Assembly (NCBI GenBank): GCA_965214975.1
Contig: OZ244055.1
Span: 3,239,448 to 3,303,447, forward strand
DNA: 64,000 nt
Direction of reading: 5' to 3'
Source: Alphaproteobacteria bacterium
Lineage (GTDB): Bacteria; Pseudomonadota; Alphaproteobacteria; MPNO01; UBA830
Part shown: in pieces, positions 1 to 64,000 of the stretch
How positions within the stretch are numbered: position 1 is the first letter of the stretch
How the letters are laid out: each line of letters opens with the position of its first letter
Notes under the pieces: generated by a model
The model's input: the letters and a program-made list of their open reading frames with translations, nothing else
Database searches by the model: none
What the model was told of the DNA's origin: nothing
Made by a program: the position numbers and the translations under genes

Positions 1-1024
1 TCAGGCGGTTGAACTCCGATCCCAGCCCGTCCTCCGGCCCGATGTGGATCCCGACCGTCAGCGGCAGCCGCCCGATGCCCTCGATCGCCTTGTACAGAAA
101 GACGTGCCGTTCGCCGTCGACCATCGCCATGTGGCCCGCGACTCCGCCGCCGAACTCGGTTGCCATCTCCTCGCGGACGTCCCTGTCCCGCAGCCGGGCG
201 AGGACCGGGTCGCCGACCTCGTCGAGCGCCGGCAGCGGGATGTCGGCATTCCTCCGGTAGCCGCCCTCGGTCATGTGGCGGTGCGCCAGCACGTGCTTCC
301 CGCCGTAGAGAACGAAGCGCTTGCCGGCCCGCGCCAGCCCGTCGGAGCGGGCGATTTCCCGCGACAGCTGTTCCGCGCTGACCGTCGACAGCAGAACCCC
401 CTGGAACTGGTCCCCCTTGCGCACGGTCGTGCGGACCAGCAGCATCGTCCGCCGGGCTTCCCGGATCCACACCGGCCCGACCCAGACGGCTCTCGACGAC
501 GGTTCCCGCTGCGCCGCTTCCAGAATCCGCGCACCCGGCGTCCGGCTCGCGTCCGCGCCGGATGCCGGTGGCCGTTTCCCGGTTTCCGGAAACTGCGGGC
601 GCCCGGCGTCCTCCGGTTCGGCGTAGGCGCCGCGGCCCCGGCGGACGCGAAGGAAGCGGCCGTCGCGGTGGACGAACGCCATGCCGAAGACCTGGCGGGT
701 TCCGGCCGCGGCGGTGAGCAGCGCGTCTTCCAGCCGGTCCCTGTCCTCCACGTCGAGCTGTCCGGAATCGATCAGGCCGGTCACGTAGCGGTTGATCTCC
801 TCCACCGGCTCGAGGTGGCGCTTCACGCCGGCGCCGAGCGACTGGACCGCGAAACGCCCGTTGGCGGCGAGCAGCGACAGGGTGGTCTCGCGCGCGGTCC
901 ACAGCGAGATCCCCTGGACCGCCCCCATGCCGAACAGCAGCAGCGCCCCGAAGCCGAGCGCCAGAACGGCGGTGATCGGGACGGTGCGGCGCCGGCCGGC
1001 GTCACTTGCTGCGGTCGGGGACAA
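1..1024 (-). CDS. Hypothetical membrane-anchored protein, N-terminal ~340 aa; the C-terminus lies beyond the window start.
   Basis: By hand translation the minus-strand frame is open from position 1 to a stop at 1076-1078, and this edge-truncated ORF is absent from the track. The N-terminus reads RRRTVPITAVLALGFGALLLFGMGAVQGISLW, i.e. positive charges then a TM helix. A TTG at 1024 is the likely start. It overlaps the stop of the upstream peptidase gene by about 20 nt. No confident domain assignment. Confidence 0.5.
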   Translation of the reverse strand, partial: MSPTAASDAGRRRTVPITAVLALGFGALLLFGMGAVQGISLWTARETTLSLLAANGRFAVQSLGAGVKRHLEPVEEINRYVTGLIDSGQLDVEDRDRLEDALLTAAAGTRQVFGMAFVHRDGRFLRVRRGRGAYAEPEDAGRPQFPETGKRPPASGADASRTPGARILEAAQREPSSRAVWVGPVWIREARRTMLLVRTTVRKGDQFQGVLLSTVSAEQLSREIARSDGLARAGKRFVLYGGKHVLAHRHMTEGGYRRNADIPLPALDEVGDPVLARLRDRDVREEMATEFGGGVAGHMAMVDGERHVFLYKAIEGIGRLPLTVGIHIGPEDGLGSEFNRL

Positions 1025-2516
1025 CGAGCTTGACCTTGGTGCCGGGCTGCAGGCGGGCGTTCGGGTCGAGCCCGTTCAGCACGGCAAGGAGTTCCGCGGC
1101 ATGGTCGGCGCGGGGCATGCGGCGGGCGAGGCTCCGGACGGTGTCCCCGTCGCGGACGGTGACGACCTCGAGCCGGTTCGGGCCGAGGCGGGCCGCCTCC
1201 GCCGCCGACAGCGTCCGAAAGCTCCGCAGGGTCCGTTCCGCCTCGCCGGCGATCGCGCGCATCCCGCCCGGAGGCGTGACGATCATGATGCGGAAGATCC
1301 GTCCGTCGGTCCCGCGGTAGGCGGCGAGCCGGGCGTCGACGGCACCGTTCCCGGAGCGCAGCCGGGCATCCGCGAACGCCGCCTCGAGCCCGTTGACCGT
1401 GTCCGGCTGCACGCTGGCGCTGCCGAGCCGGCCGAACCATCGCGAGCGCACGTACTGCGCCATGGTTCCCCGGTAGGGCTTCGGTTCGAGATCGAGCACG
1501 AGGCGGGCGTCGCCGGGGCCGAAGGCGGCGACGGCGTCCGGCGAGTTGAAGACGCTGAACCCGGGCGGCAGGCGGAAGCCGAACCGCATCGTCGGATGAA
1601 GGAAATCCCGCCCGCGCACGTAGCCCTGCTCGCGGCTGCCGCCGAACGTGATCCCCGAGATCTTCGAGAGGTAGACATCCGCGCCCGCGATCGGATCGGG
1701 CACGTTCGCCGCCCGCGCGATCCGTTCCGCCCGCCGGACGCGTTCGAGCGGCGCCGGGTGCGTCGCGAGGTAGTCGAACCGGTCGATCCGGTCCGGCGAA
1801 GCGCCCCGCATCCTGGCCTGCAGGCGCGACCAGTCCCTGATCTTGCCGAGAAACCGGGCCATGGCGCCGGGGTCGTAGCCGGACCGGGCAAGATAGCGGA
1901 TTCCGAGCTCGTCCGATTCATGCTCGTGCTCGCGGGAGAACGAGCGCAGCACGCCGAGAGCGCCCTTGCCGGCGAGGTCGTCGAGCAGGCGCTGGCCCGA
2001 CGGGTCGAGTCGGCCCCTGCTCGCCAGATGCGCGCCGAGTGCCTGTCCCAGGGCGGCCCCGACGGTCGCGACCAGGGTCTGGCCGTGCTGGCGGGCGCCG
2101 TGGCGGGCGGTGACGTGCCCGATCTCGTGGGCCAGCACCGCGGCGAGTTCCGCCTCGTTTCCGGCGAGCGCCAGCAGCCCGCGGGTGACGTAGACGTAAC
2201 CGCCCGGAACGGCGAAGGCGTTGACCTTGTCGCTGTCGAGAACGGTGAAGGAGAACCCGAGGGCGGGAAGTTCCGAGGTGCTGGCGAGAAGCCGGCCGAT
2301 GCTGGCGACGTAGCGCCGGAGTTCGGGGGAGCCGTACTCGCCGCCGAAGGCCTTGACGATCCCGGGGTGGTTGTCCGCGCCGATGCGGGCTTCCTGCCGC
2401 GGCGTCATGCCGCCGGTGAAGATCGTCGAGCCGGTCGCCGGGCTGGTGGCGCAACCCGCGAGCTGCAGTCCGGAGGCCAGCAGAAGCAGCGGCATCGCGA
2501 GTGCGGGAGGTTTCAT
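1002..2516 (-). CDS. M48 family zinc metallopeptidase with a C-terminal LysM domain; predicted lipoprotein.
   Basis: Track ORF 1002..2567. It carries the HEIGH zinc-binding motif (AVLAHEIGHVTARH) and a LysM-like C-terminus (VVTVRDGDTVRSLARRM...LNGLDPNARLQPGTKV). The start was moved to the ATG at 2516 (MKPPALAMPLLLLASGLQLAGC, a lipobox LAGC); the exact start is uncertain. Confidence 0.8.
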   Translation of the reverse strand: MKPPALAMPLLLLASGLQLAGCATSPATGSTIFTGGMTPRQEARIGADNHPGIVKAFGGEYGSPELRRYVASIGRLLASTSELPALGFSFTVLDSDKVNAFAVPGGYVYVTRGLLALAGNEAELAAVLAHEIGHVTARHGARQHGQTLVATVGAALGQALGAHLASRGRLDPSGQRLLDDLAGKGALGVLRSFSREHEHESDELGIRYLARSGYDPGAMARFLGKIRDWSRLQARMRGASPDRIDRFDYLATHPAPLERVRRAERIARAANVPDPIAGADVYLSKISGITFGGSREQGYVRGRDFLHPTMRFGFRLPPGFSVFNSPDAVAAFGPGDARLVLDLEPKPYRGTMAQYVRSRWFGRLGSASVQPDTVNGLEAAFADARLRSGNGAVDARLAAYRGTDGRIFRIMIVTPPGGMRAIAGEAERTLRSFRTLSAAEAARLGPNRLEVVTVRDGDTVRSLARRMPRADHAAELLAVLNGLDPNARLQPGTKVKLVVPDRSK

Positions 2517-2694
2517 GGAAGCCCGTCCGTTCGTCGGCATCGTCCTGCAGGGTGCGGAGGTTGTCAAACTCCGCGGCGGGCCGCCCGCGGGCCGGAGCGG
2601 CGGATTCCGCGGGCCGGCCCCCGGCGCCGGTGCTATACTGCGCGGCGTTCGGGGCCGCGCCCCCGGGCGGGGCGGACCGGGAAGAGGGAGCGCG

Positions 2695-3645
2695 TTGATC
2701 CGAGAAAACCTGTTTCCCCAGATCGACCCCTACGCCTCCGGCCTGCTTCGCGTCGATTTCGTCCACGAGATCTACTGGGAGCAGTCGGGCCGTCCGGACG
2801 GCCCGCCGGTGCTGTTCCTGCACGGCGGCCCGGGCGCCGGGGCGATGCCGGTGCAGCGGCGGTTCTTCGATCCCGGGGCTTGGCGCATCGTGGTCTTCGA
2901 CCAGCGCGGGGCCGGCCGGTCGCGGCCGCGCGGCGAGCTGGAGCGCAACACGACGGCGCATCTCGTGGAGGACATCGAGCGGCTTCGCGCGTTCCTCGGG
3001 ATCGACCGGTTCGTTCTCTTCGGCGGCTCCTGGGGCAGCACGCTCGCGCTCGTCTACGCCCAGGCGTTTCCGGAGAACTGCCTCGCCCTGGTGCTGCGCG
3101 GCGTGTTTCTCGGAACCGCCGGGGAGGTCGACTGGTTTCTCCACGGCCTTCGCAGGGTGTTCCCCGAGGCTTGGAACGACTTCGTGTCGGCGCTTCCCGA
3201 GGGCGAGCGGAAGGACGTTCTCGGCTCCTTTCACCGGCGCCTTCTCGATCCCTCCACCTGTCCCGCCGCGGCGCGCGCCTGGAGCCGGTACGAGAGTTCC
3301 TGCTCGACGCTGCTGTCGAGCCCGCGGACCGCCGAGGCTTTCGGGGAGGGCGGCCCGGCCTGCGCGCTCGCGCGCATCGAGGCGCATTATTTCGTCAACC
3401 GCTGCTTCCTGGCGGACGGCGAGCTGATGTCGAAACTGGGCCGGATCGTCCATCTGCCCTGCACCATCGTGCAGGGGCGCTACGACATGATCTGCCCGAT
3501 GGCGACGGCCCACGGGCTGCACCTGGCCTGGCCGGGGTCCGAGCTGGTGGTGGTCCCCGACGCCGGGCACTCGGCGATGGATCCGGGAATCCGGGCGGCG
3601 CTGGTCCGCGCCGCCGAGAAACTGAAAACGGCTTTCGCCGCCTGA
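2695..3645 (+). CDS. pip: Proline iminopeptidase (prolyl aminopeptidase, S33 alpha/beta hydrolase).
   Basis: Hallmark motifs IYWEQSGRPDGPPVLFLHGGPGAG, RIVVFDQRGAGRS and GGSWGSTLAL. The start is a TTG at 2695, 4 nt after an AGGGAG Shine-Dalgarno. The track ORF from 2353 has a GC-rich low-complexity N-terminal extension, which I rejected. Confidence 0.85.
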   Translation: MIRENLFPQIDPYASGLLRVDFVHEIYWEQSGRPDGPPVLFLHGGPGAGAMPVQRRFFDPGAWRIVVFDQRGAGRSRPRGELERNTTAHLVEDIERLRAFLGIDRFVLFGGSWGSTLALVYAQAFPENCLALVLRGVFLGTAGEVDWFLHGLRRVFPEAWNDFVSALPEGERKDVLGSFHRRLLDPSTCPAAARAWSRYESSCSTLLSSPRTAEAFGEGGPACALARIEAHYFVNRCFLADGELMSKLGRIVHLPCTIVQGRYDMICPMATAHGLHLAWPGSELVVVPDAGHSAMDPGIRAALVRAAEKLKTAFAA

Positions 3646-3773
3646 CGCCATGGGGTACGATCCCGCCACCGGTGGGAGATCCCCGCTTCGGGCCAGTTTG
3701 CCGCAAGGTTGTCGCCGGACGCGTTTCCGGCGTCGACAAGCGGGGGCGACTCGCCTGAACAGGGAGACAGGAC

Positions 3774-4919
3774 ATGTCCATGCCCACGGAGAACGTCGGT
3801 TCGCTGCCGCGGCCGAGCCGTTTGCAGGCAGCATACGCCGATTACGACGCCGGAAAGATCACCCGCGGGGATCTGGAACGCGAACAGGACGCCGCCTGCC
3901 TGGATTCGATCAGGCGCATGGAGGAGACCGGCTCGCCGATGGTGACCGACGGCGAGCAGCGCGAGTCGAGTTTCGCGACCTATCCGTTGACCGACACGCT
4001 GGCCGGCACCGGGCTCGTCGACCATCTTGCGGGCGACGGCCAGTACTTCGCCATCTTCACCGACGGCCATCACCGGCAGCTGCCGCGCCTGACGGGCGGT
4101 CCGTTCCGGTACGGGACGTACGCCTCGGAATACGTCGAGAAGGCGGTGAAGATGGCGACGAAGCCGGTGAAGCAGGCCGTGATCGCCCCGTCGATGCTGG
4201 CGCTTCTCTATCCGCTCGACGACGAGGTGCCCGGCTATTCCCGCGAGGAGTTCCTGTCGGACGTGTGCGACGAGTGCGAGAAGGACATCCGGCGGTGTTT
4301 CGAGGCCGGCGCGGTCCGGGTTTCGGTGGACTTCACCGAAGGGCGGCTGGCCTGCCGGAACGATCCGAACAACCCGTGGACGGGTCGCGGCATGCTCGAT
4401 CACTTCATCGATCTCAACAACCGGGTCATCGATCGTTTCTCGGCGGAAGAGCGCAGGAACATCGGCATCCACACCTGCCCGGGCGGGGACTGCGATTCGA
4501 CCCACAGCGCCGACGTGGACTACGCGGAACTGCTGCCCGCCATGTTCCGGATCAACGCGGGATACTTCCTGATCCAGCTGGCGAGCGAGGCCGACAAGGA
4601 GAGGGTCTACCGGTTGATCGGGGAGCACAGCCGCGAGGACGCCGCCGGCATTCCGCAGGTCTGCTTCATCGGGGTGACGAATCCGCAGAATCCGAGGGTC
4701 GAGACGCCGGAAGAGATCCGCGACGACCTGGAGACGGCGGCCAACCACGTCCCGAAGGAGCGTCTGGGGTCGACCGACGACTGCGGCTTCTCGCCGTTCA
4801 GCATCGACGTCAAGCCGAAGCACGGCTCTCCCGACGCGGCGCGGGACATCGCGTTCCGGAAGATCGCGGCGCGCATCAAGGGGACCGAGATGGCGTCCGA
4901 GGCCCTCGGGCTGGCCTGA
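3774..4919 (+). CDS. Cobalamin-independent methionine synthase (MetE) C-terminal-domain-like protein; UROD/MetE-like methyltransferase family.
   Basis: 381 aa, beginning MSMPTENVGSLPRP. It has the Zn-binding-type residues of the family (HTCPGGDCDS). It is single-domain; the N-terminal folate-binding half of MetE is absent. Confidence 0.65.
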   Translation: MSMPTENVGSLPRPSRLQAAYADYDAGKITRGDLEREQDAACLDSIRRMEETGSPMVTDGEQRESSFATYPLTDTLAGTGLVDHLAGDGQYFAIFTDGHHRQLPRLTGGPFRYGTYASEYVEKAVKMATKPVKQAVIAPSMLALLYPLDDEVPGYSREEFLSDVCDECEKDIRRCFEAGAVRVSVDFTEGRLACRNDPNNPWTGRGMLDHFIDLNNRVIDRFSAEERRNIGIHTCPGGDCDSTHSADVDYAELLPAMFRINAGYFLIQLASEADKERVYRLIGEHSREDAAGIPQVCFIGVTNPQNPRVETPEEIRDDLETAANHVPKERLGSTDDCGFSPFSIDVKPKHGSPDAARDIAFRKIAARIKGTEMASEALGLA

Positions 4920-5027
4920 AGACGGTGACGCGCGCTCCGCCCCGGATCCTTCTGGCGCGGGGCGCGCGGCCGCGCCGGCGACGGGACTTCATGCGCGGAG
5001 GCTTTCCGCGTATAACCGGCCTGCGAT

Positions 5028-5104
5028 GGCCCCGTAGCTCAGTTGGATAGAGCGACGGATTCCTAATCCGTAGGTCGGGGGTTCGAATCCCTCCGGGGTC
5101 GCCA
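5028..5104 (+). tRNA. tRNA-Arg (anticodon CCU).
   Basis: 77 nt: GGCCCCGTAGCTCAGTTGGATAGAGCGACGGATTCCTAATCCGTAGGTCGGGGGTTCGAATCCCTCCGGGGTCGCCA. It folds as a cloverleaf with a 7-bp acceptor stem, D arm, anticodon stem ACGGA/TCCGT with loop TTCCTAA (anticodon CCT), T arm with TTCGAAT, and a 3' CCA. Confidence 0.9.
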
Positions 5105-5179
5105 GCCGTTCGCCGATGCCGCGCTCTCGGCCGGCATCGGGCGGCCCGGGTTCGATCCCGCAGCAGGAAGGGGTGAGGC

Positions 5180-5653
5180 ATGGCGCTCGCGACTTTCGGA
5201 GCCGGCTGTTTCTGGGGCGTCGAGGCGGCGTTCCGCAAGGTGGAAGGCGTGACGGCCACGTCGGTCGGCTACATGGGCGGCCATGTCGCCAACGTCGACT
5301 ACGGGATGGTGTGCACCGGGACGACGGGGCATGCCGAAGTGGTCCGGGTCGAGTTCGACCCGGACCGGGTGTCGTACCGGGAACTCCTGCGGACGTTCTG
5401 GACCTGCCACGATCCCACCCAGGTCAACCGGCAGGGGCCGGACGTCGGAACCCAGTACCGCACGGTCGTCTTTTTCCACGACGAGACGCAGAAGGCCGAG
5501 GCCGAGGCGTCGAGGAAGGCGCTGGAAGCCGATGGCCGCGCCATCGCCACGAAGGTCGAGGCCGCGTCCGACTACTGGATCGCGGAAGACTACCACCAGC
5601 AGTATTTCGAGAAGCGGGGCAGAGGCCGCGGCATCCTGGGGATGTTTCGGTAG
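5180..5653 (+). CDS. msrA: Peptide methionine sulfoxide reductase MsrA.
   Basis: 157 aa with the catalytic GCFWG motif (FGAGCFWGVEAAF). ATG start, TAG stop. Confidence 0.95.
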   Translation: MALATFGAGCFWGVEAAFRKVEGVTATSVGYMGGHVANVDYGMVCTGTTGHAEVVRVEFDPDRVSYRELLRTFWTCHDPTQVNRQGPDVGTQYRTVVFFHDETQKAEAEASRKALEADGRAIATKVEAASDYWIAEDYHQQYFEKRGRGRGILGMFR

Positions 5654-6178
5654 TTTCGGCGGAACCGGAATTGCGGGCTTTCCGTTCCTGTCCTGACGTT
5701 CGACCCCGTCCTGGGCCGGCGAGCGCTCTCGGCCGGAACGGTCGCGGGCCCCGGCCCGGACCTTGTCAGAACCATGCCCCGTTCCCGTGGTGACAGCGCC
5801 CCTCGCAGTCGAATTCCGCTTCATCCATGCGACTCGACGCGAAAAGGTCGAGCCGCTTGCAAGCCTCTTCCGCCGCCCGGCGAAACCGGACCCGGGCAGT
5901 TGCTCGCGAAGACCCGCAGCGCCGCCCGCCGGCCCGCCGTTGCGCGGATCCCGGCGGCACAGCCGTCGGCCCGCACCCGGAGTTCCCGGATCTTCCCGTC
6001 GAGACGCCTGACGCGCGGTGCGCGAAGAGTCTCGGGCCCCGACATTCTTCACCCTTCATCGTCTCCGGCAGCCCCGCCAACCGGGCGAGGCCGTCCGACC
6101 CGTCCTTTCCCGCCGGGGAGCGCCGGCGTTCGCGGCTCCGAGGGCCGTGCCGGCGGACGCGCGTTCCGCACGGCCCGT

Positions 6179-6928
6179 TCAGGCCCGGCCGGCCGTTTCC
6201 CGACGTGCCGCCCGTTCGGCAAGCCGCGCCGTCGACTTCGCGGTCTGGTTGTAGAGAAGCTCGCGCTCGGCGTCCTCCGGCGGCCCGCTCCGTCGGAGTT
6301 CCTTGCCGAGATCGACGGCCTTTCTGACGGCGGGACGTTCCTTGATCTCCCGGCGCCAGCGCGTGACGTTCGGGAAGCCGTCGAGCGGCTGGCCCATGGC
6401 ACCGGCGATCAGTATCCAGGGCCAGCTCGCCATGTCGGCGACGGTGTAGTCGTCGCCGACGAGATAGCGGCGGTCCGCCAGACGCCGTTCCAGCACGCCG
6501 ATGCAGCGGTTGTACTCGTTGCCGTAGCGGGTCTTCGAATAGGCCTCGTCGCCGGGCGCGTAGTTGACGAAATGGCTGAACTGCCCCGCCATCGGGCCCA
6601 GATTGCCGACCTGCCAGAACAGCCATTCCAGCGTCGCCGTGCGGCCCTCGGGATCCTCGGGCAGGAAGCGCCCCGTCTTGCGGGCGAGATGGAGAAGGAT
6701 CGCTCCCGACTCGAAGACCGGGAGCGGCTTCCTCTCGAACCCGGGCGGCGGATCGTGGTCGACGATGGCCGGCATCCGGTTGTTCGGGCTGATCGCGAGA
6801 AACTCCGGCGCGAACTGCTCGCCCTTGCCGATGTTCACGGGAACCGTGCGGTACGCGAGCCCGCACTCCTCGAGCATGATGCCGACCTTCCAGCCGTTCG
6901 GCGTCGGCCAGTAGTGGAAGTCGATCAT
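6179..6928 (-). CDS. Nu-class glutathione S-transferase (YfcG-like disulfide-bond oxidoreductase).
   Basis: 249 aa, MIDFHYWPTPNGWKV...FAPEFLAISPNNRMPAIVDHDP...ESGAILLHLA...WLFWQVGNLGPMAGQ, aligning closely with E. coli YfcG. The ATG at 6928 overlaps the upstream gene's stop by 4 nt (ATGA). The track fuses it into a 679-aa ORF. Confidence 0.85.
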   Translation of the reverse strand: MIDFHYWPTPNGWKVGIMLEECGLAYRTVPVNIGKGEQFAPEFLAISPNNRMPAIVDHDPPPGFERKPLPVFESGAILLHLARKTGRFLPEDPEGRTATLEWLFWQVGNLGPMAGQFSHFVNYAPGDEAYSKTRYGNEYNRCIGVLERRLADRRYLVGDDYTVADMASWPWILIAGAMGQPLDGFPNVTRWRREIKERPAVRKAVDLGKELRRSGPPEDAERELLYNQTAKSTARLAERAARRETAGRA

Positions 6929-8133
6929 GCCGCGGCTATTCCGTCCGACTCGGCCGCCGCGCCTCCGGCGATCAGTTCCGCGATCTCGGCCTCGGAGTAG
7001 CCGGCCTCCCCGAGGATCTCCCGCGTGTGCTCTCCGAGCGCCGGGCCGCCCCGTCGCGCCGAGGTCGGGGTCTCGGAGAACCGGGCCGCCGGCCGGGCCT
7101 GGCGGACGCGCCCGGCCGCGGGATGAACGGTCTCGATCACGGTTCCGTTCGCCACGGTCTGGGGATGGGCCATCGCTTCCCGGCGGGTCAGCACCGGCGC
7201 GCACGGAACGTCCTCCGCTTCCAGCCGTTCGAGCCAGTCCTCCGTGCCGCGGGCGCGGAGCGCCGCCTGCGTCAGCTCGAGGCGCTCGTTGATGTTGATC
7301 TGGCGCTTCGCCGCCGTGACGAACCGTTCGTCCTCGAGCAGGTCGGGCCGCCCGAGCGCGCGAGTCAGGCCGGCCCACTCCCTGTCGCTCTGGACGGCGA
7401 CGCTGATGTAGCCGTCGGCGGTTTCGTAGATCAGGTCGATGAAGCTCGCGGCCCGGGCCTGCGGAAACGGCTCGTCGGCGAAGGTTTGGGCGTTCATGTC
7501 GGATCCCCAGAGAAAGGCGAGGATCGCGTCGAGCATCGACAGTCGCACGTGCTGGCCCCGGCCGCTGCGCTCGCGCGCGAGCAGTCCGGCCGCGATCGCC
7601 TGGGCGGCCGCGAGTCCCGTGAGCTTGTCGGGAAGGATGGTGCGCACGAGCCGGGGCCGCTCGTCGTCCGAGCCGGCCTGGACGGTGGCGAGCCCGGACA
7701 GCGCCTGGACCAGCGGGTCGTAGACCGGCTTGGCCGCGTAGGGCCCCTCGAAGCCGAACCCGCTGATCGACACGTAGAGGATGTCCGGCGCGGTCCGGCG
7801 CACCGTCTCCTCGCCGATGCCCATGCGCTCGGCGACGCCCGGCCGGAAGTTCTGGACGAAGACGTCGGCGCCGGAGACGAGCCGCATCAGCGCCTCGATC
7901 CCCTCCTCGCGCTTGAGGTCGAGCGCGATGGAACGCTTGTTGCGGTTGTTGTTGAGGAAATTCGCCGAGAACCCGTTGCGCGTGTTGGCCGAGGCTCGGG
8001 TGTGGTCGCCGCCCGCGGGGTTCTCGACCTTGACGACGTCGGCCCCCTGGTCGGCGAGAAGCATGGTCGCCGACGGCCCCGAGACCATCGAGGTCACGTC
8101 GACGACGCGGAATCCTTCGAGCGGTCCGTGCAT
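6925..8133 (-). CDS. Family III CoA-transferase (CaiB/BaiF family).
   Basis: 402 aa from MHGPLEGFRVVDVTSMVSGPSATMLLADQGADVVKVE, the typical N-terminus of this family. It sits 5 nt downstream of the last permease gene. Confidence 0.85.
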   Translation of the reverse strand: MHGPLEGFRVVDVTSMVSGPSATMLLADQGADVVKVENPAGGDHTRASANTRNGFSANFLNNNRNKRSIALDLKREEGIEALMRLVSGADVFVQNFRPGVAERMGIGEETVRRTAPDILYVSISGFGFEGPYAAKPVYDPLVQALSGLATVQAGSDDERPRLVRTILPDKLTGLAAAQAIAAGLLARERSGRGQHVRLSMLDAILAFLWGSDMNAQTFADEPFPQARAASFIDLIYETADGYISVAVQSDREWAGLTRALGRPDLLEDERFVTAAKRQININERLELTQAALRARGTEDWLERLEAEDVPCAPVLTRREAMAHPQTVANGTVIETVHPAAGRVRQARPAARFSETPTSARRGGPALGEHTREILGEAGYSEAEIAELIAGGAAAESDGIAAA

Positions 8134-8138
8134 GGCCG

Positions 8139-9089
8139 TCAGCCCTTCCGCCTTGCGGCGTTCCCGCGGACGAGACGCGAAAGCGCACCGTAACGCGGCG
8201 CGCCCAGCATTGCCACAAGCTGGAACAGTCCGGCGACGACGGCGATCATGCCGGCGGCGCTCAGGGAATGCGGGCTGCCCCACAGCCCGGGACCGAAGGC
8301 CGCGAGGACGTATCCGGCCACCCCCGCGAGCGCCGCGAACCCGGCGCTCAGCCAGATCTGGCGCGAAAGCCGGTCGGTCAGCATGCGCGCGGTCGCCGGC
8401 GGGCAGATGAACATCGCGATGACGAGGATGGAACCCACCGCCTCGAAGGCGGCGACCGCCGCGAGCGCCGCGACGGCGACGATCGCGAACGAGATCGCGC
8501 GCACCGGCAGGCCGAGGGCGGCCGCCTGACCGGGGTCGAACGTCGAGAGACCGAGTTCCTTGAGGAACAGCGCGACGAGCAGGGCGATCGCCGCCGTCAC
8601 CGCGGCGACCACGACCAGCGGGCGCGGCAGTTCGGCGAGCGCGTCGAGGCGGATCAGATCGCTCCAGCTCCGCGCCGCGAGCCACAGCGCGGATTCGAGA
8701 TTGCCGTAAAGCGCGTGTTCCGCGTCGATGTGGACGTTTGCCGAGTCCGTCTGCTCGAGCAGCAGGATCCCGCAGGCGAACATGACGGTGAAGACCACGC
8801 CCATGGCCGCGCCGGCCTCGAGACGTCCGGCCCGCCGGACCACCTCGATGAGAACCGTGGCGACGACCGCGGCGACCGTCGCGCCGAGCAGCATCGGCAA
8901 CGGGGAAACGGTTCCCGCGATCAGGAAGCCGGCAACCATCCCCGGCAGCACCGAATGGGAGATGGCGTCCCCGAGCAACGCCTGGCGGCGCAGCACCAGG
9001 AAGTTCCCGAGAAGCGCGCAGCCGGTTCCGGCAAGGGCCGCGAGCGCCATCGCCGGAAGGTCGACGCCCAGGAAATCCGCCGCCGTCAC
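8139..9089 (-). CDS. Metal (Mn/Fe/Zn) chelate ABC transporter permease (SitD/TroD/MntD-like).
   Basis: Polytopic membrane protein paralogous to the upstream permease (…LLGDAISHSVLPGMVAGF… compared with …LVSDAISHATLPGVALGF…). The GTG at 9089 overlaps the upstream stop (GTGA). The track ORF extends artefactually to 9737. Confidence 0.8.
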   Translation of the reverse strand: MTAADFLGVDLPAMALAALAGTGCALLGNFLVLRRQALLGDAISHSVLPGMVAGFLIAGTVSPLPMLLGATVAAVVATVLIEVVRRAGRLEAGAAMGVVFTVMFACGILLLEQTDSANVHIDAEHALYGNLESALWLAARSWSDLIRLDALAELPRPLVVVAAVTAAIALLVALFLKELGLSTFDPGQAAALGLPVRAISFAIVAVAALAAVAAFEAVGSILVIAMFICPPATARMLTDRLSRQIWLSAGFAALAGVAGYVLAAFGPGLWGSPHSLSAAGMIAVVAGLFQLVAMLGAPRYGALSRLVRGNAARRKG

Positions 9090-9991
9090 GGCGCGGCCGG
9101 TCCCCCGCGCCGCGCCAACGGACCGCGAAGCCGCGCCGCGAGCAGGCATGCCGCGAAGACGGCGCCGGCGGCGGCCACGATCGCCGGTCCCGCGGGCACG
9201 TCCGGCAGCACCGCCGAGGCCGCCCCTCCGATCCAGCCCGAGAGTGCGCCGAAGATCCCCGCCAGAGCGAGCATCGGCGTCAGCCTCCGGGTCAGGAGAC
9301 GGGCCGCGGCGGGGGGGACGATGACGAGCGCGATGATCAGCACGAGGCCGACCGTCCGCAGCCCGATCACGACAACGGCGAGCGTCAGCCCGGTCATGAC
9401 GAGGTCGATCCGCGCCACGTTCCAGCCACCGGCGGCCGCGAAGGTCTCGTCGAACGCGACGACCCGGAATTCCTTGAGCAGCAGCGCGACGACGGCAATC
9501 ACCGCGAGCGACGCGCAGCCGATGAACCACGCCTCGCCGGACCGGAGCGTGGCGGCCGAGCCGAGGAGAAAGCCGTCGAGCCCCGCCCGCCCGCCCGCCT
9601 CGAGGGTCTGGACGTGGCTGAGCAGCACGATGCCGAGGCCGAAGAAGACGCTGAGAACGGATCCGATCGCGGTGTCCTCGGGGAGCCGGGTGCGATCCCG
9701 GATCCACCGCACCGCCAGGAGGCCGAGGACGCCGCACGAGGCGGCCCCCAGCATCAGGACCGGAAGGTTCCGGCCGCTGCCGCCCAGGGCCAGCGCGGCC
9801 AGGAAGCCGAGCGCCACGCCGGGGAGGGTGGCGTGGCTGATGGCGTCCGAGACGAGCGCCCGCCCGCGGAGGAGCGGAAACACCCCGGCGACGCCGGCGC
9901 CGGCGCCGAGAAGCAGGGCGCCCGCGAGCGCCGCCGAACTGTTGTGGCCGGCGGAGAAGAAGAGGGCCGCGAGCGCCTCGTCGAGCGGCAC
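9086..9991 (-). CDS. Metal chelate ABC transporter permease (SitC/TroC-like).
   Basis: 301 aa, 8-TM-type FecCD/ZnuB-family permease. GTG start, 4 nt after the ATPase stop. Confidence 0.8.
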   Translation of the reverse strand: MPLDEALAALFFSAGHNSSAALAGALLLGAGAGVAGVFPLLRGRALVSDAISHATLPGVALGFLAALALGGSGRNLPVLMLGAASCGVLGLLAVRWIRDRTRLPEDTAIGSVLSVFFGLGIVLLSHVQTLEAGGRAGLDGFLLGSAATLRSGEAWFIGCASLAVIAVVALLLKEFRVVAFDETFAAAGGWNVARIDLVMTGLTLAVVVIGLRTVGLVLIIALVIVPPAAARLLTRRLTPMLALAGIFGALSGWIGGAASAVLPDVPAGPAIVAAAGAVFAACLLAARLRGPLARRGGPAAP

Positions 9992-9995
9992 GGGC

Positions 9996-10790
9996 TCAGA
10001 TGCCGCCCGCCGCGGCGCGGATCTCGGGAGCGGCGAGGCGGCCGCCGTAGGCCGTCTGCAGGACGCTTTCGGTGAGGGTTCCGGGGATTCCGCCGGCGGC
10101 GACGGCGCGGACGTTCAGGACCAGCACGTGCTCGAAATACTCCGCCACCGTCTGCAGGTCGTGATGGACGCAGACCACCGCGGCGCCGTCGTCGCGCAAG
10201 CCTCGCAGGGTCTCGACGACGACGCCCTCGGTGGCGGCGTCGATGCCGGCGAAGGGCTCGTCCATCAGGTAGAGCCGGGCGTCCTGCGCGAGCGCCCGCG
10301 CGAGAAAGACGCGCTGGCGCTGGCCGCCCGACAGCTGGCCGATCTGGCGGTCGGCGAGGTCGGCCACGCCCATGCGGTCGAGGCACGCCCGCGCCGCCTC
10401 GCGGTGCCGCCGCCTGACCGGGCGGCACCAGCCGATGCGGCGGTAGAGCCCCATCGCGGCGACGTCGAGCGCCGATGCCGGAAAGTCGGGGTCGACGCCG
10501 CCGTGCTGGGGCACGTAGGCGATCTCGCCGCGGGCGCGCCGCGCGTCCCGGCCGTGGACGTGGACGGCGCCCGCGATCCGCGGCACGAGTCCGAGCGCGG
10601 AGGCGAGCAGCGTGGACTTGCCGGCGCCGTTGGGACCGATGACCGCCGACAGGGTGCGGTCGGGAACGTCGTGATCGACGTCCCACAAGGCGGGCTTGCC
10701 GTGGTAGGCCACGGTCAGCCCTCGGACGGAGAGCGCCGCGGCGCTTTCGGGAAGCCGCCGGGCGTCGGCGGCGTCGTGCGGGGGGTTCAT
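9996..10790 (-). CDS. Metal chelate ABC transporter ATP-binding protein (SitB/TroB/ZnuC-like).
   Basis: 264 aa with Walker A (GPNGAGKST), ABC signature (LSGGQRQR) and Walker B (LYLMDEPFAGID). Its ATG overlaps the SBP stop (ATGA). Confidence 0.85.
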   Translation of the reverse strand: MNPPHDAADARRLPESAAALSVRGLTVAYHGKPALWDVDHDVPDRTLSAVIGPNGAGKSTLLASALGLVPRIAGAVHVHGRDARRARGEIAYVPQHGGVDPDFPASALDVAAMGLYRRIGWCRPVRRRHREAARACLDRMGVADLADRQIGQLSGGQRQRVFLARALAQDARLYLMDEPFAGIDAATEGVVVETLRGLRDDGAAVVCVHHDLQTVAEYFEHVLVLNVRAVAAGGIPGTLTESVLQTAYGGRLAAPEIRAAAGGI

Positions 10791-11746
10791 CGGGACGCGT
10801 CCGCCTGCCGGGCGGCGAACCGGGACGGCGTCGTGCCGCCGAGCGCGCGGACGATCGTGCGAACGTTGTGGTCGAACATGCCGAGCCACGTGCCGGTCGG
10901 GTGCCCCGGCGGGCCGAGGGCGTCGGAAAACAGCGTGCCGCCGACGACCGCCCGGTGTCCGCGCGCGGCCGCGCCCTCGACGAGCGCGGCGACGCTTCGT
11001 CCGGAAACGCTGGTCTCGACGAAGACGGCGCCGATCCGGCGGGCGACGAGGACGCCGACGAGCTCCTCGATCCGCCGCAGCCCGGGCTCGGTCTCGGTGC
11101 TGGCGCCCTGCACGGCGAGCACCTCGAGTCCGTAGGCACGGCCGAAATAGCCGAAGGCGTCGTGGGCGGTGACGAGCACCCGGGCGCGACGGGGGATGGA
11201 GGCGACCGCCTCGCGGGCTTTCGCGTCGGCCTTCGCCATCTCCGCGAAATACGCCGCCGCACGCTTCCGGTAGAAGGCCGCGTTCGCCGGGTCGAGCCGT
11301 TCGAGGGCGTCGACGGCGGCCCCGAGAGCGCGGCTCCAGAGCGCCGGATCCATCCAGACGTGCGGGTCGCGGGCGTCGCCGCGGAACGCGATCAGGTTTC
11401 GCGACGGCAGGGTCTCGGCGATCGCGACGACCGGCTTCTCGCGCGACAGCCGGTCCATCGTCTCCCGCATCTGCGCTTCGAGGTGAAGGCCGTTCCAGAC
11501 GATCAGGCGTGCCCGGCGCAGCGCGACGACGTCCGAGCGCGTCAGCCGGTGGAGATGCGGGTCGACGCCGGCGCCCATCAGCGTCCGCACGGGGATCCGT
11601 CCGCCGGCGATGCGGCCGAGCGGTTCGCCGATCTGGGCGATGGTGGCGACCACCCCGCCGTCCGGGGGCGGTTCCGCCGTCGCGCCCGCCGCCCCGAGAA
11701 GGACCGCCCCGGCCGCCGCCAGCGCGATCCGCCTTCCCGTTTCCAT
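10787..11746 (-). CDS. Metal ABC transporter substrate-binding protein (cluster A-I TroA/SitA/MntC type).
   Basis: 319 aa with a signal peptide (METGRRIALAAAGAVLLGAAGA) and metal-ligand regions DPHVWMDP and TAHDAFGYF. It lacks the His-rich ZnuA loop. The gene order SBP-ATPase-permease-permease matches SitABCD/TroABCD. Confidence 0.85.
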   Translation of the reverse strand: METGRRIALAAAGAVLLGAAGATAEPPPDGGVVATIAQIGEPLGRIAGGRIPVRTLMGAGVDPHLHRLTRSDVVALRRARLIVWNGLHLEAQMRETMDRLSREKPVVAIAETLPSRNLIAFRGDARDPHVWMDPALWSRALGAAVDALERLDPANAAFYRKRAAAYFAEMAKADAKAREAVASIPRRARVLVTAHDAFGYFGRAYGLEVLAVQGASTETEPGLRRIEELVGVLVARRIGAVFVETSVSGRSVAALVEGAAARGHRAVVGGTLFSDALGPPGHPTGTWLGMFDHNVRTIVRALGGTTPSRFAARQADASR

Positions 11747-11796
11747 GCCGCTCCCGTCCGATGCCGTCGCGGAGACTATGCCGACCCCGCCCGACT

Positions 11797-11860
11797 TTGC
11801 AACCGCTAATATAGTGAATCACGGCTAAGAATATTAGCCCAAGCTAATATTTTCCGGGAA
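11797..11860. promoter_or_regulatory. AT-rich operator-like element in the divergent sitA / semialdehyde-dehydrogenase promoter region.
   Basis: TTGCAACCGCTAATATAGTGAATCACGGCTAAGAATATTAGCCCAAGCTAATATTTT is about 35% GC in a 70%-GC locus. GCTAATAT occurs twice and there are inverted repeats GCTAA-gaata-TTAGC and GTGA-a-TCAC. This is a candidate Fur-family (Mur/Zur) or MntR binding site. Confidence 0.35.
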
Positions 11861-11930
11861 ATTCCGTAGCCCCTAAAACCGTCGCCGCCGCGGTGCTATA
11901 ACGCCCGAAAAGGCAACGGGAGGCTTGGCG

Positions 11931-13409
11931 GTGGCAGGCGACGCGAAAGGCAACGTGCGGGAGCTGAAGAACTTCGTCGGCGGCGGGTTCGTCGAGGGAG
12001 GCGGCGTCTTCGAGAACGTGACGCCGGTGGACGGCACGCTTCTGTCGCGCGTTCACGAAGCGACCCGGGCGGTCGTGGACCGGGCCGTCGAGGCCGCCCG
12101 CGAAGCCTACCGGGGCGCCTGGGGCCGCATGCCGGTGGCCGAGCGTTGCGCCCTCCTGCACGATGTCGCCGACGCCATCGACGCGCGTGCCGACGAGTTC
12201 GTCGAGGCCGAGTGCCGGGACACCGGCAAGCCGCGCTCGCTCGCGAGCCACGTCGACATCCCGCGCGGCGCGGCGAACTTCCGCGTCTTCGCCGACCTGA
12301 TCAAGTCCGTCGGCACCGAGGCCTTCCAGCAGGACACGCCCGACGGCGCGGGCGCCGTCAACTATTCGGTGCGCCAGCCCCACGGCGTGGTCGGCGTCAT
12401 CAGCCCGTGGAACCTTCCGCTCCTGCTGTCGACCTGGAAGATCGCCCCGGCGATGGCCTCGGGCAACGCCGTGATCCTCAAGCCGTCCGAGGAGACGCCG
12501 ACGACCGCCACGCTGCTCGCCGAGGCGATGAGGGACGCCGGCGTGCCCGACGGCGCGTTCAACCTCGTGCACGGCTTCGGGCCGGACTCGGCGGGCGAGT
12601 TCCTCAGCACCCATCGCGGCGTCGACGCCATCACCTTCACGGGCGAGACCGCGACCGGAAGCGCCATCATGCGGGCGGCCGCCGACAACATAAAGGCGCT
12701 CTCCTTCGAGCTCGGGGGCAAGAATCCCGCCATCGTCTTCGCCGACGCGGATTTCGACGCGGCCCTCGAGGGCACGGTGCGTTCGGTGTTCGCGAACTGC
12801 GGGCAGGTCTGCCTCTGCTCGGAGCGGGTCTACGTCGAGCGACGCATCTTCGACGAGTTCGTGTCGGCGCTGGCCGCCGAGGCCCGGAGCATGAAGCTCG
12901 GCCGGCCCGAGGATCCGGAGACGCGGATGGGGCCGCTGATCAGCAGGGCGCACCGCGACAAGGTCACGGGCTACTACGCGCTCGCGCGGGAACTCGGCGC
13001 CGAGGTCGTCGCCGGTGGCGGGATTCCGGAGTTCGGGGACGAGCGCGACGACGGCGCGTATGTCGAGCCCACCGTCCTCGCCGGACTGTCCGAGGAATCG
13101 CGCGTCCAGAAGGAGGAGATCTTCGGCCCGGTCTGCCACGTCACGCCGTTCGACGACGAGGACGAGGCCGTGGCGATGGCCAACGACACCGAGTACGGTC
13201 TCGCCTCGACGGTGTGGACCACCAACCTCGCGCGCGGCCATCGCGTCGCGCAGCGCATGGAGGCCGGCATCAACTGGGTCAACTGCTGGTTCCTGCGCGA
13301 TCTCAGGACGCCGTTCGGCGGCATGGGCCTTTCGGGCTTCGGGCGCGAGGGCGGCCAGCATGCCCTGAACTTCTATTCCGAACCGAAGAACATCTGCATC
13401 AAGCTCTAG
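11931..13409 (+). CDS. 2-hydroxymuconic (or 2-aminomuconic) semialdehyde dehydrogenase, XylG/DmpC/AmnC family aldehyde dehydrogenase.
   Basis: The N-terminus [13 protein letters not shown]... and the C-terminus ...[12 protein letters not shown] are typical of this subfamily. Catalytic Cys ([12 protein letters not shown]) and Glu (ELGGKNP) are present. The start is assigned to the GTG at 11931, 7 nt after GGGAGG; the track TTG at 11925 is too close to the Shine-Dalgarno. Confidence 0.85.
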
Positions 13410-13419
13410 GGAACCGCTC

Positions 13420-14229
13420 ATGACGACCGCGAAGGACAGGGCCGTCGAGAACGCCGCGCGGCGGATCCGCCAGGCCTGGAAGAACGGCAAGACCACCCGG
13501 CCCGTCCGGGGCGCGTTCCGCGCGGGCGACGTCGACGCCGCCTACGCCGTCCAGAAGACCAACACCGACATCTGGATCCGGGAAGGCCGCCGCGTGATCG
13601 GCCGCAAGATCGGGCTGACCGCCAAGGCGGTCCAGGTCCAGCTTGGCGTCGACCAGCCGGACTACGGCGTGATCTTCGCGGACATGGCGGTCACCGACGG
13701 CGACGAGATCCCGTTCTCCGCCGTGAGCCAGCCCCGCGCCGAGGCCGAGGTCGCGCTCGTGCTCGACGACGATCTGGCGACGGAGCGGATCACGCTTCTC
13801 GACGTGCTCCACGCCACCGCCTACGCCCTGCCGGCGATCGAGGTGGTCGGCAGCCGCATCGCCAAATGGGACATCGGCATCGTCGACACCATCGCCGACA
13901 ACGCCTCGTCCGGGATGATCGTGCTCGGCACGCGGCCGGTCGCGCTCGCCGACCTAGATCTCAGGCTCTGCGGAATGGTGATGGAGAACAACGGCGCGCA
14001 GGTGTCCCTCGGCGCCGGCGCCGCCTGCCTCGGAAATCCGCTGAACGCCGCGGTCTGGCTGGCCCGCAGGATGGTCGAGGTCGGCATGCCGCTCGCGGCC
14101 GGCGACGTCATCATGACGGGCGCGCTCGGACCGATGGCCCCGGTCTCGCCCGGCGATGTCGTGGAGGCGCGGATCTCGGGCCTGGGAAGCGTGCGCGCCG
14201 CGTTCTCCGGACAGGAGAACGGCCGATGA
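13420..14229 (+). CDS. 2-keto-4-pentenoate (2-oxopent-4-enoate) hydratase (MhpD/XylJ/DmpE family).
   Basis: 269 aa of the fumarylacetoacetate-hydrolase-like hydratase/decarboxylase family, paralogous to the 4-oxalocrotonate decarboxylase further downstream. Confidence 0.85.
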
Positions 14230-15170
14230 CGGCGGACAGGACGAAGGTCGCGATCGTCGGCTCCGGGAACATCGGAACCGACCTGATGATGAAGATCGTG
14301 CGCACGTCGGAGATCCTGGAGATGGCCGCGCTGGTCGGGATCGACCCCGGTTCGGACGGCCTCGCGCGGGCCCGGGGCCTTGGAGTCGCGACCACCCACG
14401 AGGGAATCGACGGTCTCGCGAAAATGCCCGAGTGGAACGACATCGCGCTCGTGTTCGACGCCACCTCGGCCGGCGCGCACCGCCGCAACGCCGAGGTCTG
14501 CGGGGAGCACGGCAAGATCGTGATCGACCTCACGCCGGCGGCGACCGGACCCTACGTGGTTCCGGTCGTCAACGTCGAGGAGCATCTCGACGCGCCCGAC
14601 ATCAACATGGTCTCCTGCGGCGGCCAGGCCACGGTGCCGATCGTCCATGCCGTCAACTCGGTGTCGAAGGTCCGCTACGCCGAGATCGTCGCCTCGATCT
14701 CGTCGCGGTCGGCGGGGCCGGGCACCCGCGCCAACATCGACGAATTCACCGAGACCACGTCGCGGGGGCTCGAGGTCGTCGGCGGCGCCGAGCAGGGCAA
14801 GGCCATCATCATCCTCAACCCGGCGGAGCCGCCGCTCGCGATGCGCGACACCGTCTACACCCTGTCGGACGAGACCGAGACCGCCGCCATAGCGGACTCC
14901 GTGGCCCGCATGGTCGAGGAGGTCCGCGGCTACGTGCCGGGCTACCGCCTCAAGCAGGAGGTGCAGTTCGAGCGGTTCGGCTCGAACAACCCGCTCCACA
15001 TTCCGGGCCGCGGGGATTTCGAGGGCGTCAAGTCTTCCGTCTTCCTCGAGGTCGAGGGCGCGGGGCACTACCTGCCGACCTATGCCGGCAATCTCGACAT
15101 CATGACCTCGGCCGCCATGCGCACCGGCGAGCGGGTGGCGGAGAACCGGGATACCTCCCGTGACCGTTGA
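14226..15170 (+). CDS. Acetaldehyde dehydrogenase (acetylating) (MhpF/DmpF/XylQ family).
   Basis: 314 aa, [24 protein letters not shown]... The ATG overlaps the hydratase stop (ATGA). The track fuses it to an upstream antisense frame. Confidence 0.9.
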
Positions 15171-16227
15171 CCCCGGCCGCCGGATCTACGTGCAGGACGT
15201 CACGCTCCGCGACGGCATGCACGCCATCCGCCACCAGTACGGGCTCGACCGCGTGGCGGCGATCTGCAAGGCGCTCGACGACGCCCGGGTCGCCTCGGTG
15301 GAGGTCGCCCACGGCGACGGCCTGTCGGGCATGTCCTTCAACTACGGCTTCGCCAGGGAGACCGATCTCGACTACCTCGCGGCGGCCGCGGACGCGCTCG
15401 AGCACGCGAAGCTCGCGACGCTCCTGCTCCCCGGCATCGGGACGGTCCACGACCTGCGCGAGGCCTACGAGGCCGGGGCCCGGTCCGTCCGCATCGCGAC
15501 CCACTGCACGGAGGCCGACATCTCGAGGCAGCACATCGAGTTCGCCCGCAACCTCGGCATGGACGTCGCGGGTTTCCTGATGATGGCGCACATGAACCCG
15601 CCGGGCCCGCTCGCGGCCCAGGCGAAGCTGATGGAGGAATACGGCGCGCATTGCGTCTACGTGACCGATTCCGGGGGCGCGCTGCTGCCCCGCGACGTGG
15701 CGGAGCGCTTCGCCGCGTTCAACGACGTGCTGTCACCCGGAACCGAGACCGGCATCCACGCCCACCACAACCTGTCGTTCGGCGTGGCCAACTCGATCGT
15801 GGCGCTCGAGCACGGCGCGATCCGCGTCGACGCGTCGCTGGCCGGCATGGGGGCCGGCGCCGGAAACTGCCCGCTCGAGATCTTCGTCGCCGTCGCCGAC
15901 CGCATGGGCCTCGACCACGGCTGCGACCTGTTCGTTCTCATGGACGCGGCCGAGGAGCTGGTGCGGCCGCTTCAGGACCGGCCGGTCCGGGTCGACCGCG
16001 AGACCCTCGCGCTCGGCTACGCGGGCGTGTATTCGAGCTTTCTGCGCCACGCCGAGACGGCCGCCGCCACCTACGGCATCGACACCCGGGACATTCTCGT
16101 CGAGCTCGGGCGCCGGCGCATGGTCGGAGGCCAGGAGGACATGATCGTCGACGTGGCGCTCGACATCGTCAAGGAACGCGAGAACGGCGCGCCCCGCGCG
16201 CCGGTCGATCAGGGGAGGCCGGGATGA
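15160..16227 (+). CDS. 4-hydroxy-2-oxovalerate aldolase (MhpE/DmpG/XylK family).
   Basis: 355 aa, [27 protein letters not shown]..., the DmpG-type N-terminus. GTG start overlapping the previous gene by 11 nt. Confidence 0.9.
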
Positions 16228-16991
16228 CCGACTGGGCCGGAATGGCCGGAAAGCTGGACGACGCGGCGTCGGGGGCGCGCGCCATCGCGCAGTTCTCGGA
16301 CCGGACGGAATACGCCCTCGAGGACGCCTACCGGGTGCAGAAGCAGGTGATCGCCTGCCGGCTCAGGCGCGGCGAGAGGCGCTGCGGCATGAAGATGGGC
16401 TTCACCAGCCGCGCCAAGATGGCGCAGATGGGCATCGCCGACATGTGCTGGGGCCGCCTGACCGACGGCATGATCGTCGAGGACGGCGACACGGTGCCGC
16501 TGTCGCGCTACGTCCATCCGCGGGTCGAGCCCGAGATCGCCTTTCTTCTCCGGAAACGGCTGACGTTCCCCTGCACCGCCGCCGCCGCCATGGCCGCCGT
16601 GGACGGCGTGGCGCCGGCCATCGAGATCATCGATTCCCGCTACCGGAACTTCCGGTTCTCGCTGGAGGACGTGGTCGCGGACAACGCCTCGTCCTCGGGC
16701 TTCGTGGTCGGACCGTGGCAGCCGCCCGGCACCGATCTCGGCAATCTCGGGATGATCCTGGAGTTCGACTTCAGGCCGGTGCAGATCGGTTCCTCGGCCG
16801 CGATTCTCGGCCATCCGGCGCGCTCGCTGGTGGCCGCGGCGCGGCTCGCCGCGGAAGCCGAGGAGATTCTCCAGCCGGGCTGGATCGTCATGGCGGGCGG
16901 CGCGACCGCGGCGGAGGCGCTGCGCCCCGGAATCCACGTGCGCAACAGCGTGGAGGCTCTCGGGAGCGTCTCGTTCTCGGTCACCGAATAG
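16224..16991 (+). CDS. 4-oxalocrotonate decarboxylase (XylI/DmpH/AmnE family).
   Basis: 255 aa beginning [21 protein letters not shown]..., of the hydratase/decarboxylase family. The ATG overlaps the aldolase stop (ATGA). Confidence 0.8.
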
Positions 16992-17017
16992 GCCGCCGCG
17001 ACCGGGAGGGCAGCGGA

Positions 17018-17848
17018 ATGGATGGAACGCTCGAACGCCTGGCGGGCCCGGAGGAGATCCGCGCCTATCGCGAGGACGGCGCCGCCCGGATCCGCGGTGT
17101 GATCGACGCGCACTGGCTCGGCGTGCTCGCGGACGCCGTCGACGAGGCCGTCGCCTCGCCGAGCGGATTCGCGAAGGACTACGCGCCCGAGGGCGCGCCG
17201 CGGTACTTCACGGACCACCGGCTGTTCAACCGCTTCGAGGGGTTCCGCAGGTTCCTGTTCGAGGGGCCCCTGCCGCGGCTCGCGGCGGAGATCCTGGGCT
17301 CCTCGCGCGTCGACCTCTACGACGAGCACCTCCTGATCAAGGAGGCGGGAACCCCGACGCCCACCCACTGGCACCACGACATGCCGTACTTCTCGATCGA
17401 CGGCGACGATCTCGTCAGCGTCTGGTTCTCGCTCGATCCGGTCACCCGGGACACCGGCGCGCTGCGTTTCGCCAGGGGATCGCACAGATGGGGCAAGCTC
17501 TACCAGCCGGTCAGGATCGGCCTCAACGATCCGGTCGCCGGGTTCGACCGGGACGATCTGGTCGCGGAGGTGCCGGACATCGACGCGGATCCCGTCCGGT
17601 ATCCGACGGTGATGCTGGAGGCCGACCCCGGCGACGTCATCGTTTTCCACGGGCTCGCGCTGCATGCCTCGGGGCCCAACAAGCGTTCGGACGTCAGCCG
17701 GCGGGCGGTGTCCTACCGCTTCGCGGGGGACGACATCCGCTGGAGGAACCGGTCGGAGAAGCCGCTGATCTTCAAGCGCAGCCTGAACGACGGCGATCCG
17801 CTGTCGCTGATCGCCGACGAATGCCCGCAGGTGTGGCCGCAGGCCTGA
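17018..17848 (+). CDS. Phytanoyl-CoA dioxygenase (PhyH) family Fe(II)/2-oxoglutarate oxygenase.
   Basis: 276 aa with PhyH-type motifs (HWHHDMPYF, FHGLALHASGPN). ATG at 17018, 7 nt after GGGAGGG. It is the last gene of the + strand operon. Confidence 0.8.
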   Translation: MDGTLERLAGPEEIRAYREDGAARIRGVIDAHWLGVLADAVDEAVASPSGFAKDYAPEGAPRYFTDHRLFNRFEGFRRFLFEGPLPRLAAEILGSSRVDLYDEHLLIKEAGTPTPTHWHHDMPYFSIDGDDLVSVWFSLDPVTRDTGALRFARGSHRWGKLYQPVRIGLNDPVAGFDRDDLVAEVPDIDADPVRYPTVMLEADPGDVIVFHGLALHASGPNKRSDVSRRAVSYRFAGDDIRWRNRSEKPLIFKRSLNDGDPLSLIADECPQVWPQA

Positions 17849-18378
17849 CGGTCTCGGGGCAAAATTCGCGGCCCGCAGCCGGTTCGTCCCGCGACTTCCC
17901 GCGGTTTCCGGTCGGGCGAACGGACCCGCGGGGTCGCGCCCCTGCCGTCGGCTCCCCGCTGTCGGCTTCACGCGGAGAAGCGGGCGTCGTCCGGGCCGCT
18001 TGCGGGACTCCCGGACCGGGAACATCGAATGCCGAAACGGCCCCTCCGGGGTCCGCGGCGAAGGGGACGCCGTGCCGTTCCCGCCCCGGCCGGGACATGG
18101 CCCGGACGTTCCGGTCTGCCGTGCGGCCGCTTCCGGAACGCGACCCCGCCGGGAGCGGCTCTTTCCGATCCGGGCGCCGATTTCCAGGGCGACCCCCTCG
18201 GGTCGACGAACGGAACCGGTCCGGCAGACCGGTCGTCCGGCATCCGGCAGGGATTGATCCGATCCGGCGGCCGGCCCATGATCTGCCGCGCGATGCATGA
18301 TCCCGGCGCTTGATCACGTCGCATTCCTGTCCGAAGCTGCAGCGCGTTGCACCGGACGCCGCCGTTCGCGAGGAACCG

Positions 18379-19443
18379 ATGCCGGACAGGGACCGCTGGT
18401 CCGAACCGCGGGAGCAGGACTTCAGGATCGCGGGTTTCCGGTTCGGCAGCGGCGAGACGCTTGACGAGCTGCGCCTGCACTGCAAGACGCTTGGTGCGCC
18501 GCGGTCTGCCCCGGACGGTTCGATCGGCAATGCGGTGCTGCTGCTCCACAACACGACGGGGTCGAGCCGGACCTGGCTCGAGCCCGCGATGGCGGACCAT
18601 CTGTTCGGACCCGGCCAGCCGCTCGATCTCGGGACATGCTACGTGATCGTTCCCGACATGATCGGCTTCGGAAGGTCGAGCAAGCCCAGCGACGGGCTGC
18701 GCACCCGGTTTCCCCGTTACCGCTATGACGACATGGTGGCCCTGACGCACCGGCTGCTCACGGAGGAGCTCGGCGTCGAGCGTCTGGCGCTTCTTGTCGG
18801 CATCTCGATGGGCGGCATGCTGGCCTGGCTCTATGGCGGCCGCCATCCCGGTTTCGTCGAGCGTCTGGTGCCGGTTGCGTCGCAGCCGGGCCCCATGAGC
18901 GGACGCAACTGGATGCAGCGCCGCATTTCCATCGAGGCGATCCGCAACGATCCCGAGTGGAAAGACGGGAACTACGAGACGAATCCCTCGCGCTACGTGT
19001 TTGCAGCGCCGCTGGGCGGACTCTTCGTCCAGAGCGTCGTGCGTCTGCAGGAAAAGGCGCCAACGCGCGCGGCGGGCGATGCGCTGTACCGGCGGATGGT
19101 CGACCGGGCCAGGAAGGGAGACGCGAACGACCGGCTTTACCAGCTCGAGGCGTCCATGGACTACGATCCGTCCCCTCTGCTTGATCGCGTCAGGGCGCGG
19201 GTTCTGGCGATCAACTTCGAGGACGACGAACTGAATCCACCGCAACTGGGCACCCTGGAGCCTGTCATCTCCGGCATTCCCGGCGCCGAAAGCGTTCTCG
19301 TCCCGGCGGGCGCCGAGACCAACGGGCATTATTCCACGCTGCTCCCGCATCTCTGGGCGCCCCACCTGTCGGAATTCCTGAACCGGGTCTGGCCCTCGAA
19401 GTCCGCTCCTCGGTCCTCGCACCCGGTCGGAGCGGTTCCGTGA
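18379..19443 (+). CDS. Alpha/beta hydrolase of the homoserine O-acetyltransferase (MetX)-like family.
   Basis: It has the MetX-like N-terminus (...FRFGSGETLDELRLHCKTLG...AVLLLHNTTGSS) and a nucleophile elbow GISMGG. The start was moved to the ATG at 18379 with a GAGGAA Shine-Dalgarno; the track TTG at 18310 is also possible. Confidence 0.7.
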   Translation: MPDRDRWSEPREQDFRIAGFRFGSGETLDELRLHCKTLGAPRSAPDGSIGNAVLLLHNTTGSSRTWLEPAMADHLFGPGQPLDLGTCYVIVPDMIGFGRSSKPSDGLRTRFPRYRYDDMVALTHRLLTEELGVERLALLVGISMGGMLAWLYGGRHPGFVERLVPVASQPGPMSGRNWMQRRISIEAIRNDPEWKDGNYETNPSRYVFAAPLGGLFVQSVVRLQEKAPTRAAGDALYRRMVDRARKGDANDRLYQLEASMDYDPSPLLDRVRARVLAINFEDDELNPPQLGTLEPVISGIPGAESVLVPAGAETNGHYSTLLPHLWAPHLSEFLNRVWPSKSAPRSSHPVGAVP

Positions 19444-19648
19444 GGCCCGGGCAACGCCGCGACCGTTGCGCGATCGTCGGTCGTCCATGCGGTGCCGCCC
19501 GGCAAGGATCCCGGCCTGACCATCGGGGTTCCCCACGGCCCCGCGGTCGAAGCCGCGACGGAGCGCGGGTTCGCCGTGCATTCGCCTGGTGCGAGGCGGC
19601 TCTGCCGCTTCCGTTGCCTCTTCAGGCAAGGCAATCGCGCTTCAAACG

Positions 19649-20845
19649 CTAACGACGCACCATCGTCGCGAGAAACACGGCGCTCAGGACGGCGCAACCC
19701 AGAACGGCCGCCGCCATCGGCATCGCCGTGCCGTCGTGGAACAGCCCGACGAACAGCCCGGCAACCGCGCCGCAGCCGTAGCGGATCGCCCCGATCACCG
19801 CCGAGGCGGTTCCGGCGAGGTGCGGAAAGTATTCCATCGCCCCGGCCGCAGCGTTGGCGTTGATCATGTTGAGCGGCAGCGTGAACGCGACGATGCCGGC
19901 GATCGTGCCCCACAGCCCGAGAACGTCGAAGCCCGCGAGCACGAACATCGCCACGGCGCCCGCCACGAGCAGCAGCGTGCTCGCCACCATCATCGGATAG
20001 ACGCCCCGCCTGGTCACGAGCCGTGCGTTGATCCAGCTGCCGCACATCACGCCAACGACGTTGATCATGAAGACGTAGCCCAGATTCTGCGGGGCGACGC
20101 CGTAATGCTCGATGAACACGACGGGCGTTCCCGACAGGAACGCGAACAGCGCGCCGAACGTCATGCCGCCCGCGAGCATGTAGCCGAGCGCTCCCGAATG
20201 GCGGAGCACCACTGCGTATCCCTGCAGCAGGGCGCGGCCGCCCGGGGAGCCGCGCCGCTCGGGCGGATGCGTTTCCCGGACGCCGAAGACGACGACGAGC
20301 GCAGCCGCGGCGCCGAGCGCGGCAAGCATCCAGAAGATCGCCTCCCAGCCGATCCATGTCAGCAGATGGCCGCCGACGAGCGGTCCCACGAGCGGCGCGA
20401 ACAGGATGACGGTCAGCACGAGCGACATCACCCGCGCCATTTCCGGGCCCTCGTGGAGGTCGCGGACGATGGCGCGGACGAGAACGGTGCCGGCGGCGCC
20501 GCCGACGGCCTGCAGGAACCGGAACAGGACGAAGGACGAGATGCCGTCGCTGAGCGCGCACAGCGCCGACATGACCGAGAACAGCGCGATGCCCCACAGC
20601 AGCATCGGCCTGCGGCCGAAACGGTCCGACAGCGGGCCGTATCCCAGCTGGCCCAGCGTGAAGCCCAGCATGTAGCCGCTGAGCGTGAGCTGGATGTCCG
20701 CGGCGGAGGCGGCGAATTCCTCGCGCAGCGTCGGGAAGGCCGGGAGATAGGCGTCGGTGGCGAGCGGGGCCAGCGCGGCGATCATGCCGAGCGACAGGAT
20801 CAGCGTCGGAGCCGTCCTGCCGGCGCCCTTGTCGGGGGAGTTCAA
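19649..20845 (-). CDS. MFS transporter, Bcr/CflA drug-resistance subfamily.
   Basis: 398 aa and 12 TM segments, with the MFS signature GPLSDRFGRRPML. Confidence 0.85.
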   Translation of the reverse strand: MNSPDKGAGRTAPTLILSLGMIAALAPLATDAYLPAFPTLREEFAASAADIQLTLSGYMLGFTLGQLGYGPLSDRFGRRPMLLWGIALFSVMSALCALSDGISSFVLFRFLQAVGGAAGTVLVRAIVRDLHEGPEMARVMSLVLTVILFAPLVGPLVGGHLLTWIGWEAIFWMLAALGAAAALVVVFGVRETHPPERRGSPGGRALLQGYAVVLRHSGALGYMLAGGMTFGALFAFLSGTPVVFIEHYGVAPQNLGYVFMINVVGVMCGSWINARLVTRRGVYPMMVASTLLLVAGAVAMFVLAGFDVLGLWGTIAGIVAFTLPLNMINANAAAGAMEYFPHLAGTASAVIGAIRYGCGAVAGLFVGLFHDGTAMPMAAAVLGCAVLSAVFLATMVRR

Positions 20846-20858
20846 GGCGTTCCGGCCG

Positions 20859-21812
20859 CTACCGGTCCGCGCCGTCGCGGTTCGCGAGAACCCTGCTCAG
20901 CCCGAGAAGTCCGGGTTCGGGATGCACCACGATCCAGGTCGGTATCCGCTTCATGTAGCCCGCGAAGCGGCCCTTGGCCTCGAACCGCTCGCGGAACCGC
21001 GAGGCCGCGAAATCCTCCCTGATCCGGGGGACGATGCCGCCCGCGACGAACAGGCCGCCGCGCGCGCCGAAGGTGAGCGCGGCGTTGCCGGCGACGGTTC
21101 CGAACAGCGCGCAGAAGGCGTCCACGGCCTTGCGGCTTGTCGGGCACTCCCGGGCCGAGGCGGTGATCGCCGCCGCGCCGCGTTGCGGCGCGGTTCCGCC
21201 GCTTTCCGCGTTGAACCAGTCGTAGAGCCGGACGATCCCCCGTCCGCAGAGCAGCCGTTCGGCGGAGACGTGCCCGAACCCGTCGCGCAGCGCGGCCAGC
21301 ATGCGGGCCTCGCTGTCGTCGGAGGCGGCCAGGGTGACGTGGCCGCCCTCTCCGCCGACGACGACCCCTCCGCCGGGGCCGGGGACATGGGCGGCGACGC
21401 CGAGCCCGGTGCCGGCGCCGAGCGCGGCGAGCGGCGCCCCGGGGGCGCTTTGCCCGCCGCCGACGGCGAGAAGGTCGCCCGGGCCGAGGGCGGGGAGCGC
21501 CCACGCCACGGCCGCGAAATCGTTGACGAGAACGACGTCCTCGAAGCCGGCATCGGCGGCGAGGCGGCGGGCGTCGACGGTCCAGCCGGCGTTGGTGAGG
21601 CTTGCGGATCCGTCGTCGACGGGTCCCGCCCAGCCGAGCGCCGCGGCGCGGGGCCTGCCGGGAACGCCGTCGCGGTCGAGAAACGCGCGGACCGCGTCGA
21701 GCGGGCCGGTGAAATCCCGGGTCGGGAACCTGGAAACGGGGCCGATCCCGCCGCGGCCCGCGCGGGCGAACCTGGCGTTGGTTCCGCCGATGTCGCTGAC
21801 CAGGTACGGCAT
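20859..21812 (-). CDS. glk: Glucokinase.
   Basis: MPYLVSDIGGTNARFA... is a Glk-type N-terminus. The start was moved to the ATG at 21812; the track extends to 21860. Confidence 0.85.
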   Translation of the reverse strand: MPYLVSDIGGTNARFARAGRGGIGPVSRFPTRDFTGPLDAVRAFLDRDGVPGRPRAAALGWAGPVDDGSASLTNAGWTVDARRLAADAGFEDVVLVNDFAAVAWALPALGPGDLLAVGGGQSAPGAPLAALGAGTGLGVAAHVPGPGGGVVVGGEGGHVTLAASDDSEARMLAALRDGFGHVSAERLLCGRGIVRLYDWFNAESGGTAPQRGAAAITASARECPTSRKAVDAFCALFGTVAGNAALTFGARGGLFVAGGIVPRIREDFAASRFRERFEAKGRFAGYMKRIPTWIVVHPEPGLLGLSRVLANRDGADR

Positions 21813-21846
21813 GGCGCCGCGGCCGGCGCCGGTTCCGGCGGGCGTG

Positions 21847-23649
21847 TCAGGTCGTGGCATACTGGAACGCGGTGTTCCAGGAACGCGAGAGATTCATCGC
21901 CGAGTTGATGAGGCCGACCATCGAGTAGGTCTGCGGGAAGTTGCCCCACAGTTCTCCGGTGTCGGTGTCGATGTCCTCCGACAGCAGCCCGACCGCGTTT
22001 CTGGAGGCGATCATGTTCTCGAACAGGATGCGCGCCTCGCCGACGCGCCCCGCCAGGGCGAGGGCGTCGATGTACCAGAACGTGCAGGCGTTGAAGGCCA
22101 CTTCCGGTCTCCCGAAATCGTCCTCGACGGCGTACCGGTAGATGTGGTCTCCGTGGCGCAGCTCCTTCTCGAGGCGTTCCAGCGTTCCCGTGAAGCGCGG
22201 ATCCTTCGCGCTGACGAAGCCCATCTGCGGCAGGAGCAGGAGCACGGCGTCGACGTCCTTGCCGCCGAACGTGGAGGTGAACGAGTTCAGCCTCGAGTTC
22301 CAGGCATGGGTCACGATCTTCTCGTAGATGCCGCGGGCGGCCTGCGACCAGTGCCGGGCGCGGTCCGTGAGGCCGAGCTTGACCGCGATCTGCGCGAGGC
22401 GGTCGCATCCGGCCCAGCACATGATGCTCGAGAAGGTGTGGACGGACTGGGTCTTGCGCAGTTCCCAGATGCCGGCGTCCGGCTGGTTCCACACCTCGAC
22501 GGCCTTGTTCCCGAGCGCCTCGAGGCGCCGGAACAGGGCCTCGTCCCCCTGCCGCGACAGCCGCAGGTCGAAGAACATCTGGGTGCAGGACAGGATCACG
22601 AAGCCGTAGCTGTCGTTCTGGATCTGCCGGTATGCGTCGTTGCCGATCCGCACCGGCCCCATCCCGCGGTAGCCGGCGAGTCCTCCGGCGACGCGCTCGT
22701 CGAGCTTTCTGCCCTGCGCGACGCCGAACAGCGGTTGCAGGTATCCGTCCTCCGAGGTCTCGGCGATGTTCATGATGTACTTGAGATACTCCTCCATCGT
22801 CTGGGTCACGCCCAGGTTGTTGAGCGCGTGGACGACGAAGAACGAATCCCGCAGCCAGCAGTAGCGGTAGTCCCAGTTTCTTTCGCTGCCGGGCGCTTCC
22901 GGGACGGAGGTCGTCGGCGCCGCGATCACGGCGCCGGTCTCCTCGAAGGTCGAGAGCTTGAGGGTGATGGCCGCGCGGATGACCGCCTCCTGCCATTCGA
23001 AGGGCACCGACAGGTAGCGCACCCATTCGCGCCAGTAGCTGTCGGTGTGGTCGAAGAACTCGCGGAACAGTTCCCCGGGGGAATCGGGCAGGGGCTCGTC
23101 CGGGCCGAGGGCGAAGCTCATCGGCGTCTCGAGCAGGAAGGACACCTCCTCGAGGACGTAGGTGACCGGAGCGTCGGTCGTCAGGCGCAGCGTCAGGTCC
23201 GGCATCACGTAGCGCACGTGGTTGGAGCCGCGGGTGATATCCGGGCGTCCCTCGCCGTATTCGGAGGTCGGGCGGAGGCGCACGGTGACGCGCGGCGATC
23301 CCGACAGCGGCACGATCTGGCGCATCAGCGCCGAAGGCCGGAACGTCCGTCCGCGCTGGTGGAAGCGCGGCGCGAAATCCACGACCTTGACCGATCCTCC
23401 GCTGGAATCGTGAAGGACGGTCTCGACGATCGCCGTGTTGGTCCGGTAGGCCTGCTCCGAACGGGAAAAGCCGTCGATCTCGACCGCGAACGCGCCGTCG
23501 TTTCGGTCGTCGGAAGCCCCCAGGAGGGCGCAGAACGTCGGATCGCTGTCGAATCTCGGCATGCAGCTCCAGACGATCCGGGCCCGGGTGTCGACGAGGG
23601 CGCTGAAGGCGCAGTTGCCGATGACGGCAAGTTCGAGATTTGCCGTCAT
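21847..23649 (-). CDS. Glycoside hydrolase family 15 (glucoamylase-like) protein, probable trehalase.
   Basis: About 600 aa in the GH15 (alpha/alpha)6 family (…WLRDSFFVVHAL…, …CTFWYIDAL…). The ATG at 23649 overlaps the otsB stop (ATGA). Confidence 0.8.
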   Translation of the reverse strand: MTANLELAVIGNCAFSALVDTRARIVWSCMPRFDSDPTFCALLGASDDRNDGAFAVEIDGFSRSEQAYRTNTAIVETVLHDSSGGSVKVVDFAPRFHQRGRTFRPSALMRQIVPLSGSPRVTVRLRPTSEYGEGRPDITRGSNHVRYVMPDLTLRLTTDAPVTYVLEEVSFLLETPMSFALGPDEPLPDSPGELFREFFDHTDSYWREWVRYLSVPFEWQEAVIRAAITLKLSTFEETGAVIAAPTTSVPEAPGSERNWDYRYCWLRDSFFVVHALNNLGVTQTMEEYLKYIMNIAETSEDGYLQPLFGVAQGRKLDERVAGGLAGYRGMGPVRIGNDAYRQIQNDSYGFVILSCTQMFFDLRLSRQGDEALFRRLEALGNKAVEVWNQPDAGIWELRKTQSVHTFSSIMCWAGCDRLAQIAVKLGLTDRARHWSQAARGIYEKIVTHAWNSRLNSFTSTFGGKDVDAVLLLLPQMGFVSAKDPRFTGTLERLEKELRHGDHIYRYAVEDDFGRPEVAFNACTFWYIDALALAGRVGEARILFENMIASRNAVGLLSEDIDTDTGELWGNFPQTYSMVGLINSAMNLSRSWNTAFQYATT

Positions 23650-24422
23650 GCGCCGCGTCCCGTTCCCGTTTTCCGCAGGAGTTCCGGCCAGCCCTCGAGC
23701 CACCCCACGACCTGATCCACGTCCGACAGGGAGTACCGGGCCTCCGAACGCTCCGACCGGCCGACGCGGATGCCGACGCCGCCGGCGGAGTTGACGAACC
23801 TGAACCCGTCCTCGTCGGTCGTGTCGTCGCCGATGAAGACCGGAAGCCGGCCCCTGAACGGCGGTTCCTCCATGAAGTCCCGGATCGCCGATCCCTTGCT
23901 GGCCCCGGCGGACTTGATCTCGGTCACCATGTCGCCGTCGATGATCTGCATCCCGGGGGCGAGCCGCGGGACCAGAGCCGCGGCCAGATCCAGCACGGCC
24001 TGCCGTTCCCGGGGCGCCTGCCGGTAGTGGACGGCAAGTGCGTGCGACTTCTCTTCGAGAATCACGCCGGTCCGGCCGTCCAGGCGTTTCTTCAGGCCGT
24101 CGCGAAGCCGGTCGATGCCGTCCGGCCGGGCCGGGGACAGAAGCCGTCCGCCGGCGTCCCGGCGCTCGAGGCCGTGCTGGCCCGCCGCGGGCGGGCGTCG
24201 CGGACGGAACAGAACGTCGATCTGGGAGATCGGGCGCCCGCTGACCAGGCCGACGGCACCGCCGAGACAGTCGGAAAGGCCGTCGAAAACGCGGCAGACG
24301 CGCGCGCTGCGTTCGACCTCCTGGGGCCTCCGCTTGAGGTGAAGCACGGTGCCGTCGATGTCAAGAAACAGCGCCCAGCCCGGATCGGGGCGAAGGGAGA
24401 GCGCGGAAGGATTCGTCGGCAT
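23646..24422 (-). CDS. otsB: Trehalose-6-phosphate phosphatase (HAD-IIB).
   Basis: 258 aa with HAD motifs LFLDIDGTV and FIGDDTTDEDGF. The track fuses it into a 957-aa frame. Confidence 0.8.
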   Translation of the reverse strand: MPTNPSALSLRPDPGWALFLDIDGTVLHLKRRPQEVERSARVCRVFDGLSDCLGGAVGLVSGRPISQIDVLFRPRRPPAAGQHGLERRDAGGRLLSPARPDGIDRLRDGLKKRLDGRTGVILEEKSHALAVHYRQAPRERQAVLDLAAALVPRLAPGMQIIDGDMVTEIKSAGASKGSAIRDFMEEPPFRGRLPVFIGDDTTDEDGFRFVNSAGGVGIRVGRSERSEARYSLSDVDQVVGWLEGWPELLRKTGTGRGA

Positions 24423-24658
24423 CGCCGTTCCGGGAACAGGTCGCGGGCGGGCCGGCGGCCCGAGCCGCCATGATAGCCCGAATCGCCGGACGGCGCGCCG
24501 CCGCTGCGGGCGGCCCGGCCCATCTTGTCCGGCAACCGGTGAACCGGACCTGTCCGGCAGGTCTTTCGGGAGCGCCCTTCGCTGCCTGCGTGCCGGTTCG
24601 GCGCCCGCTGCCGGCACCCGGTCACGACGGAAAACGGTCCCTGCTCCGGGCGGGCGGC

Positions 24659-25252
24659 TCACGGCGTGTCCGGTTCCCGCCGCAGCGCGCTCTCGATCGG
24701 GACGTGCAGGGCCTCGTGGATCCCGTTGTACATTCTCCAGAAGCCCACGACACAGGCGAGCTCCACGATCTGAGGCGGCGTGAGGCGTTCGGCGAGTTCC
24801 GCCAGCAGGGTCTCCGGCACCGTGCCGGGGTCGGGTGTGGCCGCCCGCGCGTAGGCGATCGCCAGCCGTTCCGTGGCGTCCTTCGGCGCGTAGGACGGAT
24901 CGAGAAGCTCGTCGACCTCCCGGTCCGAGAGATCCCAGCCCTCGCCCGGTCCCGGGGAACGGCCGGTCAGCGTGTTGACGTTGTGCGCGACGCAGTACGC
25001 GCTGTCGTTGAGGCGCGAGCAGATGGCGGCGATCCGCCGCTTCAGGGCCGGCTCGAGATGGCCCGAGGGGTCGCGCATCACGGCATCGTTGAGGCGGATC
25101 AGGGCGGCGAGGATCTCGGGCCGGTGCGCGTAAAGCTTCAGCGCGTTCGGCATGAAGCCCATGCGTTTCTCGTAGGCGGCGAGCGGCGCGCGCAGCTCGC
25201 CGCCGAGCGCGCCGGGGTCGGCGTAGGGAATGAAGGGGGCGTTCTCGTTCAT
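24659..25252 (-). CDS. Carboxymuconolactone decarboxylase family (AhpD-like) protein.
   Basis: 197 aa with an AhpD-like core (…AICSRLNDSAYCVAHN…). Confidence 0.8.
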   Translation of the reverse strand: MNENAPFIPYADPGALGGELRAPLAAYEKRMGFMPNALKLYAHRPEILAALIRLNDAVMRDPSGHLEPALKRRIAAICSRLNDSAYCVAHNVNTLTGRSPGPGEGWDLSDREVDELLDPSYAPKDATERLAIAYARAATPDPGTVPETLLAELAERLTPPQIVELACVVGFWRMYNGIHEALHVPIESALRREPDTP

Positions 25253-25309
25253 GTCCGTTTCCGAAGACGGAGCGTGGCCGACCGGGCCGGCTCCTTCGCT
25301 CGCGAGGCG

Positions 25310-26716
25310 CTAGAGATAGTCCTCGAGCCTGGCCTTCCCCCAGTTGAGCGGGAAGGCCTGCCGGTAGTCCTCGCCGCCGCGGTGCGGCTTGGCGGTGGCG
25401 TCGAAACCGATCTTTCCGACGAGGCGGAACGGCTCGTGGCCCGGCAGGGGCGCGGCCGAGGGGTCGTACGGGGAGCCGCGCGTTCCGGGCACGACGATGA
25501 CGTCCTGCGCCGGATCCACGCGGGTCGCGAGGGCGTGGTAGACCGCGCCCGGGTCGTCGACGTCGGTGTCGGGGCTGACGGCGACGACCATCTTGGTGTT
25601 GAGCCAGGGCGCGCCCATGGCCTGCATCAGCGCGTCGTTGACGAGACCCGGCCGCGGGTAGTCCACCTGCAGGATGCAGCTCAGCGCCGCGCCCCAGGTC
25701 GGGAAGCGCACGTCGCGGACGTCGAGGCCGATTTCGGAAACGCGGTTGTAGAGCACGGCCTCGTGGCACAGCCGCGGCAACGTCTGATGGTCGGTGTCCG
25801 GCACCGTCTGGTGGTTGCGGTAGATCGGGCGGTCCCGCCGCATCGTGACGGCCCTGACCTCGATCGGGGGGAGTTCCTGGCGCCGCGGAAGGAAATAGCC
25901 GCTTGGCGCGTTGACTCCGCCGGCGCTTTCGGTCCGGGAAAGGTCGACCACGGCCTCGACGACGATTTCGGCATGCGCGGGGACGCGGAGGTCGACGGTC
26001 TCGCAGGGGGTCATCTCGACGTCCCTGTCCATCACGGTTCCGACCATCTCGAGTTCGCCCCACAGATCCATGTGCAGCCCCGAGAAATTGGCCATGATCT
26101 CGTAGGCCGGGGGCAGGCCGAACACGAGGGCGATCGGCATTTCCGCGTGCCCGGCGTCGCGGTGCTTCCGCATGATCAGGTGGGTGTGCGGCGTGGCGAA
26201 GCTGATCACGCCGTGGCGCGGGCCGAGCGGCGTGGTGCCGGCATGGGACGAGTTGAGGAATCCGGTCTCCGGATCCTTGACGACGTTCATGGCGGAGATG
26301 TAGCGCCGGCCCTCCTCGGCGGAGTGGACCGGCACCGGAAGGTCGAGCCAGTTCGCCTCGGCCCCGGTGCGGACGATCTCCTTGACGGGGCCCGTGGGAA
26401 CGTCGACGAAGCCGCGCGGCGGCATGCGCAGGCGCTGCGCCAGCGTGGGAAGGTAGTCCTCGCGTTCGACGCCGAGCGCGCGGCACTGCGACCAGCGGTG
26501 CTTGACGAGGATGTCGCACATCCGGAAACCGGGGTGCTCCTCGATGTTCTCGAACAGGATCGGCCCTTCGGACTGGGCCGACAGGGCGCCCACGTCGTCG
26601 ATCGAGACCGGCCGCTCGACGACGGTCAGGATGTCGCGGTTGGTCTCGAGATAGCCCCGCAGGTCGCGGTCGGGAACCCGGTTGCCGCCGCGCGCGGCCG
26701 CGGGCGCGCCGGTCAC
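25310..26716 (-). CDS. UbiD-family (prenylated-FMN-dependent) aromatic acid decarboxylase.
   Basis: About 469 aa with the UbiD-type N-terminus (DLRGYLETNRDILTVVERPVSID...PILFENIEEHPG) and a conserved C-terminal region. The GTG at 26716 overlaps the stop of the upstream Rieske gene (GTGA). Confidence 0.85.
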   Translation of the reverse strand: MTGAPAAARGGNRVPDRDLRGYLETNRDILTVVERPVSIDDVGALSAQSEGPILFENIEEHPGFRMCDILVKHRWSQCRALGVEREDYLPTLAQRLRMPPRGFVDVPTGPVKEIVRTGAEANWLDLPVPVHSAEEGRRYISAMNVVKDPETGFLNSSHAGTTPLGPRHGVISFATPHTHLIMRKHRDAGHAEMPIALVFGLPPAYEIMANFSGLHMDLWGELEMVGTVMDRDVEMTPCETVDLRVPAHAEIVVEAVVDLSRTESAGGVNAPSGYFLPRRQELPPIEVRAVTMRRDRPIYRNHQTVPDTDHQTLPRLCHEAVLYNRVSEIGLDVRDVRFPTWGAALSCILQVDYPRPGLVNDALMQAMGAPWLNTKMVVAVSPDTDVDDPGAVYHALATRVDPAQDVIVVPGTRGSPYDPSAAPLPGHEPFRLVGKIGFDATAKPHRGGEDYRQAFPLNWGKARLEDYL

Positions 26717-27735
26717 GGCGCCTCTGCCCTGACCAGCCGGTCGATCCTGCGGCGGAACAGCCCCGCCGAGGCGTCGAGGTCGAGGCCGGTTCGGGTGCGG
26801 CCGGGGTGGCGTTCCTCCTCTTCCTGGATCGCCTCGAGAATGTCCTTGTCCTCGGCGAACGCGACGCGGAACTGCTCGCTGATGCCTTCGCCGACCGCGG
26901 GGTCGTCGACGCCGAAATCCCGGACGTGCATCCAGCGGTCGATCGTCCTGTTCTCCTCGACGGGCGTCATGAAATGGCAGGAGAACACCTGGATGCGCTG
27001 CTCGCCACCGTCTTCGAGACCGCCCGTGCCGGCGGCCGCGCCGCCGAAATCGATGATCGCGGTCGACGGCACGTGCATCAGGTAGCGCTGCCACATGTCG
27101 ACCCGGCCGCCGTGGTTGCCGAAGGCGCGGATGAACCCCGTCGGCGCGGAATCGACGGTCAGGCGCTCGGTCAGGACGCCCCAGGAGGTTTCCTCGTGGG
27201 TGACCGGCGCGTTGATCTCGTCGGGATTCCCGAGGGTCGACGGGTGAACGTAGTTGACGTGGGTCGGGTCGCACAGGTTGTCGCAGAGCAGCAGGTAGTT
27301 CGCCGTCACGTCGAGGGCGTCCCCGTGGACGGCCGCCCAGCCGTCCCGGCGGTACTGGGGCAGGTCGGGGATGGCCGACGGATCGGCCCTGCCGGGGTCG
27401 CCCATCCAGGTCCAGACCAGGCCCAGACGCTCGGCGGCCGGGTAGGTCCGCACCGTGCAGTCCGCCGGGACCGAGTCCTGGGTCGGCGCCCCCTTGCAGG
27501 CGCCGTCGCCGCCGAAGACCAGCCCGTGATAGCCGCATTGCAGGTCGCCGTCGCGGACGCGGCCCTTCGAGAGCGGCAGGAAACGGTGCGGGCAGAGATC
27601 CTCGAGCGCGCGGGGTTGTCCGTCGCCGTCGCGCCACAGAACGATCCGGTCGCCGAGAACGGTTGCCGCGACCGGCGCGGAATCGAGGTCGCGGGCGAAG
27701 CCCGCGACGTACCAGGCGTTCCGGACGAAGGTCAT
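26713..27735 (-). CDS. Rieske [2Fe-2S] non-heme-iron oxygenase alpha subunit, VanA/phthalate-family (includes GbcA/CntA-type demethylases).
   Basis: 340 aa with a Rieske motif CPHRFLPLSKGRV...CGYHGLVF, and the N-terminus MTFVRNAWYVAGFARDL typical of VanA-like enzymes. Confidence 0.85.
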   Translation of the reverse strand: MTFVRNAWYVAGFARDLDSAPVAATVLGDRIVLWRDGDGQPRALEDLCPHRFLPLSKGRVRDGDLQCGYHGLVFGGDGACKGAPTQDSVPADCTVRTYPAAERLGLVWTWMGDPGRADPSAIPDLPQYRRDGWAAVHGDALDVTANYLLLCDNLCDPTHVNYVHPSTLGNPDEINAPVTHEETSWGVLTERLTVDSAPTGFIRAFGNHGGRVDMWQRYLMHVPSTAIIDFGGAAAGTGGLEDGGEQRIQVFSCHFMTPVEENRTIDRWMHVRDFGVDDPAVGEGISEQFRVAFAEDKDILEAIQEEEERHPGRTRTGLDLDASAGLFRRRIDRLVRAEAP

Positions 27736-27826
27736 CGCGCGCCTCCTGTTCGAGGGAGGGGAACGGAGCCGCGATCATGCGGTTCCCCGGCGGCGGCGTC
27801 AATGCCGGTTCCGCCGGAAGCGGCTC

Positions 27827-28660
27827 TCACGACAGCCCGAACCCGTGGCCGCGCAGGAACCCGGAAAACCCGGCCCGCTCGGGAACCGAGAGCTGGCGCG
27901 CCGCGTTCTCGGACCAGGTGCAGCGTTCCGCGACCCCGTACCTGTCGGCGTGGCGCTGGTTTTCGGGCGCGATCGGCACGGCCTCGTGGCGTTGCGCGTC
28001 GTAGGCGTCGACCGCCGCCCGAAGGCCGGTGTCGTCGTAGACCTCTCGATGCACGACGACCTCGGACGGCAGCCGGGCGTTGACGCGGCCCTCCGCCACG
28101 GGCCAGCCGAGGGTGAGTCCCGCGACGGGGAACACGCCGTCGGGCAGCTCGAGCGCCTCGGAGAACCCGTCGATGCGGTTGCGCACGTCGCTGATGGGCG
28201 CGCAACCGAGCCCGGAGGCCTCGGCCGCGGTGACGAAGCACTGCATCGCCATCGCGGCGTCGACGACCGCGTTCAGGAATCCGTCCATGCCGTCGTTCCG
28301 GAACTCGTGGCCGCGGAACCCGGCGATCCGGCGCATGCGCCGCATGTCCGCGCAGAACGTCGCGAAGACCGGGCAGTGCCGCAGGTGTCCGGTGCCCGGG
28401 CAGAGCTCGGCGAGGCGTGCGAGCCGGGCGGGCTCGGATGTCACGACGATCGAGTACTGCTGAAGGTTGGACTTGGTGGGGGCGGACTGCGCGCAGGCGA
28501 GCAGAACCTCGAGAAGTTCGGGCGCGACCGGCCGGTCGGCGTAGCGCCGGATGCAGCGGCGCGACAGCAGTCCGGACACGGTCTCCGGCACCGGATCCAG
28601 GCGGTCCGGCCCGGTGTCGTGGCCGTAGCGCCGGTTGATCAGTTCGCGGGTGGCGGTCAT
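27827..28660 (-). CDS. Nitroreductase-family flavoprotein.
   Basis: 277 aa with the nitroreductase-fold motif SAPTKSNLQQYS. It is the first gene of the nitroreductase-Rieske-UbiD-AhpD unit. Confidence 0.75.
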   Translation of the reverse strand: MTATRELINRRYGHDTGPDRLDPVPETVSGLLSRRCIRRYADRPVAPELLEVLLACAQSAPTKSNLQQYSIVVTSEPARLARLAELCPGTGHLRHCPVFATFCADMRRMRRIAGFRGHEFRNDGMDGFLNAVVDAAMAMQCFVTAAEASGLGCAPISDVRNRIDGFSEALELPDGVFPVAGLTLGWPVAEGRVNARLPSEVVVHREVYDDTGLRAAVDAYDAQRHEAVPIAPENQRHADRYGVAERCTWSENAARQLSVPERAGFSGFLRGHGFGLS

Positions 28661-28756
28661 GGTCGGATCTCCTCCGGAAACGCTCTCCGGCAGGCTTGCC
28701 GGACGGCGTCCGCGCCAGTATAGAGAGCCTCGTCACCAGCTCACGGGCGCTCTCGC

Positions 28757-29503
28757 GTGGCGGAAACCAGACATGCCGACGCCCCGTCGGAGATCGTGGT
28801 CGTTCACAGTTCGGACCTCCATGTCGACGACGGCTACACCGAACGCAAGTGGTCGGGCGACGGCGCCGGACCTCTGGCGGCGGTGCTGGAGACCGCGTCG
28901 GCGCTCGATGCCGGGGTGCTGCTGCTCGCGGGCGACGTGTTCGAGCACAACCGGCTGCCGCCGGCTCTTCTGCAAAGAGCCGCCGACCTCCTCGGCGAGG
29001 CTCCCTGCCCCGTCGTCATGCTGCCCGGCAATCACGATCCGCTGATGGAGGGGTCGGTGTGGCACCGCGGCGGGTTCGCGGACATCGACGGCATCCACGT
29101 GCTCGGCGTCGAGGGGGAGCGGGCGGCGTTCCCCGATCTCGACCTGGAGATCTGGGGCCGCGCGCACCGGGACTATTCGGACATGGCGCCGCTCGCCGAG
29201 CCCGGGCCGCGGTCGCGGCGCTGGCACGTCGTCGCCGGGCACGGGCACTTCGTCGAGGAGCGTCCGCCCGCCGGCGGGCTGAATCCGTCCTGGCTGATTT
29301 CCGGAGACGAGATCGAGGGCACGGCGGCGGACTACGTCGCGCTTGGCCACTGGAATCTCTCGGTGCAGGTCGGGAACGGCAGCGTGCCGGCATGGTATTC
29401 GGGCTCTCCCGACCTTGCCGGAACGGTCAACGCGGTCAGGCTGGGCGCGGACGGGGCGGTCGCGGTGGCGCGGGAACCCGTTCCCGGAACGCCGGCCGGC
29501 TGA
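28757..29503 (+). CDS. Calcineurin-like metallophosphoesterase.
   Basis: It has the MPE motifs HSSDLHVDD, GDVFEH, LPGNHD and GHGH. The start is uncertain: the track GTG at 28757, or an internal GTG giving MVVHSSDLH. Confidence 0.7.
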   Translation: MAETRHADAPSEIVVVHSSDLHVDDGYTERKWSGDGAGPLAAVLETASALDAGVLLLAGDVFEHNRLPPALLQRAADLLGEAPCPVVMLPGNHDPLMEGSVWHRGGFADIDGIHVLGVEGERAAFPDLDLEIWGRAHRDYSDMAPLAEPGPRSRRWHVVAGHGHFVEERPPAGGLNPSWLISGDEIEGTAADYVALGHWNLSVQVGNGSVPAWYSGSPDLAGTVNAVRLGADGAVAVAREPVPGTPAG

Positions 29504-29528
29504 CCGCGCGTCCCCGCGGGCCGGGGCG

Positions 29529-30605
29529 TCAGGCGGCCCGGCTCTCGGTGGCGATCGCTTCGGCGACCATGCGCCGGAGCGCGAGGCCGGGGCCGTCGAC
29601 GTTGATGTCCACCCAGTTCCGCGGATTGTGGGCATGGCGCTTGATGTTGGCCTGCTGGGCGGAGAGGATGTCGACGTCTTCCTGGAAGGCGCCGCGCAAC
29701 TCGACGCGGAACATCTCGTCCACCTCGGCGTCGTCGAGCGCGAAGTTCCTCGAATGGGCGTAGAAGTACCGGCAGCTGCGGTCGGTTTCCGGAGTGATGG
29801 CGTTGAGATTGTAGAACTCGAACCCCGTGCCGTTGCGCCCGCCGGGGCGACGGCCGATCGAGTCCGGATGATCGCCCGGCGACGCGCCGCAGCCGGCGGG
29901 CAGGCAGCCGACCCACACCGTGTTGCAGCTCGGAACCTGGCCCTCGGCGTACTGCCAGCGGTCGATGTTGTCCTCGAAGCCGCCGAATCTCGCGTAGAGC
30001 GGCGCGGGCGCCGAGTCCATGATCCACCGGATCATGCGCACCGTCCGGTCGCCTCGGGTGACGACGATCGGAAAATCGGGAACCGCTTCGGTTCCGATGT
30101 TGCGGATGTGGACGTAGGCGAGATGGCTGAGGTCGAGAAGGTTGTCGTTGAACAGCTCGTAATGGCAGGGGACATGGAACGGCGGGTCGCCCTTCACCAC
30201 CCGCCAGTCGGGGTGGTCCATGACCTTCCAGTCGGGCAGCAGCGATTCGTCCGCCAGTTCGGGGGTGCCCATCCACAGCCAGACGAGCTGGTGTTTCTCG
30301 AGCGCCGGCCAGGCATGCACCGTGGCGCCCGGCGGGATCCGGGCCTGGCCCGGAACGCGGATGCAGGCGCCGGAGGCGTCGAATCTCAGGCCGTGGTATC
30401 CGCATTCGATGACGTCGCCCTCGACCCGCCCCTGCGAGAGAGGCAGGTTGCGGTGGCAGCAGCGATCCTCGAGGGCGACCGCCCGGCCGGCGCCGTCGCG
30501 GAACAGGACGACGGGTTCGCCGAGCACGGTCCGCGCGAGTGGCGTCTCGTCGACCTCGTGGTTCCAGGCGGCCGCGTACCAAGCGTTTCTCAGGAATCCG
30601 TCCAT
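29529..30605 (-). CDS. Second VanA-like Rieske [2Fe-2S] oxygenase alpha subunit (paralog of the one at 26713..27735).
   Basis: 358 aa, MDGFLRNAWYAAAWNHEV...CCHRNLPLSQGRV...CGYHGLRF. The start was moved to the ATG at 30605; the track N-terminal extension is low-complexity. Confidence 0.85.
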   Translation of the reverse strand: MDGFLRNAWYAAAWNHEVDETPLARTVLGEPVVLFRDGAGRAVALEDRCCHRNLPLSQGRVEGDVIECGYHGLRFDASGACIRVPGQARIPPGATVHAWPALEKHQLVWLWMGTPELADESLLPDWKVMDHPDWRVVKGDPPFHVPCHYELFNDNLLDLSHLAYVHIRNIGTEAVPDFPIVVTRGDRTVRMIRWIMDSAPAPLYARFGGFEDNIDRWQYAEGQVPSCNTVWVGCLPAGCGASPGDHPDSIGRRPGGRNGTGFEFYNLNAITPETDRSCRYFYAHSRNFALDDAEVDEMFRVELRGAFQEDVDILSAQQANIKRHAHNPRNWVDINVDGPGLALRRMVAEAIATESRAA

Positions 30606-30891
30606 GGAGCCGCTCCGATCTCCGTCCGGCCGCAGGGTATCCGGCCGGCCGGGGCTTCGGCAACAGGTTCCGGAGCCGTCCGCCCGGCGGCCGGAACGGA
30701 AACCGGGCGGCTGGCGACCGGGATCGGCGTCGGGGCCCGTCCCGTGAAGCGCAGCTCCGCGGCCACTCGGGCCGGAAGACGGGTTGCGGGCGGCGGGCGG
30801 CTTCACTCGCCCCGGAAAGGCGCGCCGACGCCAGGTCGAGGGACGTCCCGGCCAGGGCCGGGACGTCTCCCGGTCCGCGCCCGCGCGCGGT

Positions 30892-31647
30892 TCACTGGTT
30901 GTGTCTGCCCCCGTCGACGTTGAAGGTCTGTCCGGTCACGAAATCGCTGTCCTCGCTCGCCAGGAACAGCAGCATCCCGATCAGGTCCTCCGGCACCATG
31001 TCCCGCTTGATGGCGCGGGCCTGCAGTGTCGGTGCGCGGGCGACATGAAGATCGGGGTGGTTCCGGACGCCTTCGCTCTCGGTCAGGCCGGGCGCGATGC
31101 AGTTCACCATGATGTTCTTGTCGCCGAACTCGCGCGAAGCGGAGCGCGTGAAAGCGATGACCGCGCCCTTCGAGCAGACGTAGTGAGCCAGGCCGGGTCC
31201 GCCATAGTAGAAGGTGCCGGAGCTGATGTTCACGATCTTGCCTCGTCCGTTCTTGAGCATGCTGGGGACGACGGCCTTGGTGGCCTGCAGCGTCCCGCGC
31301 ACGTTGACCGTCATCACCCGGTCCCAGTCCTCGTTCGAGATCTGCATGATCGGGGTGAACCTCAGCTCGGCGAAGAGCGCCGCGTTGTTGACCAGGATCT
31401 CGATCGGCCCGAACGCCGCTTCGGCGGCTCCGACGAGGTCGGAGAGCGACCCGTCATCGGTCACGTCGGCGATTCTTCCTATCGCCTCGCCGCCGGCGTT
31501 GCCGATCTCGTCGACCACGCGGGACGGATCGGCGACATCGGAAACCACGACCCGGGCGCCCTCGTCCGCAAGGGCCTTCGCGTAGGTCTCCCCGATGCCC
31601 TGGGCGGCACCGGTCACGACCGCGACCTTTCCATCAAGCCTGCTCAT
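30892..31647 (-). CDS. Short-chain dehydrogenase/reductase (SDR).
   Basis: 251 aa with TGAAQGIG, NNAA and the YxxxK catalytic motif (YVCSKGA). Confidence 0.9.
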   Translation of the reverse strand: MSRLDGKVAVVTGAAQGIGETYAKALADEGARVVVSDVADPSRVVDEIGNAGGEAIGRIADVTDDGSLSDLVGAAEAAFGPIEILVNNAALFAELRFTPIMQISNEDWDRVMTVNVRGTLQATKAVVPSMLKNGRGKIVNISSGTFYYGGPGLAHYVCSKGAVIAFTRSASREFGDKNIMVNCIAPGLTESEGVRNHPDLHVARAPTLQARAIKRDMVPEDLIGMLLFLASEDSDFVTGQTFNVDGGRHNQ

Positions 31648-31726
31648 TCTCTCTCTCCTTCGTTGTTGTTCCGGCCGTCCTGCCGCCCCGAAGCCCGGGA
31701 ACCGGGGTGAGGGCGGAGGCCGGCCG

Positions 31727-33085
31727 TCATGATCCCAACATCGTGTTGGGCAGGAACATCGCGATCTGCGGAAACGCGACCAGCAGGGCGATCATCGCCG
31801 CCATCGCGAACCAGAACGGCCAGATTCCCCTGAATATCGTGCGCATCGGCACCTCCGGCGCGATCGACTTCACGACGAAGACGTTGATGCCGACCGGCGG
31901 CGAGATCATGCCCATTTCCAGGACGATCACGACGATGATCCCGAACCAGATCAGATCCCACTGGAGCTGGGTCGCCAGCGCCATCACGACCGGGATGGTG
32001 AGGACGAGCATCGCGATGCCCTCCAGGAAGGTTCCGAGAAACATGTAGATCAGGATGACGACGACCAGCACGCCGACCTCGCCGATCGGGAGCGAGGTCA
32101 GGAAGGTCACCATGTCGCCGGCAAGCCCGGTCAGGGACATGAAGGGAATGAAGACGAACGCGCCGACGATGATCAGAAAGACGGTCGCCGTCGCCTTCAT
32201 GGTTTGCAGGACCACGGCGCGCAGCCGCCGGACGTCGAGCGAACGCCGCCAGAGCGCGACCAGGAACGTGAGAAGCGCGCCCACCGCGGACGCCTCGACG
32301 GGCGTGAAGAAGCCGGTGTACATCCCGCCGATCGTGATTCCGACCACCAGCACGATCGGGACCGCGGCGACGACCGAGCTGCGGCGCTCGCCGGGCGTCG
32401 CGGGGTTGCCGGCCGGCCCCTTCTCGGGGCGCAACCGGACGGTGATCCACACCGCGCCGATGAACAGCAGCGTGAGCACGATGCCCGGCACGATGCCGGC
32501 CATGAACAGCCGGCCGACCGACTGGTCGGTCAGCACCGCGTAGATGATCATCCCTCCCGACGGCGGGATCAGGAAGCCCAGCGTGCCGCCGGCCGCCACC
32601 GCGCCGGTCGAAAGCTCCGGCGCGTACCTGAACCGGTTCATCTCGGGCAGCGCGACGCGGCCCATCGTGACCGCGGAGGCCAGCGAGGATCCCGACAGCG
32701 CCGCGAACCCGGCGCAGGCCGAAATCGTCGCCGAGGCGAGGCCGCCGCGGAAGTGGCCGATCCAGCGGTGCGCCGCGGTGAAAAGGTCGCGCGACATGCC
32801 CGAGACGCCCGCGAGATTGCCCATCAGAACGAACATCGGGATGACCAGCAGGTTGAAGTTCGAGGCGACCTCGAACGCCTCGCCCGACAGGTTGGACATA
32901 GCCGTGTTCCAGCCCCGCGCCCAGGCCTGGTCGCCGGCCATGCCCAGGCCGATGAACCGGTTCGCCTGAGCGCAGAGCGTGCCGAACGTGCCGACGAGAA
33001 TCATCGCGAGCGCGACCGGGAACCGGAGCGCCAGGAGTCCGAACAGAACGAGCAGCCCGATCACTCCGATGAGCGACATGCTCAT
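31727..33085 (-). CDS. dctM: TRAP transporter large permease DctM.
   Basis: 452 aa polytopic permease (MSMSLIGVIGLLVLFG...). The start is coupled to the dctQ stop. The track fuses it to an upstream frame. Confidence 0.9.
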   Translation of the reverse strand: MSMSLIGVIGLLVLFGLLALRFPVALAMILVGTFGTLCAQANRFIGLGMAGDQAWARGWNTAMSNLSGEAFEVASNFNLLVIPMFVLMGNLAGVSGMSRDLFTAAHRWIGHFRGGLASATISACAGFAALSGSSLASAVTMGRVALPEMNRFRYAPELSTGAVAAGGTLGFLIPPSGGMIIYAVLTDQSVGRLFMAGIVPGIVLTLLFIGAVWITVRLRPEKGPAGNPATPGERRSSVVAAVPIVLVVGITIGGMYTGFFTPVEASAVGALLTFLVALWRRSLDVRRLRAVVLQTMKATATVFLIIVGAFVFIPFMSLTGLAGDMVTFLTSLPIGEVGVLVVVILIYMFLGTFLEGIAMLVLTIPVVMALATQLQWDLIWFGIIVVIVLEMGMISPPVGINVFVVKSIAPEVPMRTIFRGIWPFWFAMAAMIALLVAFPQIAMFLPNTMLGS

Positions 33086-33624
33086 CGCGCATTCCCGTCC
33101 GCCTCGGGCATCGGCGCGAGATCCCGATCGGCGAGCAACAGGACCAGATCGGCGATCAGGATCGCGACGTACAGCACGATCATCGCGCCCATGGCGTAGT
33201 AGAACGGCTCGTACGAGATCAGGAGCTGCTGCGTTGCCTCGCCGAATTCCCGGGCCGATGCGCCCGCCTTGAACAGCCGCCAGGCCAGGGCCGCGACCAG
33301 GGGGACGGCGAGCAGTTTCATCGCGGCCAGGGACCAGCGCGCGAAGGCCTTCGACATCCAGGTTTCGAAGATCTCGATCTCGATATGCGCGCCGACGCGG
33401 CCGCCATAGGGAATGGCGACCGCGACCAGGATGACGAGATTGAGCACCAGGATGTCCTCGGCGCCGACGATCGGGTCGTTGAGAACCTTGCGCATCACGA
33501 TGACGTTCCAGCTCGTCAGCAGGACCATGACCGCAAGTCCGATCCCGCCGACGAGGAACGTCAGCCGCTCTATCAGTCGATCGATCCGGCGCAGCCAGCC
33601 CGGCCGGGTGTCGCCGGCGCCCAC
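33082..33624 (-). CDS. dctQ: TRAP transporter small permease DctQ.
   Basis: About 180 aa (…LRRIDRLIERLTFLVGGIGLAVMVLLTSWNVIVMRKVLN…). It lies between dctP and dctM. The GTG start near 33624 is approximate. Confidence 0.65.
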   Translation of the reverse strand: MGAGDTRPGWLRRIDRLIERLTFLVGGIGLAVMVLLTSWNVIVMRKVLNDPIVGAEDILVLNLVILVAVAIPYGGRVGAHIEIEIFETWMSKAFARWSLAAMKLLAVPLVAALAWRLFKAGASAREFGEATQQLLISYEPFYYAMGAMIVLYVAILIADLVLLLADRDLAPMPEADGNAR

Positions 33625-33638
33625 GACGTCTGTGCTCT

Positions 33639-34670
33639 CTACCTGTTGATCGTCTCGTAGATCTCGCGCGCGTTCCCGATGCCGCGCTTTTCGTAGTCCG
33701 CGAACAGGATCTCGAGCCCGCGCTGGACCGCGGCATCCATCTTGGCCCGTTCCCCGGCGGACACCTGGATCCATTTGACCCGCGCCATCTTGGGCGATGT
33801 CCGCATGAGCTTCTCCGCGCCTCGGTCGGCGCCGTCGAAGGTCTTCGCGCCCCTGCGCGACATCGTCACGCCCGAGAGGTCGTCGATGATCTTGCGGTGT
33901 TCGCGCGACAGCCCCTGGTAGCGTTCCTTGTTCATCGCGACGAACGTGACCGCGAACTGGACCGGGACGTTGCCGACCACGAACTTGGCGACGTCCCAGA
34001 AGTTCCAGGGCTGGGTGATGTTGCTGAACGCGGAGTACGCTCCATCGATCGTGCCGGTCGAAAGGCCGGTGTACATCCGCGTCACCGGCATCTGCACCGG
34101 CACCGCTCCCATCGCCTTCACGATCGGGGTCGTCATCGCCGCGTAGGGAACGAGCTTCGCTCCGCGCAGGCCGTCCATGGTCGAGACGTTCCGGGTCGCG
34201 GCGATCAGGGCGCCGGCGACCGTGAACACGGCCATCGCCTTGACGGCCTTGTACTCCTGCGCGAGATGGCGGTCGTAGACTCTCCACAGCCGCTCGGTCG
34301 ACTCCGGGGCCGTCCTCGCCTTGCCCGGCGGGATGATCAGCATCGAGCGCGGGAACAGCGTGGCGGTGTAGGCCTGGATCCCGAAGGTGATGTCGGCCAC
34401 GCCCTCGACCACCCGCTTCCACTGCTGGACGGGCCCGGCGCCGAGCTGGCCGGCGGGGAAGAGCTTCATGGTCAGGCTGCCGTTGGAGCGCTTGGCGATC
34501 TCCTCGCCGAACCATCCGAACAGGTACTTGTTGATGTGGTGCTGCGGCGGCATGAACGTGGCGACGGACAGTTCCTCGGCCGCCGACGGAGAACTTGCCA
34601 GAAGCGGCGCGATGACGAGGAACGCCCTGGCGATCCGGCGGCGAGTAGCGCTGTTCGAAAACTGAGCCAT
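33639..34670 (-). CDS. dctP: TRAP transporter substrate-binding protein DctP (copy 1).
   Basis: 343 aa with a signal peptide (MAQFSNSATRRRIARAFLVIAPLLASSPSAAEE), DctP family. The ATG is at 34670. Confidence 0.9.
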   Translation of the reverse strand: MAQFSNSATRRRIARAFLVIAPLLASSPSAAEELSVATFMPPQHHINKYLFGWFGEEIAKRSNGSLTMKLFPAGQLGAGPVQQWKRVVEGVADITFGIQAYTATLFPRSMLIIPPGKARTAPESTERLWRVYDRHLAQEYKAVKAMAVFTVAGALIAATRNVSTMDGLRGAKLVPYAAMTTPIVKAMGAVPVQMPVTRMYTGLSTGTIDGAYSAFSNITQPWNFWDVAKFVVGNVPVQFAVTFVAMNKERYQGLSREHRKIIDDLSGVTMSRRGAKTFDGADRGAEKLMRTSPKMARVKWIQVSAGERAKMDAAVQRGLEILFADYEKRGIGNAREIYETINR

Positions 34671-34794
34671 GAATCTTCTCCCGATTTGCGGCCTGGAGTC
34701 GTTGCGTCCGCGATGGGCGACGGCGAGAACCGCTGTTTCGATCGCGGTTCGAAAGGCATCGTAGCGGAAACGGGAACAATGAAAATGACGAAAT

Positions 34795-34940
34795 GCCAAT
34801 ACGACATATAGATCCCGACTATACCCCGTGAGGCCGGGAACGTCCTGGCGTCGGGCGGCGGCCATCGGCATTCGCCGGTCGGAGTGGCGTGCCGGCGTGT
34901 CAGGTCGCGTGCCGGTTGCGCCGCTTCGGAAAAAGTCGGC
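34795..34940 (-). pseudogene. Remnant of the LysR regulator 3' end (last ~48 codons) carried along with the duplication.
   Basis: It translates to ...FSEAAQPARDLTRRHATPTGECRWPPPDARTFPASRGIVGIYMSY, versus the intact LysR C-terminus FSEAAQKVFNLIRQHIDKSLRSGEYRWLPPESKAFSASQHIGNAYMLY. The stop has been lost. Confidence 0.45.
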
Positions 34941-35039
34941 AGGCGTTTCGGATCGCGAGCACGACCCCTCGGGGCCGCGGGCGGTTCCGTCGCGACCGGG
35001 GTCACGATGCCGGGGACCGGGACGTCTTCCGCGTCGACG

Positions 35040-35200
35040 AGCGGGTTGCGGGAACCTTGGGAATCCCGATGACGTTCAGGCTCGTCGGCGGGACCATGAC
35101 CGCAAGTCATGTCCCGCCGACGAGGAACGTCAGCCGCTCCGTCGGCCGGTCGATCGGGCGCGGCCGGCCCGGCCGGGTGTCGCCGGCGGCGTCGGCGTTC
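35040..35200 (-). pseudogene. Remnant of the dctQ 5' end upstream of dctP copy 2.
   Basis: 35041-35160 matches 33481-33600 (dctQ N-terminal coding) with many substitutions. No intact ORF. Confidence 0.4.
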
Positions 35201-35201
35201 C

Positions 35202-36233
35202 CTACCTGTTGATCGTCTCGTAGATCTCGCGCGCGTTCCCGATGCCGCGCTTTTCGTAGTCCGCGAACAGGATCTCGAGCCCGCGCTGGACCGCGGCATC
35301 CATCCTGGCCCGCTCCCCGGCGGACACCTGGACCCATTTGACCCGCGCCATCTTGGGCGAGGTCCGCATGAGCTCCTCCGAGCGTCGATCGGCGCCGTCG
35401 AAGGCTTCGGCGCCCTTGCGCGACATGGTCACGCCCGAGAGGTCGTCGATGATCTTGCGGTGTTCGCGCGACAGCCCCTGGTAGCGTTCCCTGTTCATCG
35501 CGACGAACGTGACCGCGAACTGGACCGGGACGTTGCCGACCACGAACTTGGCGACGTCCCAGAAGTTCCATGGCTGGGTGATGTTGTTGAACGAGGAGTA
35601 GGCTGCATCGATGGTGCCGGTCGAAAGGCCGGTGTACATCTGCGTCACCGGCATCTGCACCGGCACCGCTCCCATCGCCTTCACGATCGGGGTCGTCATC
35701 GTCGCGTAGGGAACGAGCTTCGCTCCGCGCAGGCCGTCCAGGGTCGAGACGTTCCGGGTCGAGGCGATCAGGCTGCCAGCGACCGTGAACACGCCCATCG
35801 TCTTGACGGCCTTGTATTCCTGCGCGAGATGGCGGTCGTAGACTCTCCACAGCCGCTCGGTCGACTCCCGGGCCGTCCTCGCCTTGCCCGGCGGGATGAT
35901 CAGCATCGAGCGCGGGAACAGCGTGGCGGTGTAGGCCTGGATCCCGAAGGTGATGTCGGCCACGCCCTCGACCACCCGCTTCCACTGCTGGACGGGCCCG
36001 GCGCCGAGCTGGCCGGCGGGGAAGAGCTTCATGGTCAGGCTGCCGTTGGAGCGCTTGGCGATTTCCTCGCCGAACCATCCGAACAGGTTCTTGTTGATGT
36101 GGTGCTGCGGCGGCATGAACGTGGCGACGGACAGGTCCTCGGCTGCCGACGGGGAACTTGCCAGAAGCGGCGCGATGACCAGGAACGCCCTGGCGATCCG
36201 GCGGCGACTTGAGTTGTTCGACAGCTGAACCAT
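35202..36233 (-). CDS. dctP: TRAP transporter substrate-binding protein DctP (copy 2).
   Basis: 343 aa, MVQLSNNSSRRRIARAFLVIAPLLASSPSAAED..., roughly 95% identical to copy 1. The ATG is at 36233. Confidence 0.9.
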   Translation of the reverse strand: MVQLSNNSSRRRIARAFLVIAPLLASSPSAAEDLSVATFMPPQHHINKNLFGWFGEEIAKRSNGSLTMKLFPAGQLGAGPVQQWKRVVEGVADITFGIQAYTATLFPRSMLIIPPGKARTARESTERLWRVYDRHLAQEYKAVKTMGVFTVAGSLIASTRNVSTLDGLRGAKLVPYATMTTPIVKAMGAVPVQMPVTQMYTGLSTGTIDAAYSSFNNITQPWNFWDVAKFVVGNVPVQFAVTFVAMNRERYQGLSREHRKIIDDLSGVTMSRKGAEAFDGADRRSEELMRTSPKMARVKWVQVSAGERARMDAAVQRGLEILFADYEKRGIGNAREIYETINR

Positions 36234-36357
36234 GAATTCCTCCCGTTCTGCAGCGTGGAGTCGCTGCGTTTGCGATGACGGCGGCGACAAGCGCCGGTCC
36301 GAACGCGGTCCGAGAGGCATCGTCGACGGAAACGCGAACGATGAAAATGACGAAATT

Positions 36358-37320
36358 CTAATACAACATATAGGCATTGCCTATATGCTGGGAGGCCGAG
36401 AACGCCTTCGATTCGGGTGGCAGCCACCGGTACTCGCCCGATCTGAGCGACTTGTCGATGTGCTGCCGTATCAGGTTGAAGACTTTCTGCGCCGCTTCGG
36501 AAAAGGCCGGCACGGGTTTCGAGTTCAGGTAGAGCCGGCACCAGATGCTGGGCTTCTCGATGTCATGGCACCGCAGCTCGCCCTTCAGGATCTGGTTGTG
36601 CAGGAACAGGTACGGGCCGATGAAGCCCCGTTGTCCGTTGGCGACCAGTTCCTGGCGGAGCAGCATCGAGTGAATCTGAAGCGGCCTGGTCAGGGGAACG
36701 TCCAGCTCTTTCGCGGCGCGGGGCGCGATGCCGCATTTGTCGAAAACGAGCGGCAGGTTCGCGGCGACCTCGAAGGGAACGCTGTCCGGAAGATTCCCGA
36801 TGAGTTCCTGGCTTCCGATCAGGCACATCCGGTCAAGATAGAGGGGGAAGGATTCGAACCGTTCGTCCTCCATCGGCGCGAACGACAGGGCGCAGTCGAT
36901 CTCGTCGGCGACCAGGGCAAGCGACAGGTTCTCGGTGAACTCGACGAAAATCGAGATCTCGAGATCCGGGACGAGCGCTTCCGCGGCTTCCAGCACGGTC
37001 GACATCACGGCGATGCCGATCGACGGAATGACGCCGATTCTCAGAACCTGCCTCGGCGCGGTTCGCAGATGGTCGACCGATTGCCGGGCGATCTCGAGGC
37101 GCCGCAGCACGTCCCGAACGTGCGAGAGATAGATGGAGCCCGCTTCCGTCAGTTCCACGCCTCGCGAATGACGACGGAAAAGCCGGAGGCCGAACTCGTC
37201 CTCGAGCTTCTTGATCTGCACCCCCAGAGTCGGCTGGGAGACGTTCAAGGCCTCCGCCGCGGCGGTGAAGCTGCCGTGTTCGGCCACCTTGCGGAAATAG
37301 CGAAGCTGTCTCAATTCCAT
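36358..37320 (-). CDS. LysR-family transcriptional regulator.
   Basis: 320 aa from MELRQLRYFRKVAEHGSFTAAAEALNVSQPTLGVQIKKLE (helix-turn-helix) followed by a LysR substrate-binding domain. The start was moved to the ATG at 37320; the track starts 26 codons upstream. Confidence 0.85.
   Translation of the reverse strand: MELRQLRYFRKVAEHGSFTAAAEALNVSQPTLGVQIKKLEDEFGLRLFRRHSRGVELTEAGSIYLSHVRDVLRRLEIARQSVDHLRTAPRQVLRIGVIPSIGIAVMSTVLEAAEALVPDLEISIFVEFTENLSLALVADEIDCALSFAPMEDERFESFPLYLDRMCLIGSQELIGNLPDSVPFEVAANLPLVFDKCGIAPRAAKELDVPLTRPLQIHSMLLRQELVANGQRGFIGPYLFLHNQILKGELRCHDIEKPSIWCRLYLNSKPVPAFSEAAQKVFNLIRQHIDKSLRSGEYRWLPPESKAFSASQHIGNAYMLY
36367..36387. promoter_or_regulatory. Perfect 21-bp palindrome CATATAGGCA-T-TGCCTATATG overlapping the last codons of the LysR gene, upstream of dctP copy 2.
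   Basis: Two 10-bp arms that are exact reverse complements. The corresponding sequence in repeat copy A is degraded (catatagatcccgactatac). Confidence 0.3.
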
Positions 37321-37377
37321 CCGGCGGGATCCGTGGCTGTGCGCCGCCCGTGCGGGGCCGTCAAGGCTCGCGACAGC

Positions 37378-37396
37378 CGTGACTCCTGTCAACGGC
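37378..37396. promoter_or_regulatory. Inverted repeat CCGTGAC-tcct-GTCAaCGG (T-N11-A type) upstream of the LysR gene; candidate LysR autoregulatory site.
   Basis: It sits 58 bp upstream of the LysR start and fits the TGAC-N4-GTCA symmetry of LysR-type-regulator boxes. Confidence 0.25.
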
Positions 37397-37620
37397 AAGC
37401 CGGCGGCGCTCCGGGACTGTCCCGCGCTGGCCGGGCATCCGCTCCGGGCGGGCCGGAGCGGTCCCGTCCGTGCCGTCCCGGCGGTCTGCGGGCTCCGGGG
37501 GCGCCGCCATTCGGACGGCTCCGTCGCGTCGCCCGTCGGACCGGCCGTTGCCCGTGATCGTGTCGACCACCGTGACCGTCCTCCCTATAATGGCGGGGAA
37601 ACGAAACGGGAGCGTGGACG

Positions 37621-37869
37621 ATGCCGCGGTTTCATTCTCCGGATCTTGGCGCCAACCCGGACAGCCCTTTTGCTCGGGATGAGGCGGACAGGCTCGTCCG
37701 GCGGGATTTCTGGCTCGGGATGAGCGACCGGTCTGTGGTGCTGGCAATGACCCAGGGCATCGGCGCCGCGCTGACGGCCGGCGAGAAACGCGCCCATCTC
37801 GACGACATCGGCCGGTCTCACCTGACGGACGAGGTCTGCGTGCACGAGATCATCCCGCCGCAGCGATAA
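37621..37869 (+). CDS. Hypothetical small protein (82 aa).
   Basis: The ATG is preceded by GGGAG about 9 nt upstream. No recognisable family. It is convergent with the next small ORF. Confidence 0.3.
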   Translation: MPRFHSPDLGANPDSPFARDEADRLVRRDFWLGMSDRSVVLAMTQGIGAALTAGEKRAHLDDIGRSHLTDEVCVHEIIPPQR

Positions 37870-37889
37870 CGGCGGCGGCATGTGCCGGA

Positions 37890-38168
37890 CTACAGCCTGA
37901 AATCCACGCCGCCCGAGGATTCCGTGGTCGTCATGCGTTTCTTGAGATCCTCGATCTCGCCGCTCAACGCCTTGACGATCTTCGCGACATCCGCGTCGTT
38001 GTAGTCGTAGGCTTTCCGGTTGCCGAGCTTGGCAAGGCTCCGTATCGCCTTGATGGACTTGATGGTCCTCCTTTCGGCCAGCCTCACGAAATTGTCGCGT
38101 TTCGAGGCGGGCCCGGCCCTTCCGGCCTCGGCGGCGGGAGTGCCAAAGGCTGTTTCCGACATTTTCAC
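37890..38168 (-). CDS. Hypothetical small basic protein (about 90 aa) of lower GC than its surroundings.
   Basis: Starts GTG AAA ATG (GTG at 38168, or ATG at 38162). It is Lys/Arg-rich (…FVRLAERRTIKSIKAIRSLAKLGNRKAY…IEDLKKRM), uses AT-rich codons, and has an AT-rich upstream region at 38169-38340. Confidence 0.5.
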   Translation of the reverse strand: MKMSETAFGTPAAEAGRAGPASKRDNFVRLAERRTIKSIKAIRSLAKLGNRKAYDYNDADVAKIVKALSGEIEDLKKRMTTTESSGGVDFRL

Positions 38169-38454
38169 GGCTCCCTGGATGTCCTTTCCTTCGTGTCAAG
38201 CATGATTGGATTCGCGGGAACGTCAACCCAAAGCTCGGAAGAATGCGAGGATGTTTTCCTGTTTTTGAATTTTTCATGACTTCCCGCAAACCCGGTGAAC
38301 GAGGGAAGAGAAACGGGAAATTCCGGAAATTTTCTCTTGCATGCGATCCGGATTCGGAGTGTGGCCGCCGGTCCGGAACCGGGCGTTTCGGCGCGGGGAC
38401 CGTGCGAGCTTCCGGAAACGGTTTCCGCATCCCCTCCGTGCCGTTGCCCCGGAC

Positions 38455-40800
38455 TCAGGCTGCCGTCCCGTCCGCGATCAGTTTCCACACCTTGTGCGGG
38501 GTCGCGGGCAATTCCACGTGGTTCACCCCGTAGGGGCGCAGCGCGTCGACGAACGCGCTCACGATGACGGCGAGAGCGGGTGTCGTTCCGCCCTCTCCGC
38601 CGGCCTTGACGCCAAGCGGATTCGTCGGCGAGGGAATCTCGTGCAGTTCGGTGGAGAAGAACGGGTATTCGTCGGCTCGCGGCATGTGGTAGTCCATGAA
38701 CGAGCCCGCGAGAGGCTGGCCGGTCTCGCCGTCCACCGCGCACAGTTCGCCCAGCGCCTCTCCCGCCCCCTGGACGATGCCCCCGTGGGTCTGCCCGTCC
38801 ACGATCAGCGGGTTGATGGCGCGCCCGACATCGTCGACCGCCGCGTAGCGGACCAGATCGTGCGCCCCGGTCTCGGGGTCGATCTCGATCTCGCAGACAT
38901 GGCAGCCGTTCGGGAACACCGGCGTCTCCATGACGTTGTCCTCCGCGACGGCGAGGCCGTCCGCGAACTCGGCCGGACGGTCGGGCCGTCGCCGAACTGC
39001 GGCCGAGACCTCCCCCAGCGTCATCGCCCGGTCCGTTCCCCTGATCGCGAACCTGCCGTCGGCGAAGACGATGTCCTCCTCCGCGGCCTCGAGCAGCAGG
39101 GCGGCCAGCTCCCTGCCCTTCCGGACCAGCTCGTCGGCCGCCTTGACGATGACGGTTCCCGCCATGCGCATGGACCGGCCGGAATGCGATCCGCCGCCGA
39201 CCCTGACCACGTCCGTGTCGCCGACGATCACCCTGATTCGCTCCACCTCCACGCCGAGCCGCTCCGCGGCCACCTGCGCGAAGCTTGTCTCGTGGCCCTG
39301 GCCGCTCGGTTGGGTGCCGATGACGAGATCGATCGTGCCGTCGGTCCGCACCAGCAGACGCGCCTGCTCCCGCGGCGTGCCGACGGAGGATTCGACATAG
39401 GCCGCGATGCCGCGGCCGAGCAGGCGGCCGCGCGCTTCGGCATCGGCCCGGCGGGAGGGGAAGCCGTCCCAGTCCGCGAGGCGCATCGCCTTGTCGATGC
39501 CCGCGCCGTAGTCCCCGCTGTCGTAGGTCATGCCCACGGCGTTGGGATAGGGCATCTGCTCCGCGGTCACGAGGTTCCGGCGCCGCAGTTCCACCGCGTC
39601 GATCCCGAGCTCGGCAGCCGCCGACTCGACCAGCCTCTCGATGGCGAAGGTCACTTCGGGGCGGCCGGAGCTGCGGTAGGCGTTGGTCGGCGGCGTGTTG
39701 GTGAAGACGGCGCGCGATCGAAGCGATGCCGCGGGGATGCGGTAGGGGCCGGTGACCAGTCCCGAACCCTTGCTCAGCGGCGACAACGAGACCGCCCGCG
39801 CCCCGACGTTGCTCACGTTGTCGGCGCGGAGCGCGAGAAAGCGCCCCTCGCGGTCCAGTGCGAGCGATACCTCGGTGATCAGGTCGCGGCCCTGGTAGTC
39901 GCTCACGAAGGCCTCGCTCCGGCGGCAGGTGAACTTGACCGGTCGGTCCAGCCTGCGCGACGCCCACGCCACGAGGGGGAACTCGACGTACAGCCGGTTG
40001 CGGGTTCCGAAGTTCCCGCCGACGTCCTTGGAGATCACCCGCACGCGGTCCGGATCCACGCCGAGCACCTCGGCGATCTCGCGCTTCTGGCGCACCGACC
40101 CTCCCGAACCGGCGTGGATCGTGTAGCGCCCGGTCCCCGGGTCGTAGGCCCCGAGCGCCGAGCGCGGCTCGAGCGGCACGCCGGTCACCCGGGCGACGTG
40201 GAGCGTCATCGCGGCCACGTGGGCCGCGGTCCGGAACGCCTTGTCGGTGGCATCGCGGTCGCCGAAGAGGGTGTCGACGAAGACGTTGCCGTCCGTCCCG
40301 GGCCAGAGCCGCGGGGCGTCGGGGGCCAGCGCCTCCCGCGCTCCGGTGACGGGCGCGAGAGACTCGTAGTCGACCGAGACCCGTTCCGCCGCGTCTTCCG
40401 CCTGCGCCGCGGTCTCGGCCACCACGACCGCGACCGCCTCGCCCACGTGCCGCACCCGGTCCGTCGGCAGGAGCGCGTGCCCGCCGACGAACGGCTCGGT
40501 CCCGCCGGGGCCGTGCAGCTTCATGTCGTGCCTGGTCGACGGCAGGGGGTTGTGGGGAATCGGGGACAGCCCGTCGGCGACGCAGTCGGCGCCGGTGAAG
40601 ACGCCGAGAACGCCCTCCATCGCCGCCGCTTCCGATGTGTCGACGGACCGGATCCCGGCATGGGCATGGACCGACCGCACGACGCTCATCCACGCCTGCC
40701 CCTCCATGTGCCAGTCGTCGCTGAACCGGCCCTCGCCGGTCAGGAGGCGCCTGTCCTCCATGCGTCGGACCGGCCGGCCGATATGCCGGGGGAGCGTCAT
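38455..40800 (-). CDS. Xanthine dehydrogenase / aerobic CO-dehydrogenase family molybdopterin-binding large subunit (CoxL/aldehyde oxidase-like).
   Basis: 781 aa with the MoCo-hydroxylase large-subunit architecture (the N-terminus MTLPRHIGRPVRRMEDRRLLTGEGRFSDD is the typical a/b hammerhead start). No FeS or FAD subunit genes are adjacent. Confidence 0.9.
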   Translation of the reverse strand: MTLPRHIGRPVRRMEDRRLLTGEGRFSDDWHMEGQAWMSVVRSVHAHAGIRSVDTSEAAAMEGVLGVFTGADCVADGLSPIPHNPLPSTRHDMKLHGPGGTEPFVGGHALLPTDRVRHVGEAVAVVVAETAAQAEDAAERVSVDYESLAPVTGAREALAPDAPRLWPGTDGNVFVDTLFGDRDATDKAFRTAAHVAAMTLHVARVTGVPLEPRSALGAYDPGTGRYTIHAGSGGSVRQKREIAEVLGVDPDRVRVISKDVGGNFGTRNRLYVEFPLVAWASRRLDRPVKFTCRRSEAFVSDYQGRDLITEVSLALDREGRFLALRADNVSNVGARAVSLSPLSKGSGLVTGPYRIPAASLRSRAVFTNTPPTNAYRSSGRPEVTFAIERLVESAAAELGIDAVELRRRNLVTAEQMPYPNAVGMTYDSGDYGAGIDKAMRLADWDGFPSRRADAEARGRLLGRGIAAYVESSVGTPREQARLLVRTDGTIDLVIGTQPSGQGHETSFAQVAAERLGVEVERIRVIVGDTDVVRVGGGSHSGRSMRMAGTVIVKAADELVRKGRELAALLLEAAEEDIVFADGRFAIRGTDRAMTLGEVSAAVRRRPDRPAEFADGLAVAEDNVMETPVFPNGCHVCEIEIDPETGAHDLVRYAAVDDVGRAINPLIVDGQTHGGIVQGAGEALGELCAVDGETGQPLAGSFMDYHMPRADEYPFFSTELHEIPSPTNPLGVKAGGEGGTTPALAVIVSAFVDALRPYGVNHVELPATPHKVWKLIADGTAA

Positions 40801-40827
40801 CGGGTTCCGGGCGGCGTTCCTGCGTGG

Positions 40828-41937
40828 TCAGGCGGCCATCGCCGGCCCGGGCCGGCCGATCCAGCCGCCGCCCAGAATCCGGTCGCGGTCGTAGAAGACG
40901 CAGGCCTGGCCGGGCGCGACCGCGCGTTCCGGCCGGTCGAGAACCACGCGCGCCTCGCCGGCCACCCGGCCGCGATGCAGCACGGCACCGACGGGAGGCT
41001 GGGCGGAGCGCACCCGGACCTCGACGCGTCGCGGCTCCGCGGGGGGCGTGCCGGAACGCCCGAGCCAGTTGACGTCCGCGACGTCGAAGGCGGAACTGCC
41101 GAGAGCCGACCGCGGTCCCACGGTCACGCGCCGCTCCTCGGGGTCGATGCGGACCACGTAGAGCGGCTCGGTTCCTCCCCCGACGCCGAGCCCCCGGCGC
41201 TGGCCGACGGTGAACCCGATGATTCCCCCGTGGCGGCCGAGAACCCGGCCGTCGACATGCACGATGTCGCCGGGGTCGAGCGCGCCCGGGCGGATGCCGC
41301 GCACGACCGCGGCGTAGTCCCCGCCGGGGACGAAGCAGATGTCCTGGCTGTCCGGCTTGTCCGCGACCTGCAGGCCGAACCGCCGGGCGTGGCGGCGCGC
41401 GTCGTCCTTCGTCATGGCGCCGAGCGGAAAACGCAGATGGTCGATCTGGCTCCGCGTCGTCGCGAACAGGAAATAGCTCTGGTCGCGCCGGCGGTCGGCC
41501 GCGCGGTGGAGTTCCGGCCCGTTCGGGCCGGCCACCCTGCGGACATAGTGGCCGGTCGCCAGCGCGTCGGCGCCGAGGTCGCGCGCCGCGGACAGCAGGT
41601 CGCGGAACTTCACGGTCTGGTTGCAGCGGACGCAGGGGACCGGCGTCTCGCCGCGCAGGTAGCTGTCGGCGAAAGCCTCGATGACGTCCCTGCGGAACCG
41701 GGATTCGTAGTCCAGCACGTAATGGGCGATTCCGAGGGTTTCCGCGACGCGGCGGGCGTCGCGGATGTCGGCTCCGGCGCAGCAGGTGCGACGGGCCCCG
41801 GAAACGTCGCCCGCGTCGTGAAGCCGAAGCGTGATCCCGACGACCTCGAACCCCGCTTCGTGCAGGAGCGCCGCCGTCGCCGCACTGTCGACCCCGCCCG
41901 ACATCGCCACGACCACGCGGGCGTCGCCCGGTGCCAT
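40828..41937 (-). CDS. mnmA: tRNA-specific 2-thiouridylase MnmA.
   Basis: It has the PP-loop [12 protein letters not shown] and catalytic cysteines ([12 protein letters not shown]). The start was moved to the ATG at 41937 ([18 protein letters not shown]); the track has a Pro/Thr-rich N-terminal extension. Confidence 0.9.
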
Positions 41938-41980
41938 CCCGAGCGCCGCGGCCGGCGGCGTTCCCGCGGGAGGCGTCGCG

Positions 41981-42652
41981 TCAGTCATCGGCGAGGTGCC
42001 GGTACAGGAAGTCCAGCGACCGGGCATGGACCTGGGCCGCGGCCGCGGCGTCGTGGCTGGCCTGCTCGGGGTTGTAGAACGCATGGTCGCATCCCGGGTA
42101 GACGTGGAACTCCGTTTCCGGATGGGCATCGCGGATGGCCCCGACCCGGTCCATGGGGACGATGCGGTCGCGGTCGCCGTAATGCAGGATCGCCGGGCAG
42201 TTCGGCTTTCTCCGGACGTTCTCGAAGACGTCGCTTCCGTAGAAGATCACCGCGGCGTCGGCATCCAGCGCGCAGGCCGCGATCCAGGCCCAGGTGCCGC
42301 CCGTGCAGAAGCCCGAGACCGCCGCCTTGCCGACGGAACGGCGGAGTTCCGCGAGGCAGGCGGCAACATCCGCGAGCACCGTCGACTCCTCGAGGTTCTC
42401 GCGGAAGGCCATGCCGTCGGCGACCGCGTCGTAGCCGAAGACGACGTCCTTCGCGGTGCGGTCGTAGAGAGCCGGGGCGACGGCCGCGAAGCCGTCCCTC
42501 GCGAACCAGTCGCAGACGTCGCCGAGATGCGTCGTCAGCCCGTAGATGGCGTGCAGGACGACGATGCCGCCCGCGGAGTGCTCAGGCGGATCCGCCCTCC
42601 AGGCGTCGAAGCCGTGGCCGTCGGCGGCGGTGACCGTGATGCGGTCGGCCAT
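41981..42652 (-). CDS. Dienelactone hydrolase family protein.
   Basis: 223 aa alpha/beta hydrolase with nucleophile GFCTGG and a C-terminal CDHAF. Confidence 0.8.
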
Positions 42653-42706
42653 GGGGTTCTCCGTCCGGGGGCCGGGCCATGCCGCGGTCTCCCGCCATGG
42701 GTGGGC

Positions 42707-43360
42707 TCAGAGGATCTTGCAGGCCTCGTCGAACCCGTACCGGTAGAGCCGGGGCCCCTTGATGCCCTCCAGATCCCCGTAGCCGATGTTGCACACGAAA
42801 TTGGATCTCCAGGTGGTGCCCTCGAAGAACGCCTTGTCCGCGACGTCGCGTTCGAAGCCGAGCATGGGGCCGGAATCGAGGCCGACCGCGCGTATGGCGA
42901 GAATCAGGTACGCCCCCTGCATGGTGCCCTGGTGCAGGGCGAGCCCCGCCGCTGCGGCCTCGTCGGACTTCCAGCGGTCCGCCATCTCGGGGCGGATCGG
43001 GTAGAGCCGCGCGAAGTCGTCGAAGAACCTGGTGTCGTAGGCCAGCAGCGCCACCACCGGTGCGGCCATCGTCTTGTCGACGTTCGGCGGCGCGAGAGAC
43101 GGCCTGAGCTTTTCCTTCGCCTCCCGGGAGCGCAGGAACACCAGCCGTCCGGGCATGGTGTTGGCGCTTGTCGGGCCGAACTTCATCAGATCCCAGATCT
43201 CGCGCAGCTGGTCGTCGGTGACGTCCCGGTCCTGCCAGGCGTTGTGGCTGCGCGCCTCCCGGAACAGCAGGTCGGCCGAGTCGTCGTCGAGTTTCCGGAT
43301 CCTCGAGCGGTAGGCCTCGATTCTGGCGTGGGCGGCGGCAAGGGCCTGGTCTTCCGGCAT
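42707..43360 (-). CDS. Nitroreductase-family protein, RutE / malonic-semialdehyde-reductase-like.
   Basis: …LLFREARSHNAWQDRDVTDDQLREIWDLMKFGPTSANTMP… is RutE-like. The start was moved to the ATG at 43360. Confidence 0.7.
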   Translation of the reverse strand: MPEDQALAAAHARIEAYRSRIRKLDDDSADLLFREARSHNAWQDRDVTDDQLREIWDLMKFGPTSANTMPGRLVFLRSREAKEKLRPSLAPPNVDKTMAAPVVALLAYDTRFFDDFARLYPIRPEMADRWKSDEAAAAGLALHQGTMQGAYLILAIRAVGLDSGPMLGFERDVADKAFFEGTTWRSNFVCNIGYGDLEGIKGPRLYRYGFDEACKIL

Positions 43361-43606
43361 GGTGTCTGCTCCCGAATTCGAAAGAACGGAACGCGCCGGC
43401 ACGGGTTTCCCGGATGGCCGACGGATGATGGCGAAAAGCGCCGGGACCGGCGTTCCGTCCGCGCGATCCCGACGCTTCCCTCAGGATAGCACGTCGCCCG
43501 GCGCAGGCAAGCGCCCCGCACGGGTGGCGGTTTACATCGACCCCGCCGATCGGCCACTATCCCCGGAATGCTGGGCGATCCGGCGGAAGACAGGGAGACA
43601 TCCGAA

Positions 43607-44650
43607 ATGAGGTCGACGAGTTTCATCTCCGCGCTTGCGGCGGCCGCGCTTGCGGCATCGGTTTCTGGCACGGCTGCGTGGGCAGCCGCGCCGGACTACG
43701 AAGGCAAGACGATCAAGATCGTGATTCCCTACGGCCCGGGGGGAACCTACGACAAGTACGGCGTGGCGTTCGCCAACCATCTGGGCAGGCACATCCCCGG
43801 CAACCCCAACATCATCCTCCAGCACATGCCCGGGGCGGGCGGCGCCAAGGCCATGAACTGGGCCTACAACGTCATGCCCAAGGACGGTCTCAACATGATC
43901 GTTCCACTCGACAACACCGTCATCAACCAGCTCATGCGCCCCGAGAAGATGCGTTTCGACGCGCGCGGCTTCACCTGGCTCGGCTCGAGCAACCAGACCA
44001 ACATCGTCATGGTCGCGCGCTCCGATTCCGGGATTCGCACCTTCGACGACCTGAAGAGCCGGCGCGTCATCGGCAGCACCAGCGGCAAGTCCTCCACGGG
44101 CTTCATCTTCCCGAGCTTGGTCAAGGGGCTGTTCGGCTACGACATCAAGATGGTCACCGGCTACAAGGGCTCGTCGAAGTCGATCCTCGCCGTCGAGCGC
44201 GGCGAGAGCCAGATGGCGGCGTTCAACTGGCTCGCCTGGGCCTCCAAGGTTCCGCACTGGTTCGAGGGGGACAAGCCGTTCGCCAGGCCCATCATCCAGA
44301 TCGGCGTGTTCCGGGATCCGGACGTCCCGGAGTCGGTTCCCATGATCTCGGATCTGGTCACCGATCCGCTGGACCGGAAGGTGATCGACTTCATCAAGGT
44401 CAGCGGTCTGCTCGGGCGCGGCCTCGCGCTTCCGCCGGACGTCGATCCCGACACCGTGAAGGTGCTGCGCGCCGCCTACGACGGAATGAACGCGGATCCC
44501 GATTTCGCGGCCGAACTCACGAAGCGGCGGCTTCGCCTCATCCCGGCGCGGGGCGAGGACATCCAGAAAATCGTCAGCGAGGCGGTCGCGAACGCGCCGC
44601 CGGACGTCGTGAAACACGCGCGCAAGCTGATCTACGGCGGCGAGAGCTGA
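43607..44650 (+). CDS. Tripartite tricarboxylate transporter substrate-binding protein (TctC/Bug family), orphan.
   Basis: 347 aa with a signal peptide (MRSTSFISALAAAALAASVSGTAAWA) and a Bug fold. There are no tctA/tctB genes next to it. The ATG at 43607 is about 8 nt after AGGGAGA. Confidence 0.85.
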   Translation: MRSTSFISALAAAALAASVSGTAAWAAAPDYEGKTIKIVIPYGPGGTYDKYGVAFANHLGRHIPGNPNIILQHMPGAGGAKAMNWAYNVMPKDGLNMIVPLDNTVINQLMRPEKMRFDARGFTWLGSSNQTNIVMVARSDSGIRTFDDLKSRRVIGSTSGKSSTGFIFPSLVKGLFGYDIKMVTGYKGSSKSILAVERGESQMAAFNWLAWASKVPHWFEGDKPFARPIIQIGVFRDPDVPESVPMISDLVTDPLDRKVIDFIKVSGLLGRGLALPPDVDPDTVKVLRAAYDGMNADPDFAAELTKRRLRLIPARGEDIQKIVSEAVANAPPDVVKHARKLIYGGES

Positions 44651-44700
44651 CGCTCCGGCGCGAACCGAAGACGGCCGGCCGGGGGCTTCCGGCCGGCCGT

Positions 44701-45384
44701 CTACCGGGCCGCTAGCGCCATGTCCCAGAACGCGGCCTCGAGCCGTGTCGCCTGGGCGAACGCCGCGCCCGGCCCGTCGAAAGGCGCGTTTCCGCCGCGC
44801 TCCGCCCAGAGCCGGTCGAGCAGCGCAACCGCCTCGCGGGCCACGTCCCCGTACTCGTCGCCGGCGTACATCTCGATCCACTCGCGGTAGGGGTTGCCGT
44901 CCGTCACGGTCGAGTCCGACGCGGCGAGAGCGGCGCCGATCTCGGCGTAGCCCACGATGCAGGGAGCGAGCGCGACCTGGAGGTCGAGCACGTCGCCGGC
45001 CAGCCCCCGGTCGATGACGTAGCGCGTGTAGGCGGTGGTCTCGACCGCCTCGGCCGCCTCCTCCATGTCCGCCTCGGTCAGGCCCCACCCCGCGCAGTAG
45101 CGCACGTGAAGGTCCATCTCCACGTCGACGATCGCCGAGAGCGCCGCCGCCGCGGCGCGGATGCCGGCGCGGGTGTCCGACTTGAACGCCGCCAGCGCCC
45201 AGGCCCGGGCGAAATGGACCAGGAACAGGTAGTCCTGGACCAGGTACCGGCGGAAGCACGCTTCCGGGAGCCGGCCGCTCCCGATCAGGGACACGAACTC
45301 GTGGCGCACGTAGGCGTCCCATTCCGCGGGGCAGGACGCCTTGAGCCGGGAGAACAGCGAATCGGGTGCGGCGATCGCGGACAT
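44701..45384 (-). CDS. tenA: TenA/THI-4 family aminopyrimidine aminohydrolase (thiaminase II).
   Basis: 227 aa, and the TenA catalytic Cys is present (ALAPCIVGY). Confidence 0.85.
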   Translation of the reverse strand: MSAIAAPDSLFSRLKASCPAEWDAYVRHEFVSLIGSGRLPEACFRRYLVQDYLFLVHFARAWALAAFKSDTRAGIRAAAAALSAIVDVEMDLHVRYCAGWGLTEADMEEAAEAVETTAYTRYVIDRGLAGDVLDLQVALAPCIVGYAEIGAALAASDSTVTDGNPYREWIEMYAGDEYGDVAREAVALLDRLWAERGGNAPFDGPGAAFAQATRLEAAFWDMALAAR

Positions 45385-45397
45385 CGGGCGCTCCGTG

Positions 45398-45724
45398 TCA
45401 CATCTGGTTGTTGGTCTCGGCCGGCAGCGTCAGGACCATGCCGTCGAGCGCGTCGGTGACGACGATCTGGCAGCCGAGGCGGGAGGTCGGCCGCACGCCC
45501 CACGCCAGGTCGAGGATGTATTCCTCCTCCTCGGACATCTCCGGCATCCGCGCGAACCGGTCGGGGTCGACGATCACGTGGCAGGTCGAGCAGGCCATGG
45601 AGCCCTCGCAGGCGCCCTCGACGCCGAGGCCGTTGTCCCATGCGACCTGGAGCACGGTCGTGCCGGCGTCGGCCTCGACCTCCGTGGAGTCGCCGTCCGG
45701 GGACACGAAAACCACCCTGGGCAT
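45398..45724 (-). CDS. [2Fe-2S] ferredoxin, adrenodoxin/ISC Fdx type.
   Basis: 108 aa with the Cys ligands C-x5-C-x2-C...C (GACEGSMACSTCH...LGCQ). Confidence 0.85.
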   Translation of the reverse strand: MPRVVFVSPDGDSTEVEADAGTTVLQVAWDNGLGVEGACEGSMACSTCHVIVDPDRFARMPEMSEEEEYILDLAWGVRPTSRLGCQIVVTDALDGMVLTLPAETNNQM

Positions 45725-45725
45725 T

Positions 45726-46835
45726 TCAGCCGGCCTTCCCCGGTCCGCCGCGGCGCTCCCGGATCGCGCGCCAGGCGGCGACGAAGCGCTCGACGTCGCC
45801 GGCCGTCGTGTCCCAGCCCAGGCTGACCCGGATCGCGCAGAGCGCGCGGTCGTCGGGAACCCCCATGGCGGAGAGGACGTAGGGCGGCTCGACGCGTCCG
45901 GCCGAGCATGCCGAACCCGCGCTGACCGCGATGCCCGCGAGATCGAACGCGATGACCTGGGTGTCGGCGGGCACGCCCGGCATGAGCATCTTGGAGGTGT
46001 TGGGAAGGCGCGGCGCGTCCGCGCCGAAGACCTCGAACCCCGGCGTCTCCGCGGCCAGCCTCCGTTCCATGCCGTCGCGCAGCCCGGCCAGCGCGGCCGC
46101 GGCGGGCAGTTCCTCCCGCGCGATCCGGGCCGCCGCGCCGAAGGCGGCGATGTGGGCGACGTTCTCGGTGCCGCCGCGCAGACCCCGTTCCTGGCGGCCG
46201 CCCCGCAGCAGGCTGTCGGCGCCGCCGGCGTCCCGCACCACGAGGGCGCCGACTCCCTGCGGCCCCCCGAGCTTGTGCGCCGACAGCGCCAGGGAGTCCG
46301 CCCCGAGCGCCGCGAAGTCCACGGGAATCTTGCCCGCCGCCTGCACCGCGTCGCAGTGAAGGCGGGCGCCGAACCGGCGCGCGATCCCGGCCGCCTCGGC
46401 GACCGGCTGGATGACGCCGGTCTCGTTGTTCGCGAGCATCAGCGCGACGCGGACGGGCCGGATCCGCCGGCAGGCGGCCTCCAGGGCCGCGAGGTCGACG
46501 ACGCCGGAGGAATCGACGGGGACGCGGACGGCGCCGGGGCAGGCCTCGAGAACGGCCGGATGCTCCACCGAGCTGACGACAGTGCGCCCGGGATCGCTCG
46601 CGCGCAGGATCTGGTTGTCGGCCTCGGTGCCGCCGCTGGTGAAGACGATCTGGTCCGGGGAGGCGCCCGCCAGGGCCGCGACCTCGCGCCGCGCGTCCTC
46701 GACGCGCCGGCGCGCGCGCCGGCCGGCGGCGTGCACGGACGAGGCGTTGCCGGTCTCGCGCAGCGCCTCGACGAGAACGTCGACGACCTCGGGCCGGATC
46801 CTTGCCGTGGCGTTGCAGTCGAGATATACCGGCAC
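45726..46835 (-). CDS. Cysteine desulfurase (NifS/IscS class-V aminotransferase).
   Basis: …VYLDCNATARIRPEVVD…, the PLP-Lys region SLSAHKLGGPQG, and the active-site Cys SAGSACSAG. The start is tentatively the GTG at 46835 (RSVPVYLD); the track extends to 46928. Confidence 0.75.
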   Translation of the reverse strand: MPVYLDCNATARIRPEVVDVLVEALRETGNASSVHAAGRRARRRVEDARREVAALAGASPDQIVFTSGGTEADNQILRASDPGRTVVSSVEHPAVLEACPGAVRVPVDSSGVVDLAALEAACRRIRPVRVALMLANNETGVIQPVAEAAGIARRFGARLHCDAVQAAGKIPVDFAALGADSLALSAHKLGGPQGVGALVVRDAGGADSLLRGGRQERGLRGGTENVAHIAAFGAAARIAREELPAAAALAGLRDGMERRLAAETPGFEVFGADAPRLPNTSKMLMPGVPADTQVIAFDLAGIAVSAGSACSAGRVEPPYVLSAMGVPDDRALCAIRVSLGWDTTAGDVERFVAAWRAIRERRGGPGKAG

Positions 46836-47033
46836 GCTGCGCGGCCGGCTCGCCGCGCGAGGTTCCGGGGGCGGGCGGCCGTGCCACGGTGCCGGATCCC
46901 GGGACGCTGGGTCGCGACGGGGCTGCATGCTGGCAACCTATGACCCCTCGGGGCCGTGTCAACCGCCGGGTCCGGCGTTCGGGGAAGGGGAACCCCGGCT
47001 GTCGCCGCCCGCCCGGCGCCGGAGGAACATCCG

Positions 47034-47690
47034 ATGCCGCAAGTGACGTTCACCGGGCCCAAGGGCCACCTGATCGAGGGCCACTATTCCCCGGCCGAGG
47101 GGGCGAACGCGCCGATCGCGCTGATCCTCCACCCCCACCCGCTGCACGGCGGAACCATGAACAACCGCGTCGTCTTCGAGGTCTACCAGACCTTCCGGCA
47201 GAGGAACTTCTCCGTGCTGCGCTTCAATTTCCGCGGAGTCGGCAAGTCGAGGGGCGAGTGCAGGAACGAGCACGACGCGCTGTTCGACGCCGCGCTGGCG
47301 CTGGACTGGCTGCAGGCCGGGAATCCGGACACCCCGCAGTGCTGGATCGGCGGCTTCTCCTTCGGCGCCCGTATCGCCCTGGAACTGGTCATGCGACGGC
47401 CCGAGATCACGGGTTTCGTGGCGATCGCGCCGCCGGCGAACTTCCACGACTTCTCGTTCCTGTCGCCCTGCCCGGCGTCCGGGCTGTTCCTCCACGGCAG
47501 CGACGACACCGTCGTGCCGGTGGAGGCGTTCCGGGAACTCGTCGACCGGCTCGGCGACCAGAACGACATCGACATCGAGCACGCCGTCATCGAGGGCGCG
47601 GACCACTTCTTCAAGGACCAGACCCAGGAGATCTCGCGGCGGCTCGACGAGTACCTCCGGAAGGTCACGGTCGGCGTCAGCCCGGCGTAG
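47034..47690 (+). CDS. Alpha/beta hydrolase (COG2945-like).
   Basis: 218 aa with nucleophile GFSFGA. The ATG at 47034 is 7 nt after GGAGGA; the track GTG at 46956 adds an Ala/Pro/Gly-rich leader. Confidence 0.7.
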   Translation: MPQVTFTGPKGHLIEGHYSPAEGANAPIALILHPHPLHGGTMNNRVVFEVYQTFRQRNFSVLRFNFRGVGKSRGECRNEHDALFDAALALDWLQAGNPDTPQCWIGGFSFGARIALELVMRRPEITGFVAIAPPANFHDFSFLSPCPASGLFLHGSDDTVVPVEAFRELVDRLGDQNDIDIEHAVIEGADHFFKDQTQEISRRLDEYLRKVTVGVSPA

Positions 47691-48732
47691 GCGGGGTTCC
47701 CGCGCGGGCCAGCGCTCCGCCCGTCAGGGGCGCCGGCACGCCGGTGGTCGAGGGCAGGCTGAGCGGGAGCTCCCGGAGCGCGCGCACGGCGAGGAAGGCG
47801 AAGGCCTGGGCCTCGAGCGCGTCGCCGTCCCAGCCCGCCTCCTCCGCGGCCGCGGCCGGCCGGCCGAGGCGGCGGCCGAGTTCCGCCATCAGCGTCCGGT
47901 TCCTGCGGCCGCCCCCGGTGACGATCCACCGTTCGGGCGGCGCCGGAAAGAAGGCGGCGGCGCGCGCGGCCGCCTCGCAGGTGAAACGGACGAGCGTCGC
48001 CGCCCCGTCCTCGGCCGAGAGGCCCTCCAGCGCCGCGGTGTCGAAATCCAGCCGGTCGAGCGACTTGGGCGGCGGCCGGCGGAAATGCCCGTGGTCCAGA
48101 AGCCGGGCGAGGCGGACCGGATCCGGGCGCCCGGCGGCGCTGACGGCGCCGTCGCGGTCGAACGGCAGTCCGGCGGTCGCCGAGACCCAGTCGTCGAGAA
48201 GCGCGTTTCCCGGGCCGGTGTCGAAGGCGACCGGATCCTCGCCGTCGGCGCCGACCCAGGTGACGTTGGCGATGCCGCCGACGTTGAGGACGGCGATCGG
48301 GCACGGCAGATCCCGGCACAGCGCCTCGTGGTAGAGCGGCGCCAGCGGCGCGCCCTGGCCGCCGGCGGCGACGTCCGCGCTCCGGAAATCGTGGACCACG
48401 TCGATCCCGACGGCGTCGGCGAGCCCGCGGCCGTCGCCGACCTGCACCGTCTCGCCGCGTTCCGGGGCGTGCAGGATCGTGTGCCCGTGCATTCCGATCA
48501 CCGACACCCCGCGGCCGTGCCGCGCGAGAACGGCGCGCGCCGCCGCGGCGTGGCGCCGCGTGATCTCCTCGGCGAGTCCGGCGTCCGGCCGGGGCCGTCC
48601 CAGGGCGCCGGCGAGCGCCGCGCGAAGCGTCGCGTCGTAGGGGAAGGTCCGCGCCGGCCCGAAGGCGGAAACGCTCTCCCCGTCGGTCCGGACGACGGCC
48701 GCGTCGATGCCGTCCATCGAGGTGCCGCTCAT
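47677..48732 (-). CDS. anmK: Anhydro-N-acetylmuramic acid kinase.
   Basis: 351 aa, MSGTSMDGIDAAVV... (AnmK N-terminus) with ASKHA-type motifs. Confidence 0.85.
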   Translation of the reverse strand: MSGTSMDGIDAAVVRTDGESVSAFGPARTFPYDATLRAALAGALGRPRPDAGLAEEITRRHAAAARAVLARHGRGVSVIGMHGHTILHAPERGETVQVGDGRGLADAVGIDVVHDFRSADVAAGGQGAPLAPLYHEALCRDLPCPIAVLNVGGIANVTWVGADGEDPVAFDTGPGNALLDDWVSATAGLPFDRDGAVSAAGRPDPVRLARLLDHGHFRRPPPKSLDRLDFDTAALEGLSAEDGAATLVRFTCEAAARAAAFFPAPPERWIVTGGGRRNRTLMAELGRRLGRPAAAAEEAGWDGDALEAQAFAFLAVRALRELPLSLPSTTGVPAPLTGGALARAGTPPTPG

Positions 48733-48767
48733 CAGGCCGAGGGCCCAGAGCGGCCGGAAACCCGGGG

Positions 48768-49640
48768 TCAGAAGGTCTCTCCCGAGAGATAGCGGTCGAC
48801 GATCTCCGAGCCGGTGGCCTTCCAGACCCCGTCATGGCCGTCGATGTGGCGGAGCGCCCGGTCGAAGGGGCCGATCCGGTGCGGCACGCCGATCACGAAC
48901 GGGTGCAGGCAGATCGCCATGACGCGCCCCGAGCCGGTCTCGACGCTCTCCCGGTAGAGCGTGTCGAACTGGCGGCAGATCATGTCGGCGAACTCGTCCG
49001 CCGACCGCCCGGCGCGCCACATCTGGGGCAGGTCGTTGATCTCGGTGGAGTAGGGGATCGAGCAGATGGTGCCGCTCCCGAGCGTCATGACGTAGGGCTG
49101 GTCGTCGTTGATCCAGTCGGCGACGTAGGCGCAGCCGTTGTCGATCAGGGCGTCGAGGGTCGTCCAGTTCTCCTGCAGCCCGGAGCTGAGCCAGCCGCGG
49201 GGGCGGCGCCCGGTGGCCTCGGCGATGCGGTCGAGGCTGCCGGCGACCAGCCTGCGCCCGTCGGCGTCGTCGAGCGCGTGGAGATAGCGGCTGTTGGACT
49301 GGTTGTGGCCCATGAACTCCCAGTCGAGCGCGACGGCGTCCTCGACGATTTCCGGGTAGTCGTCGCACACCTCGCTGTTGACGGCGGCGGTCCCTCGGAT
49401 CCCGTGCTTTTCGAGAATCTCCATCAGCCGGAACACGCCGACGCGCGCGCCGTAGTCGCGCGGCGCCCAGTTGATGACGTCGGGCGCGAGGCCGGTGCCC
49501 CCGGGCACCGGCTCGTCGAGCGGAAAGGTCTCGATGTTGGGGACGACCCACAGCGCGAGGTGGTTGCCGTCGGGCCAGACGATCCTCGGGCGGCGGTTGA
49601 CGGGGACGTACGCGAACGGTCCGTGACGTCGCGGCTCCAT
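48768..49640 (-). CDS. Polysaccharide deacetylase (CE4) family protein, PuuE-allantoinase-like.
   Basis: 290 aa, …IVWPDGNHLALWVVPNIETFPLD…, NodB-type. Confidence 0.8.
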   Translation of the reverse strand: MEPRRHGPFAYVPVNRRPRIVWPDGNHLALWVVPNIETFPLDEPVPGGTGLAPDVINWAPRDYGARVGVFRLMEILEKHGIRGTAAVNSEVCDDYPEIVEDAVALDWEFMGHNQSNSRYLHALDDADGRRLVAGSLDRIAEATGRRPRGWLSSGLQENWTTLDALIDNGCAYVADWINDDQPYVMTLGSGTICSIPYSTEINDLPQMWRAGRSADEFADMICRQFDTLYRESVETGSGRVMAICLHPFVIGVPHRIGPFDRALRHIDGHDGVWKATGSEIVDRYLSGETF

Positions 49641-49736
49641 GGCTCTCTCCTTCCGGCGGCGGCGCGGGAACGCTTCGCGGCCCGGCCGGCGGAGTATCGA
49701 AACCGCGAAACCGCTTGTCCACCCGGCGCCGCCGGC

Positions 49737-50660
49737 CTACCGCGTCCGGCGCCGCCCCAGCAGGGTCGTCAGGTAGATGCCGACGCCGATCAGGCCGACG
49801 CCGACGGCGTGGAACCAGAACAGGCGCTCGCCGAGAAGCCCCAGGGCCAGCAGCACCGTGTAGACCGGGATGAGATGGATGAACAGGCCGGCCGGCCCCG
49901 GGCCGAGGCTCTCGACGGTGTGGTTCCACCAGAGCATCGCCAGCAGCGACGAGAAGACGGCCATGAACAGCGTCGACCACGCCATGCTCCAGTTGAGCGG
50001 CGTCGGCGCGAAGAGCGCGTTCTCGACGGCCCACAGCGGAAGCAGCGCCGCGGCCCCGCCGGCGAGGATCCCGAACAGCAGGTTGAGGCGGTGGAGTTCC
50101 GGCGGCACGCGCCGCAGCAGGACGGCGTAGAAGGCCCAGGCGACCACCGAGACCAGGACGAGGACGTCGCCGGCGTTGAACCGCAGCGACGACAGCGAGG
50201 CCGGGTCGCCGCGCGCCACCAGGTGGACGACGCCGGCCAGCGACAGCGCCACCCCGGCCCATTGCGCCGCGGTCAGGCGGTCGCGGAACATGAGCCAGGC
50301 GCAGGCGATGATCGCGACCGGCTCGGCGGAGTTGATCAGCGCGCCGTTGATCGCGGTCGTGAACTGGAGCCCGACGAACAGCATGCCGTTGCCGCCGACG
50401 AACAGCAGCGCTCCGAGGGCGCCCAGGAATCTCCAGTGCCGGCGGATCAGCGGCCACTGGGCGTGCACCAGGCGGTGGCAGAACAGGTAGAGGATCGCCA
50501 GCGCGACAACGCATCTGGAGAACGAGAGCGCCACCGGCGGGACGTCGCCGGCCACGTCCCGCACCACGATGATGCTCCCCGCCCAGCACAGCGTCGCCAG
50601 CGGGCCCGCGAGCAGCGGCGGCGGGGTCAGCCGCGCGAAGAGGCCCTCGGGGGCTCTCAT
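49737..50660 (-). CDS. DMT-superfamily (EamA-like) transporter.
   Basis: 307 aa with 10 TM segments and two EamA repeats. Confidence 0.8.
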   Translation of the reverse strand: MRAPEGLFARLTPPPLLAGPLATLCWAGSIIVVRDVAGDVPPVALSFSRCVVALAILYLFCHRLVHAQWPLIRRHWRFLGALGALLFVGGNGMLFVGLQFTTAINGALINSAEPVAIIACAWLMFRDRLTAAQWAGVALSLAGVVHLVARGDPASLSSLRFNAGDVLVLVSVVAWAFYAVLLRRVPPELHRLNLLFGILAGGAAALLPLWAVENALFAPTPLNWSMAWSTLFMAVFSSLLAMLWWNHTVESLGPGPAGLFIHLIPVYTVLLALGLLGERLFWFHAVGVGLIGVGIYLTTLLGRRRTR

Positions 50661-50691
50661 GCCCGGTGGCGCCGGCCCGCGCCCCGGCGCC

Positions 50692-52212
50692 TCACCGCGC
50701 CCCGGCCCGCGCGGCGGCCGCCGCCCGTTCCCCGAGAAGGCGGCGGTCGATCTTGTTGGTGCCCGCGAGCGGCAGCGACGGGACCAGGAACACCCGGCGC
50801 GGATGCGCGTAGGCCGGACCGTTGGCGAGCGCGTGGCGCTTGATCCGGTCCTCGTCGACCTCCGCGCCCTCGCGCGGCACCACCCAGGCGTAGGGCACGT
50901 GCGCCTTGAGCTCGTCGGGGGCCGGCACGACGACCGCCTGCAGGACGTCCTCGTGGCGTTCGAGCATGGCCTCGACCTCCCCCGGATGGATGTTCTCGCC
51001 GGCGCACACGAACATGTCGTCAGCCCGCCCGACGAAGTAGTGCCAGCCGTCGGCGTCGCGCCGGAGAATGTCGCCGGTGTCGAGCCAGCCGTCCTCGCCG
51101 AGCGCGGCCGCCGTCTCCTCGGGCAGCCCGTGGTATCCCGCCATCACGCCCGGGCTGCGCACGTGGAGAACGCCCTCGTCGCCGCCGTCGCCGAGGCGGA
51201 TCTGGACGCCGTCGATGGGATAGCCGACCGAGGTCCGGGGACGCGGAAGGCCGTCGGGGTGCGTCCAGGAGAAGAGGATCGGCCCGCCTTCGGTGATGCC
51301 GTAGTTGAGGTTGAGTCCGGCGTCGGGAAACCGTTCGGCAAGCGAATCCAGAAGGTTGTCCGAGGCCGGGGCGGATCCCATCGAGCAGTGGCGGACCGAG
51401 GACAGGTCGGTCGCGTCGAGAAGCTCGCGCTCCTGCAGGATCAGCGCGTACATCGTCGGCACGCCGGTCAGCATGGTCAGGCGGTAGCGCTCGATGGCGC
51501 GCACGTAGGCCCTGGCGTCGAAGCGGGAGAACAGGACGATCCGCCCGCCCGCGGCGAGCGCCGACTTGACGGCGAGCAGGGCGTTCTTGTGGTAGAGCGG
51601 CGCCGAGACGATCGAGCTGTCGTTCGCGGAGAGGTCGCGGCTCTCGACGATCCGGCCGAGCATCCACACCTGGCCCGCGTGGTCGAGGAGCACGCCCTTG
51701 GGCCGTCCGGTCGAGCCCGACGTGTAGGGCTGTTCGGCGATGTCCCCGGCGCCGGGGAGGAACGACGGGAACGGCGCGTCGAGAGGCCGCTTGAAGTCCC
51801 CGAACGCGTCGTCGCCGCTCCCGAAGGAGACCGCCCGGACGCCGGGCGGCACCCGCGCGGCCTGGTCGGGGTCCGCGAACACCGCCTTCACCGCGGCGTC
51901 GCGAACGATGTAGCGCACGGTCTCGTCGGGCAGCTTGAGGTTGATCATCACCGGCACGCAGCCGGCCCGCATCGCCCCGAAGAGCGTCTCGAGATACTCG
52001 ACGCGGTTCAGCGCGAGGATGCCGATCCGGTCGCCAGGTTCCATGCCCGCGAGGAGCAGGCCGTTGGCGACCGCGTCGCAGGCCGCGTCGAAGGCGCGGA
52101 AGCTGAGTTCGCGCGGCGCCCCGGGGTCGCGGAGGTCGACGACCGCGGTGCGTCCGCTGGCGGCGTGGGCCTCGAAGACGTCGCCGAGGTTTCCGGATTC
52201 GGGCGGCTGCAT
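50692..52212 (-). CDS. AMP-dependent synthetase/ligase (acyl-CoA synthetase).
   Basis: 506 aa with the AMP-binding motif YTSGSTGRPKGV, plus GYGITE-like and GWLDTGD regions. The ATG is at 52212; the track fuses it into an 898-aa frame. Confidence 0.85.
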   Translation of the reverse strand: MQPPESGNLGDVFEAHAASGRTAVVDLRDPGAPRELSFRAFDAACDAVANGLLLAGMEPGDRIGILALNRVEYLETLFGAMRAGCVPVMINLKLPDETVRYIVRDAAVKAVFADPDQAARVPPGVRAVSFGSGDDAFGDFKRPLDAPFPSFLPGAGDIAEQPYTSGSTGRPKGVLLDHAGQVWMLGRIVESRDLSANDSSIVSAPLYHKNALLAVKSALAAGGRIVLFSRFDARAYVRAIERYRLTMLTGVPTMYALILQERELLDATDLSSVRHCSMGSAPASDNLLDSLAERFPDAGLNLNYGITEGGPILFSWTHPDGLPRPRTSVGYPIDGVQIRLGDGGDEGVLHVRSPGVMAGYHGLPEETAAALGEDGWLDTGDILRRDADGWHYFVGRADDMFVCAGENIHPGEVEAMLERHEDVLQAVVVPAPDELKAHVPYAWVVPREGAEVDEDRIKRHALANGPAYAHPRRVFLVPSLPLAGTNKIDRRLLGERAAAAARAGAR

Positions 52213-52241
52213 CGCGCGTCTGCCCCGGGGCGCCGGCGCCG

Positions 52242-53249
52242 TCAGGGCGTGATGACGATCTTTCCGATCACCTCGCGGTCGCGCAGCCGGCGCACGCCCT
52301 CGGCCGTTTGCTCGAGCGGAAGCGTCTCGTCGATGACCGGGGCGAGGCGGCCCTCGGAAATCATCCCCATCAGCGTCTCGAGGTCTTCGGTGGTCCAGGA
52401 GTTGGACCCGAGGATCTTGAGCTCGAACGTCCACACGTAGCGCAGATCCTCCGCCGGGTCGTGGCCCGCCGTCGCGCCGCAGGTCAGGATCTTGCCGCCC
52501 CGCCGGGTGGCCTTGAGCGACGGAACCCAGGTGTCGCCGCCGGTGAAGTTGATCACCACGTCGACCCCGCCGTCGCGCCTGCGGCGGTGGGGCTTGCCGA
52601 ACAGCCCGTGGATCGTCCTCTCGAAGCTCTCGTAGCCGATGACGTGGTCGGCGCCCCAGGACTTCAGGGCCTCGAGCTTGTCCGGGCTCGAGCCGGCGGC
52701 GACCACCTCGCACCCCATCATGCGGGCGAGCAGCACGCAGCACGAACCCACGCCTCCGGACGCGCCGAGAACCAGCACCCTCTCGCCGCCCGTCATGCCG
52801 CCGTTCGTGACCATCATGCGGTGGGCCGTGCCGTAGGCCACCGGAAGCGCCGCGGCCTGGGCGTGGGAGCAGCCCTCGGGGATCGCGATCAGGCGCGTGG
52901 CGTCGACGGCGCAGTACTCCGCCGTTCCGCCGTCGAGCATCTCGCCCATCAGGCCCTTCTCGGGGGCGGTCGGATCCAGCGGGTTGACGAGCACGTCGTC
53001 GCCGACCTTCCAGCCGTCGACCCCGGCGCCGACCTCGGCGATCTCGCCGGCGATGTCGAGGCCGATGACGACGGGAAGCGGCACCTTGATGCCCGGCATT
53101 CCCCGGGTGGTGAAGACGTCGTGGTAGTTCAGCGACGTCGCCCGGACCCGCACGACGACCTGTCCGTCGCCGCATTGCGGATCGGCGTAGTCGGCGTGAT
53201 GGACCAGATTCTCGATGTCGCCGTGCTCGTGCAGAACGACTGCGCGCAA
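52242..53249 (-). CDS. Zinc-type alcohol dehydrogenase / quinone oxidoreductase (MDR family).
   Basis: 335 aa with the GroES-like and Rossmann motif LVLGASGGVGS. TTG start 6 nt after GGAGA. Confidence 0.85.
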   Translation of the reverse strand: MRAVVLHEHGDIENLVHHADYADPQCGDGQVVVRVRATSLNYHDVFTTRGMPGIKVPLPVVIGLDIAGEIAEVGAGVDGWKVGDDVLVNPLDPTAPEKGLMGEMLDGGTAEYCAVDATRLIAIPEGCSHAQAAALPVAYGTAHRMMVTNGGMTGGERVLVLGASGGVGSCCVLLARMMGCEVVAAGSSPDKLEALKSWGADHVIGYESFERTIHGLFGKPHRRRRDGGVDVVINFTGGDTWVPSLKATRRGGKILTCGATAGHDPAEDLRYVWTFELKILGSNSWTTEDLETLMGMISEGRLAPVIDETLPLEQTAEGVRRLRDREVIGKIVITP

Positions 53250-53529
53250 GATCTTTCTCCTCGGAGGGCCCGCCGACGGCGCCGGCCGGCGGATTCTGGG
53301 CGGAAACCCACGCTCTGACGGGATCTAAACGCGATCGCGCGGCCCGCGTCAATCGCCGCCGACGCAGACGATCCGCGAGAGCCGGCACGCGGGGGTCGTC
53401 CGCGCCGGTTCGACGGCGCGTTCGGGACCGCTGCCCGACGGCCCGGCGTTCCGGTCGCGCCGCGGCGACCGGCCGATCCCTGCCGAAAGCGGCGCGCCCG
53501 TCCCGGGACCGCCGCCGGCCGGGCCTCGT

Positions 53530-54459
53530 TCACGGCGCCGCGAACGGGTCGGCGCCCGGGGCGTGCAGCACGAACGCCGCGCCCGCCCCGGCCTCGGGGC
53601 GCACGACGAGGCGCCCGGGCTCGTCCGCGAGCAGGGGCACGTTCCGCTCCGCCAGAAACGCCCGCGTGCGCCCGAGATCGGCGCTGCGGACGGCCGCCGC
53701 CGCCATCAGCGGCAGCGACGGGATCCCGATGCCGGGCAGGATCGCGCGGCAGGCGGAGGGATCCGCGACGGCGATCTCGCCGCGGTCGAGGACGATCCTC
53801 CGGCATCCGCCGTCCCGTCCCGCCGGGCGGCCGGTGAAGCGGGCGTAGCGTTCCGCCGCCGCGTCCGCGTCGGCGGTGCAGATCAGCAGCCCCGACAGCA
53901 GGTCGGCGCCGTTGCCGGAGGCCGTCGCCGAGGGCTGCCACACCACGTCCGGGGTTTCCTGGGTCAGGATCTGGATGCGCCCCTCCGGCATGTCGTCGCG
54001 GGCGAGGCGGAGAACGGAAAACCCCGCGACCTCCTCGCCGCCGCCGTCGAGCGGCATCGGGCGGCGCAGCGCCACCGGCGGCGCGGCCTCGAAGCCGGCG
54101 GCGCGGAGCCGGTCGGCCGCGGCCGCCGTGTCGTTCACCGAGAACGCCGCCAGATGAAGGCCTTCGCGGCGTTCGAGCGCGGCGTCGATCTGGCGCGCGA
54201 GCGGGGTGTCGGCGCCCGGCGCCCGGACCAGCACCTCGAGATAGCCGCGCGCGATCATGGCGCAGCGGTTGGCGGTTCCCGACGGAACCCTGGTGCCGTC
54301 GGCGCGGGCGTTGGCATGCACGGCCAGCGGCGTCATCGGAAAGCCGAGGCGCCCGAAGGCCTCCGCGGCCGCGTCCATGTCGGCCACGAACCAGCCCACA
54401 TGGTCGAGGAAGATCTCGCCGCCGGCGGGCGTCTGCGCCGGAAGCGCCGCCGCCGTCAC
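53530..54459 (-). CDS. VOC (glyoxalase/bleomycin-resistance/dioxygenase) family protein with two VOC modules.
   Basis: About 309 aa. The GTG at 54459 overlaps the upstream stop (GTGA). It contains …FLDHVGWFVADMDAAAEAFGRLGF…. Confidence 0.7.
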   Translation of the reverse strand: MTAAALPAQTPAGGEIFLDHVGWFVADMDAAAEAFGRLGFPMTPLAVHANARADGTRVPSGTANRCAMIARGYLEVLVRAPGADTPLARQIDAALERREGLHLAAFSVNDTAAAADRLRAAGFEAAPPVALRRPMPLDGGGEEVAGFSVLRLARDDMPEGRIQILTQETPDVVWQPSATASGNGADLLSGLLICTADADAAAERYARFTGRPAGRDGGCRRIVLDRGEIAVADPSACRAILPGIGIPSLPLMAAAAVRSADLGRTRAFLAERNVPLLADEPGRLVVRPEAGAGAAFVLHAPGADPFAAP

Positions 54460-55076
54460 GCGAGCCGGCCCGGAGAGAGCGAGCTGCGCCCCCGGTCCGG
54501 GTTGGGCACCACGGAGAGCCGGAGCCGCTCCGAGAGATCGTCCGCCCCGCCCACGTAGGAGCCGTCGAGCCAGATCTGCGGGACGGTCACCGGAGTCCTG
54601 GCCCCGATGAGGGGCTTGACCCGGCCCAGCATCTCGTAGAGCGCGCGCGGCTCGCGGACGACGTCGTGATAGGCGTAGTCCACGCCGGCCTCGTCGAGAT
54701 ACCCCTTGGCGCGCGTGCAGTGCGGGCAGGACTCCTTGCCGAAGACGTGGTTGCCGCGGATGCCGCCGCGCCGGACGTGGGCGGCGATCACCGCCTCGGT
54801 CAGCACGCCGCGGTTGAGGGCGTGGCCCTGGCTGACGACGCGCCCCTCGACCGCGACGATCGGCGCGTGCCAGCCGCCGGCGGGAAGCGGCCGCCACCAC
54901 TCGCTGAGCCATTCGCGGTTGTCGAGCTCGACGGGGACGCCGGCGAGCTCGTTGGCGAAGGTGTCCTCGAGAACGTCGACGGTGAGCGCGCACTCGCCGC
55001 ACGGCACGCGGACCCTGAACGGGCCCCACCGCCCCGCCCAGCGGTACAGCGTCACCCTGACGGGATCCTCAGCCAT
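54456..55076 (-). CDS. Glutaredoxin-domain protein with a novel N-terminal Cys-containing domain.
   Basis: The C-terminal glutaredoxin module has CPHC and a …VPQIWLDGSYVGGADDL… signature. The N-terminal ~100 aa has CGEC and is of unclear family. Confidence 0.7.
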   Translation of the reverse strand: MAEDPVRVTLYRWAGRWGPFRVRVPCGECALTVDVLEDTFANELAGVPVELDNREWLSEWWRPLPAGGWHAPIVAVEGRVVSQGHALNRGVLTEAVIAAHVRRGGIRGNHVFGKESCPHCTRAKGYLDEAGVDYAYHDVVREPRALYEMLGRVKPLIGARTPVTVPQIWLDGSYVGGADDLSERLRLSVVPNPDRGRSSLSPGRLA

Positions 55077-55956
55077 GCCCGGCTTCGGCGCTTCCCGCCC
55101 CGTGGCGCTCCTCGAGCTCGAGAACGTCGCCGAACCCCATCAGGTCGTTGAACCCGGCGAAGGGGAAGAGATCGGCGGCGCCGATTCCGCCGGTCCGTTT
55201 CAGCGACGCGTAGACCCCGTCCAGCGCGGCGCAGGCGGAGAGGAAGCCGGCCGCCGGAAAGATCGCGATCCGGTAGCCGATGTCCGCGAGCTCGTCCGGC
55301 GAGAGCACCGGCGTCACGCCGCCGTGGACCATGTTGGCGAGCAGCGGCACCCCCGCGAAGCGGCGCGCGATCGCGCGCATCGCCGCGACGTCGGGCGGCG
55401 CCTCGCAGAACAGGACGTCGGCGCCCGCCTCGGCGTACGCCTCCGCGCGGCGCATGGCCTCGTCCATGCCGAGGGTCTTGATGGCGTCGGTGCGCGCCAC
55501 GATCAGCGTGTCGTCGGACCGCCGGGAGTCGAGCGCGACCTTGATCCTGGCGACCATGTCCTCGGCGGTCGCGAGCCGGTGCCCCGACAGATGGCCGCAC
55601 TTCTTGGGAAAGTCCTGGTCCTCGATCTGGATGGCGGCGACGCCGGCGCGCTCGTATCCGAGCACGGTCTGGCGGACGTTGGCCAGGCCGCCGTAGCCGG
55701 TGTCGGCGTCGGCGATCAGCGGGGTCGCGGTTCCGCCGGCGATGCAGGCCGCGCGCGCCACCATGTCGGTGTAGGTGGCGATCCCGGCGTCGGGCAGGCC
55801 GAGATGGGAGGCGACGGTTCCCGATCCGGTCATGTAGAGGGCCTCGAAGCCCATCGAATCGGCGATCTTCGCCGAGATCATGTCGAAAACGCCCGGCGCG
55901 ACGACGAACGCGCCGCCGTTGCGGACGGTGCCGGCGAACTCCGCTCCCGCCGTCAT
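55069..55956 (-). CDS. Isocitrate lyase/PEP mutase superfamily enzyme, methylisocitrate-lyase / oxaloacetate-decarboxylase-like.
   Basis: 295 aa with …IEDQDFPKKCGHLSGH… (the K-K-C-G-H lyase signature, not the EDK…NS PEP-mutase motif). The ATG overlaps the amidase stop (ATGA). Confidence 0.85.
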   Translation of the reverse strand: MTAGAEFAGTVRNGGAFVVAPGVFDMISAKIADSMGFEALYMTGSGTVASHLGLPDAGIATYTDMVARAACIAGGTATPLIADADTGYGGLANVRQTVLGYERAGVAAIQIEDQDFPKKCGHLSGHRLATAEDMVARIKVALDSRRSDDTLIVARTDAIKTLGMDEAMRRAEAYAEAGADVLFCEAPPDVAAMRAIARRFAGVPLLANMVHGGVTPVLSPDELADIGYRIAIFPAAGFLSACAALDGVYASLKRTGGIGAADLFPFAGFNDLMGFGDVLELEERHGAGSAEAGHG

Positions 55957-57319
55957 GGCCTTCTCCCGCGCCGATCCCGAGGATTCCCGAATATAGGCGG
56001 GCCGGCGCGGGTGGCAACCGCGGGCCGGGCCGCGTCGAGCGCGTCCCGGATCCGGCGCGCCCGCGCGATCAGCGCGGCGTCGTCGCCCGGCCTCGCCACC
56101 AGCTGCACGCCGAGCGGCATGCCGTGGGGGCCGGCGGCGAACGGAAGGGCGACCGCGGGGCCGTGCATCAGGGTCCATGCGCGGTTGAAGACCGAGACCG
56201 ACGGGCTCTCGAGGTCGGCCGGAGCCTCTCCCGCGGCCGGAAGCGTCAGCAGGACCGGGAACCGGTCGAAGACCGCGCCGAGGGCGTCGCGCGCGGCGGC
56301 GGCCCGGGCGCAGGCGGCGGCGTGCTGTTCCCGGGTCCATGACGAGCGGGCGGTTGCCCGGATCCAGGGGTTCGCGGACTCGACGGCGCGGCCGAAGTCC
56401 CCCTCGAGCGCCTTTCTGCCCTCGTGCTGCGAGATCGTCCGGAACGCGTCCTCGACCCCGTCGAACTCGGGCGGCAGGACGGCCTCGGCGACGTCCCAGC
56501 CCGCCGCTTCGAGGCGGGCGGCCGCGTCCCCGACGGCTGCCCGCGCCGCGGGCTCGGCCTCCTCCCAGCGGTCGGTCCGGCAAAGTCCGATGCGCACGGG
56601 CGCGTCGTCCCCGTGCGGCGCGGCGCCGGTGACGGCGCCGTGGACGAGCGCGATGTCCTCGACCGACCGGGCGAAGAATCCGAGGGTGTCGAGAGACGGC
56701 TTGAGGCCCCGGATGCCGCCGCGGTCGAGGCCGTCGAGACTCGCCTTGTAGCCGACGACGCCGCAATGCGCGGCGGGAAGGATGACGGAGCCCCCGGTCT
56801 GCGTGCCGTTGGCCAGAGGCGTCGCCGACGCGGCGACGGCGGCCGCGGAACCGCTCGAGGACACGCCCGGCGTGCGCGACGTGTCGTGCGGGTTGCGGAC
56901 GCCGGCGGGAACGGGGCTCGCGAGTTCGGTGGTCGCCGTCTTGCCGAGGATGACGGCCCCGGCCTCCCGGAGCGCGGCCACGCAGCGCGAGTCGGCGGCC
57001 GGGCGATGGCCCCGGAAGGCGGGCGAGCCGTACTCGGTCGGCATGTCGAACGTGTCGAGCACGTCCTTGACGCCCACCGGCACGCCGTGGAGCGGCCCGA
57101 GCGGCGGATCCGCGGCGTCCCGGGCGCGGGCCTGCCCCAGGGCCAGATCGCGGTCGACGAAGCGCCAGGCGCCGAGCCTGCCGTCGGTCTCGGCGATGCG
57201 GCGGAGGCAGGCGTCGACGATCTCCTCGGACGTCGCGTTCCCGTCCGCGACCGCCCGCGCGGCGTCGCGGGCGGTCAGGCCGCAGAGGGCGTCGGCCGGA
57301 GCCGGGACGGCGCCCGCGG

Positions 57320-57323
<4 letters not shown>
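55953..57323 (-). CDS. Amidase-signature family amidase.
   Basis: About 456 aa with the amidase-signature sequence GGSSSGSAAAVA and catalytic Lys/Ser regions. The GTG at 57323 overlaps the ligase stop (GTGA). Confidence 0.85.
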
Positions 57324-58903
<1,580 letters not shown>

Positions 58904-58939
58904 GTCCGCTCTCTCCGGTTTGGCGTCCGCCCGGCGCGT

Positions 58940-60364
58940 TTACGGCAGGCGCTGCAGCAGGCGCACGATCTTCCGCGTCCGCTCGCTGAACAGGGCCGGC
59001 GTGAAGTAGCTGCCGGCCGCGCGCTTCCCCGCCTCGCCGAGGGTCGGGTAGGGCAGGATCAGGCCGGCGAGATGCTTGATCTTCATCCGTTTTTGGACAG
59101 GGAGGATCCAGCTCTGGATCAGCTCGCCGGCATGGGCGCCGACGATCGACGCCCCGACCACGACGCCTTTCGCCGTGGCAACGATCTTGACGAGGCCCTC
59201 GGTCTCGCGTTCGGCCCGGGCGCGGTCGTTGTCCGAGAACGGATGGCGCAGCACGCGGACAGCGCCGTGGCGCTCGCGGGCCCCGGCTTCGGTGAGACCG
59301 ACATGGGCGAGCTCCGGGTCGGTGTAGGTGACCCACGGCAGCGCGCGGTAGTCGACCTTCGCCGGCAGGCGGAACAGCGCGTTGCGGATGACGATGCCGG
59401 CGTGGTAGCCGGCGACGTGGGTGAACTGCGGGCTGCCGGCGGCGGCGTCGCCGATCGCGAAGACCCGGCGGTTGGTGGTGCGCAGCCGGGCGTCGACCCT
59501 GATGCCGCCCGGGCCCGAGACGATGCCGGCGGCCTCGAGGTCGAGAGCCTCGAGGTTGGGCCGCCGTCCGGCCGCGACCAGCAGGTGGGATCCCTCCACG
59601 CGCCCCGGTTCGCCGTCGAGGGAGACGGCGATGCCGCCGGCGGTTCTCTCGACGCCGTCGATCGCGACGCCCTCGTGGATCTCCACGCCTTCGGCGAGCA
59701 TCCGGTTCCTGACCACATCGGAGAGTTCGGGGTCGTCATTGCCGAGCATGAAGAGCATCTCGAGGATGGTGACCCGCGCGCCGAGACGGCGGTGGGCCTG
59801 GGCGAGTTCGCTGCCGATCGGGCCACCGCCGACGATCACGAGATGTTCGGGCACCGCCCGGTTGTCGAAGACGGTCTCGTTGGTCAGGAAAGGCACGTCC
59901 CGAAGCCCCGGGATCGGCGGCACGCCGGCCGACGAGCCGGTGGCCACGACGAACCGCCTGGCCGCGATCTCGAGGTCTCCGGCCCGCACGCGGTCGGGGC
60001 CGACGAACCGGCCGGCCGCCCGGACGACGCGCACGCCGAGGCCCTCGAAGCGTTCCGCCGAATCGTTGGGCGCGATGGCGTCGATGACGCCGTGCACGTG
60101 GGCATGCACCTTCCCGAAGTCGACCGCCGGCTCCGACGGCGCGATGCCGAAGCGGCCAGAGGTCGTGAACGCGTGCGCGGCGCGGGCGGCCGCGATCAGC
60201 GATTTCGAGGGGACGCATCCGTAGTTCAGGCAGTCGCCGCCCATGCGGCCGCGTTCGATCAGGACGACGTCGGCCCCCATCTGCGACGCCCCGGCGGCGA
60301 CCGACAGGCCGCCGGAACCGGCGCCGATGACGCAGATGTCCGTCGAGACCGTTTCCGCGGTCAC
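58940..60364 (-). CDS. FAD-dependent pyridine-nucleotide-disulfide oxidoreductase (dihydrolipoamide-dehydrogenase / mercuric-reductase-like, without a metal-binding N-domain).
   Basis: About 474 aa with the FAD motif GAGSGG, redox disulfide GDCLNYGCVPSK, the NAD motif GGGPIGSE, and a C-terminal dimerisation/His-Pro-Glu region. The GTG at 60364 overlaps the DedA stop (GTGA). Confidence 0.85.
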   Translation of the reverse strand: MTAETVSTDICVIGAGSGGLSVAAGASQMGADVVLIERGRMGGDCLNYGCVPSKSLIAAARAAHAFTTSGRFGIAPSEPAVDFGKVHAHVHGVIDAIAPNDSAERFEGLGVRVVRAAGRFVGPDRVRAGDLEIAARRFVVATGSSAGVPPIPGLRDVPFLTNETVFDNRAVPEHLVIVGGGPIGSELAQAHRRLGARVTILEMLFMLGNDDPELSDVVRNRMLAEGVEIHEGVAIDGVERTAGGIAVSLDGEPGRVEGSHLLVAAGRRPNLEALDLEAAGIVSGPGGIRVDARLRTTNRRVFAIGDAAAGSPQFTHVAGYHAGIVIRNALFRLPAKVDYRALPWVTYTDPELAHVGLTEAGARERHGAVRVLRHPFSDNDRARAERETEGLVKIVATAKGVVVGASIVGAHAGELIQSWILPVQKRMKIKHLAGLILPYPTLGEAGKRAAGSYFTPALFSERTRKIVRLLQRLP

Positions 60365-61158
60365 GGCGTCTTCGCGCGGCGCGCCCCGCGCTCCCGGATC
60401 TTCCTGTAGACCAGCGGCACGCAGGCCAGAAGCGCGAGGCCCGCGATCGGCGCCAGGATCCGTGGCGAGAAGATGATGCCGAGATCGAGATCGCCGCCCT
60501 GGTCGAGCACCGCGCCGGCGCCGTCCCCCACCAGCGCGTAGACGAAGGATCCCGGAATGATGCCCACGAAGGTGCAGATCATGTAGAGACGGAAGCTGAC
60601 GCCGAGAAACGCCGGCACCAGGTTGACGAGCCAGAACGGGAACAGGGGCACGAGCCGCAGGATCAGCATGTAGCTCACGCCGTTGTCGCGGAACTCGGTC
60701 TCCATGCGCTTGACCGTCGGCCCGGCCTTGGCCCGCAGCCAGTCGCCGACGGCGTAGCGGGCCGCGAGGAACACCGCGGCCGCGCCGACGCTGGCCCCGA
60801 CGACCGTGTAGAGCGTGCCGACGACCGGGCCGTAGAGAAAGCCGCCCGTGATCGTGATGATCGTCGCGCCCGGAACCGAGAACGCGACGGCGGCGGCGTA
60901 GACCAGCATGTAGAGCAACGCCGCCGCGAGGGTGTTGGCCTCGACCCATGCCCGCATGGTCCCGCGGTGCTCCTTCAGGAGGTCGAGCGAGAGATAGGCG
61001 TCGAGGTCGAACGCGAAGAACGCGGCGAGACCGGCCACGAGCAGCGCCGCGGGCGCGAGGCGCTTGACCGACAGGCCCGCCCTGCCGCCGGGCCGGACGC
61101 CGCCGGGCGGTTCGGGCGCCGGGTTCGTCGGGCCGGTATCCTGAGGGACCATCCGCAT
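60361..61158 (-). CDS. DedA / TVP38 / TMEM64 family membrane protein.
   Basis: 265 aa with a SNARE-associated Golgi-type DedA core (…VPGATIITITGGFLYG…FLVNLVPAFLGVSFRLY…). Confidence 0.85.
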   Translation of the reverse strand: MRMVPQDTGPTNPAPEPPGGVRPGGRAGLSVKRLAPAALLVAGLAAFFAFDLDAYLSLDLLKEHRGTMRAWVEANTLAAALLYMLVYAAAVAFSVPGATIITITGGFLYGPVVGTLYTVVGASVGAAAVFLAARYAVGDWLRAKAGPTVKRMETEFRDNGVSYMLILRLVPLFPFWLVNLVPAFLGVSFRLYMICTFVGIIPGSFVYALVGDGAGAVLDQGGDLDLGIIFSPRILAPIAGLALLACVPLVYRKIRERGARRAKTP

Positions 61159-61507
61159 CCTTTCCGGGGTCGCCGCGAAACCGCCGGCCCGTCCTGGCCG
61201 CGGTTCCCGCCGGGAACGGCGGGGGGCGACCCGATTCTAGCGATCCTCCGGGATCGAGTCGAAAACCGCCGCGGACCGGCGATTCGTTCCGCGGTTCCGG
61301 CAGGCGGCCCGGCCACGGCGTCTCGTTCGGTCGGACGGCCGGCGTGCCGGCGGGGCGCGGTCCGGGAAACGGTCGGCGGGCGTCCGGCTGCCGTCGGCCC
61401 GCGCCGTTCGCGCGCTTGCCGGGGCATCGACCGGACTTCCGCTCCGACTTGACCGGCCGGCGCGCCGGTCGTAGGTTTCCGCACGCTGGAATCACGGGAG
61501 AGGCGGC

Positions 61508-62086
61508 TTGCCGGCTCCGCGATTCGCCGGATTCCCGGCCCTGTTCCTCGCGACGGCGTTGCTGGCCGGGTCCGTCGGCGCCCAGTCCGAACGGAAGGAC
61601 GAGAAACCCCCCGCTCCGGGCCGCGACTGCGCCGACGTGTCGATCGACTACGTCGACGTGCCGGGGCTGACCCGGGAGGAGCGGATCGCGCGGATGGACG
61701 TCGCCCTCGCGCGTTCGCTCGGCCGCTTCGACGAGTGCCAGGAGGCCCGGGCGTCCCCGGGCGGAGGGGGAGGCGCGGACTCGCTGGCCGCCGGGGACAT
61801 CTCGGGCGGGGCGGCCGCCGACGCGTCCGGATCCCGCGGCGGGGCCGGGGGCGTCGACGGCGCAACGGACGGATCGACGGAAACGGCGACGGCGGCCACC
61901 GAGCCGGTCGGCAGGACGCCGGAGGACATTCCGCCCGCCGACAACGACAGCGTGCTGGAGGCGATGATCCGCAAGGCGGCGACGGAAGAGACGGACCCCG
62001 AGGTGAGGAAGCGCCTGTGGAACGAGTACCGCCGCTACAAGGGACTGCCCGCGGGCGATCGAGGGAGATCCCGGAGACCGGAATGA
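61508..62086 (+). CDS. Hypothetical secreted protein (192 aa), Gly/Asp-rich.
   Basis: TTG start after GGGAGAGG. It has a signal peptide (MPAPRFAGFPALFLATALLAGSVGAQS), a low-complexity acidic Gly-rich middle, and a C-terminus …RKRLWNEYRRYKGLP. Confidence 0.55.
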   Translation: MPAPRFAGFPALFLATALLAGSVGAQSERKDEKPPAPGRDCADVSIDYVDVPGLTREERIARMDVALARSLGRFDECQEARASPGGGGGADSLAAGDISGGAAADASGSRGGAGGVDGATDGSTETATAATEPVGRTPEDIPPADNDSVLEAMIRKAATEETDPEVRKRLWNEYRRYKGLPAGDRGRSRRPE

Positions 62087-63312
62087 GGATGCTGTTTCGC
62101 GGGATCGGCGTTTGCGCGCTTTGCGCCTGTTTCGCCCTGGCGGGCTGCGTCGGCACGGGTTCCGGCCCGGGCGTGGGGCCCGCCCTGTCCTCGCTGTTCG
62201 ACCCCAGGGGTCCCGCCGCGGTCGATCCCGCCAGGCACCGGCTCGACGTCATCGTTCCGGTGTTCGACCCCGGTCTTTCGGACGAGGCGCGGAACTACGG
62301 GCAGGAAGGCGTCTGGCCGGAACTGCGGCGGGCGGAGGCGAACCGTTTCGCCCACAAGCTCAAGCTCGCTCTCGAGGACGTCGGGGCGTTCGCCGCCGTG
62401 CGCGTCGCTCCCGACCGGACGGCCACGGGGGATCTCTACGTTCTCGGCCGCATTCTCGAATCCGACGGCGAGGACGTCGGGATCGAGATCCGGCCGGTCG
62501 ACGTGTCGGGGCGGGAATGGTTCGTCCGGACGTTCTCGCACACCGTGTCGCCCGATTTCCACCGGAACCCGCGCAACGACGGCAGGGATCCCTACGATCC
62601 GGTGTTCGAGACGGCGGCGAACCGCATCGCCCACGAACTCGACGATCGTCCCTCCGGGGAGCTCGAGGCTCTCACGGCCCTGGCGGAACTGCGTTTCGGC
62701 GCGAACCTATCGGAGGACGCCTTCTCCGGGCATCTGCGGTTCGAGGGCGGGCGCGTCGGGCTCGCGAGCCTGCCCGCCGACGACGATCCCATGCTGCGGC
62801 GCGTGCGGGCGGTGCGGGTGCGCGACCAGCTGTTTCTCGACGGGCTGCAGGAGAACTACGCCGAGTTCAGCGAGTCCATGCGGGAAAGCTATCTGACGTG
62901 GCAGGAAGCGAGCCTGGTCGAGAAGGAGGCGCGCCGGGAGGTCAACCGCGAGGCCGTGGGCGACGCCTTCCTCGGCGCGCTGTTCATCGGGTTGGGCGCG
63001 CTTGTCGGCTCCGCGGGCCACTCGAACTCGGGGGGCTACAGTCCCGGCGCGGTGGGCGCCGGCGTGGCCACGGCCACGATCGGCGCCCAGATGGTCCTGC
63101 AGAGCTTCCAGACGGCCGAGGGAGCCTGGGTGCATCGCGAACAGCTGGAGGAGCTCGGCCGTTCGATCGACCTCGAGATGTCGCCGCGCGTGATGGCCTT
63201 CGACAGGGAGACGGTGGAACTGTCGGGCGACGCCAGGGAGCAGTTCGCGCAGTGGCGCGCGTTCCTGCAGCGGATCTTCGAGGAAGAGAGAACGCCCGAG
63301 ACCCGTTTCTGA
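62083..63312 (+). CDS. Hypothetical lipoprotein (409 aa).
   Basis: The ATG overlaps the upstream stop (ATGA). Lipoprotein signal MRMLFRGIGVCALCACFALAGC. Gly-zipper/TM-like segment near the C-terminus (GALFIGLGALVGSAGHSNSGGYSPGAVGAGVATATIGAQMV). No family recognised. Confidence 0.6.
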   Translation: MRMLFRGIGVCALCACFALAGCVGTGSGPGVGPALSSLFDPRGPAAVDPARHRLDVIVPVFDPGLSDEARNYGQEGVWPELRRAEANRFAHKLKLALEDVGAFAAVRVAPDRTATGDLYVLGRILESDGEDVGIEIRPVDVSGREWFVRTFSHTVSPDFHRNPRNDGRDPYDPVFETAANRIAHELDDRPSGELEALTALAELRFGANLSEDAFSGHLRFEGGRVGLASLPADDDPMLRRVRAVRVRDQLFLDGLQENYAEFSESMRESYLTWQEASLVEKEARREVNREAVGDAFLGALFIGLGALVGSAGHSNSGGYSPGAVGAGVATATIGAQMVLQSFQTAEGAWVHREQLEELGRSIDLEMSPRVMAFDRETVELSGDAREQFAQWRAFLQRIFEEERTPETRF

Positions 63313-63330
63313 GCGGCCGGTCCGCTTTCC

Positions 63331-64000
63331 ATGCTGCACGAGACACTCGAACGGGAGAGCAGGCGGACCAGGCGCCGCCATCTCGGCCTCGCGCTCGCGC
63401 TTGCCGGCTGCGCGGCCGTCGTCGCGGCGTTCCTCTTCGGCGTCGTCGCGGTCGGCCCCGTTTCCCCGGACGCGCCGGCCGGCCGGAAGGCGCCGTCGGC
63501 GGCGCCTCCGGCGCCCGCCCCGTCGGCCGCGCCCGGAACGCCGGTCGATGCCGTGGCGGCCCGTGCCCGCGAGGCCTTCAAGTCGGCTCTCGGGGATTTC
63601 CGGGGCGGTCTCGGGCCGGCGGTGGCCGATCCGGACTTCGCGCGCTGGAACCCGGCCGCGCAGCGGGAGATCCTGGACGGCAGGGACGCCGCGGTCGACC
63701 GCTTCGGCGAGGGCGCCTACGGCGAGGCCCTGGAGATCCTGTCGGCGTCCGCCGCCGCCGCCCGGCGCGAGCTCGCGGTCCGCGACGCCGCGTTCGACGC
63801 CGCGCTCGCCGGCGCGCGGGCGGCCCGAGAGGGCTACGATCACGACGCGGCGGCACGGGACGTCGCCCGCGCCCTGGCCATCCGGCCCGACTCCCCCGAG
63901 GCTCTCGAACTCGCCGTCCGCATCGAGAGACTGCCGGCGCTGGCGGCGGCGGTCGAGGACGCCGCCGCCGCCCGGGCCGGGAACGACCTGGCGGCCGAGG
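63331..64000 (+). CDS. Hypothetical membrane-anchored Ala-rich protein, N-terminal part; it continues past the window end.
   Basis: The frame is open from the ATG at 63331 to the end of the window (not in the track because it has no stop). It has a charged N-terminus, then a TM helix (HLGLALALAGCAAVVAAFLFGVVAV), then an Ala-rich helical region. Confidence 0.5.
   Translation, partial: MLHETLERESRRTRRRHLGLALALAGCAAVVAAFLFGVVAVGPVSPDAPAGRKAPSAAPPAPAPSAAPGTPVDAVAARAREAFKSALGDFRGGLGPAVADPDFARWNPAAQREILDGRDAAVDRFGEGAYGEALEILSASAAAARRELAVRDAAFDAALAGARAAREGYDHDAAARDVARALAIRPDSPEALELAVRIERLPALAAAVEDAAAARAGNDLAAE

What the first reader, a model, noticed from the sequence alone, without database searches (positions are those of the whole stretch)
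24659..37320. LysR-controlled island: UbiD-family decarboxylase, two VanA-like Rieske oxygenases, a nitroreductase flavoprotein, a metallophosphoesterase, an SDR and a TRAP transporter, with no canonical reductase partner and no UbiX.
Two paralogous VanA/phthalate-family Rieske oxygenase alpha subunits (26713..27735 and 29529..30605) normally need a VanB/GbcB-type FNR-ferredoxin reductase. None is encoded here.

The gene immediately upstream of Rieske-1 is instead a nitroreductase-fold flavoprotein. Rieske-1's stop is coupled (GTGA) to a UbiD-family prFMN decarboxylase, and no ubiX flavin prenyltransferase is in the window. A calcineurin-like metallophosphoesterase sits between the two oxygenase units, which is odd for aromatic catabolism.

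Uptake is probably by the adjacent TRAP system with two DctP paralogs, under a LysR regulator. So the substrate is probably a carboxylated aromatic or a quaternary amine (the family includes GbcA/CntA/Stc2 demethylases) that is oxidatively demethylated or hydroxylated and then decarboxylated.

The electron-transfer route is non-standard; the nitroreductase-family protein may be a recruited reductase or a BluB-like flavin-modifying enzyme.
Basis: partly seen in the sequence, partly recalled or inferred. Interest (0 to 1): 0.6.

Follow-up and report, generated by a model that had tools for sequence, protein, structure and literature searches.

The report
Mosaic aromatic-catabolism locus, atypical UbiD

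Summary
Every gene call in the finding is confirmed, and no VanB-type reductase or UbiX was found among the called genes of the 64 kb window. The "single LysR-controlled island" reading does not hold, because comparative genomics splits the region into three modules.

- **Module A:** an 82-aa protein with no known family (g34), divergent from Rieske-2, plus a metallophosphoesterase and an NfsA-type flavin reductase. This arrangement is conserved in three lineages.
- **Module B:** Rieske-1, a UbiD-like protein and an AhpD/CMD-like protein. The UbiD-like/CMD-like pair is adjacent in 79 of 88 related loci.
- **Module C:** a 7-kb block (LysR, duplicated dctP, dctQ, dctM, SDR) inserted between g34 and Rieske-2. 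It is present only in this strain.

Both Rieske proteins are intact oxygenases of the DdmC/VanA type, not the GbcA/CntA/Stc2 type. The flavoprotein resembles NfsA/Frp flavin reductases, not BluB.

The UbiD homologue keeps the Mn/phosphate ligands but lacks the Glu-Arg-Glu catalytic network, as does its whole clade. Nine related loci carry ubiX next to it, so its absence here is ordinary.

The function remains unproven. The most likely role is catabolism of an aromatic or heteroaromatic acid, with electron donors supplied from elsewhere in the genome.

The parts
24659..25252 (-). AhpD/CMD-like 197-aa protein, the near-constant partner of the UbiD-like gene
   Evidence: Weak matches to Pfam CMD and to TIGR01926 'peroxidase-related enzyme'. 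Best PDB matches are uncharacterised peroxidase-related proteins and the debrominase Bmp8. It lies within 2.5 kb of the UbiD-like gene in 79 of 88 loci. A Y86-C87-x-x-H90 motif is invariant.
25310..26716 (-). UbiD-like protein (468 aa) lacking the Glu-Arg-Glu catalytic network
   Evidence: Pfam UbiD + UbiD_C. Best structure match is HmfF 6h6v. The Fdc1 Mn/phosphate ligands are kept (N155, H177, E221). R173 is replaced by G160, and E277 and E282 by Ala. The Arg-to-Gly change holds in all 20 aligned clade members, and neither Glu position carries a conserved acidic residue.
26713..27735 (-). Rieske-1, a DdmC/VanA-type Rieske non-haem iron oxygenase
   Evidence: Pfam Rieske + VanA_C. Matches DdmC at E 7.6e-49, with H160/H165/D294 and the Rieske Cys/His ligands conserved. 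Its stop overlaps the UbiD-like start codon as GTGA. A Rieske-1-like gene lies within 2.5 kb of the UbiD-like gene in 13 loci.
27827..28660 (-). NfsA/Frp-type NAD(P)H:flavin oxidoreductase (277 aa)
   Evidence: Pfam Nitroreductase. NCBIfam NfsA at E 3e-38 over the full length, though below the curated cutoff. PDB matches YcnD, NfrA1/2, NfsA and Frp. Syntenic with the metallophosphoesterase and Rieske-2 in about 25 marine contigs, L006 and L170.
28757..29503 (+). Calcineurin-like metallophosphoesterase (248 aa), divergent from the NfsA-like gene and convergent with Rieske-2
   Evidence: Pfam Metallophos. Only weak N-terminal similarity to SbcD/Mre11. 58-65% identical orthologues occupy the same position in marine contigs.
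29529..30605 (-). Rieske-2, a DdmC/VanA-type Rieske oxygenase
   Evidence: Pfam Rieske + VanA_C. Matches DdmC at E 1.3e-53. Orthologues of 70% identity or more had g34 divergently upstream in every neighbourhood examined.
30608..37620 (.). 7.0-kb strain-specific block inserted into the g34/Rieske-2 intergenic region
   Evidence: blastn against L006 and L019 shows about 100 bp in place of these 7013 bp. GC is 0.664 against 0.704 in the flank, but GC3 is similar. No flanking repeats were found.
30892..31647 (-). SDR oxidoreductase (part of the inserted block)
   Evidence: Pfam adh_short. No specific NCBIfam model passes its cutoff.
31727..33085 (-). TRAP large permease DctM
   Evidence: TIGR00786 passes its cutoff; Pfam DctM.
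33082..33624 (-). TRAP small permease DctQ
   Evidence: Pfam DctQ.
33639..34670 (-). TRAP solute-binding protein DctP, copy a
   Evidence: Pfam DctP. 92% identical to copy b.
35202..36233 (-). TRAP solute-binding protein DctP, copy b (1.56-kb tandem duplicate)
   Evidence: Pfam DctP. Direct repeats with 1562-1571 bp spacing.
36358..37320 (-). LysR-type regulator at the head of the inserted TRAP block
   Evidence: Pfam HTH_1 + LysR_substrate. No specific NCBIfam equivalog. Absent from L006 and L019.
37621..37869 (+). g34: conserved 82-aa helical protein with no known family, the ancestral divergent neighbour of Rieske-2
   Evidence: No Pfam or NCBIfam match. 785 homologue clusters; the 120 best are 67-100% identical and the few that carry a name are called 'hypothetical'. 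Next to Rieske-2 in L006, L019, L169, L170, L171 and marine contigs. AlphaFold2 model pLDDT 77, four helices, no PDB fold match.
38455..40800 (-). Xanthine-dehydrogenase-family molybdenum-binding large subunit, with no adjacent FeS or FAD subunit genes
   Evidence: Pfam Ald_Xan_dh_C + MoCoBD_1/2. No NCBIfam equivalog passes its cutoff. Paralogues recur near Rieske-2/g34 and near UbiD-like genes.

Best explanation
The region is a mosaic of three gene modules in a Defluviicoccus-like alphaproteobacterium. It most probably serves catabolism of an aromatic or N-heteroaromatic carboxylic acid.

**Module B (28660 to 24659, minus strand).** The NfsA-like reductase gene is followed by Rieske-1, whose stop codon overlaps the start of the UbiD-like gene. 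The AhpD/CMD-like gene follows 57 bp later. Inferred: Rieske-1 hydroxylates or O-demethylates the substrate, and the UbiD-like/CMD-like pair carries out the next step.

That pair is a conserved two-protein unit. The UbiD-like protein probably still binds a prenylated-FMN-type cofactor, since it keeps the Mn/phosphate ligands and ubiX sits next to it in some genomes. It has lost the Glu-Arg-Glu acid-base network, so any (de)carboxylation would need other residues, possibly its own conserved His/Cys/Asp residues or the Cys-His of the partner. prFMN would come from a ubiX encoded elsewhere in the genome.

**Module A (g34 divergent from Rieske-2; metallophosphoesterase divergent from NfsA).** This is a second, older unit built around an intact DdmC-type oxygenase. 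Its electrons come either from unlinked general ferredoxin/reductase proteins or, less certainly, from the NfsA-type flavin reductase.

**Module C (LysR, dctP, dctP', dctQ, dctM, SDR).** This is a later insertion into the g34/Rieske-2 intergenic region. It may add uptake and its own regulation, but it is not the ancestral regulator of the other genes.

Shown: the domain identities, the residue losses, the synteny statistics and the insertion. Inferred: the substrate class, the order of reactions, the cofactor and the electron donors.
For: - **Gene identities:**
- **Separate transcription units:** follows from the strands and gaps.
- **The 7-kb block is an insertion:**, together with g34/Rieske-2 adjacency in five other lineages.
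- **UbiD-like/CMD-like pairing:** 79 of 88 loci. LysR was found near the UbiD-like gene in 0 loci and NfsA in 2.
- **Different oxygenases upstream of the pair:** a VanA-like Rieske in about 24 loci (two de novo clusters), HpaB in 21 loci.
- **Other recurrent neighbours:** transporters, an OYE-like flavin oxidoreductase, amidase, isochorismatase-like hydrolases and molybdenum hydroxylases.
- **Loss of R173/E277/E282 with N168/H191/E233 kept:**. These residues are required in Fdc1 (PMC5818171).
- **ubiX adjacent in 9 loci:** includes one UbiD-like-MFS-CMD-UbiX operon.
- **Intact Rieske metal ligands and DdmC as closest structure:**
- **NfsA-type identity:**
- **Synteny of the NfsA-like gene, the metallophosphoesterase and Rieske-2:**
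Against: - No substrate, activity or expression data exist for any of these proteins.
- The loss of the catalytic triad argues against decarboxylation as such.
- ubiX adjacency is seen in only about 10% of loci, and seven of those nine share one arrangement and may be one clade.
- Rieske-2 orthologues occur without the NfsA-like gene or the metallophosphoesterase (L169, L171), so neither is obligatory.
- The AlphaFold2 model of the UbiD-like protein was too poor (pLDDT 56) to place the new conserved residues in an active site.
- Nearly all related loci are metagenome-derived (assembled genomes or contigs), so some synteny reflects relatedness rather than selection.
Confidence: 0.55

Rival explanations
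1. One LysR-controlled catabolic island in which a TRAP system imports a carboxylated aromatic or a quaternary amine. Two Rieske oxygenases are reduced by a recruited nitroreductase-fold protein, and a standard prFMN UbiD decarboxylase finishes the job.
For: All the genes are physically contiguous and mostly on one strand. The NfsA-like gene is syntenic with Rieske-2 in other lineages.
Against: - The LysR-TRAP-SDR block is absent from the closest relatives and from every other lineage carrying the remaining genes.
- The metallophosphoesterase on the opposite strand interrupts any single transcript.
- The UbiD homologue lacks the catalytic triad.
- The Rieske proteins are DdmC-like, not GbcA/CntA/Stc2-like.
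Confidence: 0.1
2. The NfsA-type flavin reductase is the dedicated electron donor of Rieske-2, and perhaps Rieske-1. This would be a two-component Rieske/flavin-reductase system like PrnD/PrnF, and would explain the missing VanB-type partner.
For: - The order Rieske-2, metallophosphoesterase, NfsA is conserved in the window clade, in L170 and in about 25 marine contigs, while the outer flanks differ.
- No VanB-type reductase ORF (Fer2 motif plus RxYS) was found in any fetched locus.
- There is a precedent: the Rieske N-oxygenase PrnD is supplied by the flavin reductase PrnF (PMC6769897, citing Lee and Zhao 2007).
Against: - Rieske-2 orthologues in L169 and L171/172 lack an adjacent NfsA-like gene.
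- In L170 the NfsA-like gene is truncated and sits beside a luciferase-like monooxygenase, a more usual client.
- PrnF has a different fold (HpaC-like).
- NfsA homologues of 58% identity or less have no Rieske neighbour.
Confidence: 0.25
3. The NfsA-like protein is a pathway enzyme rather than an electron donor. It would reduce a quinone, nitro group or similar intermediate made by the oxygenase, like the nitroreductase-family quinone reductases in chlorophenol clusters. The last comparison is from my own knowledge.
For: Its closest characterised relatives are NfsA, NfrA and YcnD, which reduce nitro compounds, quinones and free flavins. The conserved synteny with Rieske-2 fits this reading equally well.
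Against: There is no direct evidence. Nothing is known about the products of Rieske-2.
Confidence: 0.25
4. The UbiD-like protein is not an enzyme. It would be a non-catalytic paralogue, for example a prFMN carrier or maturation factor, or a scaffold for the AhpD-like partner, which would do the chemistry.
For: All three residues needed for catalysis and maturation in Fdc1 are lost (PMC5818171). The partner is nearly obligate and keeps an invariant Cys-His motif.
Against: - Conservation is very high, 65-87% identity across orders, with many invariant His/Cys/Asp residues.
- By alignment to Fdc1, several of these (D309, H310, C317, H318) fall at or next to positions 323-332. From my own knowledge these line the Fdc1 substrate pocket. 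That fits a remodelled active site better than a decayed one.
- Canonical UbiD genes are not consistently nearby for it to serve.
Confidence: 0.2
5. The NfsA-like protein and the metallophosphoesterase supply the two UbiX substrates. NfsA would make FMNH2 and the phosphoesterase would make dimethylallyl monophosphate from DMAPP, so they would be cofactor-supply genes for the UbiD-like protein.
For: In this window both genes lie directly upstream of the Rieske-1/UbiD-like operon. The activities fit their families. The chemistry of UbiX substrates is from my own knowledge.
Against: In marine contigs and in L170 the two genes travel with Rieske-2 and g34, not with the UbiD-like gene. Only 2 of 88 UbiD-like loci have an NfsA-like gene nearby.
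Confidence: 0.05

Closest known systems
HmfF (2,5-furandicarboxylate decarboxylase) and Fdc1/UbiD prFMN-dependent decarboxylases
   Same: Same two-domain UbiD architecture (Pfam UbiD + UbiD_C). HmfF is the best structural relative by sequence (E 1e-32 for the single protein, 1e-49 with the clade profile). The Mn2+/phosphate ligands N168/H191/E233 are conserved. ubiX is adjacent in some relatives.
   Different: About 30% identity or less. The Arg173/Glu277/Glu282 network that defines catalysis and cofactor maturation is absent in the whole clade. The clade also has a near-obligate AhpD/CMD-like partner, which is not a feature of the characterised UbiD enzymes I know of (no paper found).
DdmC (dicamba O-demethylase oxygenase) and VanA (vanillate O-demethylase oxygenase)
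   Same: Rieske + VanA_C architecture. All Rieske and mononuclear-iron ligands are conserved. DdmC is the best structural match for both proteins.
   Different: No DdmA/DdmB- or VanB-type electron-transfer genes are nearby. No NCBIfam equivalog passes its cutoff, so the substrate is unknown. Rieske-2 has a conserved 82-aa divergent neighbour with no counterpart in the systems I know.
PrnD/PrnF two-component arylamine oxygenase
   Same: A Rieske oxygenase with no FNR-type reductase, served by an NAD(P)H:flavin reductase encoded next to it.
   Different: PrnF is an HpaC-type split-barrel reductase, whereas this protein has the NfsA/nitroreductase fold. The coupling here is inferred from synteny only.
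AhpD/CMD superfamily 'peroxidase-related' proteins and the debrominase Bmp8
   Same: About 190-aa AhpD-like protein with a conserved Cys-His motif. PDB matches 2pfx and 6ohj at E 4e-7 to 1e-5.
   Different: It has a single Cys (Y-C-x-x-H) in place of the CxxC that I recall as typical of AhpD. It scores below the TIGR01926 cutoff. Its pairing with a UbiD-like protein does not appear in the literature searched.

Membership tests
UbiD family of prFMN-dependent (de)carboxylases | UbiD fold (Pfam UbiD + UbiD_C domains) | tested here: met
   E 1.6e-31 and 1.1e-21, both above the gathering scores. Forty PDB UbiD-family hits.
UbiD family of prFMN-dependent (de)carboxylases | Mn2+/K+ and cofactor-phosphate ligands (Fdc1 N168, H191, E233) | tested here: met
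   Window N155, H177 and E221 align to them and are invariant in the clade.
UbiD family of prFMN-dependent (de)carboxylases | Glu-Arg-Glu catalytic network (Fdc1 E277, R173, E282) | tested here: not met
   R173 is Gly in all 20 aligned clade members. In the window E277 and E282 are Ala, and neither position carries a conserved acidic residue in the clade. Relatives of 40% identity or less keep N..R and EGPFGE.
UbiD family of prFMN-dependent (de)carboxylases | A UbiX flavin prenyltransferase available | tested here: inconclusive
   None found in the window. Adjacent in 9 related loci. The rest of this genome could not be searched.
UbiD family of prFMN-dependent (de)carboxylases | prFMN binding and decarboxylase activity | not testable with these tools
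   Needs biochemistry.
VanA/DdmC-type (phthalate-family) Rieske oxygenases | Rieske CxH...CxxH cluster ligands | tested here: met
   CPHR...CGYHG in Rieske-1 and CCHR...CGYHG in Rieske-2.
VanA/DdmC-type (phthalate-family) Rieske oxygenases | Mononuclear iron ligands, 2-His-1-carboxylate (DdmC H160, H165, D294), and the VanA_C domain | tested here: met
   All three ligands align in Rieske-1, and the same motifs are present in Rieske-2. VanA_C at E 1e-45.
VanA/DdmC-type (phthalate-family) Rieske oxygenases | Cognate reductase (VanB-type FNR-Fer2, or a ferredoxin plus reductase pair) encoded alongside | tested here: not met
   None among the called genes of the window, and no VanB-type ORF in any fetched related locus. 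The only ferredoxin is an ISC-type Fdx at 45398-45724.
GbcA/CntA/Stc2 quaternary-amine Rieske demethylases | Closest similarity to those enzymes | tested here: not met
   No PDB chain annotated as such appears at E <= 1e-5 for either protein. DdmC is the top hit by more than 15 orders of magnitude.
NfsA/Frp group of nitroreductase-fold NAD(P)H:flavin oxidoreductases | Full-length similarity to NfsA, Frp, NfrA and YcnD | tested here: met
   NF008033 covers residues 26-274 at E 2.9e-38, 131.7 bits, below the 223-bit equivalog cutoff. PDB YcnD at E 4e-35. This places it in the family, not as an NfsA equivalog.
BluB (5,6-dimethylbenzimidazole synthase) | Full-length match to the BluB model | tested here: not met
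   TIGR02476 matches only residues 31-84, at 39 bits against a cutoff of 150.
TRAP transporter | DctP, DctQ and DctM components together | tested here: met
   dctP is duplicated.
LysR-regulated operon covering the whole finding | The regulator is inherited together with the regulated genes | tested here: not met
   LysR is absent from L006, L019 and all other loci carrying the Rieske or UbiD-like genes.

The most novel reading that the evidence does not exclude
The UbiD-like/AhpD-like pair is a new kind of two-protein flavin (probably prFMN) enzyme. The canonical Glu-Arg-Glu acid-base machinery would be replaced by His/Cys/Asp residues, and perhaps by the partner's Cys-His, giving chemistry on oxygenase-derived aromatic or heteroaromatic acids that differs from known UbiD (de)carboxylation. 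Separately, Rieske-2, g34 and the NfsA-like protein could form a Rieske system driven by a nitroreductase-fold flavin reductase.
Probability: 0.3. Interest if true: 0.75.

Novelty: new variant of a known kind. Interest (0 to 1): 0.5.

Why it matters
UbiD enzymes are studied closely as reversible (de)carboxylases for C-H activation and CO2 fixation, and the Glu-Arg-Glu network is treated as a hallmark of the family.

This clade is populous and tightly conserved. The 120 best homologue clusters alone are 66-86% identical, mainly from Alphaproteobacteria of soil, wastewater and sea. It keeps the cofactor-anchoring residues but has replaced the hallmark, and it is almost always paired with an AhpD-like protein. 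That makes it a concrete, testable route to new prFMN or flavin chemistry, or to a new cofactor-handling role.

The conserved g34/Rieske-2/metallophosphoesterase/NfsA module gives a defined candidate for how 'orphan' VanA-type oxygenases obtain electrons.

For annotation, the result warns against three readings. Such genes should not be called furandicarboxylate or hydroxybenzoate decarboxylases. Contiguous genes should not be read as one regulon. An absent neighbouring ubiX or vanB is not an anomaly.

Tried and rejected
- **AlphaFold2 model of the UbiD-like protein.** Built from the 20-sequence clade alignment, it gave pLDDT 56. It was too poor to map residues and was not used.
- **Fold search for g34.** The model was acceptable (pLDDT 77), but the PDB search found nothing with E below 1. 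The afdb50 library was unavailable.
- **Plasmid collection.** tblastn found no relative of the UbiD-like protein above 32% identity.
- **Literature searches.** Searches for UbiD + Rieske + nitroreductase, UbiD-like + carboxymuconolactone decarboxylase, and prFMN-independent UbiD returned nothing. A search for an uncharacterised UbiD clade surfaced nothing on a clade lacking the Glu-Arg-Glu network. The xanthine-8-carboxylate decarboxylase of Cupriavidus LA-1 is a UbiX-dependent, distant UbiD and gives no support for this clade.
- **My first idea that the UbiD-like protein has nothing to do with prFMN.** I softened this after finding ubiX adjacent in nine related loci.
- **BluB-like and GbcA/CntA-like readings.** Rejected on profile and PDB evidence.
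- **'Foreign island' from composition.** Total GC of the 7-kb block is lower, but GC3 matches the host. The insertion is therefore argued from synteny only. No flanking direct or inverted repeats were found.
- **Promoter and terminator scans.** Only weak consensus hits.

Full report

The window is about 71% G+C, so I called genes by third-position G+C bias and then checked each one against profile libraries. Every domain assignment in the finding is correct at the stated coordinates (Pfam; NCBIfam):

| Coordinates | Strand | Protein |
|---|---|---|
| 24659-25252 | - | weak CMD/AhpD-like, 197 aa |
| 25310-26716 | - | UbiD + UbiD_C |
| 26713-27735 | - | Rieske + VanA_C (Rieske-1) |
| 27827-28660 | - | Nitroreductase family |
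| 28757-29503 | + | Metallophos |
| 29529-30605 | - | Rieske + VanA_C (Rieske-2) |
| 30892-31647 | - | SDR |
| 31727-33085 | - | DctM |
| 33082-33624 | - | DctQ |
| 33639-34670 and 35202-36233 | - | DctP, two copies |
| 36358-37320 | - | LysR |

The GTGA overlap between the Rieske-1 stop and the UbiD-like start is in the sequence.

Pfam scans of the other called genes found no FNR/VanB-type reductase and no UbiX (the few not scanned were read by eye from their translations). The probe works, because it hit ubiX at 55-64% identity in other loci.

The only loosely relevant redox genes are an ISC-type 2Fe-2S ferredoxin at 45398-45724 and a pyridine-nucleotide-disulphide oxidoreductase at 58940-60364. 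The left flank (trehalose-phosphatase, GH15, glucokinase, MFS) and the genes beyond the molybdenum-hydroxylase gene on the right (MnmA, dienelactone hydrolase and others) are unrelated.

**2. It is not one island.**

The strand layout already rules out a single transcript. The phosphoesterase (+) is divergent from the NfsA-like gene (96 bp apart) and convergent with Rieske-2 (25 bp apart).

Comparative data go further. The same-strain assembly L001 is 99.7% identical. The two next-closest genomes, L006 and L019, are about 80% identical at DNA level. They carry MoCo, g34, Rieske-2, the phosphoesterase, (NfsA), Rieske-1, UbiD-like, CMD-like and OtsB in the same order. They have about 100 bp where the window has 7013 bp (30608-37620) holding LysR, both dctP copies, dctQ, dctM and the SDR.

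In every other lineage that has a Rieske-2 orthologue, the 82-aa gene g34 (window 37621-37869) sits 100-200 bp upstream and divergent. Adjacency is therefore ancestral, and the window state is an insertion into that intergenic region.

- Total G+C of the block is lower (0.664 against 0.704), but GC3 is host-like.
- No flanking repeats were found.
- The two DctP genes are a 1.56-kb tandem duplication, 92% identical at protein level.
- LysR was found near the UbiD-like gene in 0 of 88 related loci.

**3. Module B: Rieske-1, UbiD-like, CMD-like.**

The UbiD homologue belongs to a tight clade. The 120 best 90%-identity clusters are 66-86% identical. JGI names them '2,5-furandicarboxylate decarboxylase 1'.

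A scan of 185,579 species genomes returned 80 loci, all metagenome-assembled. They are mainly Alphaproteobacteria (Defluviicoccus, Rhodospirillaceae, Xanthobacteraceae, Hyphomicrobiaceae), with a few Beta- and Gammaproteobacteria. tblastn and de novo ORF clustering gave these neighbour counts:

| Neighbour of the UbiD-like gene | Loci |
|---|---|
| 197-aa CMD/AhpD-like gene (within 2.5 kb; 88 loci) | 79 |
| Liv-type ABC transporter | ~30 |
| VanA-like Rieske upstream (two de novo clusters; 13 + 7 within 2.5 kb by tblastn) | ~24 |
| EthD-like protein | 23 |
| HpaB-type monooxygenase | 21 |
| Old-yellow-enzyme-like oxidoreductase | 18 |
| Amidase | 11 |

Examples include isochorismatase, UbiD-like, CMD-like, TRAP (L086); UbiD-like, CMD-like, MarR (L087); and HpaB, UbiD-like, CMD-like (L088).

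In the genome behind L170 and L011, the Rieske-1 orthologue (74% identical) sits beside module A, while the UbiD-like/CMD-like pair lies about 4 Mb away. The parts are therefore separable.

**4. The UbiD-like protein lacks the family's catalytic residues.**

I used alignments to HmfF (6h6v) and to A. niger Fdc1, whose chain numbering I checked residue by residue.

- The Mn2+/phosphate ligands are conserved: N168, H191 and E233 correspond to window N155, H177 and E221.
- R173 is Gly160, within an 'NSSHAG' motif that is invariant or nearly so across the clade.
- E277 and E282 are both Ala in the window. Their stretch reads 'SAGGVNAPSGYF' in place of 'EGPFGE', and neither position carries a conserved acidic residue in the clade.

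An exhaustive HMMER search of 1.84 billion cluster representatives shows where the loss happened.

- Relatives of 40% identity or less keep N..R and EGPFGE.
- An intermediate grade (P0364, P0371, P0372; 39-45% identical) keeps the Arg but has 'DGPxP' without the second Glu.
- The window's clade has lost all three.

In Fdc1, acidic residues at 277 and 282 are required for activity, and R173 is needed for normal cofactor maturation (PMC5818171).

The clade has many invariant His/Cys/Asp residues of its own. By alignment, D309, H310, C317 and H318 fall at or next to Fdc1 positions 323-332, which from my own knowledge line the substrate pocket. This suggests a remodelled site rather than a decayed one. 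That is an inference, because the AlphaFold2 model was too poor to check it (pLDDT 56).

The partner protein keeps an invariant Y-C-x-x-H motif. It resembles uncharacterised 'peroxidase-related' AhpD-fold proteins and the thiol-dependent debrominase Bmp8.

**5. Missing ubiX is not an anomaly.**

Nine related loci have ubiX next to the UbiD-like gene, in three different arrangements:
- upstream on the same strand (seven loci);
- divergent (L061);
- in the operon UbiD-like, MFS, CMD-like, UbiX (L071).

The clade is therefore probably still linked to prenylated FMN. In this genome ubiX would be encoded elsewhere, as it is for E. coli ubiD (my own knowledge). I could not search the rest of the genome.

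**6. The Rieske oxygenases.**

Both have the complete Rieske ligands and the complete mononuclear-iron ligands, aligned to DdmC H160/H165/D294. Both match DdmC best among solved structures, at E 7.6e-49 and 1.3e-53. Next comes an unnamed Rieske protein (7qwt), followed by SxtT, NdmA/B, KshA, carbazole and phthalate dioxygenases.

No chain named as a glycine-betaine, carnitine or stachydrine enzyme appears. No NCBIfam equivalog passes its cutoff. They are O-demethylase/hydroxylase-type enzymes of unknown substrate.

**7. Module A: g34, Rieske-2, phosphoesterase, NfsA-like.**

A metagenome scan with the NfsA-like protein found about 25 marine contigs (NfsA 60-66% identical) that carry some or all of the same order and orientation:
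- g34 (-), 69-73% identical;
- Rieske-2 (+), 73-77%;
- phosphoesterase (-), 58-65%;
- NfsA (+).

In the contigs inspected a RecX-like gene follows, instead of Rieske-1 and the UbiD-like gene. L170 has the same module in a third lineage.

NfsA homologues of 58% identity or less lack the module. Rieske-2 orthologues in L169 and L171/172 have g34 but neither the NfsA-like gene nor the phosphoesterase. The core is therefore g34 plus Rieske-2, and the NfsA-like gene and the phosphoesterase are frequent but dispensable companions.

The flavoprotein is an NfsA/Frp/YcnD-type NAD(P)H:flavin oxidoreductase. It matches BluB over only about 55 residues.

A Rieske oxygenase fed by a flavin reductase has a precedent in PrnD/PrnF, with a different reductase fold (PMC6769897).
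- a quinone- or nitro-reductase role in the pathway itself;
- service to another client. In L170 the neighbour is a luciferase-like monooxygenase.

g34 has 785 homologue clusters. The 120 best are 67-100% identical, and the few that carry a name are 'hypothetical'. It has no Pfam or NCBIfam family. Its model is a four-helix protein (pLDDT 77) with no fold match in the PDB.

Xanthine-dehydrogenase-family molybdenum subunits recur beside both modules: the window gene at 38455-40800, two such genes plus an amidase in L169, and others in L170, L171 and L087. Together with the amidase and isochorismatase-like neighbours, this hints at N-heteroaromatic acids. It is a hint only.

**8. Verdict.**

The absence of vanB and ubiX next to such genes is ordinary, and the LysR/TRAP block is a late addition.

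Two things are unusual and, as far as the searchable literature shows, undescribed:
- a large UbiD clade without the Glu-Arg-Glu network that is almost always paired with an AhpD-like protein;
- the conserved g34/Rieske-2/phosphoesterase/NfsA module.

Function is inferred, not shown.

Noticed in passing
window 33483-36521: A 1.56-kb tandem duplication covers dctP and its flanks. The two DctP proteins are 92% identical. The short-read assembly of the same strain (L001) breaks inside this repeat.
   Followed up: yes
window 37621-37869 (+): An 82-aa protein (g34) has 785 homologue clusters in public data, the 120 best being 67-100% identical, and no Pfam or NCBIfam family. In every neighbourhood examined it was divergently paired with a Rieske-2 orthologue. 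It is a candidate new family, perhaps a small regulator or accessory subunit.
   Followed up: partly
window 38455-40800 (-): A xanthine-dehydrogenase-family molybdenum-binding large subunit stands without adjacent FeS or FAD subunit genes. Paralogues recur near Rieske-2/g34 and near UbiD-like genes in other genomes. L169 has two of them plus an amidase.
   Followed up: partly
window 11925-17848 (+): A complete meta-cleavage lower-pathway operon (aldehyde dehydrogenase, hydratase, acetaldehyde dehydrogenase, aldolase, a second FAA-hydrolase-family decarboxylase or hydratase) is followed by a PhyH-family dioxygenase. It lies about 7 kb to the left of the finding and could take ring-cleavage products.
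   Followed up: no
L071 9947-14432: In a Pseudomonadales metagenome-assembled genome, the UbiD-like gene forms an apparent operon with an MFS transporter, a longer (309-aa) CMD-like protein and UbiX. This is the clearest link between this clade and prFMN.
   Followed up: partly
L170 8090-13413: In a related genome, SnoaL-like, luciferase-like monooxygenase and NIPSNAP genes sit between a truncated NfsA-like gene and the Rieske-1 orthologue. The UbiD-like/CMD-like pair is about 4 Mb away on the same chromosome (L011).
   Followed up: partly
window 50692-60364 (-): A second cluster holds two AMP-binding ligases, an amidase, a PEP-mutase/isocitrate-lyase-family protein, a glutaredoxin-domain protein, a glyoxalase-like protein, a zinc alcohol dehydrogenase and a pyridine-nucleotide-disulphide oxidoreductase. 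It may be another catabolic unit.
   Followed up: no
window 8268-11135 (+) versus 9086-10114 and 10787-11818 (-): A long Arg-rich plus-strand ORF is probably spurious. The real genes on the minus strand there include ZnuA-like and ABC-3 permease genes.
   Followed up: partly
P0364, P0371, P0372 (relatives of the UbiD-like protein, 39-45% identical): An intermediate grade of UbiD homologues keeps the Arg but has 'DGPxP' in place of 'EGPFGE'. The catalytic network therefore appears to have been lost stepwise.
   Followed up: partly

Follow-up and report, generated by a model that had tools for sequence, protein, structure and literature searches.

Tandem duplication within a TRAP transporter operon of a sponge-associated bacterial lineage: two intact receptor genes beside one set of membrane-subunit genes

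Why should a nutrient-uptake operon with genes for one set of membrane subunits carry two genes for its receptor, how long has it done so, and does the second receptor alter what can be imported? On the minus strand of the window (the whole 64-kb stretch of DNA that was analysed), the locus in question reads lysR, dctP2, a dctQ' fragment, a 'lysR fragment, dctP1, dctQ, dctM. The first-pass annotation had called two intact DctP genes of 343 aa each, and both reading frames were confirmed: dctP1 (33639..34670; Pfam DctP, 9e-27) and dctP2 (35202..36233; 1e-25) encode TRAP solute-binding proteins scoring 94.5 and 91 bits against the DctP profile (PF03480; cut-off 23.4). The former, of the derived type, is followed directly by dctQ (33082..33624; small membrane subunit, GTG start; Pfam DctQ, 5e-16) and dctM (31727..33085; large membrane subunit, 452 aa; Pfam DctM, 2e-92), an order repeated in 21 related loci. 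The latter, which keeps most ancestral states, has a GGGAGG Shine-Dalgarno motif before its ATG, a product identical to protein P0001 and, directly upstream, an intact gene for a LysR-type regulator (lysR, 36358..37320; Pfam HTH_1, 3e-26; LysR_substrate, 9e-19). The coordinates of dctQ match a gene call on L037, an independent short-read contig (ERZ21849000) on which dctM is also called, and its start aligns with L038, a sister-lineage contig. An AlphaFold2 model of DctP1 (pLDDT 83.5) displays the two-lobed TRAP binding-protein fold, with Foldseek matches to TarP, a marine-metagenome binding protein and SiaP at TM 0.77-0.82.

The two dctP genes lie in a head-to-tail direct repeat. Repeat search returned families at 1561-1571 nt spacing, the longest of 300 nt (93%, spacing 1563), and in a gapped local alignment of 33421-34950 to 34991-36521, 1379 of 1544 columns are identical (89.3%) and 27 are gap columns. 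Both bear out the earlier suggestion that a dctQ5'-dctP-lysR3' unit had been duplicated in tandem here and had since diverged, although the limits then proposed (33480..34940 and 35040..36504) were too narrow. Alignments extend unit A to 33368..34950, comprising the 'lysR remnant, an intergenic copy, dctP1 and the real dctQ 5' end, and unit B to 34951..36521, comprising the real lysR 3' end (its last 54 codons), the intergenic region, dctP2 and the dctQ' remnant. The junction between them, GTTTCG (34945..34950), has lysR sequence to its left and dctQ sequence to its right; the hexamer is found at 33362, 34945 and 36516, and an 8-bp microhomology, GGTTTCGA, is common to dctQ (33361-33368) and lysR (36515-36522). 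A direct repeat with truncated flanking genes at its junction, microhomology at the unit ends and junction, and relatives in the single-copy state are the marks of a tandem segmental duplication.

Decayed fragments of the LysR C-terminus and the dctQ N-terminus, lacking stop and start respectively, had been proposed at the junction and are indeed present on the minus strand. The dead 'lysR remnant (34795..34950), the last ~54 codons of lysR, has lost its stop (TAG to TGG), matches LysR residues 266-320 at 44% by tblastn, and differs from the real lysR 3' copy at 32% of nucleotides. Equally dead is the dctQ' remnant (34951..35201), the first ~89 codons of dctQ, which matches DctQ residues 6-50 at 71% by tblastn; its GTG start has been removed by a deletion, an in-frame stop follows after ~25 codons, 28 substitutions are remnant-specific, and the part closest to the junction aligns weakly to 33368-33420.

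Comparison with related genomes places this arrangement in one lineage. Because 21 syntenic loci (15 genome and 6 metagenome) with the same gene order, whose lysR orthologues are 76-83% identical, carry one dctP each, the two-copy state being absent from 21 of 21, the duplication is lineage-specific. Its age is less readily apparent from the receptors themselves. These had been thought to differ at about 15 positions; direct comparison gives 27 residues and 45 of 1032 nucleotides, that is, 92% protein identity and 95.6% coding identity. Divergence between the copies reaches 0.32 in the lysR 3' flank and 0.19 in the dctQ 5' flank, compared with 0.044 in dctP, and flanks diverged by 19-32% against 4.4% in the coding sequence agree with the first-pass view of an old duplication, whose age the coding identity appears to understate. 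The nearest relative by lysR sequence outside the repeat is L038 (0.089, versus 0.126-0.188 for the others), which has the single-copy layout and a DctP1-type protein; the window and L038 are separated by a dS of ~0.19, or ~0.1 per lineage. Since remnant-specific change, at 13-15%, exceeds this neutral divergence of ~10% per lineage, the duplication would not be younger than the split from the L038 sister lineage, and would be about equal to it in age or older. The single copy on L038 would therefore reflect a later loss of dctP2 there or a collapsed short-read contig.

Within dctP, informative sites form a mosaic. Derived states common to DctP1 and L038 occupy 16 sites (15 in a stricter recount), mostly in nt 440-921, and those common to DctP1 and DctP2 occupy 14, mostly in nt 58-292 and 961-1018; their clustering gave p=0.012 in a binomial test and p=0.029 in a runs test, and DctP1 is closer in dS to DctP2 (0.07) than to L038 (0.18). 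Recombination is needed to account for such a mosaic; its likeliest form is gene conversion between the dctP copies, which by the site pattern seems to have homogenised nt 172-364 and 930-1032. Thus, of the earlier description of the receptors as near-identical, the 92% identity stands, while the closeness it denotes would be partly secondary, arising from recombination. About 10 residues are derived in DctP2 relative to 14 single-copy orthologues and ~15 in DctP1 relative to orthologues, and ~11 of the latter are common to P0122, the sister-lineage DctP on L038; these ~11 differences between the copies accordingly look old. At the dctP1 position, L037 carries DctP2 states at 32 of 32 sites in nt 365-929, a tract bounded by two identical stretches, on a short-read contig at 5.8x coverage, a kind of assembly in which repeat variants can collapse. 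The variant may reflect bubble collapse in short-read assembly and not a real convertant. A separate observation concerns dS in the central block, which is lower between DctP1 and DctP2 (0.083) than between DctP1 and L038 (0.140); this runs against an old duplication, for which it would be unexpected unless conversion had been patchy there too or L038 had evolved faster. Private changes number 43 in L038, 14 in DctP2 and 6 in DctP1.

We consider it probable that the duplication took place in situ, at the time of the L038 split or before it, that gene conversion followed, and that the main outcome was added receptor protein. Illegitimate recombination or replication slippage at the 8-bp GGTTTCGA would have copied ~1.57 kb head-to-tail in an ancestor of the lineage, after which the two junction gene fragments would have decayed and both dctP copies stayed intact, each keeping a ribosome-binding site, a signal-peptide region and a copy of the upstream LysR-box dyad. 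Inter-copy gene conversion, whose direction we deduce rather than observe, would have homogenised the 5' third and last 100 nt of dctP, with nt 365-929 keeping two types. If both copies are expressed, as we infer, two periplasmic receptors controlled by a common regulator probably serve a single DctQM membrane unit. The most likely functional effect would then be more receptor protein, with at most a fine adjustment of binding in the DctP1 type; that the duplication yielded a new ligand class is unlikely.

A common regulator is suggested by a perfect dyad, ATATAGG-N5-CCTATAT, of the T-N11-A (LysR-box) type, located by pattern search upstream of dctP2 (36368..36386). It is embedded in the final lysR codons and conserved at the nucleotide level, AT-rich rare codons included, in 15 of 15 aligned orthologous loci. 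A second copy upstream of dctP1 (34806..34824) keeps the core TATAG-N7-CTATA with one mismatch to the searched pattern. These are the two matches in the 64-kb window, one upstream of each dctP, where 0 are expected by chance. In having a T-N11-A dyad upstream of dctP and adjoining lysR, the region resembles a LysR-type promoter, at which binding of the regulator is predicted. The conserved 44-nt dyad block of copy A has mismatches to the orthologue consensus at 8 of 44 positions, versus 45 of 135 elsewhere in the remnant (p=0.06), suggesting only a trend towards its retention. No terminator-like site was found between the two copies.

Whether the second receptor offers more than dosage is a natural concern. 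DctP1 might be a receptor of new function, with shifted specificity, kept distinct by selection despite conversion, such that two related substrates are imported. The DctP1-type branch, shared with L038, carries 12 non-synonymous to 3 synonymous changes (33 to 30 on other branches), dN/dS between DctP1 and DctP2 is 0.53 versus 0.13-0.25 between orthologues, and the DctP1-type residues persist in two lineages. Moreover, the DctP1-type replacements Q198R, A210G, S214A and N216S lie no more than three residues from the positions equivalent to SiaP F170 and N187. Conservation of N216 across the family is 90% or more, and its counterpart by offset in IseP is Ser220, a residue reported to line the binding site (PMC11668362). 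Residues 198, 210, 214 and 216 flank predicted binding loops, and a shift in ligand specificity is possible. However, the non-synonymous excess is marginal (p=0.07-0.08), none of the 27 differences coincides with the direct counterpart of a residue known to contact ligand, and six of them cluster on model helix 268-291, assumed to be surface-exposed. Because most replacements are conservative (A/S/T/G, K/R, I/V) and within natural family variation, with derived states such as G210, A147 and S216 present in more distant orthologues too, a specificity shift is unproven. Higher receptor dosage would account for the data equally well. We regard a new function for DctP1 as unlikely.

A further alternative retains the duplication but dates it after the L038 split, with dctP1 nt 365-929 replaced through recombination with L038-like DNA from a donor whose single-copy gene already had the 11 DctP1-type residues. 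L038, single-copy and with a DctP1-type gene, fits this account, as do the distances: between DctP1 and L038 ~5.3% inside the block versus ~10% outside it, and between DctP2 and L038 ~8.8% in the block, the ordinary distance between the two lineages. Synonymous sites are near-even, 3 being common to DctP1 and L038 versus 4 to DctP1 and DctP2. On the other hand, the dead flanks have accumulated 13-15% private substitutions, and indels besides, against ~10% neutral change per lineage; no donor was found; and the L037 pattern indicates that the copies themselves can exchange sequence, or at least that such an exchange is easily produced. A duplication this young is unlikely.

That the second dctP copy is an assembly artefact, through tandem joining of strain variants or false repeat expansion, is very unlikely because an independent short-read contig carries the same junction: although the window derives from a metagenome-derived genome and L037, assembled from short reads of the same population, is a chimera of the two copies, the junction sits between truncated genes at 8-bp microhomology, its fragments are 19-32% diverged, with indels and a lost start and stop, against 4.4% in the coding sequence, as strain variants would not be, DctP1 and DctP2 are both recorded on one source contig of 3.8 Mb, and L037, a separate assembly, holds the identical junction and both remnants, with zero mismatches to the window from 35092 to 34307, junction included, and again from 33741 to 31518.

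Under the preferred reading of an old duplication in place, later touched by gene conversion, the copying of 1.57 kb of a nutrient-uptake operon in one sponge-associated bacterial lineage gave one transporter two slightly different intact receptor genes. Duplication with inter-copy recombination is here a real but fairly ordinary case of a known process. An Arg that binds the ligand carboxylate (SiaP R147) is conserved in 96.8% of 6,142 sequences, and is typical of DctP proteins, not strictly defining (PMC5812351). DctP1 and DctP2 have Val instead of this Arg: V174, which does not vary among 40 family members, is aligned to the Arg in five homologues of solved structure, and hhalign puts a gap at the SiaP R147 position. 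As the G-x-K-x-R-G Arg and the equivalents of SiaP R127 and N187 are missing from the family, its canonical binding of carboxylates is doubtful. A more far-reaching proposal, in which the receptors are distinct, selection shields nt 365-929 from conversion by dctP2, DctQM imports two related substrates, and the Arg-less family (V174, PPQHH loop) may bind a ligand class new to TRAP transporters, is unlikely as a whole.

Among known systems, the closest matches in sequence (E 4e-37 to 2e-29 for the family profile) and in fold (TM ~0.8) are aromatic-acid TRAP binding proteins, namely TarP (7nr2, 7nra, 7nsw, 7ntd, 7nrr, 7nqg), a marine-metagenome aromatic-acid binding protein (5i5p, 5i7i, 5iga, 5izz) and Rfer_2570 (5im2). 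The operon context, with two VanA-like Rieske oxygenases and a short-chain dehydrogenase, is also similar. Identity to these proteins is only 22-26%, however, and the Arg of their G-x-K-x-R-G motif, found in SiaP too, is V174 here. A TarP-type aromatic-acid receptor acting through the conserved Arg was considered on account of the similar fold and set aside on account of the invariant Val.

The pair itself recalls argT-hisJ, encoding the LAO- and histidine-binding proteins of the Salmonella/E. coli HisQMP2 ABC permease, which Higgins and Ames reportedly described in 1981 as paralogues from tandem duplication. Those paralogues are ~70% identical, with experimentally distinct specificities, their own promoters and one shared membrane translocator. 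Both cases feature adjacent paralogous periplasmic binding-protein genes arising by tandem duplication, and separate promoters with one translocator common to both proteins are predicted for ours too, but ours belongs to a TRAP system and its copies are 92% identical and partly homogenised by recombination. For tripartite transporters, surplus or 'orphan' binding proteins are also described, among them the Bug/TctC proteins of Bordetella (PMC5812351). There, as here, binding-protein genes outnumber membrane units, such that several receptors would share one translocator; the Bug/TctC genes are dispersed, numerous and highly diverged, whereas this is a single recent intra-operon tandem pair with its duplication scars visible. 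A familiar example of gene conversion driving concerted evolution in bacterial paralogues is tufA/tufB. In common with that pair, the dctP coding sequences are more alike than their age predicts, and the apparently converted tracts end at stretches of identity. Unlike in tufA/tufB, conversion at this locus would be partial, as the two types remain distinct over 565 nt in the centre.

All genes at the dctP locus lie on the minus strand. Features were assigned from the list of open reading frames, Pfam matches, and gene calls on the identical contig. From high to low coordinates they comprise lysR (36358-37320), dctP2 (35202-36233), a 5' fragment of dctQ (34951-35201), a 3' fragment of lysR (34795-34950), dctP1 (33639-34670), dctQ (33082-33624), dctM (31727-33085), a short-chain dehydrogenase (30892-31647), and a VanA-like oxygenase with Rieske and VanA_C domains (29529-30806). 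Two further minus-strand frames, 26713-27735 and 27827-28660, encode a second VanA-like oxygenase with the same two domains and a nitroreductase-family protein, respectively. Just upstream of lysR, a short reading frame for 92 aa (37890-38168, minus strand) has a weak match to HepT-like ribonucleases (E 4e-4) that, at 20.5 bits, stays below the cut-off of 23.5.

A repeat search of the window returned direct-repeat families spaced 1561-1571 nt, and in a gapped local alignment 33421-34950 pairs with 34991-36521 at 89.3% identity over 1544 columns. The tandem duplication reported in the first-pass annotation is thus confirmed, although the limits given there for its copies are not. In the 40 nt between 34951 and 34990 the dctQ fragment continues in a badly decayed form, such that the units extend slightly past the gapped alignment, and the hexamer GTTTCG marks three places, one within dctQ (33362), one at the junction (34945), and one within lysR (36516). 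As the dctQ fragment extends to 34951 and the motif is present at both ends and at the junction, we place the units at 33368-34950 and 34951-36521. Both receptors are 343 aa long, as annotated, but they differ at 27 residues (45/1032 nt) rather than at about 15. The remnants between them are indeed decayed: the lysR fragment, still 44% identical to LysR residues 266-320, reads TGG where the stop TAG used to be, while the dctQ fragment retains 71% identity to DctQ residues 6-50, its GTG start deleted and a stop encountered after some 25 codons. With boundaries and difference count corrected, the original observation holds; the interpretation attached to it is partly supported, as discussed below.

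The junction falls exactly on an 8-bp motif found in both dctQ and lysR, GGTTTCGA, the longer form of GTTTCG that both parental sites have in common. Microhomology of this kind typically marks illegitimate recombination, or else slippage between sister chromosomes, and the anatomy of the junction points to a duplication that probably arose in place and not through the insertion of foreign DNA. We also considered, and rejected, an import of dctP2 from outside the lineage: among the orthologues sampled, none consistently shares its private changes, and no outgroup lies nearer to DctP2 than to DctP1.

A comparison with related genomes, suggested in the first-pass annotation, returned a single copy at every syntenic locus. 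A scan of one genome per species yielded 36 loci, 15 of which keep the order lysR, dctP, dctQ, dctM, and dehydrogenase; all 15 carry a single dctP, the closest relative in the scan being 86% identical in DctP. Six further syntenic loci from metagenomes have one dctP each, and a metagenome scan for two-copy loci found none duplicated among 14, none of them closer than 86%. The duplication is lineage-specific. The relatives are metagenome-assembled genomes labelled Rhodospirillaceae, Defluviicoccus, or Alphaproteobacteria, and the names of several suggest an origin in sponges. Two of them, both assembled from long reads, have a disrupted lone dctP, with an in-frame stop at codon 212 in one (L007, 6001-7029) and a frameshift near codon 213 in the other (L034, 6001-6907); these may be either pseudogenes or sequencing errors. 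In seven more distant orthologous loci from Rhodobacterales and Rhodobiaceae (L021-L026 and L030), dctP and dctQ are separated by a gap of about 0.9 kb (approximately 7000-7950), presumably an extra gene, which is missing from the window's clade.

An AlphaFold2 model of DctP (pLDDT 83.5) and the family profile match best the aromatic-acid TRAP binding proteins (TM ~0.8, identity 22-26%), including TarP with coumarate, ferulate, or caffeate, an aromatic-acid binding protein from a marine metagenome, and Rfer_2570. This likeness fits the neighbouring VanA-like oxygenases, and the downstream oxygenases, nitroreductase, and dehydrogenase suggest that the compound taken up enters a pathway of demethylation or oxidation. 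The VanA-like oxygenases point to methoxylated and hydroxylated aromatics, with compounds akin to them, as candidate ligands. A canonical ligand-binding Arg occurs in 96.8% of TRAP binding proteins (PMC5812351), and the present family is among the ~3% lacking it. At the position of the Arg in 5im2, 5iga, 5i5p, 7nr2, and 7nsw stands V174, invariant in the 40 members of alignment A1; the loop bearing R127 in the binding protein SiaP is deleted, the equivalent of SiaP N187 is Ser, and the first strand-helix loop carries an invariant P-P-Q-H-H-x-N motif (residues 41-47). Judged by these sequence features, the receptors may not recognise their ligand as a canonical carboxylate.

Neither copy looks degenerate, and derived residues number about 15 in DctP1 and about 10 in DctP2. 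We placed the substitutions by sequence equivalence, using hhalign for SiaP, whose sequence was verified, and published contacts for the binding protein IseP. Several observations would accord with a real change in ligand specificity between the copies, as the first-pass annotation had envisaged. The dN/dS ratio is 0.53 between the copies against 0.13-0.25 between orthologues, and the branch shared by DctP1 and the receptor of L038, a related single-copy locus, carries 12 non-synonymous and 3 synonymous changes compared with 33 and 30 elsewhere, a marginal excess (p=0.07-0.08). Furthermore, V196 and S213 correspond to SiaP F170 and N187 in the hhalign alignment, Q198R, A210G, S214A, and N216S flank the two ligand-binding segments, and residue 216 pairs, by its offset, with IseP Ser220, described as a lining residue of the binding site (PMC11668362). 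We nonetheless find such a change rather unlikely: the substitutions are for the most part conservative, several of the derived states recur in orthologues further removed, six of the differences map to the modelled helix 268-291, which is assumed to be at the surface, and no difference lies at the direct equivalent of a known contact residue. For these reasons, the duplication most likely increased receptor dosage and did no more than fine-tune binding.

A perfect dyad, ATATAGG-N5-CCTATAT, lies within the last codons of lysR (36368-36386); its form, T-N11-A, is the one that LysR-family regulators use. All 15 aligned orthologous loci (L001-L012, L031, L033, and L038) preserve it to the nucleotide, and it forces AT-rich rare codons (ATA, TAT, TTG, TAT) in a genome of 70% GC. 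Across the 64-kb window the pattern has just two occurrences, where none would be expected by chance, the second (34806-34824; one mismatch) being upstream of dctP1. The conserved 44-nt block in copy A shows 8/44 mismatches to the orthologue consensus as against 45/135 in the rest of the lysR fragment, a trend at p=0.06. Each dctP gene has retained a ribosome-binding motif, GGGAG, and no terminator-like site was found between the copies. From the dyads, these motifs, and the uninterrupted interval, we infer that dctP1 and dctP2 would both be expressed under the same regulator; dctP1QM is probably transcribed from its own copy of the promoter, possibly by read-through as well. A sigma-70 scan gave a single site upstream of dctP2 (TAGGCA-17-TAGAAT), which was not relied upon, its -10 hexamer being unconserved in orthologues.

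The age of the event is complicated by an uneven divergence between the units, which amounts to 0.32 in the 3' part of lysR, 0.18 in the intergenic region, 0.19 in the 5' part of dctQ, and 0.044 in dctP. At 90% identity, the DctP protein cluster has two members besides DctP1 and DctP2. The locus L038, a Logan contig of DRR466689 encoding the DctP protein P0122, stems from a different organism and has a single-copy layout, which runs from lysR (226 codons or more) through the intergenic region to dctP and dctQ (77 codons or more). Its DctP belongs to the DctP1 type. We rejected L038 as a distant donor, an idea prompted by a LysR protein only 81% identical, as it is the nearest relative over 517 nt of lysR outside the repeat (0.089, against 0.126-0.188 for others).

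When every variable dctP site was polarised against 14 single-copy orthologues, DctP1 and L038 had a common derived state, with DctP2 ancestral, at 16 sites (15 on a stricter recount), mostly at nt 440-921. DctP1 and DctP2 had a common derived state, with L038 ancestral, at 14 sites, mostly at nt 58-292 and 961-1018, stretches coinciding with regions of identity between the copies (nt 172-364 and 930-1032). This clustering is modestly significant (binomial p=0.012; runs test p=0.029). Since the two sets of sites fit no single tree, recombination is required.

We think it probable that the duplication dates back at least to the split from the L038 lineage. Gene conversion between the copies would then have erased differences in the 5' third of dctP and at its 3' end, and the single copy of L038 would reflect either loss of dctP2 in that lineage or collapse of the contig. 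Synonymous divergence since the split is about 0.1 per lineage (lysR dS 0.189), the dead fragments carry 13-15% private substitutions as well as indels, and dS between DctP1 and DctP2 (0.07) is well below that between DctP1 and L038 (0.18). The description of the duplication as old is in keeping with dead flanks diverged by 0.19-0.32 against 0.044 in dctP. A duplication younger than the split, followed by import of an L038-like central block into dctP1, would account for a dS within the block that is lower between DctP1 and DctP2 (0.083) than between DctP1 and L038 (0.140), but beside the decay of the flanks we regard it as unlikely. In the dctP-dctQ spacer, the dead copy B (35189-35204) matches L038, TAGGGAACGCCGACGC, whereas the functional copy A (33625-33641) has five private changes, TAGAGAGCACAGACGT; the spacer leading into the live dctQ has thus been altered since the duplication.

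Both receptors are entered on a single contig, 3,807,671 bp long. That the second copy is an assembly artefact is highly improbable, given that L037 (ENA ERZ21849000, NODE_14467, 3710 nt), from a separate short-read assembly, matches the window without mismatch over 35092-34307 and 33741-31518, a span covering the junction and both dead fragments, and that these fragments show far heavier decay than the coding sequence, a pattern which stitched strain variants would not yield. In the gene that L037 has at the dctP1 position, 32/32 differing sites within nt 365-929 are in the DctP2 state, and DctP2 states are confined to this tract; it (window 33742-34306) is bounded by the two identical stretches, and L037 is otherwise equal to the window. 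The variant may be either a convertant within the population or a collapse of similar repeats by the short-read assembler.

The locus shows how a binding-protein-dependent transporter acquires a second receptor, with the junction microhomology, both dead fragments, the duplicated dyad, and, in relatives, the ancestral single copy all still visible. It is also a caution against dating paralogues from coding identity: taken at face value, the 95.6% observed here would make the event seem several times younger than it is, recombination having homogenised parts of dctP. The 27 differences, especially those at 198, 210, 214, and 216, amount to a small set of natural mutants with which to examine the tuning of ligand binding. 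The case leaves current understanding unchanged, and is useful but ordinary.

The literature searched offered no usable TRAP operon with two dctP genes. The closest functional analogue is the argT-hisJ pair of the histidine ABC permease, in which tandem paralogous receptors with their own promoters serve one translocator. Partial concerted evolution of paralogues is common. Surplus receptors, for their part, are well known in the related TTT family (PMC5812351).

Follow-up and report, generated by a model that had tools for sequence, protein, structure and literature searches.

The seven minus-strand genes between positions 53530 and 61158 of the window, the 64-kb stretch of alphaproteobacterial DNA that was analysed, probably represent a longer neighbourhood, conserved in Alphaproteobacteria, that has been compacted in this lineage, so that at least four modules are brought together and not the parts of one pathway. 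The initial annotation had suggested one "welded" pathway, a view not supported by comparison with related lineages, where a trio of ligase, amidase and lyase genes mostly adjoins boxC and boxB, and where the remaining genes (DedA with its flavoprotein, the glutaredoxin and the VOC gene) are each found in other contexts. The point of interest is the trio itself, which constitutes an undescribed ligase-(PhyH)-amidase-lyase appendix to alphaproteobacterial boxCB clusters. The genes, in order of transcription, are:

60361..61158, minus strand: DedA/VTT-domain membrane protein, 265 aa (PF09335, 85.5 bits; several hydrophobic segments)
58940..60364, minus strand: class-I FAD/NAD(P)H disulfide reductase, MerA/Lpd-like, 474 aa (FADox; Pfam and NCBIfam)
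57320..58903, minus strand: benzoate-CoA ligase family enzyme, 527 aa (TIGR02262, 595 bits against a cut-off of 375)
55953..57323, minus strand: amidase-signature hydrolase of the malonamidase-E2 (MAE2) branch, 456 aa (PF01425, 241 bits)
55069..55956, minus strand: C-C lyase of the ICL/PEP-mutase superfamily, 295 aa (PF13714, 144 bits; KKCGH at 118-122)
54456..55076, minus strand: tandem thioredoxin-fold protein, 206 aa (Grx; N-domain CGEC at 26-29; C-domain CPHC at 117-120, TVP and GGxDD)
53530..54459, minus strand: VOC-superfamily protein, Glyoxalase_3, 309 aa (PF13468, 94 bits)

Gene calls and junctions

Translation of these coordinates on the minus strand yields seven complete ORF products (265, 474, 527, 456, 295, 206 and 309 aa), and the domain assignments first made from the reading frames were borne out in all seven cases by Pfam and NCBIfam profile searches. 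Reading of the junctions likewise agreed with the layout as first described: GTGA overlaps at 60361-60364, 57320-57323 and 54456-54459, an ATGA overlap at 55953-55956 between amidase and lyase genes, an 8-nt overlap, ATGGCTGA, at 55069-55076, and a sole gap of 36 nt (58904-58939) that contains a GGAGAG ribosome-binding site. No alternative in-frame start was found for any of the seven genes within the 150 nt examined 5' of the chosen starts, and the N-termini of the VOC protein and the amidase agree with those of homologues. The independent gene calls of the source assembly, MAG GCA_964347355.1, concur for FADox and the ligase, and give DedA as 263 aa, two codons less than the 265 here. Four-nucleotide overlaps and close packing are frequent in high-GC genomes, and such packing is a sign of co-directional compaction, not of common function. 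Downstream, the MDR, acyl-CoA synthetase, EamA, CE4-like and AnmK genes are as previously described, and MsrA and nitroreductases are encoded elsewhere within the window.

Comparison with related lineages

Surveys by tblastn provided 176 fetched loci, mostly MAGs or metagenome contigs that cover a restricted range of marine and soil lineages, and the counts given here are dereplicated to 26 distinct related lineages. The amidase gene immediately precedes the lyase gene in 20 of 20 lineages, the ligase gene lies upstream of the amidase gene in 14 of 15, and bona fide boxC and boxB genes immediately precede the trio in 10 of the 12 that are informative. In the characterised aerobic pathway of benzoyl-CoA breakdown (box), boxC encodes the epoxide hydrolase/lyase and boxB the epoxidase. 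DedA is present at the locus in 2/12 lineages, FADox in 0/12, a Grx gene adjoining the lyase gene in 2/24, and a VOC gene within 10 kb in 5/12. Every case of DedA or Grx comes from the two lineages nearest to the window (L001 and L090), from which FADox is missing and in which ChaC is present, so that the seven-gene order is confined to the window's own family, minus FADox and plus ChaC.

In the closest box-bearing relative, L176, the order is boxC-boxB-ligase-amidase-lyase ... Grx-DtxR-RNR, which suggests that the window holds a compacted remnant of such a block; in more distant marine relatives the order is ...lyase-DtxR-RNR...VOC-ChaC...MDR-ACS. In the window's lineage boxCB no longer stands at the locus, DedA-FADox adjoins the ligase gene, and loss of the DtxR-RNR block and of ChaC would have brought the lyase, Grx and VOC genes together. 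PhyH has also been lost in this lineage. The proposed modules would be an independent membrane/redox pair (DedA and the FAD disulfide reductase), a catabolic trio (benzoate-CoA ligase, MAE2-like amidase, and a lyase of the 2,3-dimethylmalate lyase/oxaloacetate acetylhydrolase kind), a glutaredoxin that stands alone and has a CxxC site in each of its two thioredoxin folds, and a VOC protein that is elsewhere coupled to ChaC.

The ligase-amidase-lyase trio

The assignment of the ligase to the benzoate-CoA type holds, as it exceeds the TIGR02262 cut-off, and its top PDB match is the B. xenovorans benzoate-CoA ligase 2v7b (444 bits), with BadA at 418 and anthranilate-CoA ligase at 396. Ligases that adjoin BoxB/BoxC (L005, L085, L087, L093-L110 and L176) are 71-81% identical to that of the window, and in L087 both boxC (927 bits, cut-off 712) and boxB (843 bits, cut-off 499) exceed their equivalog cut-offs. 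By sequence, then, the window ligase is the orthologue of the ligase in alphaproteobacterial boxC-boxB clusters, and because of family membership and synteny-based orthology its predicted substrate is benzoate or a close analogue, which it would convert to the CoA thioester. The earlier statement that the genes have no obvious known pathway therefore stands for the amidase and the lyase and not for the ligase, which homology places in the box pathway; the theme of an aromatic acid or amide remains plausible.

Dearomatisation of the CoA ester would require BoxAB and BoxC, none of which is encoded in the window, where searches for boxA, boxB, boxC and boxD found none; nor were boxB or boxC found at the corresponding locus of L001 and L090. 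In the related alphaproteobacterial clusters neither boxA nor boxD was seen within 10 kb (cf. SAR116 preprint). The box clusters of Azoarcus/Aromatoleum evansii and Burkholderia xenovorans (bclA, boxA, boxB, boxC, boxD) encode a ligase of the same TIGR02262 family; unlike the described pathway, the related alphaproteobacterial clusters also encode an ICL-like lyase, an amidase and, in many cases, a PhyH dioxygenase. To our knowledge these three have no part in the described box pathway, and a literature search for any of them as part of it found none.

In the amidase, Lys86, SSSGS (155-159) and Ser179 are invariant (alignment A1), so that the Lys and both Ser of the Ser-cisSer-Lys triad of malonamidase E2 (Bradyrhizobium japonicum; PDB 1ock, 1o9o) are kept, and that enzyme is the top PDB match at 222 bits, the next family scoring 115. 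Arg158 of MAE2, which reportedly binds the malonamate carboxylate, is replaced by Leu in both the window amidase and the family consensus, and because of this replacement the substrate is probably a small amide that lacks a carboxylate (hydrophobic or aromatic), which would be hydrolysed to the acid and ammonia. The context of the gene is also one of aromatic catabolism, as opposed to malonate metabolism for malonamidase E2.

The lyase falls under the cut-off of the prpB equivalog model (242 bits against 354), matches PDB entries 3fa3 (204 bits), 3lye (181) and the methylisocitrate lyase 3eoo (172), and on sequence grounds is closest to 2,3-dimethylmalate lyase and oxaloacetate acetylhydrolase. 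It has in common with these two, with petal death protein and with methylisocitrate lyase the KKCGH gating-loop motif, DADTGYG and IEDQ, and the catalytic motif suggests that a 2-hydroxy-dicarboxylate would be cleaved to a 2-oxo acid and a carboxylate. Its gene always follows an amidase gene, and a prp or nicotinate context was never seen among the loci compared. In soil loci it recurs beside a different amidase, with UbiD and a cyclase. RidA and molybdenum hydroxylases are encoded near related clusters.

An alternative that we regard as unlikely is that the trio has become independent of box and acts by itself, in three steps, on a substrate other than benzoate. An amide might, for instance, be hydrolysed, the acid activated with CoA and a hydroxy-acid by-product cleaved by the lyase, the ligase having been re-specialised for anthranilate, hydroxybenzoate or a heteroaromatic acid. 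The lack of boxB and boxC from the window and from the L001 and L090 locus, and the additional loss of PhyH, fit this reading, as do the near score of the anthranilate-CoA ligase structure (396 against 444 and 418), the RidA and molybdenum hydroxylase genes, which hint at nitrogen-bearing aromatics, and the soil loci with a different amidase. However, the identity of the ligase to box-linked ligases (77% to that of L176, which has kept boxCB) argues for an unchanged function, and box genes may lie elsewhere in the 3.8-Mb genome.

The DedA-FADox pair

DedA is the partner of the adjoining FADox gene, and the pair is housekeeping-like. That DedA and a pyridine-nucleotide-disulfide oxidoreductase form a recurrent, functionally unexplained pair, as the initial annotation stated, is correct: orthologues are adjacent by rnpA/yidD/yidC in L175 without the rest of the cluster (62% identity for DedA), the two are fused in the 724-aa protein P0307 (68% identity), and the oxidoreductase is the commonest fusion partner of COG0398 DedA (Todor et al. 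2023, PMC10127716). The window pair has the same two Pfam families, joined by a 4-nt overlap, and there is no substantive difference from the known pair, the catabolic ligase as neighbour being the only unusual trait. The genome of L175 also has boxCB-ligase-amidase, at another site.

FADox comprises Pyr_redox_2 and Pyr_redox_dim domains, falls under the cut-offs of all equivalog models (MerA 369 against 454; Lpd 332 against 409), and has MerA 5x1y as its top PDB match (265 bits). Its fold, FAD/NAD(P) binding and CxxxxC redox centre (CLNYGC, residues 45-50) are those of MerA, dihydrolipoamide dehydrogenase and RclA. Unlike MerA-type enzymes it has neither an NmerA domain nor a C-terminal Cys pair, its cysteines being at positions 11, 45 and 50 only, and its C-terminal YPTLGE places Tyr in the (H/Y)PT..E motif where Lpd has His. 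Orthologues number >100, at 64-90% identity, and none stands at the corresponding position in L001, L090 or any box-type locus.

The glutaredoxin and VOC proteins

The match to the glutaredoxin domain is confined to the C-terminal half of the Grx protein, which is a dithiol glutaredoxin, with E. coli Grx3 as its best sequence match and CPHC, TVP and GGxDD in common with Grx3-type enzymes. What had been called an unrecognised Cys-containing N-domain turns out to be a thioredoxin fold as well, and its CGEC motif is invariant; it matched no Pfam or NCBIfam model, and its sequence similarity to the C-domain is undetectable. Two-domain PDO proteins (e.g. Aquifex 2ayt) also have two thioredoxin folds with a CxxC in each, but the window protein, with CGEC as its N-domain motif, shows no homology to PDO at the sequence level. 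The family is very strongly conserved, as far as seen in Pseudomonadota only, and in 4/4 distant genomes the gene occurs without the other cluster genes, in four unrelated contexts.

For the VOC protein, in which His20, His48, Glu75 and His102 are conserved, no sequence relatives were found in the PDB. Its usual partner in relatives is ChaC: a translationally coupled VOC-ChaC arrangement with a 4-nt overlap and VOC first occurs in L001, L090 and L087; ChaC was not found in the window. CDO, another glutathione-related gene, lies near the cluster in L087.

Transcription units

Three promoter-like elements were located by sequence:

61234..61262, minus strand: sigma-70-like promoter candidate TCGACT-17-TAGAAT, 76 nt 5' of the DedA start (consensus scan)
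55990..56017, minus strand: sigma-70-like promoter TTGCCA-16-TATATT inside the amidase ORF, 33 nt upstream of the lyase ATG (scan, 10/12 matches)
53324..53352, minus strand: TTGACG-17-TTTAGA element in the 280-nt VOC/MDR spacer (missed by the strict scan)

The strict scan returned 2 sites against 0.2 expected in shuffles. These promoters are consensus matches whose backing is conservation or, for the DedA one, the scan match itself. The first is the probable promoter of DedA-FADox-ligase-amidase, and the second would provide additional expression of lyase-Grx-VOC. L001 and L090 have hexamers identical to those of the second between their amidase and lyase genes, with TTGCCT-16-TATATT at the equivalent site in L005 and L096, TTGTTT-16-TATAGT in L087 and TTGTGC-16-TATAGT in L093; in L176 this promoter is absent. 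The window amidase ORF is ~25 codons longer at its C-terminus than usual (~430 aa), and it overlaps the lyase gene because it reads through these ~25 codons of what is the intergenic promoter region in relatives. TTGACG and the 17-nt spacing also precede the MDR genes of L001, L090 and L100, and the third element is likely the promoter of the next unit, marking the 3' limit of the cluster, with the MDR gene as its putative start. The cluster thus likely contains two or more transcription units, and the conserved internal promoter argues against one obligatory transcript. Since the seven genes are packed like any operon, read-through from the DedA promoter over all of them is also likely, which would give co-expression and makes some functional coupling here possible.

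The initial proposal, that the genes serve one new catabolic route for a hippurate-like compound (an aromatic acid that is N-acylated or amide-linked), here taken to have FADox, Grx and VOC perform thiol/disulfide chemistry and DedA act as the transporter, draws on the close packing and overlaps, on the association of the amidase with a benzoate-type ligase across lineages (ligase upstream in 14/15), and on further glutathione-related genes near the clusters of relatives (ChaC, and CDO in L087). Also in its favour, epoxides and aldehydes arise as reactive box intermediates, and thiols could be needed to protect against them. We nevertheless hold this proposal to be improbable, because where the trio is conserved DedA and FADox are seldom or never at the locus (2/12 and 0/12) and Grx seldom adjoins the lyase gene (2/24), the two closest relatives are also without FADox, DedA-FADox and Grx are kept at 60-85% identity in unrelated housekeeping-type contexts, and the conserved internal promoter splits the cluster. 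Very little credence can be given to a thiol/oxidative-stress operon (DedA-FADox, tandem-CxxC Grx and the glyoxalase-like VOC protein) with the catabolic genes as passengers trapped by deletions, for although 4/7 products are of redox or detoxification type, MsrA and nitroreductases are encoded nearby in the window, and FADox is akin to the RclA, MerA-like and hypothiocyanite-reductase classes, the redox genes are never mutually adjacent in the other genomes examined, and the trio, in mid-cluster, is the conserved part.

Compaction of an inherited neighbourhood is thus the preferred reading. The long-range order ligase...VOC...MDR recurs in the distant L087 and L100, and this recurrence could reflect function instead of inherited synteny.

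Organization of the seven-gene cluster

The seven genes lie on the minus strand at 53530-61158, in DNA whose G+C content over the window is about 72%. Each is a complete ORF by translation, and the 150 nt examined 5' of each gene hold no alternative upstream in-frame start for any of the seven.

60361-61158, minus strand, DedA, 265 aa
58940-60364, minus strand, FADox (FAD/NAD(P)H disulfide reductase), 474 aa
57320-58903, minus strand, CoA ligase, 527 aa
55953-57323, minus strand, amidase, 456 aa
55069-55956, minus strand, ICL-like lyase (ICL/PEP-mutase superfamily), 295 aa
54456-55076, minus strand, Grx (tandem thioredoxin-fold/glutaredoxin protein), 206 aa
53530-54459, minus strand, VOC protein, 309 aa

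The tight packing reported in the initial annotation is as described, the successive junctions being a GTGA overlap, a 36-nt gap with GGAGAG, GTGA, ATGA, ATGGCTGA, and GTGA. Gene calls of the MAG GCA_964347355.1 match for FADox (100% identical to the homologous protein P0241) and for the ligase, and give a DedA of 263 aa, two codons shorter. On the 5' side of DedA a spacer of 350 nt separates it from a gene in divergent orientation, and on the 3' side of VOC a 280-nt spacer precedes the MDR gene.

Conservation of the gene neighborhood

Contexts were drawn from three sources, namely exact-protein look-ups of homologues, a genome scan with the amidase alignment, and a metagenome scan with the lyase as anchor, and all loci were searched by tblastn with every window protein and with BoxB, BoxC, PhyH, RidA, and ChaC of comparison locus L087. 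The amidase-anchored scan returned mostly paralogues of 40-50% identity, with L005 and L006 the sole clear orthologues among the matches listed, and the lyase-anchored scan was far more informative. Dereplication at 97% nucleotide identity left 26 distinct lineages in which an orthologue of the amidase, of the lyase, or of both is present.

Neighborhood features across these 26 lineages; each count takes in only lineages with sufficient flanking sequence. The trio is ligase-amidase-lyase.
Amidase directly 5' of lyase: 20/20 lineages
Benzoate-type ligase 5' of amidase: 14/15 lineages
boxB and boxC further 5': 10/12 lineages
PhyH-family dioxygenase between ligase and amidase: 12/19 lineages
DedA at the trio locus: 2/12 lineages
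FADox at the trio locus: 0/12 lineages
Grx adjoining lyase: 2/24 lineages
VOC within 10 kb: 5/12 lineages, together with ChaC

The idea of a conserved seven-gene order thus fails across the 26 lineages, with FADox at the trio locus in none of the 12 lineages counted for it and the DedA and Grx cases contributed by the same two lineages, L001 and L090, the closest relatives of the window. Both have 67-68% G+C, and the L001 proteins are 65-87% identical to those of the window, with L090 much alike; both are without FADox, and both have ChaC and a luciferase-like gene that are missing from the window. The closest locus outside the window's family, L176 (63% G+C), shares 77% identity in the ligase, 68% in the amidase, 76% in the lyase, and 83% in Grx, and its order is boxC, boxB, ligase, amidase, lyase, a mobile/defence insert, Grx, a DtxR-like regulator, and ribonucleotide reductase (RNR) genes. 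One 4.48-Mb genome holds the parts at three places, with boxC-boxB-ligase-amidase at L085, DedA-FADox 0.3 Mb away at L175, and Grx at L091.

The marine order runs RidA, acyl-CoA synthetase, boxC, boxB, ligase, PhyH, amidase, and lyase, followed by the DtxR-like regulator, RNR, VOC-ChaC, MDR, and acyl-CoA synthetase, and the window order is DedA, FADox, ligase, amidase, lyase, Grx, VOC, MDR, and acyl-CoA synthetase. The simplest account is that a conserved synteny block was compacted in the window's lineage. By this account boxCB (and PhyH) would have gone from the locus, so that DedA(-FADox) now abuts the ligase, DtxR-RNR would have been lost between Grx and VOC, and ChaC would have been lost after VOC. 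L001 shows the same pattern, with gaps where the window has overlaps (7 nt between ligase and amidase, 71 nt between amidase and lyase, and 54 nt between Grx and VOC). A search of the VOC-MDR spacer for a ChaC remnant gave no tblastn match. The seven genes as a whole are not a new kind of system, and the lesson of the locus is that at 72% G+C tight overlaps can join unrelated modules.

Transcription signals

The sole strong sigma-70-like match inside the cluster, TTGCCA-16-TATATT (56017-55990, minus strand), lies 33 nt 5' of the lyase ATG and within the final 25 codons of the amidase gene; these codons are an extension, as homologues end at about 430 aa. Identical hexamers are found in the amidase-lyase spacers of L001 (about 9060-9090) and L090 (about 11605-11635), and the element is kept at the same place and spacing, with a diverged spacer, as TTGCCT-16-TATATT in L005/L096, TTGTTT-16-TATAGT in L087, and TTGTGC-16-TATAGT in L093, for a general form of TTGccn-16-TATAnT; L176 does not have it. 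This is good comparative evidence for a putative promoter of the lyase's own, and the ATGA "coupling" that joins the amidase and lyase genes here would accordingly be derived read-through. A weaker sigma-70-like match lies upstream of DedA (61262-61234). Before the MDR gene, a TTGACG element with conserved 17-nt spacing is present in the window, L001, L090, and L100, which argues that the unit ends at VOC. No intrinsic terminator was found in 53000-61700, and Rfam gave no riboswitch or leader in the cluster, its one hit in the window being a tRNA at 5028-5101 (plus strand; RF00005, 70.6 bits).

The benzoate-CoA ligase and the box pathway

The ligase scores above the TIGR02262 cut-off (595.4 versus 375.25 bits, over residues 21-525 of 527), and its best sequence matches in the PDB are the benzoate-CoA ligases of B. 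xenovorans (2v7b, 444 bits) and R. palustris (418 bits) and an anthranilate-CoA ligase (396 bits). Its orthologues are linked to boxB and boxC of the aerobic benzoyl-CoA pathway. These data show the ligase to be an orthologue of the boxCB-cluster ligase and a member of the benzoate-CoA ligase family, and we infer that it forms benzoyl-CoA or a closely analogous CoA ester. In plasmid collections the ligase has matches of only 45-47% identity (Thermus, Mycetohabitans, and others), and a search of the same kind of collections for cultured hosts gave no match to the amidase.

Judged by the equivalog models, the box genes of the relatives are genuine, with L087 BoxC at 927 bits versus a cut-off of 712 and L087 BoxB at 843 versus 499. 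Dearomatisation in the box pathway needs BoxAB and BoxC, neither of which is within the window, where tblastn with L087 BoxB and BoxC (E < 1e-8) found no match over the 64 kb. Pfam architectures of boxA and boxD are likewise missing from the cluster and from the 10-kb flanks of L085, L087, and L176, and boxD is also missing according to a SAR116 preprint.

At 11925-16227 (plus strand) the window has an aldehyde dehydrogenase (11925-13409), intervening ORFs, and a DmpG-type (HMGL-like) 4-hydroxy-2-oxovalerate aldolase gene, a lower meta-cleavage segment indicating further aromatic routes in the organism. Two VanA-type Rieske oxygenases and an SDR lie at 26713-27735, 29529-30806, and 30892-31647 (minus strand); the SDR is 50% and one of the oxygenases 43% identical to genes flanking the L087 box cluster. 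Genes of the nitroreductase family are found at 27827-28660 and at 42707-43402. The stretch at 33639-37398, with the lowest GC in the window (0.64-0.68), encodes a LysR regulator and two paralogous DctP solute-binding proteins of the TRAP type, both extended at length at the N-terminus, and TRAP transporters also flank the L085 and L176 box clusters. A large-subunit molybdenum hydroxylase of the xanthine-dehydrogenase family is found at 38455-40800 (minus strand), and molybdenum hydroxylase-like genes adjoin the ligase-amidase genes in L085 and lie near DedA in L001 and L090. A formate-tetrahydrofolate ligase gene, not in the window, lies divergent and upstream of DedA in L001 (3238-4917) and L090 (5495-7174); formate is a product of BoxC, and the gene may have remained from a box context or be there by chance.

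The amidase and the lyase

The amidase (PF01425, 241 bits) has the Ser-cisSer-Lys triad and the GGSS(G/A)GS signature, with Lys86, SSSGS at 155-159, and Ser179 invariant in 20 orthologues. In the PDB it matches malonamidase E2 (MAE2) at 222 bits, and every other solved amidase at 115 bits or less. Arg158 of MAE2 reportedly binds the substrate carboxylate, and its position is occupied by Leu in the window amidase and in the alignment consensus of the 20 orthologues. The window amidase is thus MAE2-like but fails the one specificity feature testable, and for this reason it is not called a malonamidase; the Arg-to-Leu change suggests a less polar substrate, probably a small non-carboxylated amide. 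Benzamide-type amides, if they are substrates, would feed the ligase directly.

The lyase branch of the ICL/PEP-mutase superfamily is marked by a K(K/R)CGH catalytic loop with a general-acid Cys and by Asp/Glu metal ligands, and the lyase has its features, with KKCGH at 118-122, DADTGYG, and IEDQ. Its closest PDB relatives are 2,3-dimethylmalate lyase, at 204 bits, and then oxaloacetate acetylhydrolase, at 181 bits. By these motifs it is a lyase-branch member of the ICL superfamily, but not PrpB, as it scores 242.3 bits versus the methylisocitrate lyase cut-off of 354.4 (TIGR02317) and there are no prp genes nearby. It would have the full catalytic apparatus to cleave a 2-hydroxy-dicarboxylate.

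Amidase and lyase consistently accompany the box-type ligase, and literature on box genes with an amidase, malonamidase, or ICL-like lyase yielded no published role for them. In alphaproteobacterial boxCB clusters the ligase-(PhyH)-amidase-lyase appendix is conserved, and it seems to represent a variant, so far undescribed, of a catabolic cluster that is itself known. The amidase and ICL-like lyase, often with PhyH, accompany boxCB ligases in abundant marine and soil Alphaproteobacteria, and their role, if solved, would fill a gap in the oceanic bacterial use of aromatic carbon and nitrogen.

A second clade of ICL-like lyases, 58-65% identical, is encoded divergently from a different amidase of 30-42% identity (L138, 5527-11667, soil metagenome; similarly in L131-L172). 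L138 also holds a kynurenine-formamidase-like cyclase, a UbiD-family decarboxylase, DUF3891, and a GntR regulator, and loci of this type indicate that the pairing of an amidase with an ICL-like lyase recurs in another aromatic-type context.

Possible substrates of the ligase-amidase-lyase block

An aromatic substrate that bears nitrogen or is amide-linked is hinted at by RidA and PhyH in many related clusters, the molybdenum hydroxylases adjoining some clusters, and the absence of boxA and boxD in L085, L087, and L176. One reading is that the ligase-(PhyH)-amidase-lyase block is an upper pathway funnelling amide-linked benzoates, such as hippurate (N-benzoylglycine), into the box pathway, which we consider rather improbable. 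With hippurate, the PhyH-type dioxygenase would hydroxylate the glycine alpha-carbon, and the ICL-like enzyme would carry out a retro-aminal C-N cleavage to glyoxylate and benzamide, a step proposed by analogy to the retro-aldol chemistry of that enzyme. The MAE2-like amidase, with Leu for the carboxylate-binding Arg, would then release benzoate and ammonia, and the ligase would form benzoyl-CoA; what the window carries would be a derived form of the module, without box genes. If true, such an upper pathway would be of clear interest for marine carbon- and nitrogen-cycle biochemistry. The block may instead act on an analogue that contains nitrogen, such as aminobenzoyl-CoA, ring cleavage of which would release an amide, or it may compensate for the missing boxD. 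Homarine catabolism does not explain the gene cluster, as homABCDE of the hom operon encode unrelated protein types.

The DedA-FADox, Grx, and VOC modules

DedA-FADox, Grx, and VOC each most likely perform functions of their own. DedA has a VTT/DedA domain (Pfam/NCBIfam). FADox is a class-I flavoprotein disulfide reductase with CLNYGC at 45-50 and cysteines only at 11, 45, and 50; its best PDB relative is MerA (265 bits), it is also near Lpd, and it falls under all equivalog cut-offs. It is neither enzyme, as it scores 369 versus 454 bits for MerA (TIGR02053) and is without the C-terminal Cys-Cys pair that delivers Hg(II), and scores 332 versus 409 bits for Lpd (TIGR01350) and has YPTLGE, with Tyr for the His of the HxxxxE dyad.

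The initial annotation's view of DedA plus a pyridine-nucleotide-disulfide oxidoreductase (PNDR) as a recurrent pair is upheld by the 4-nt overlap in the window, the same pair in L175, where it lies beside rnpA, yidD, yidC, and engB, the 724-aa DedA-FADox fusion protein P0307, and published work. COG0398 DedA proteins are most often fused to PF07992/PF02852, with the function unexplained (Todor et al. 2023, PMC10127716). The window pair fits the COG0398-type DedA-PNDR arrangement in that a VTT/DedA gene, not assigned to a COG subfamily, lies directly 5' of a PF07992 plus PF02852 gene. The window thus adds one example of an unexplained pair of DedA and flavoprotein disulfide reductase, in essential-gene territory in Alphaproteobacteria.

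Homologues of Grx number more than 2000, and full-length identities of 69-98% for the best 120 indicate that both halves are strongly constrained. The C-terminal half is a dithiol glutaredoxin with the active site CPHC, the cis-Pro motif TVP, and GGxDD for glutathione binding, and E. coli Grx3 is its best sequence match. The N-terminal half had been described as an unrecognised Cys-containing domain, and the cysteines are there, as an invariant CGEC (26-29) that opens helix 1 in the AlphaFold model; the domain itself, with the topology beta-alpha-beta ... beta-beta-alpha, can be recognised as a second thioredoxin-fold redox domain. Model confidence is a pLDDT of 84.8 for the whole protein and 84.3 for residues 1-105 alone. 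On this predicted structure Grx is a glutaredoxin fused to a thioredoxin-fold domain of novel sequence, which gives a very strongly conserved tandem-CxxC thioredoxin/glutaredoxin family a defined architecture. Internal duplication is rejected, as hhalign of the two halves gives a probability of 0.3% and the fold alone is shared. The family (CGEC plus CPHC; window 54456-55076, P0001-P0120) spans many Pseudomonadota lineages at 69-98% identity and occurs as a stand-alone gene in varied contexts, and the homologues in Pelagibius (L003), L004, and L092 have unrelated, partly housekeeping neighborhoods. In L176 Grx precedes the DtxR-like regulator and RNR genes, a hint of a role as RNR reductant.

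The VOC protein (PF13468, Glyoxalase_3; 94 bits versus a cut-off of 25) has conserved His20, His48, Glu75, and His102, and a search of the PDB gave no sequence relative. VOC and ChaC are translationally coupled by a 4-nt overlap in L001, L090, and L087, and in L087 the pair lies 6 kb from the lyase, on the far side of the RNR genes and the DtxR-like regulator, and the MDR gene known from the window comes after it. The VOC-ChaC neighborhood may be a unit for processing glutathione or thiol conjugates. The unit occupies 18114-21296 in L087, 10682-13278 in L001, and 15560-19400 in L100, and the window has lost ChaC. Between VOC-ChaC and the MDR, which is strongly conserved (83-87% identity with that of the window), L087 has an AsnC-type regulator and a cysteine-dioxygenase-like gene. 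L100 has an MDR 83% identical to that of the window and then a more distant acyl-CoA synthetase (39% identity). The downstream MDR is not AcuI/acrylyl-CoA reductase, which would have given a DMSP/acrylate link (99 versus a cut-off of 440 bits). Further along on the same strand, past AnmK, the window encodes at 44701-46928 (minus strand) a TenA-type thiaminase II (129.6 versus an equivalog cut-off of 130) and a NifS/IscS-like cysteine desulfurase.
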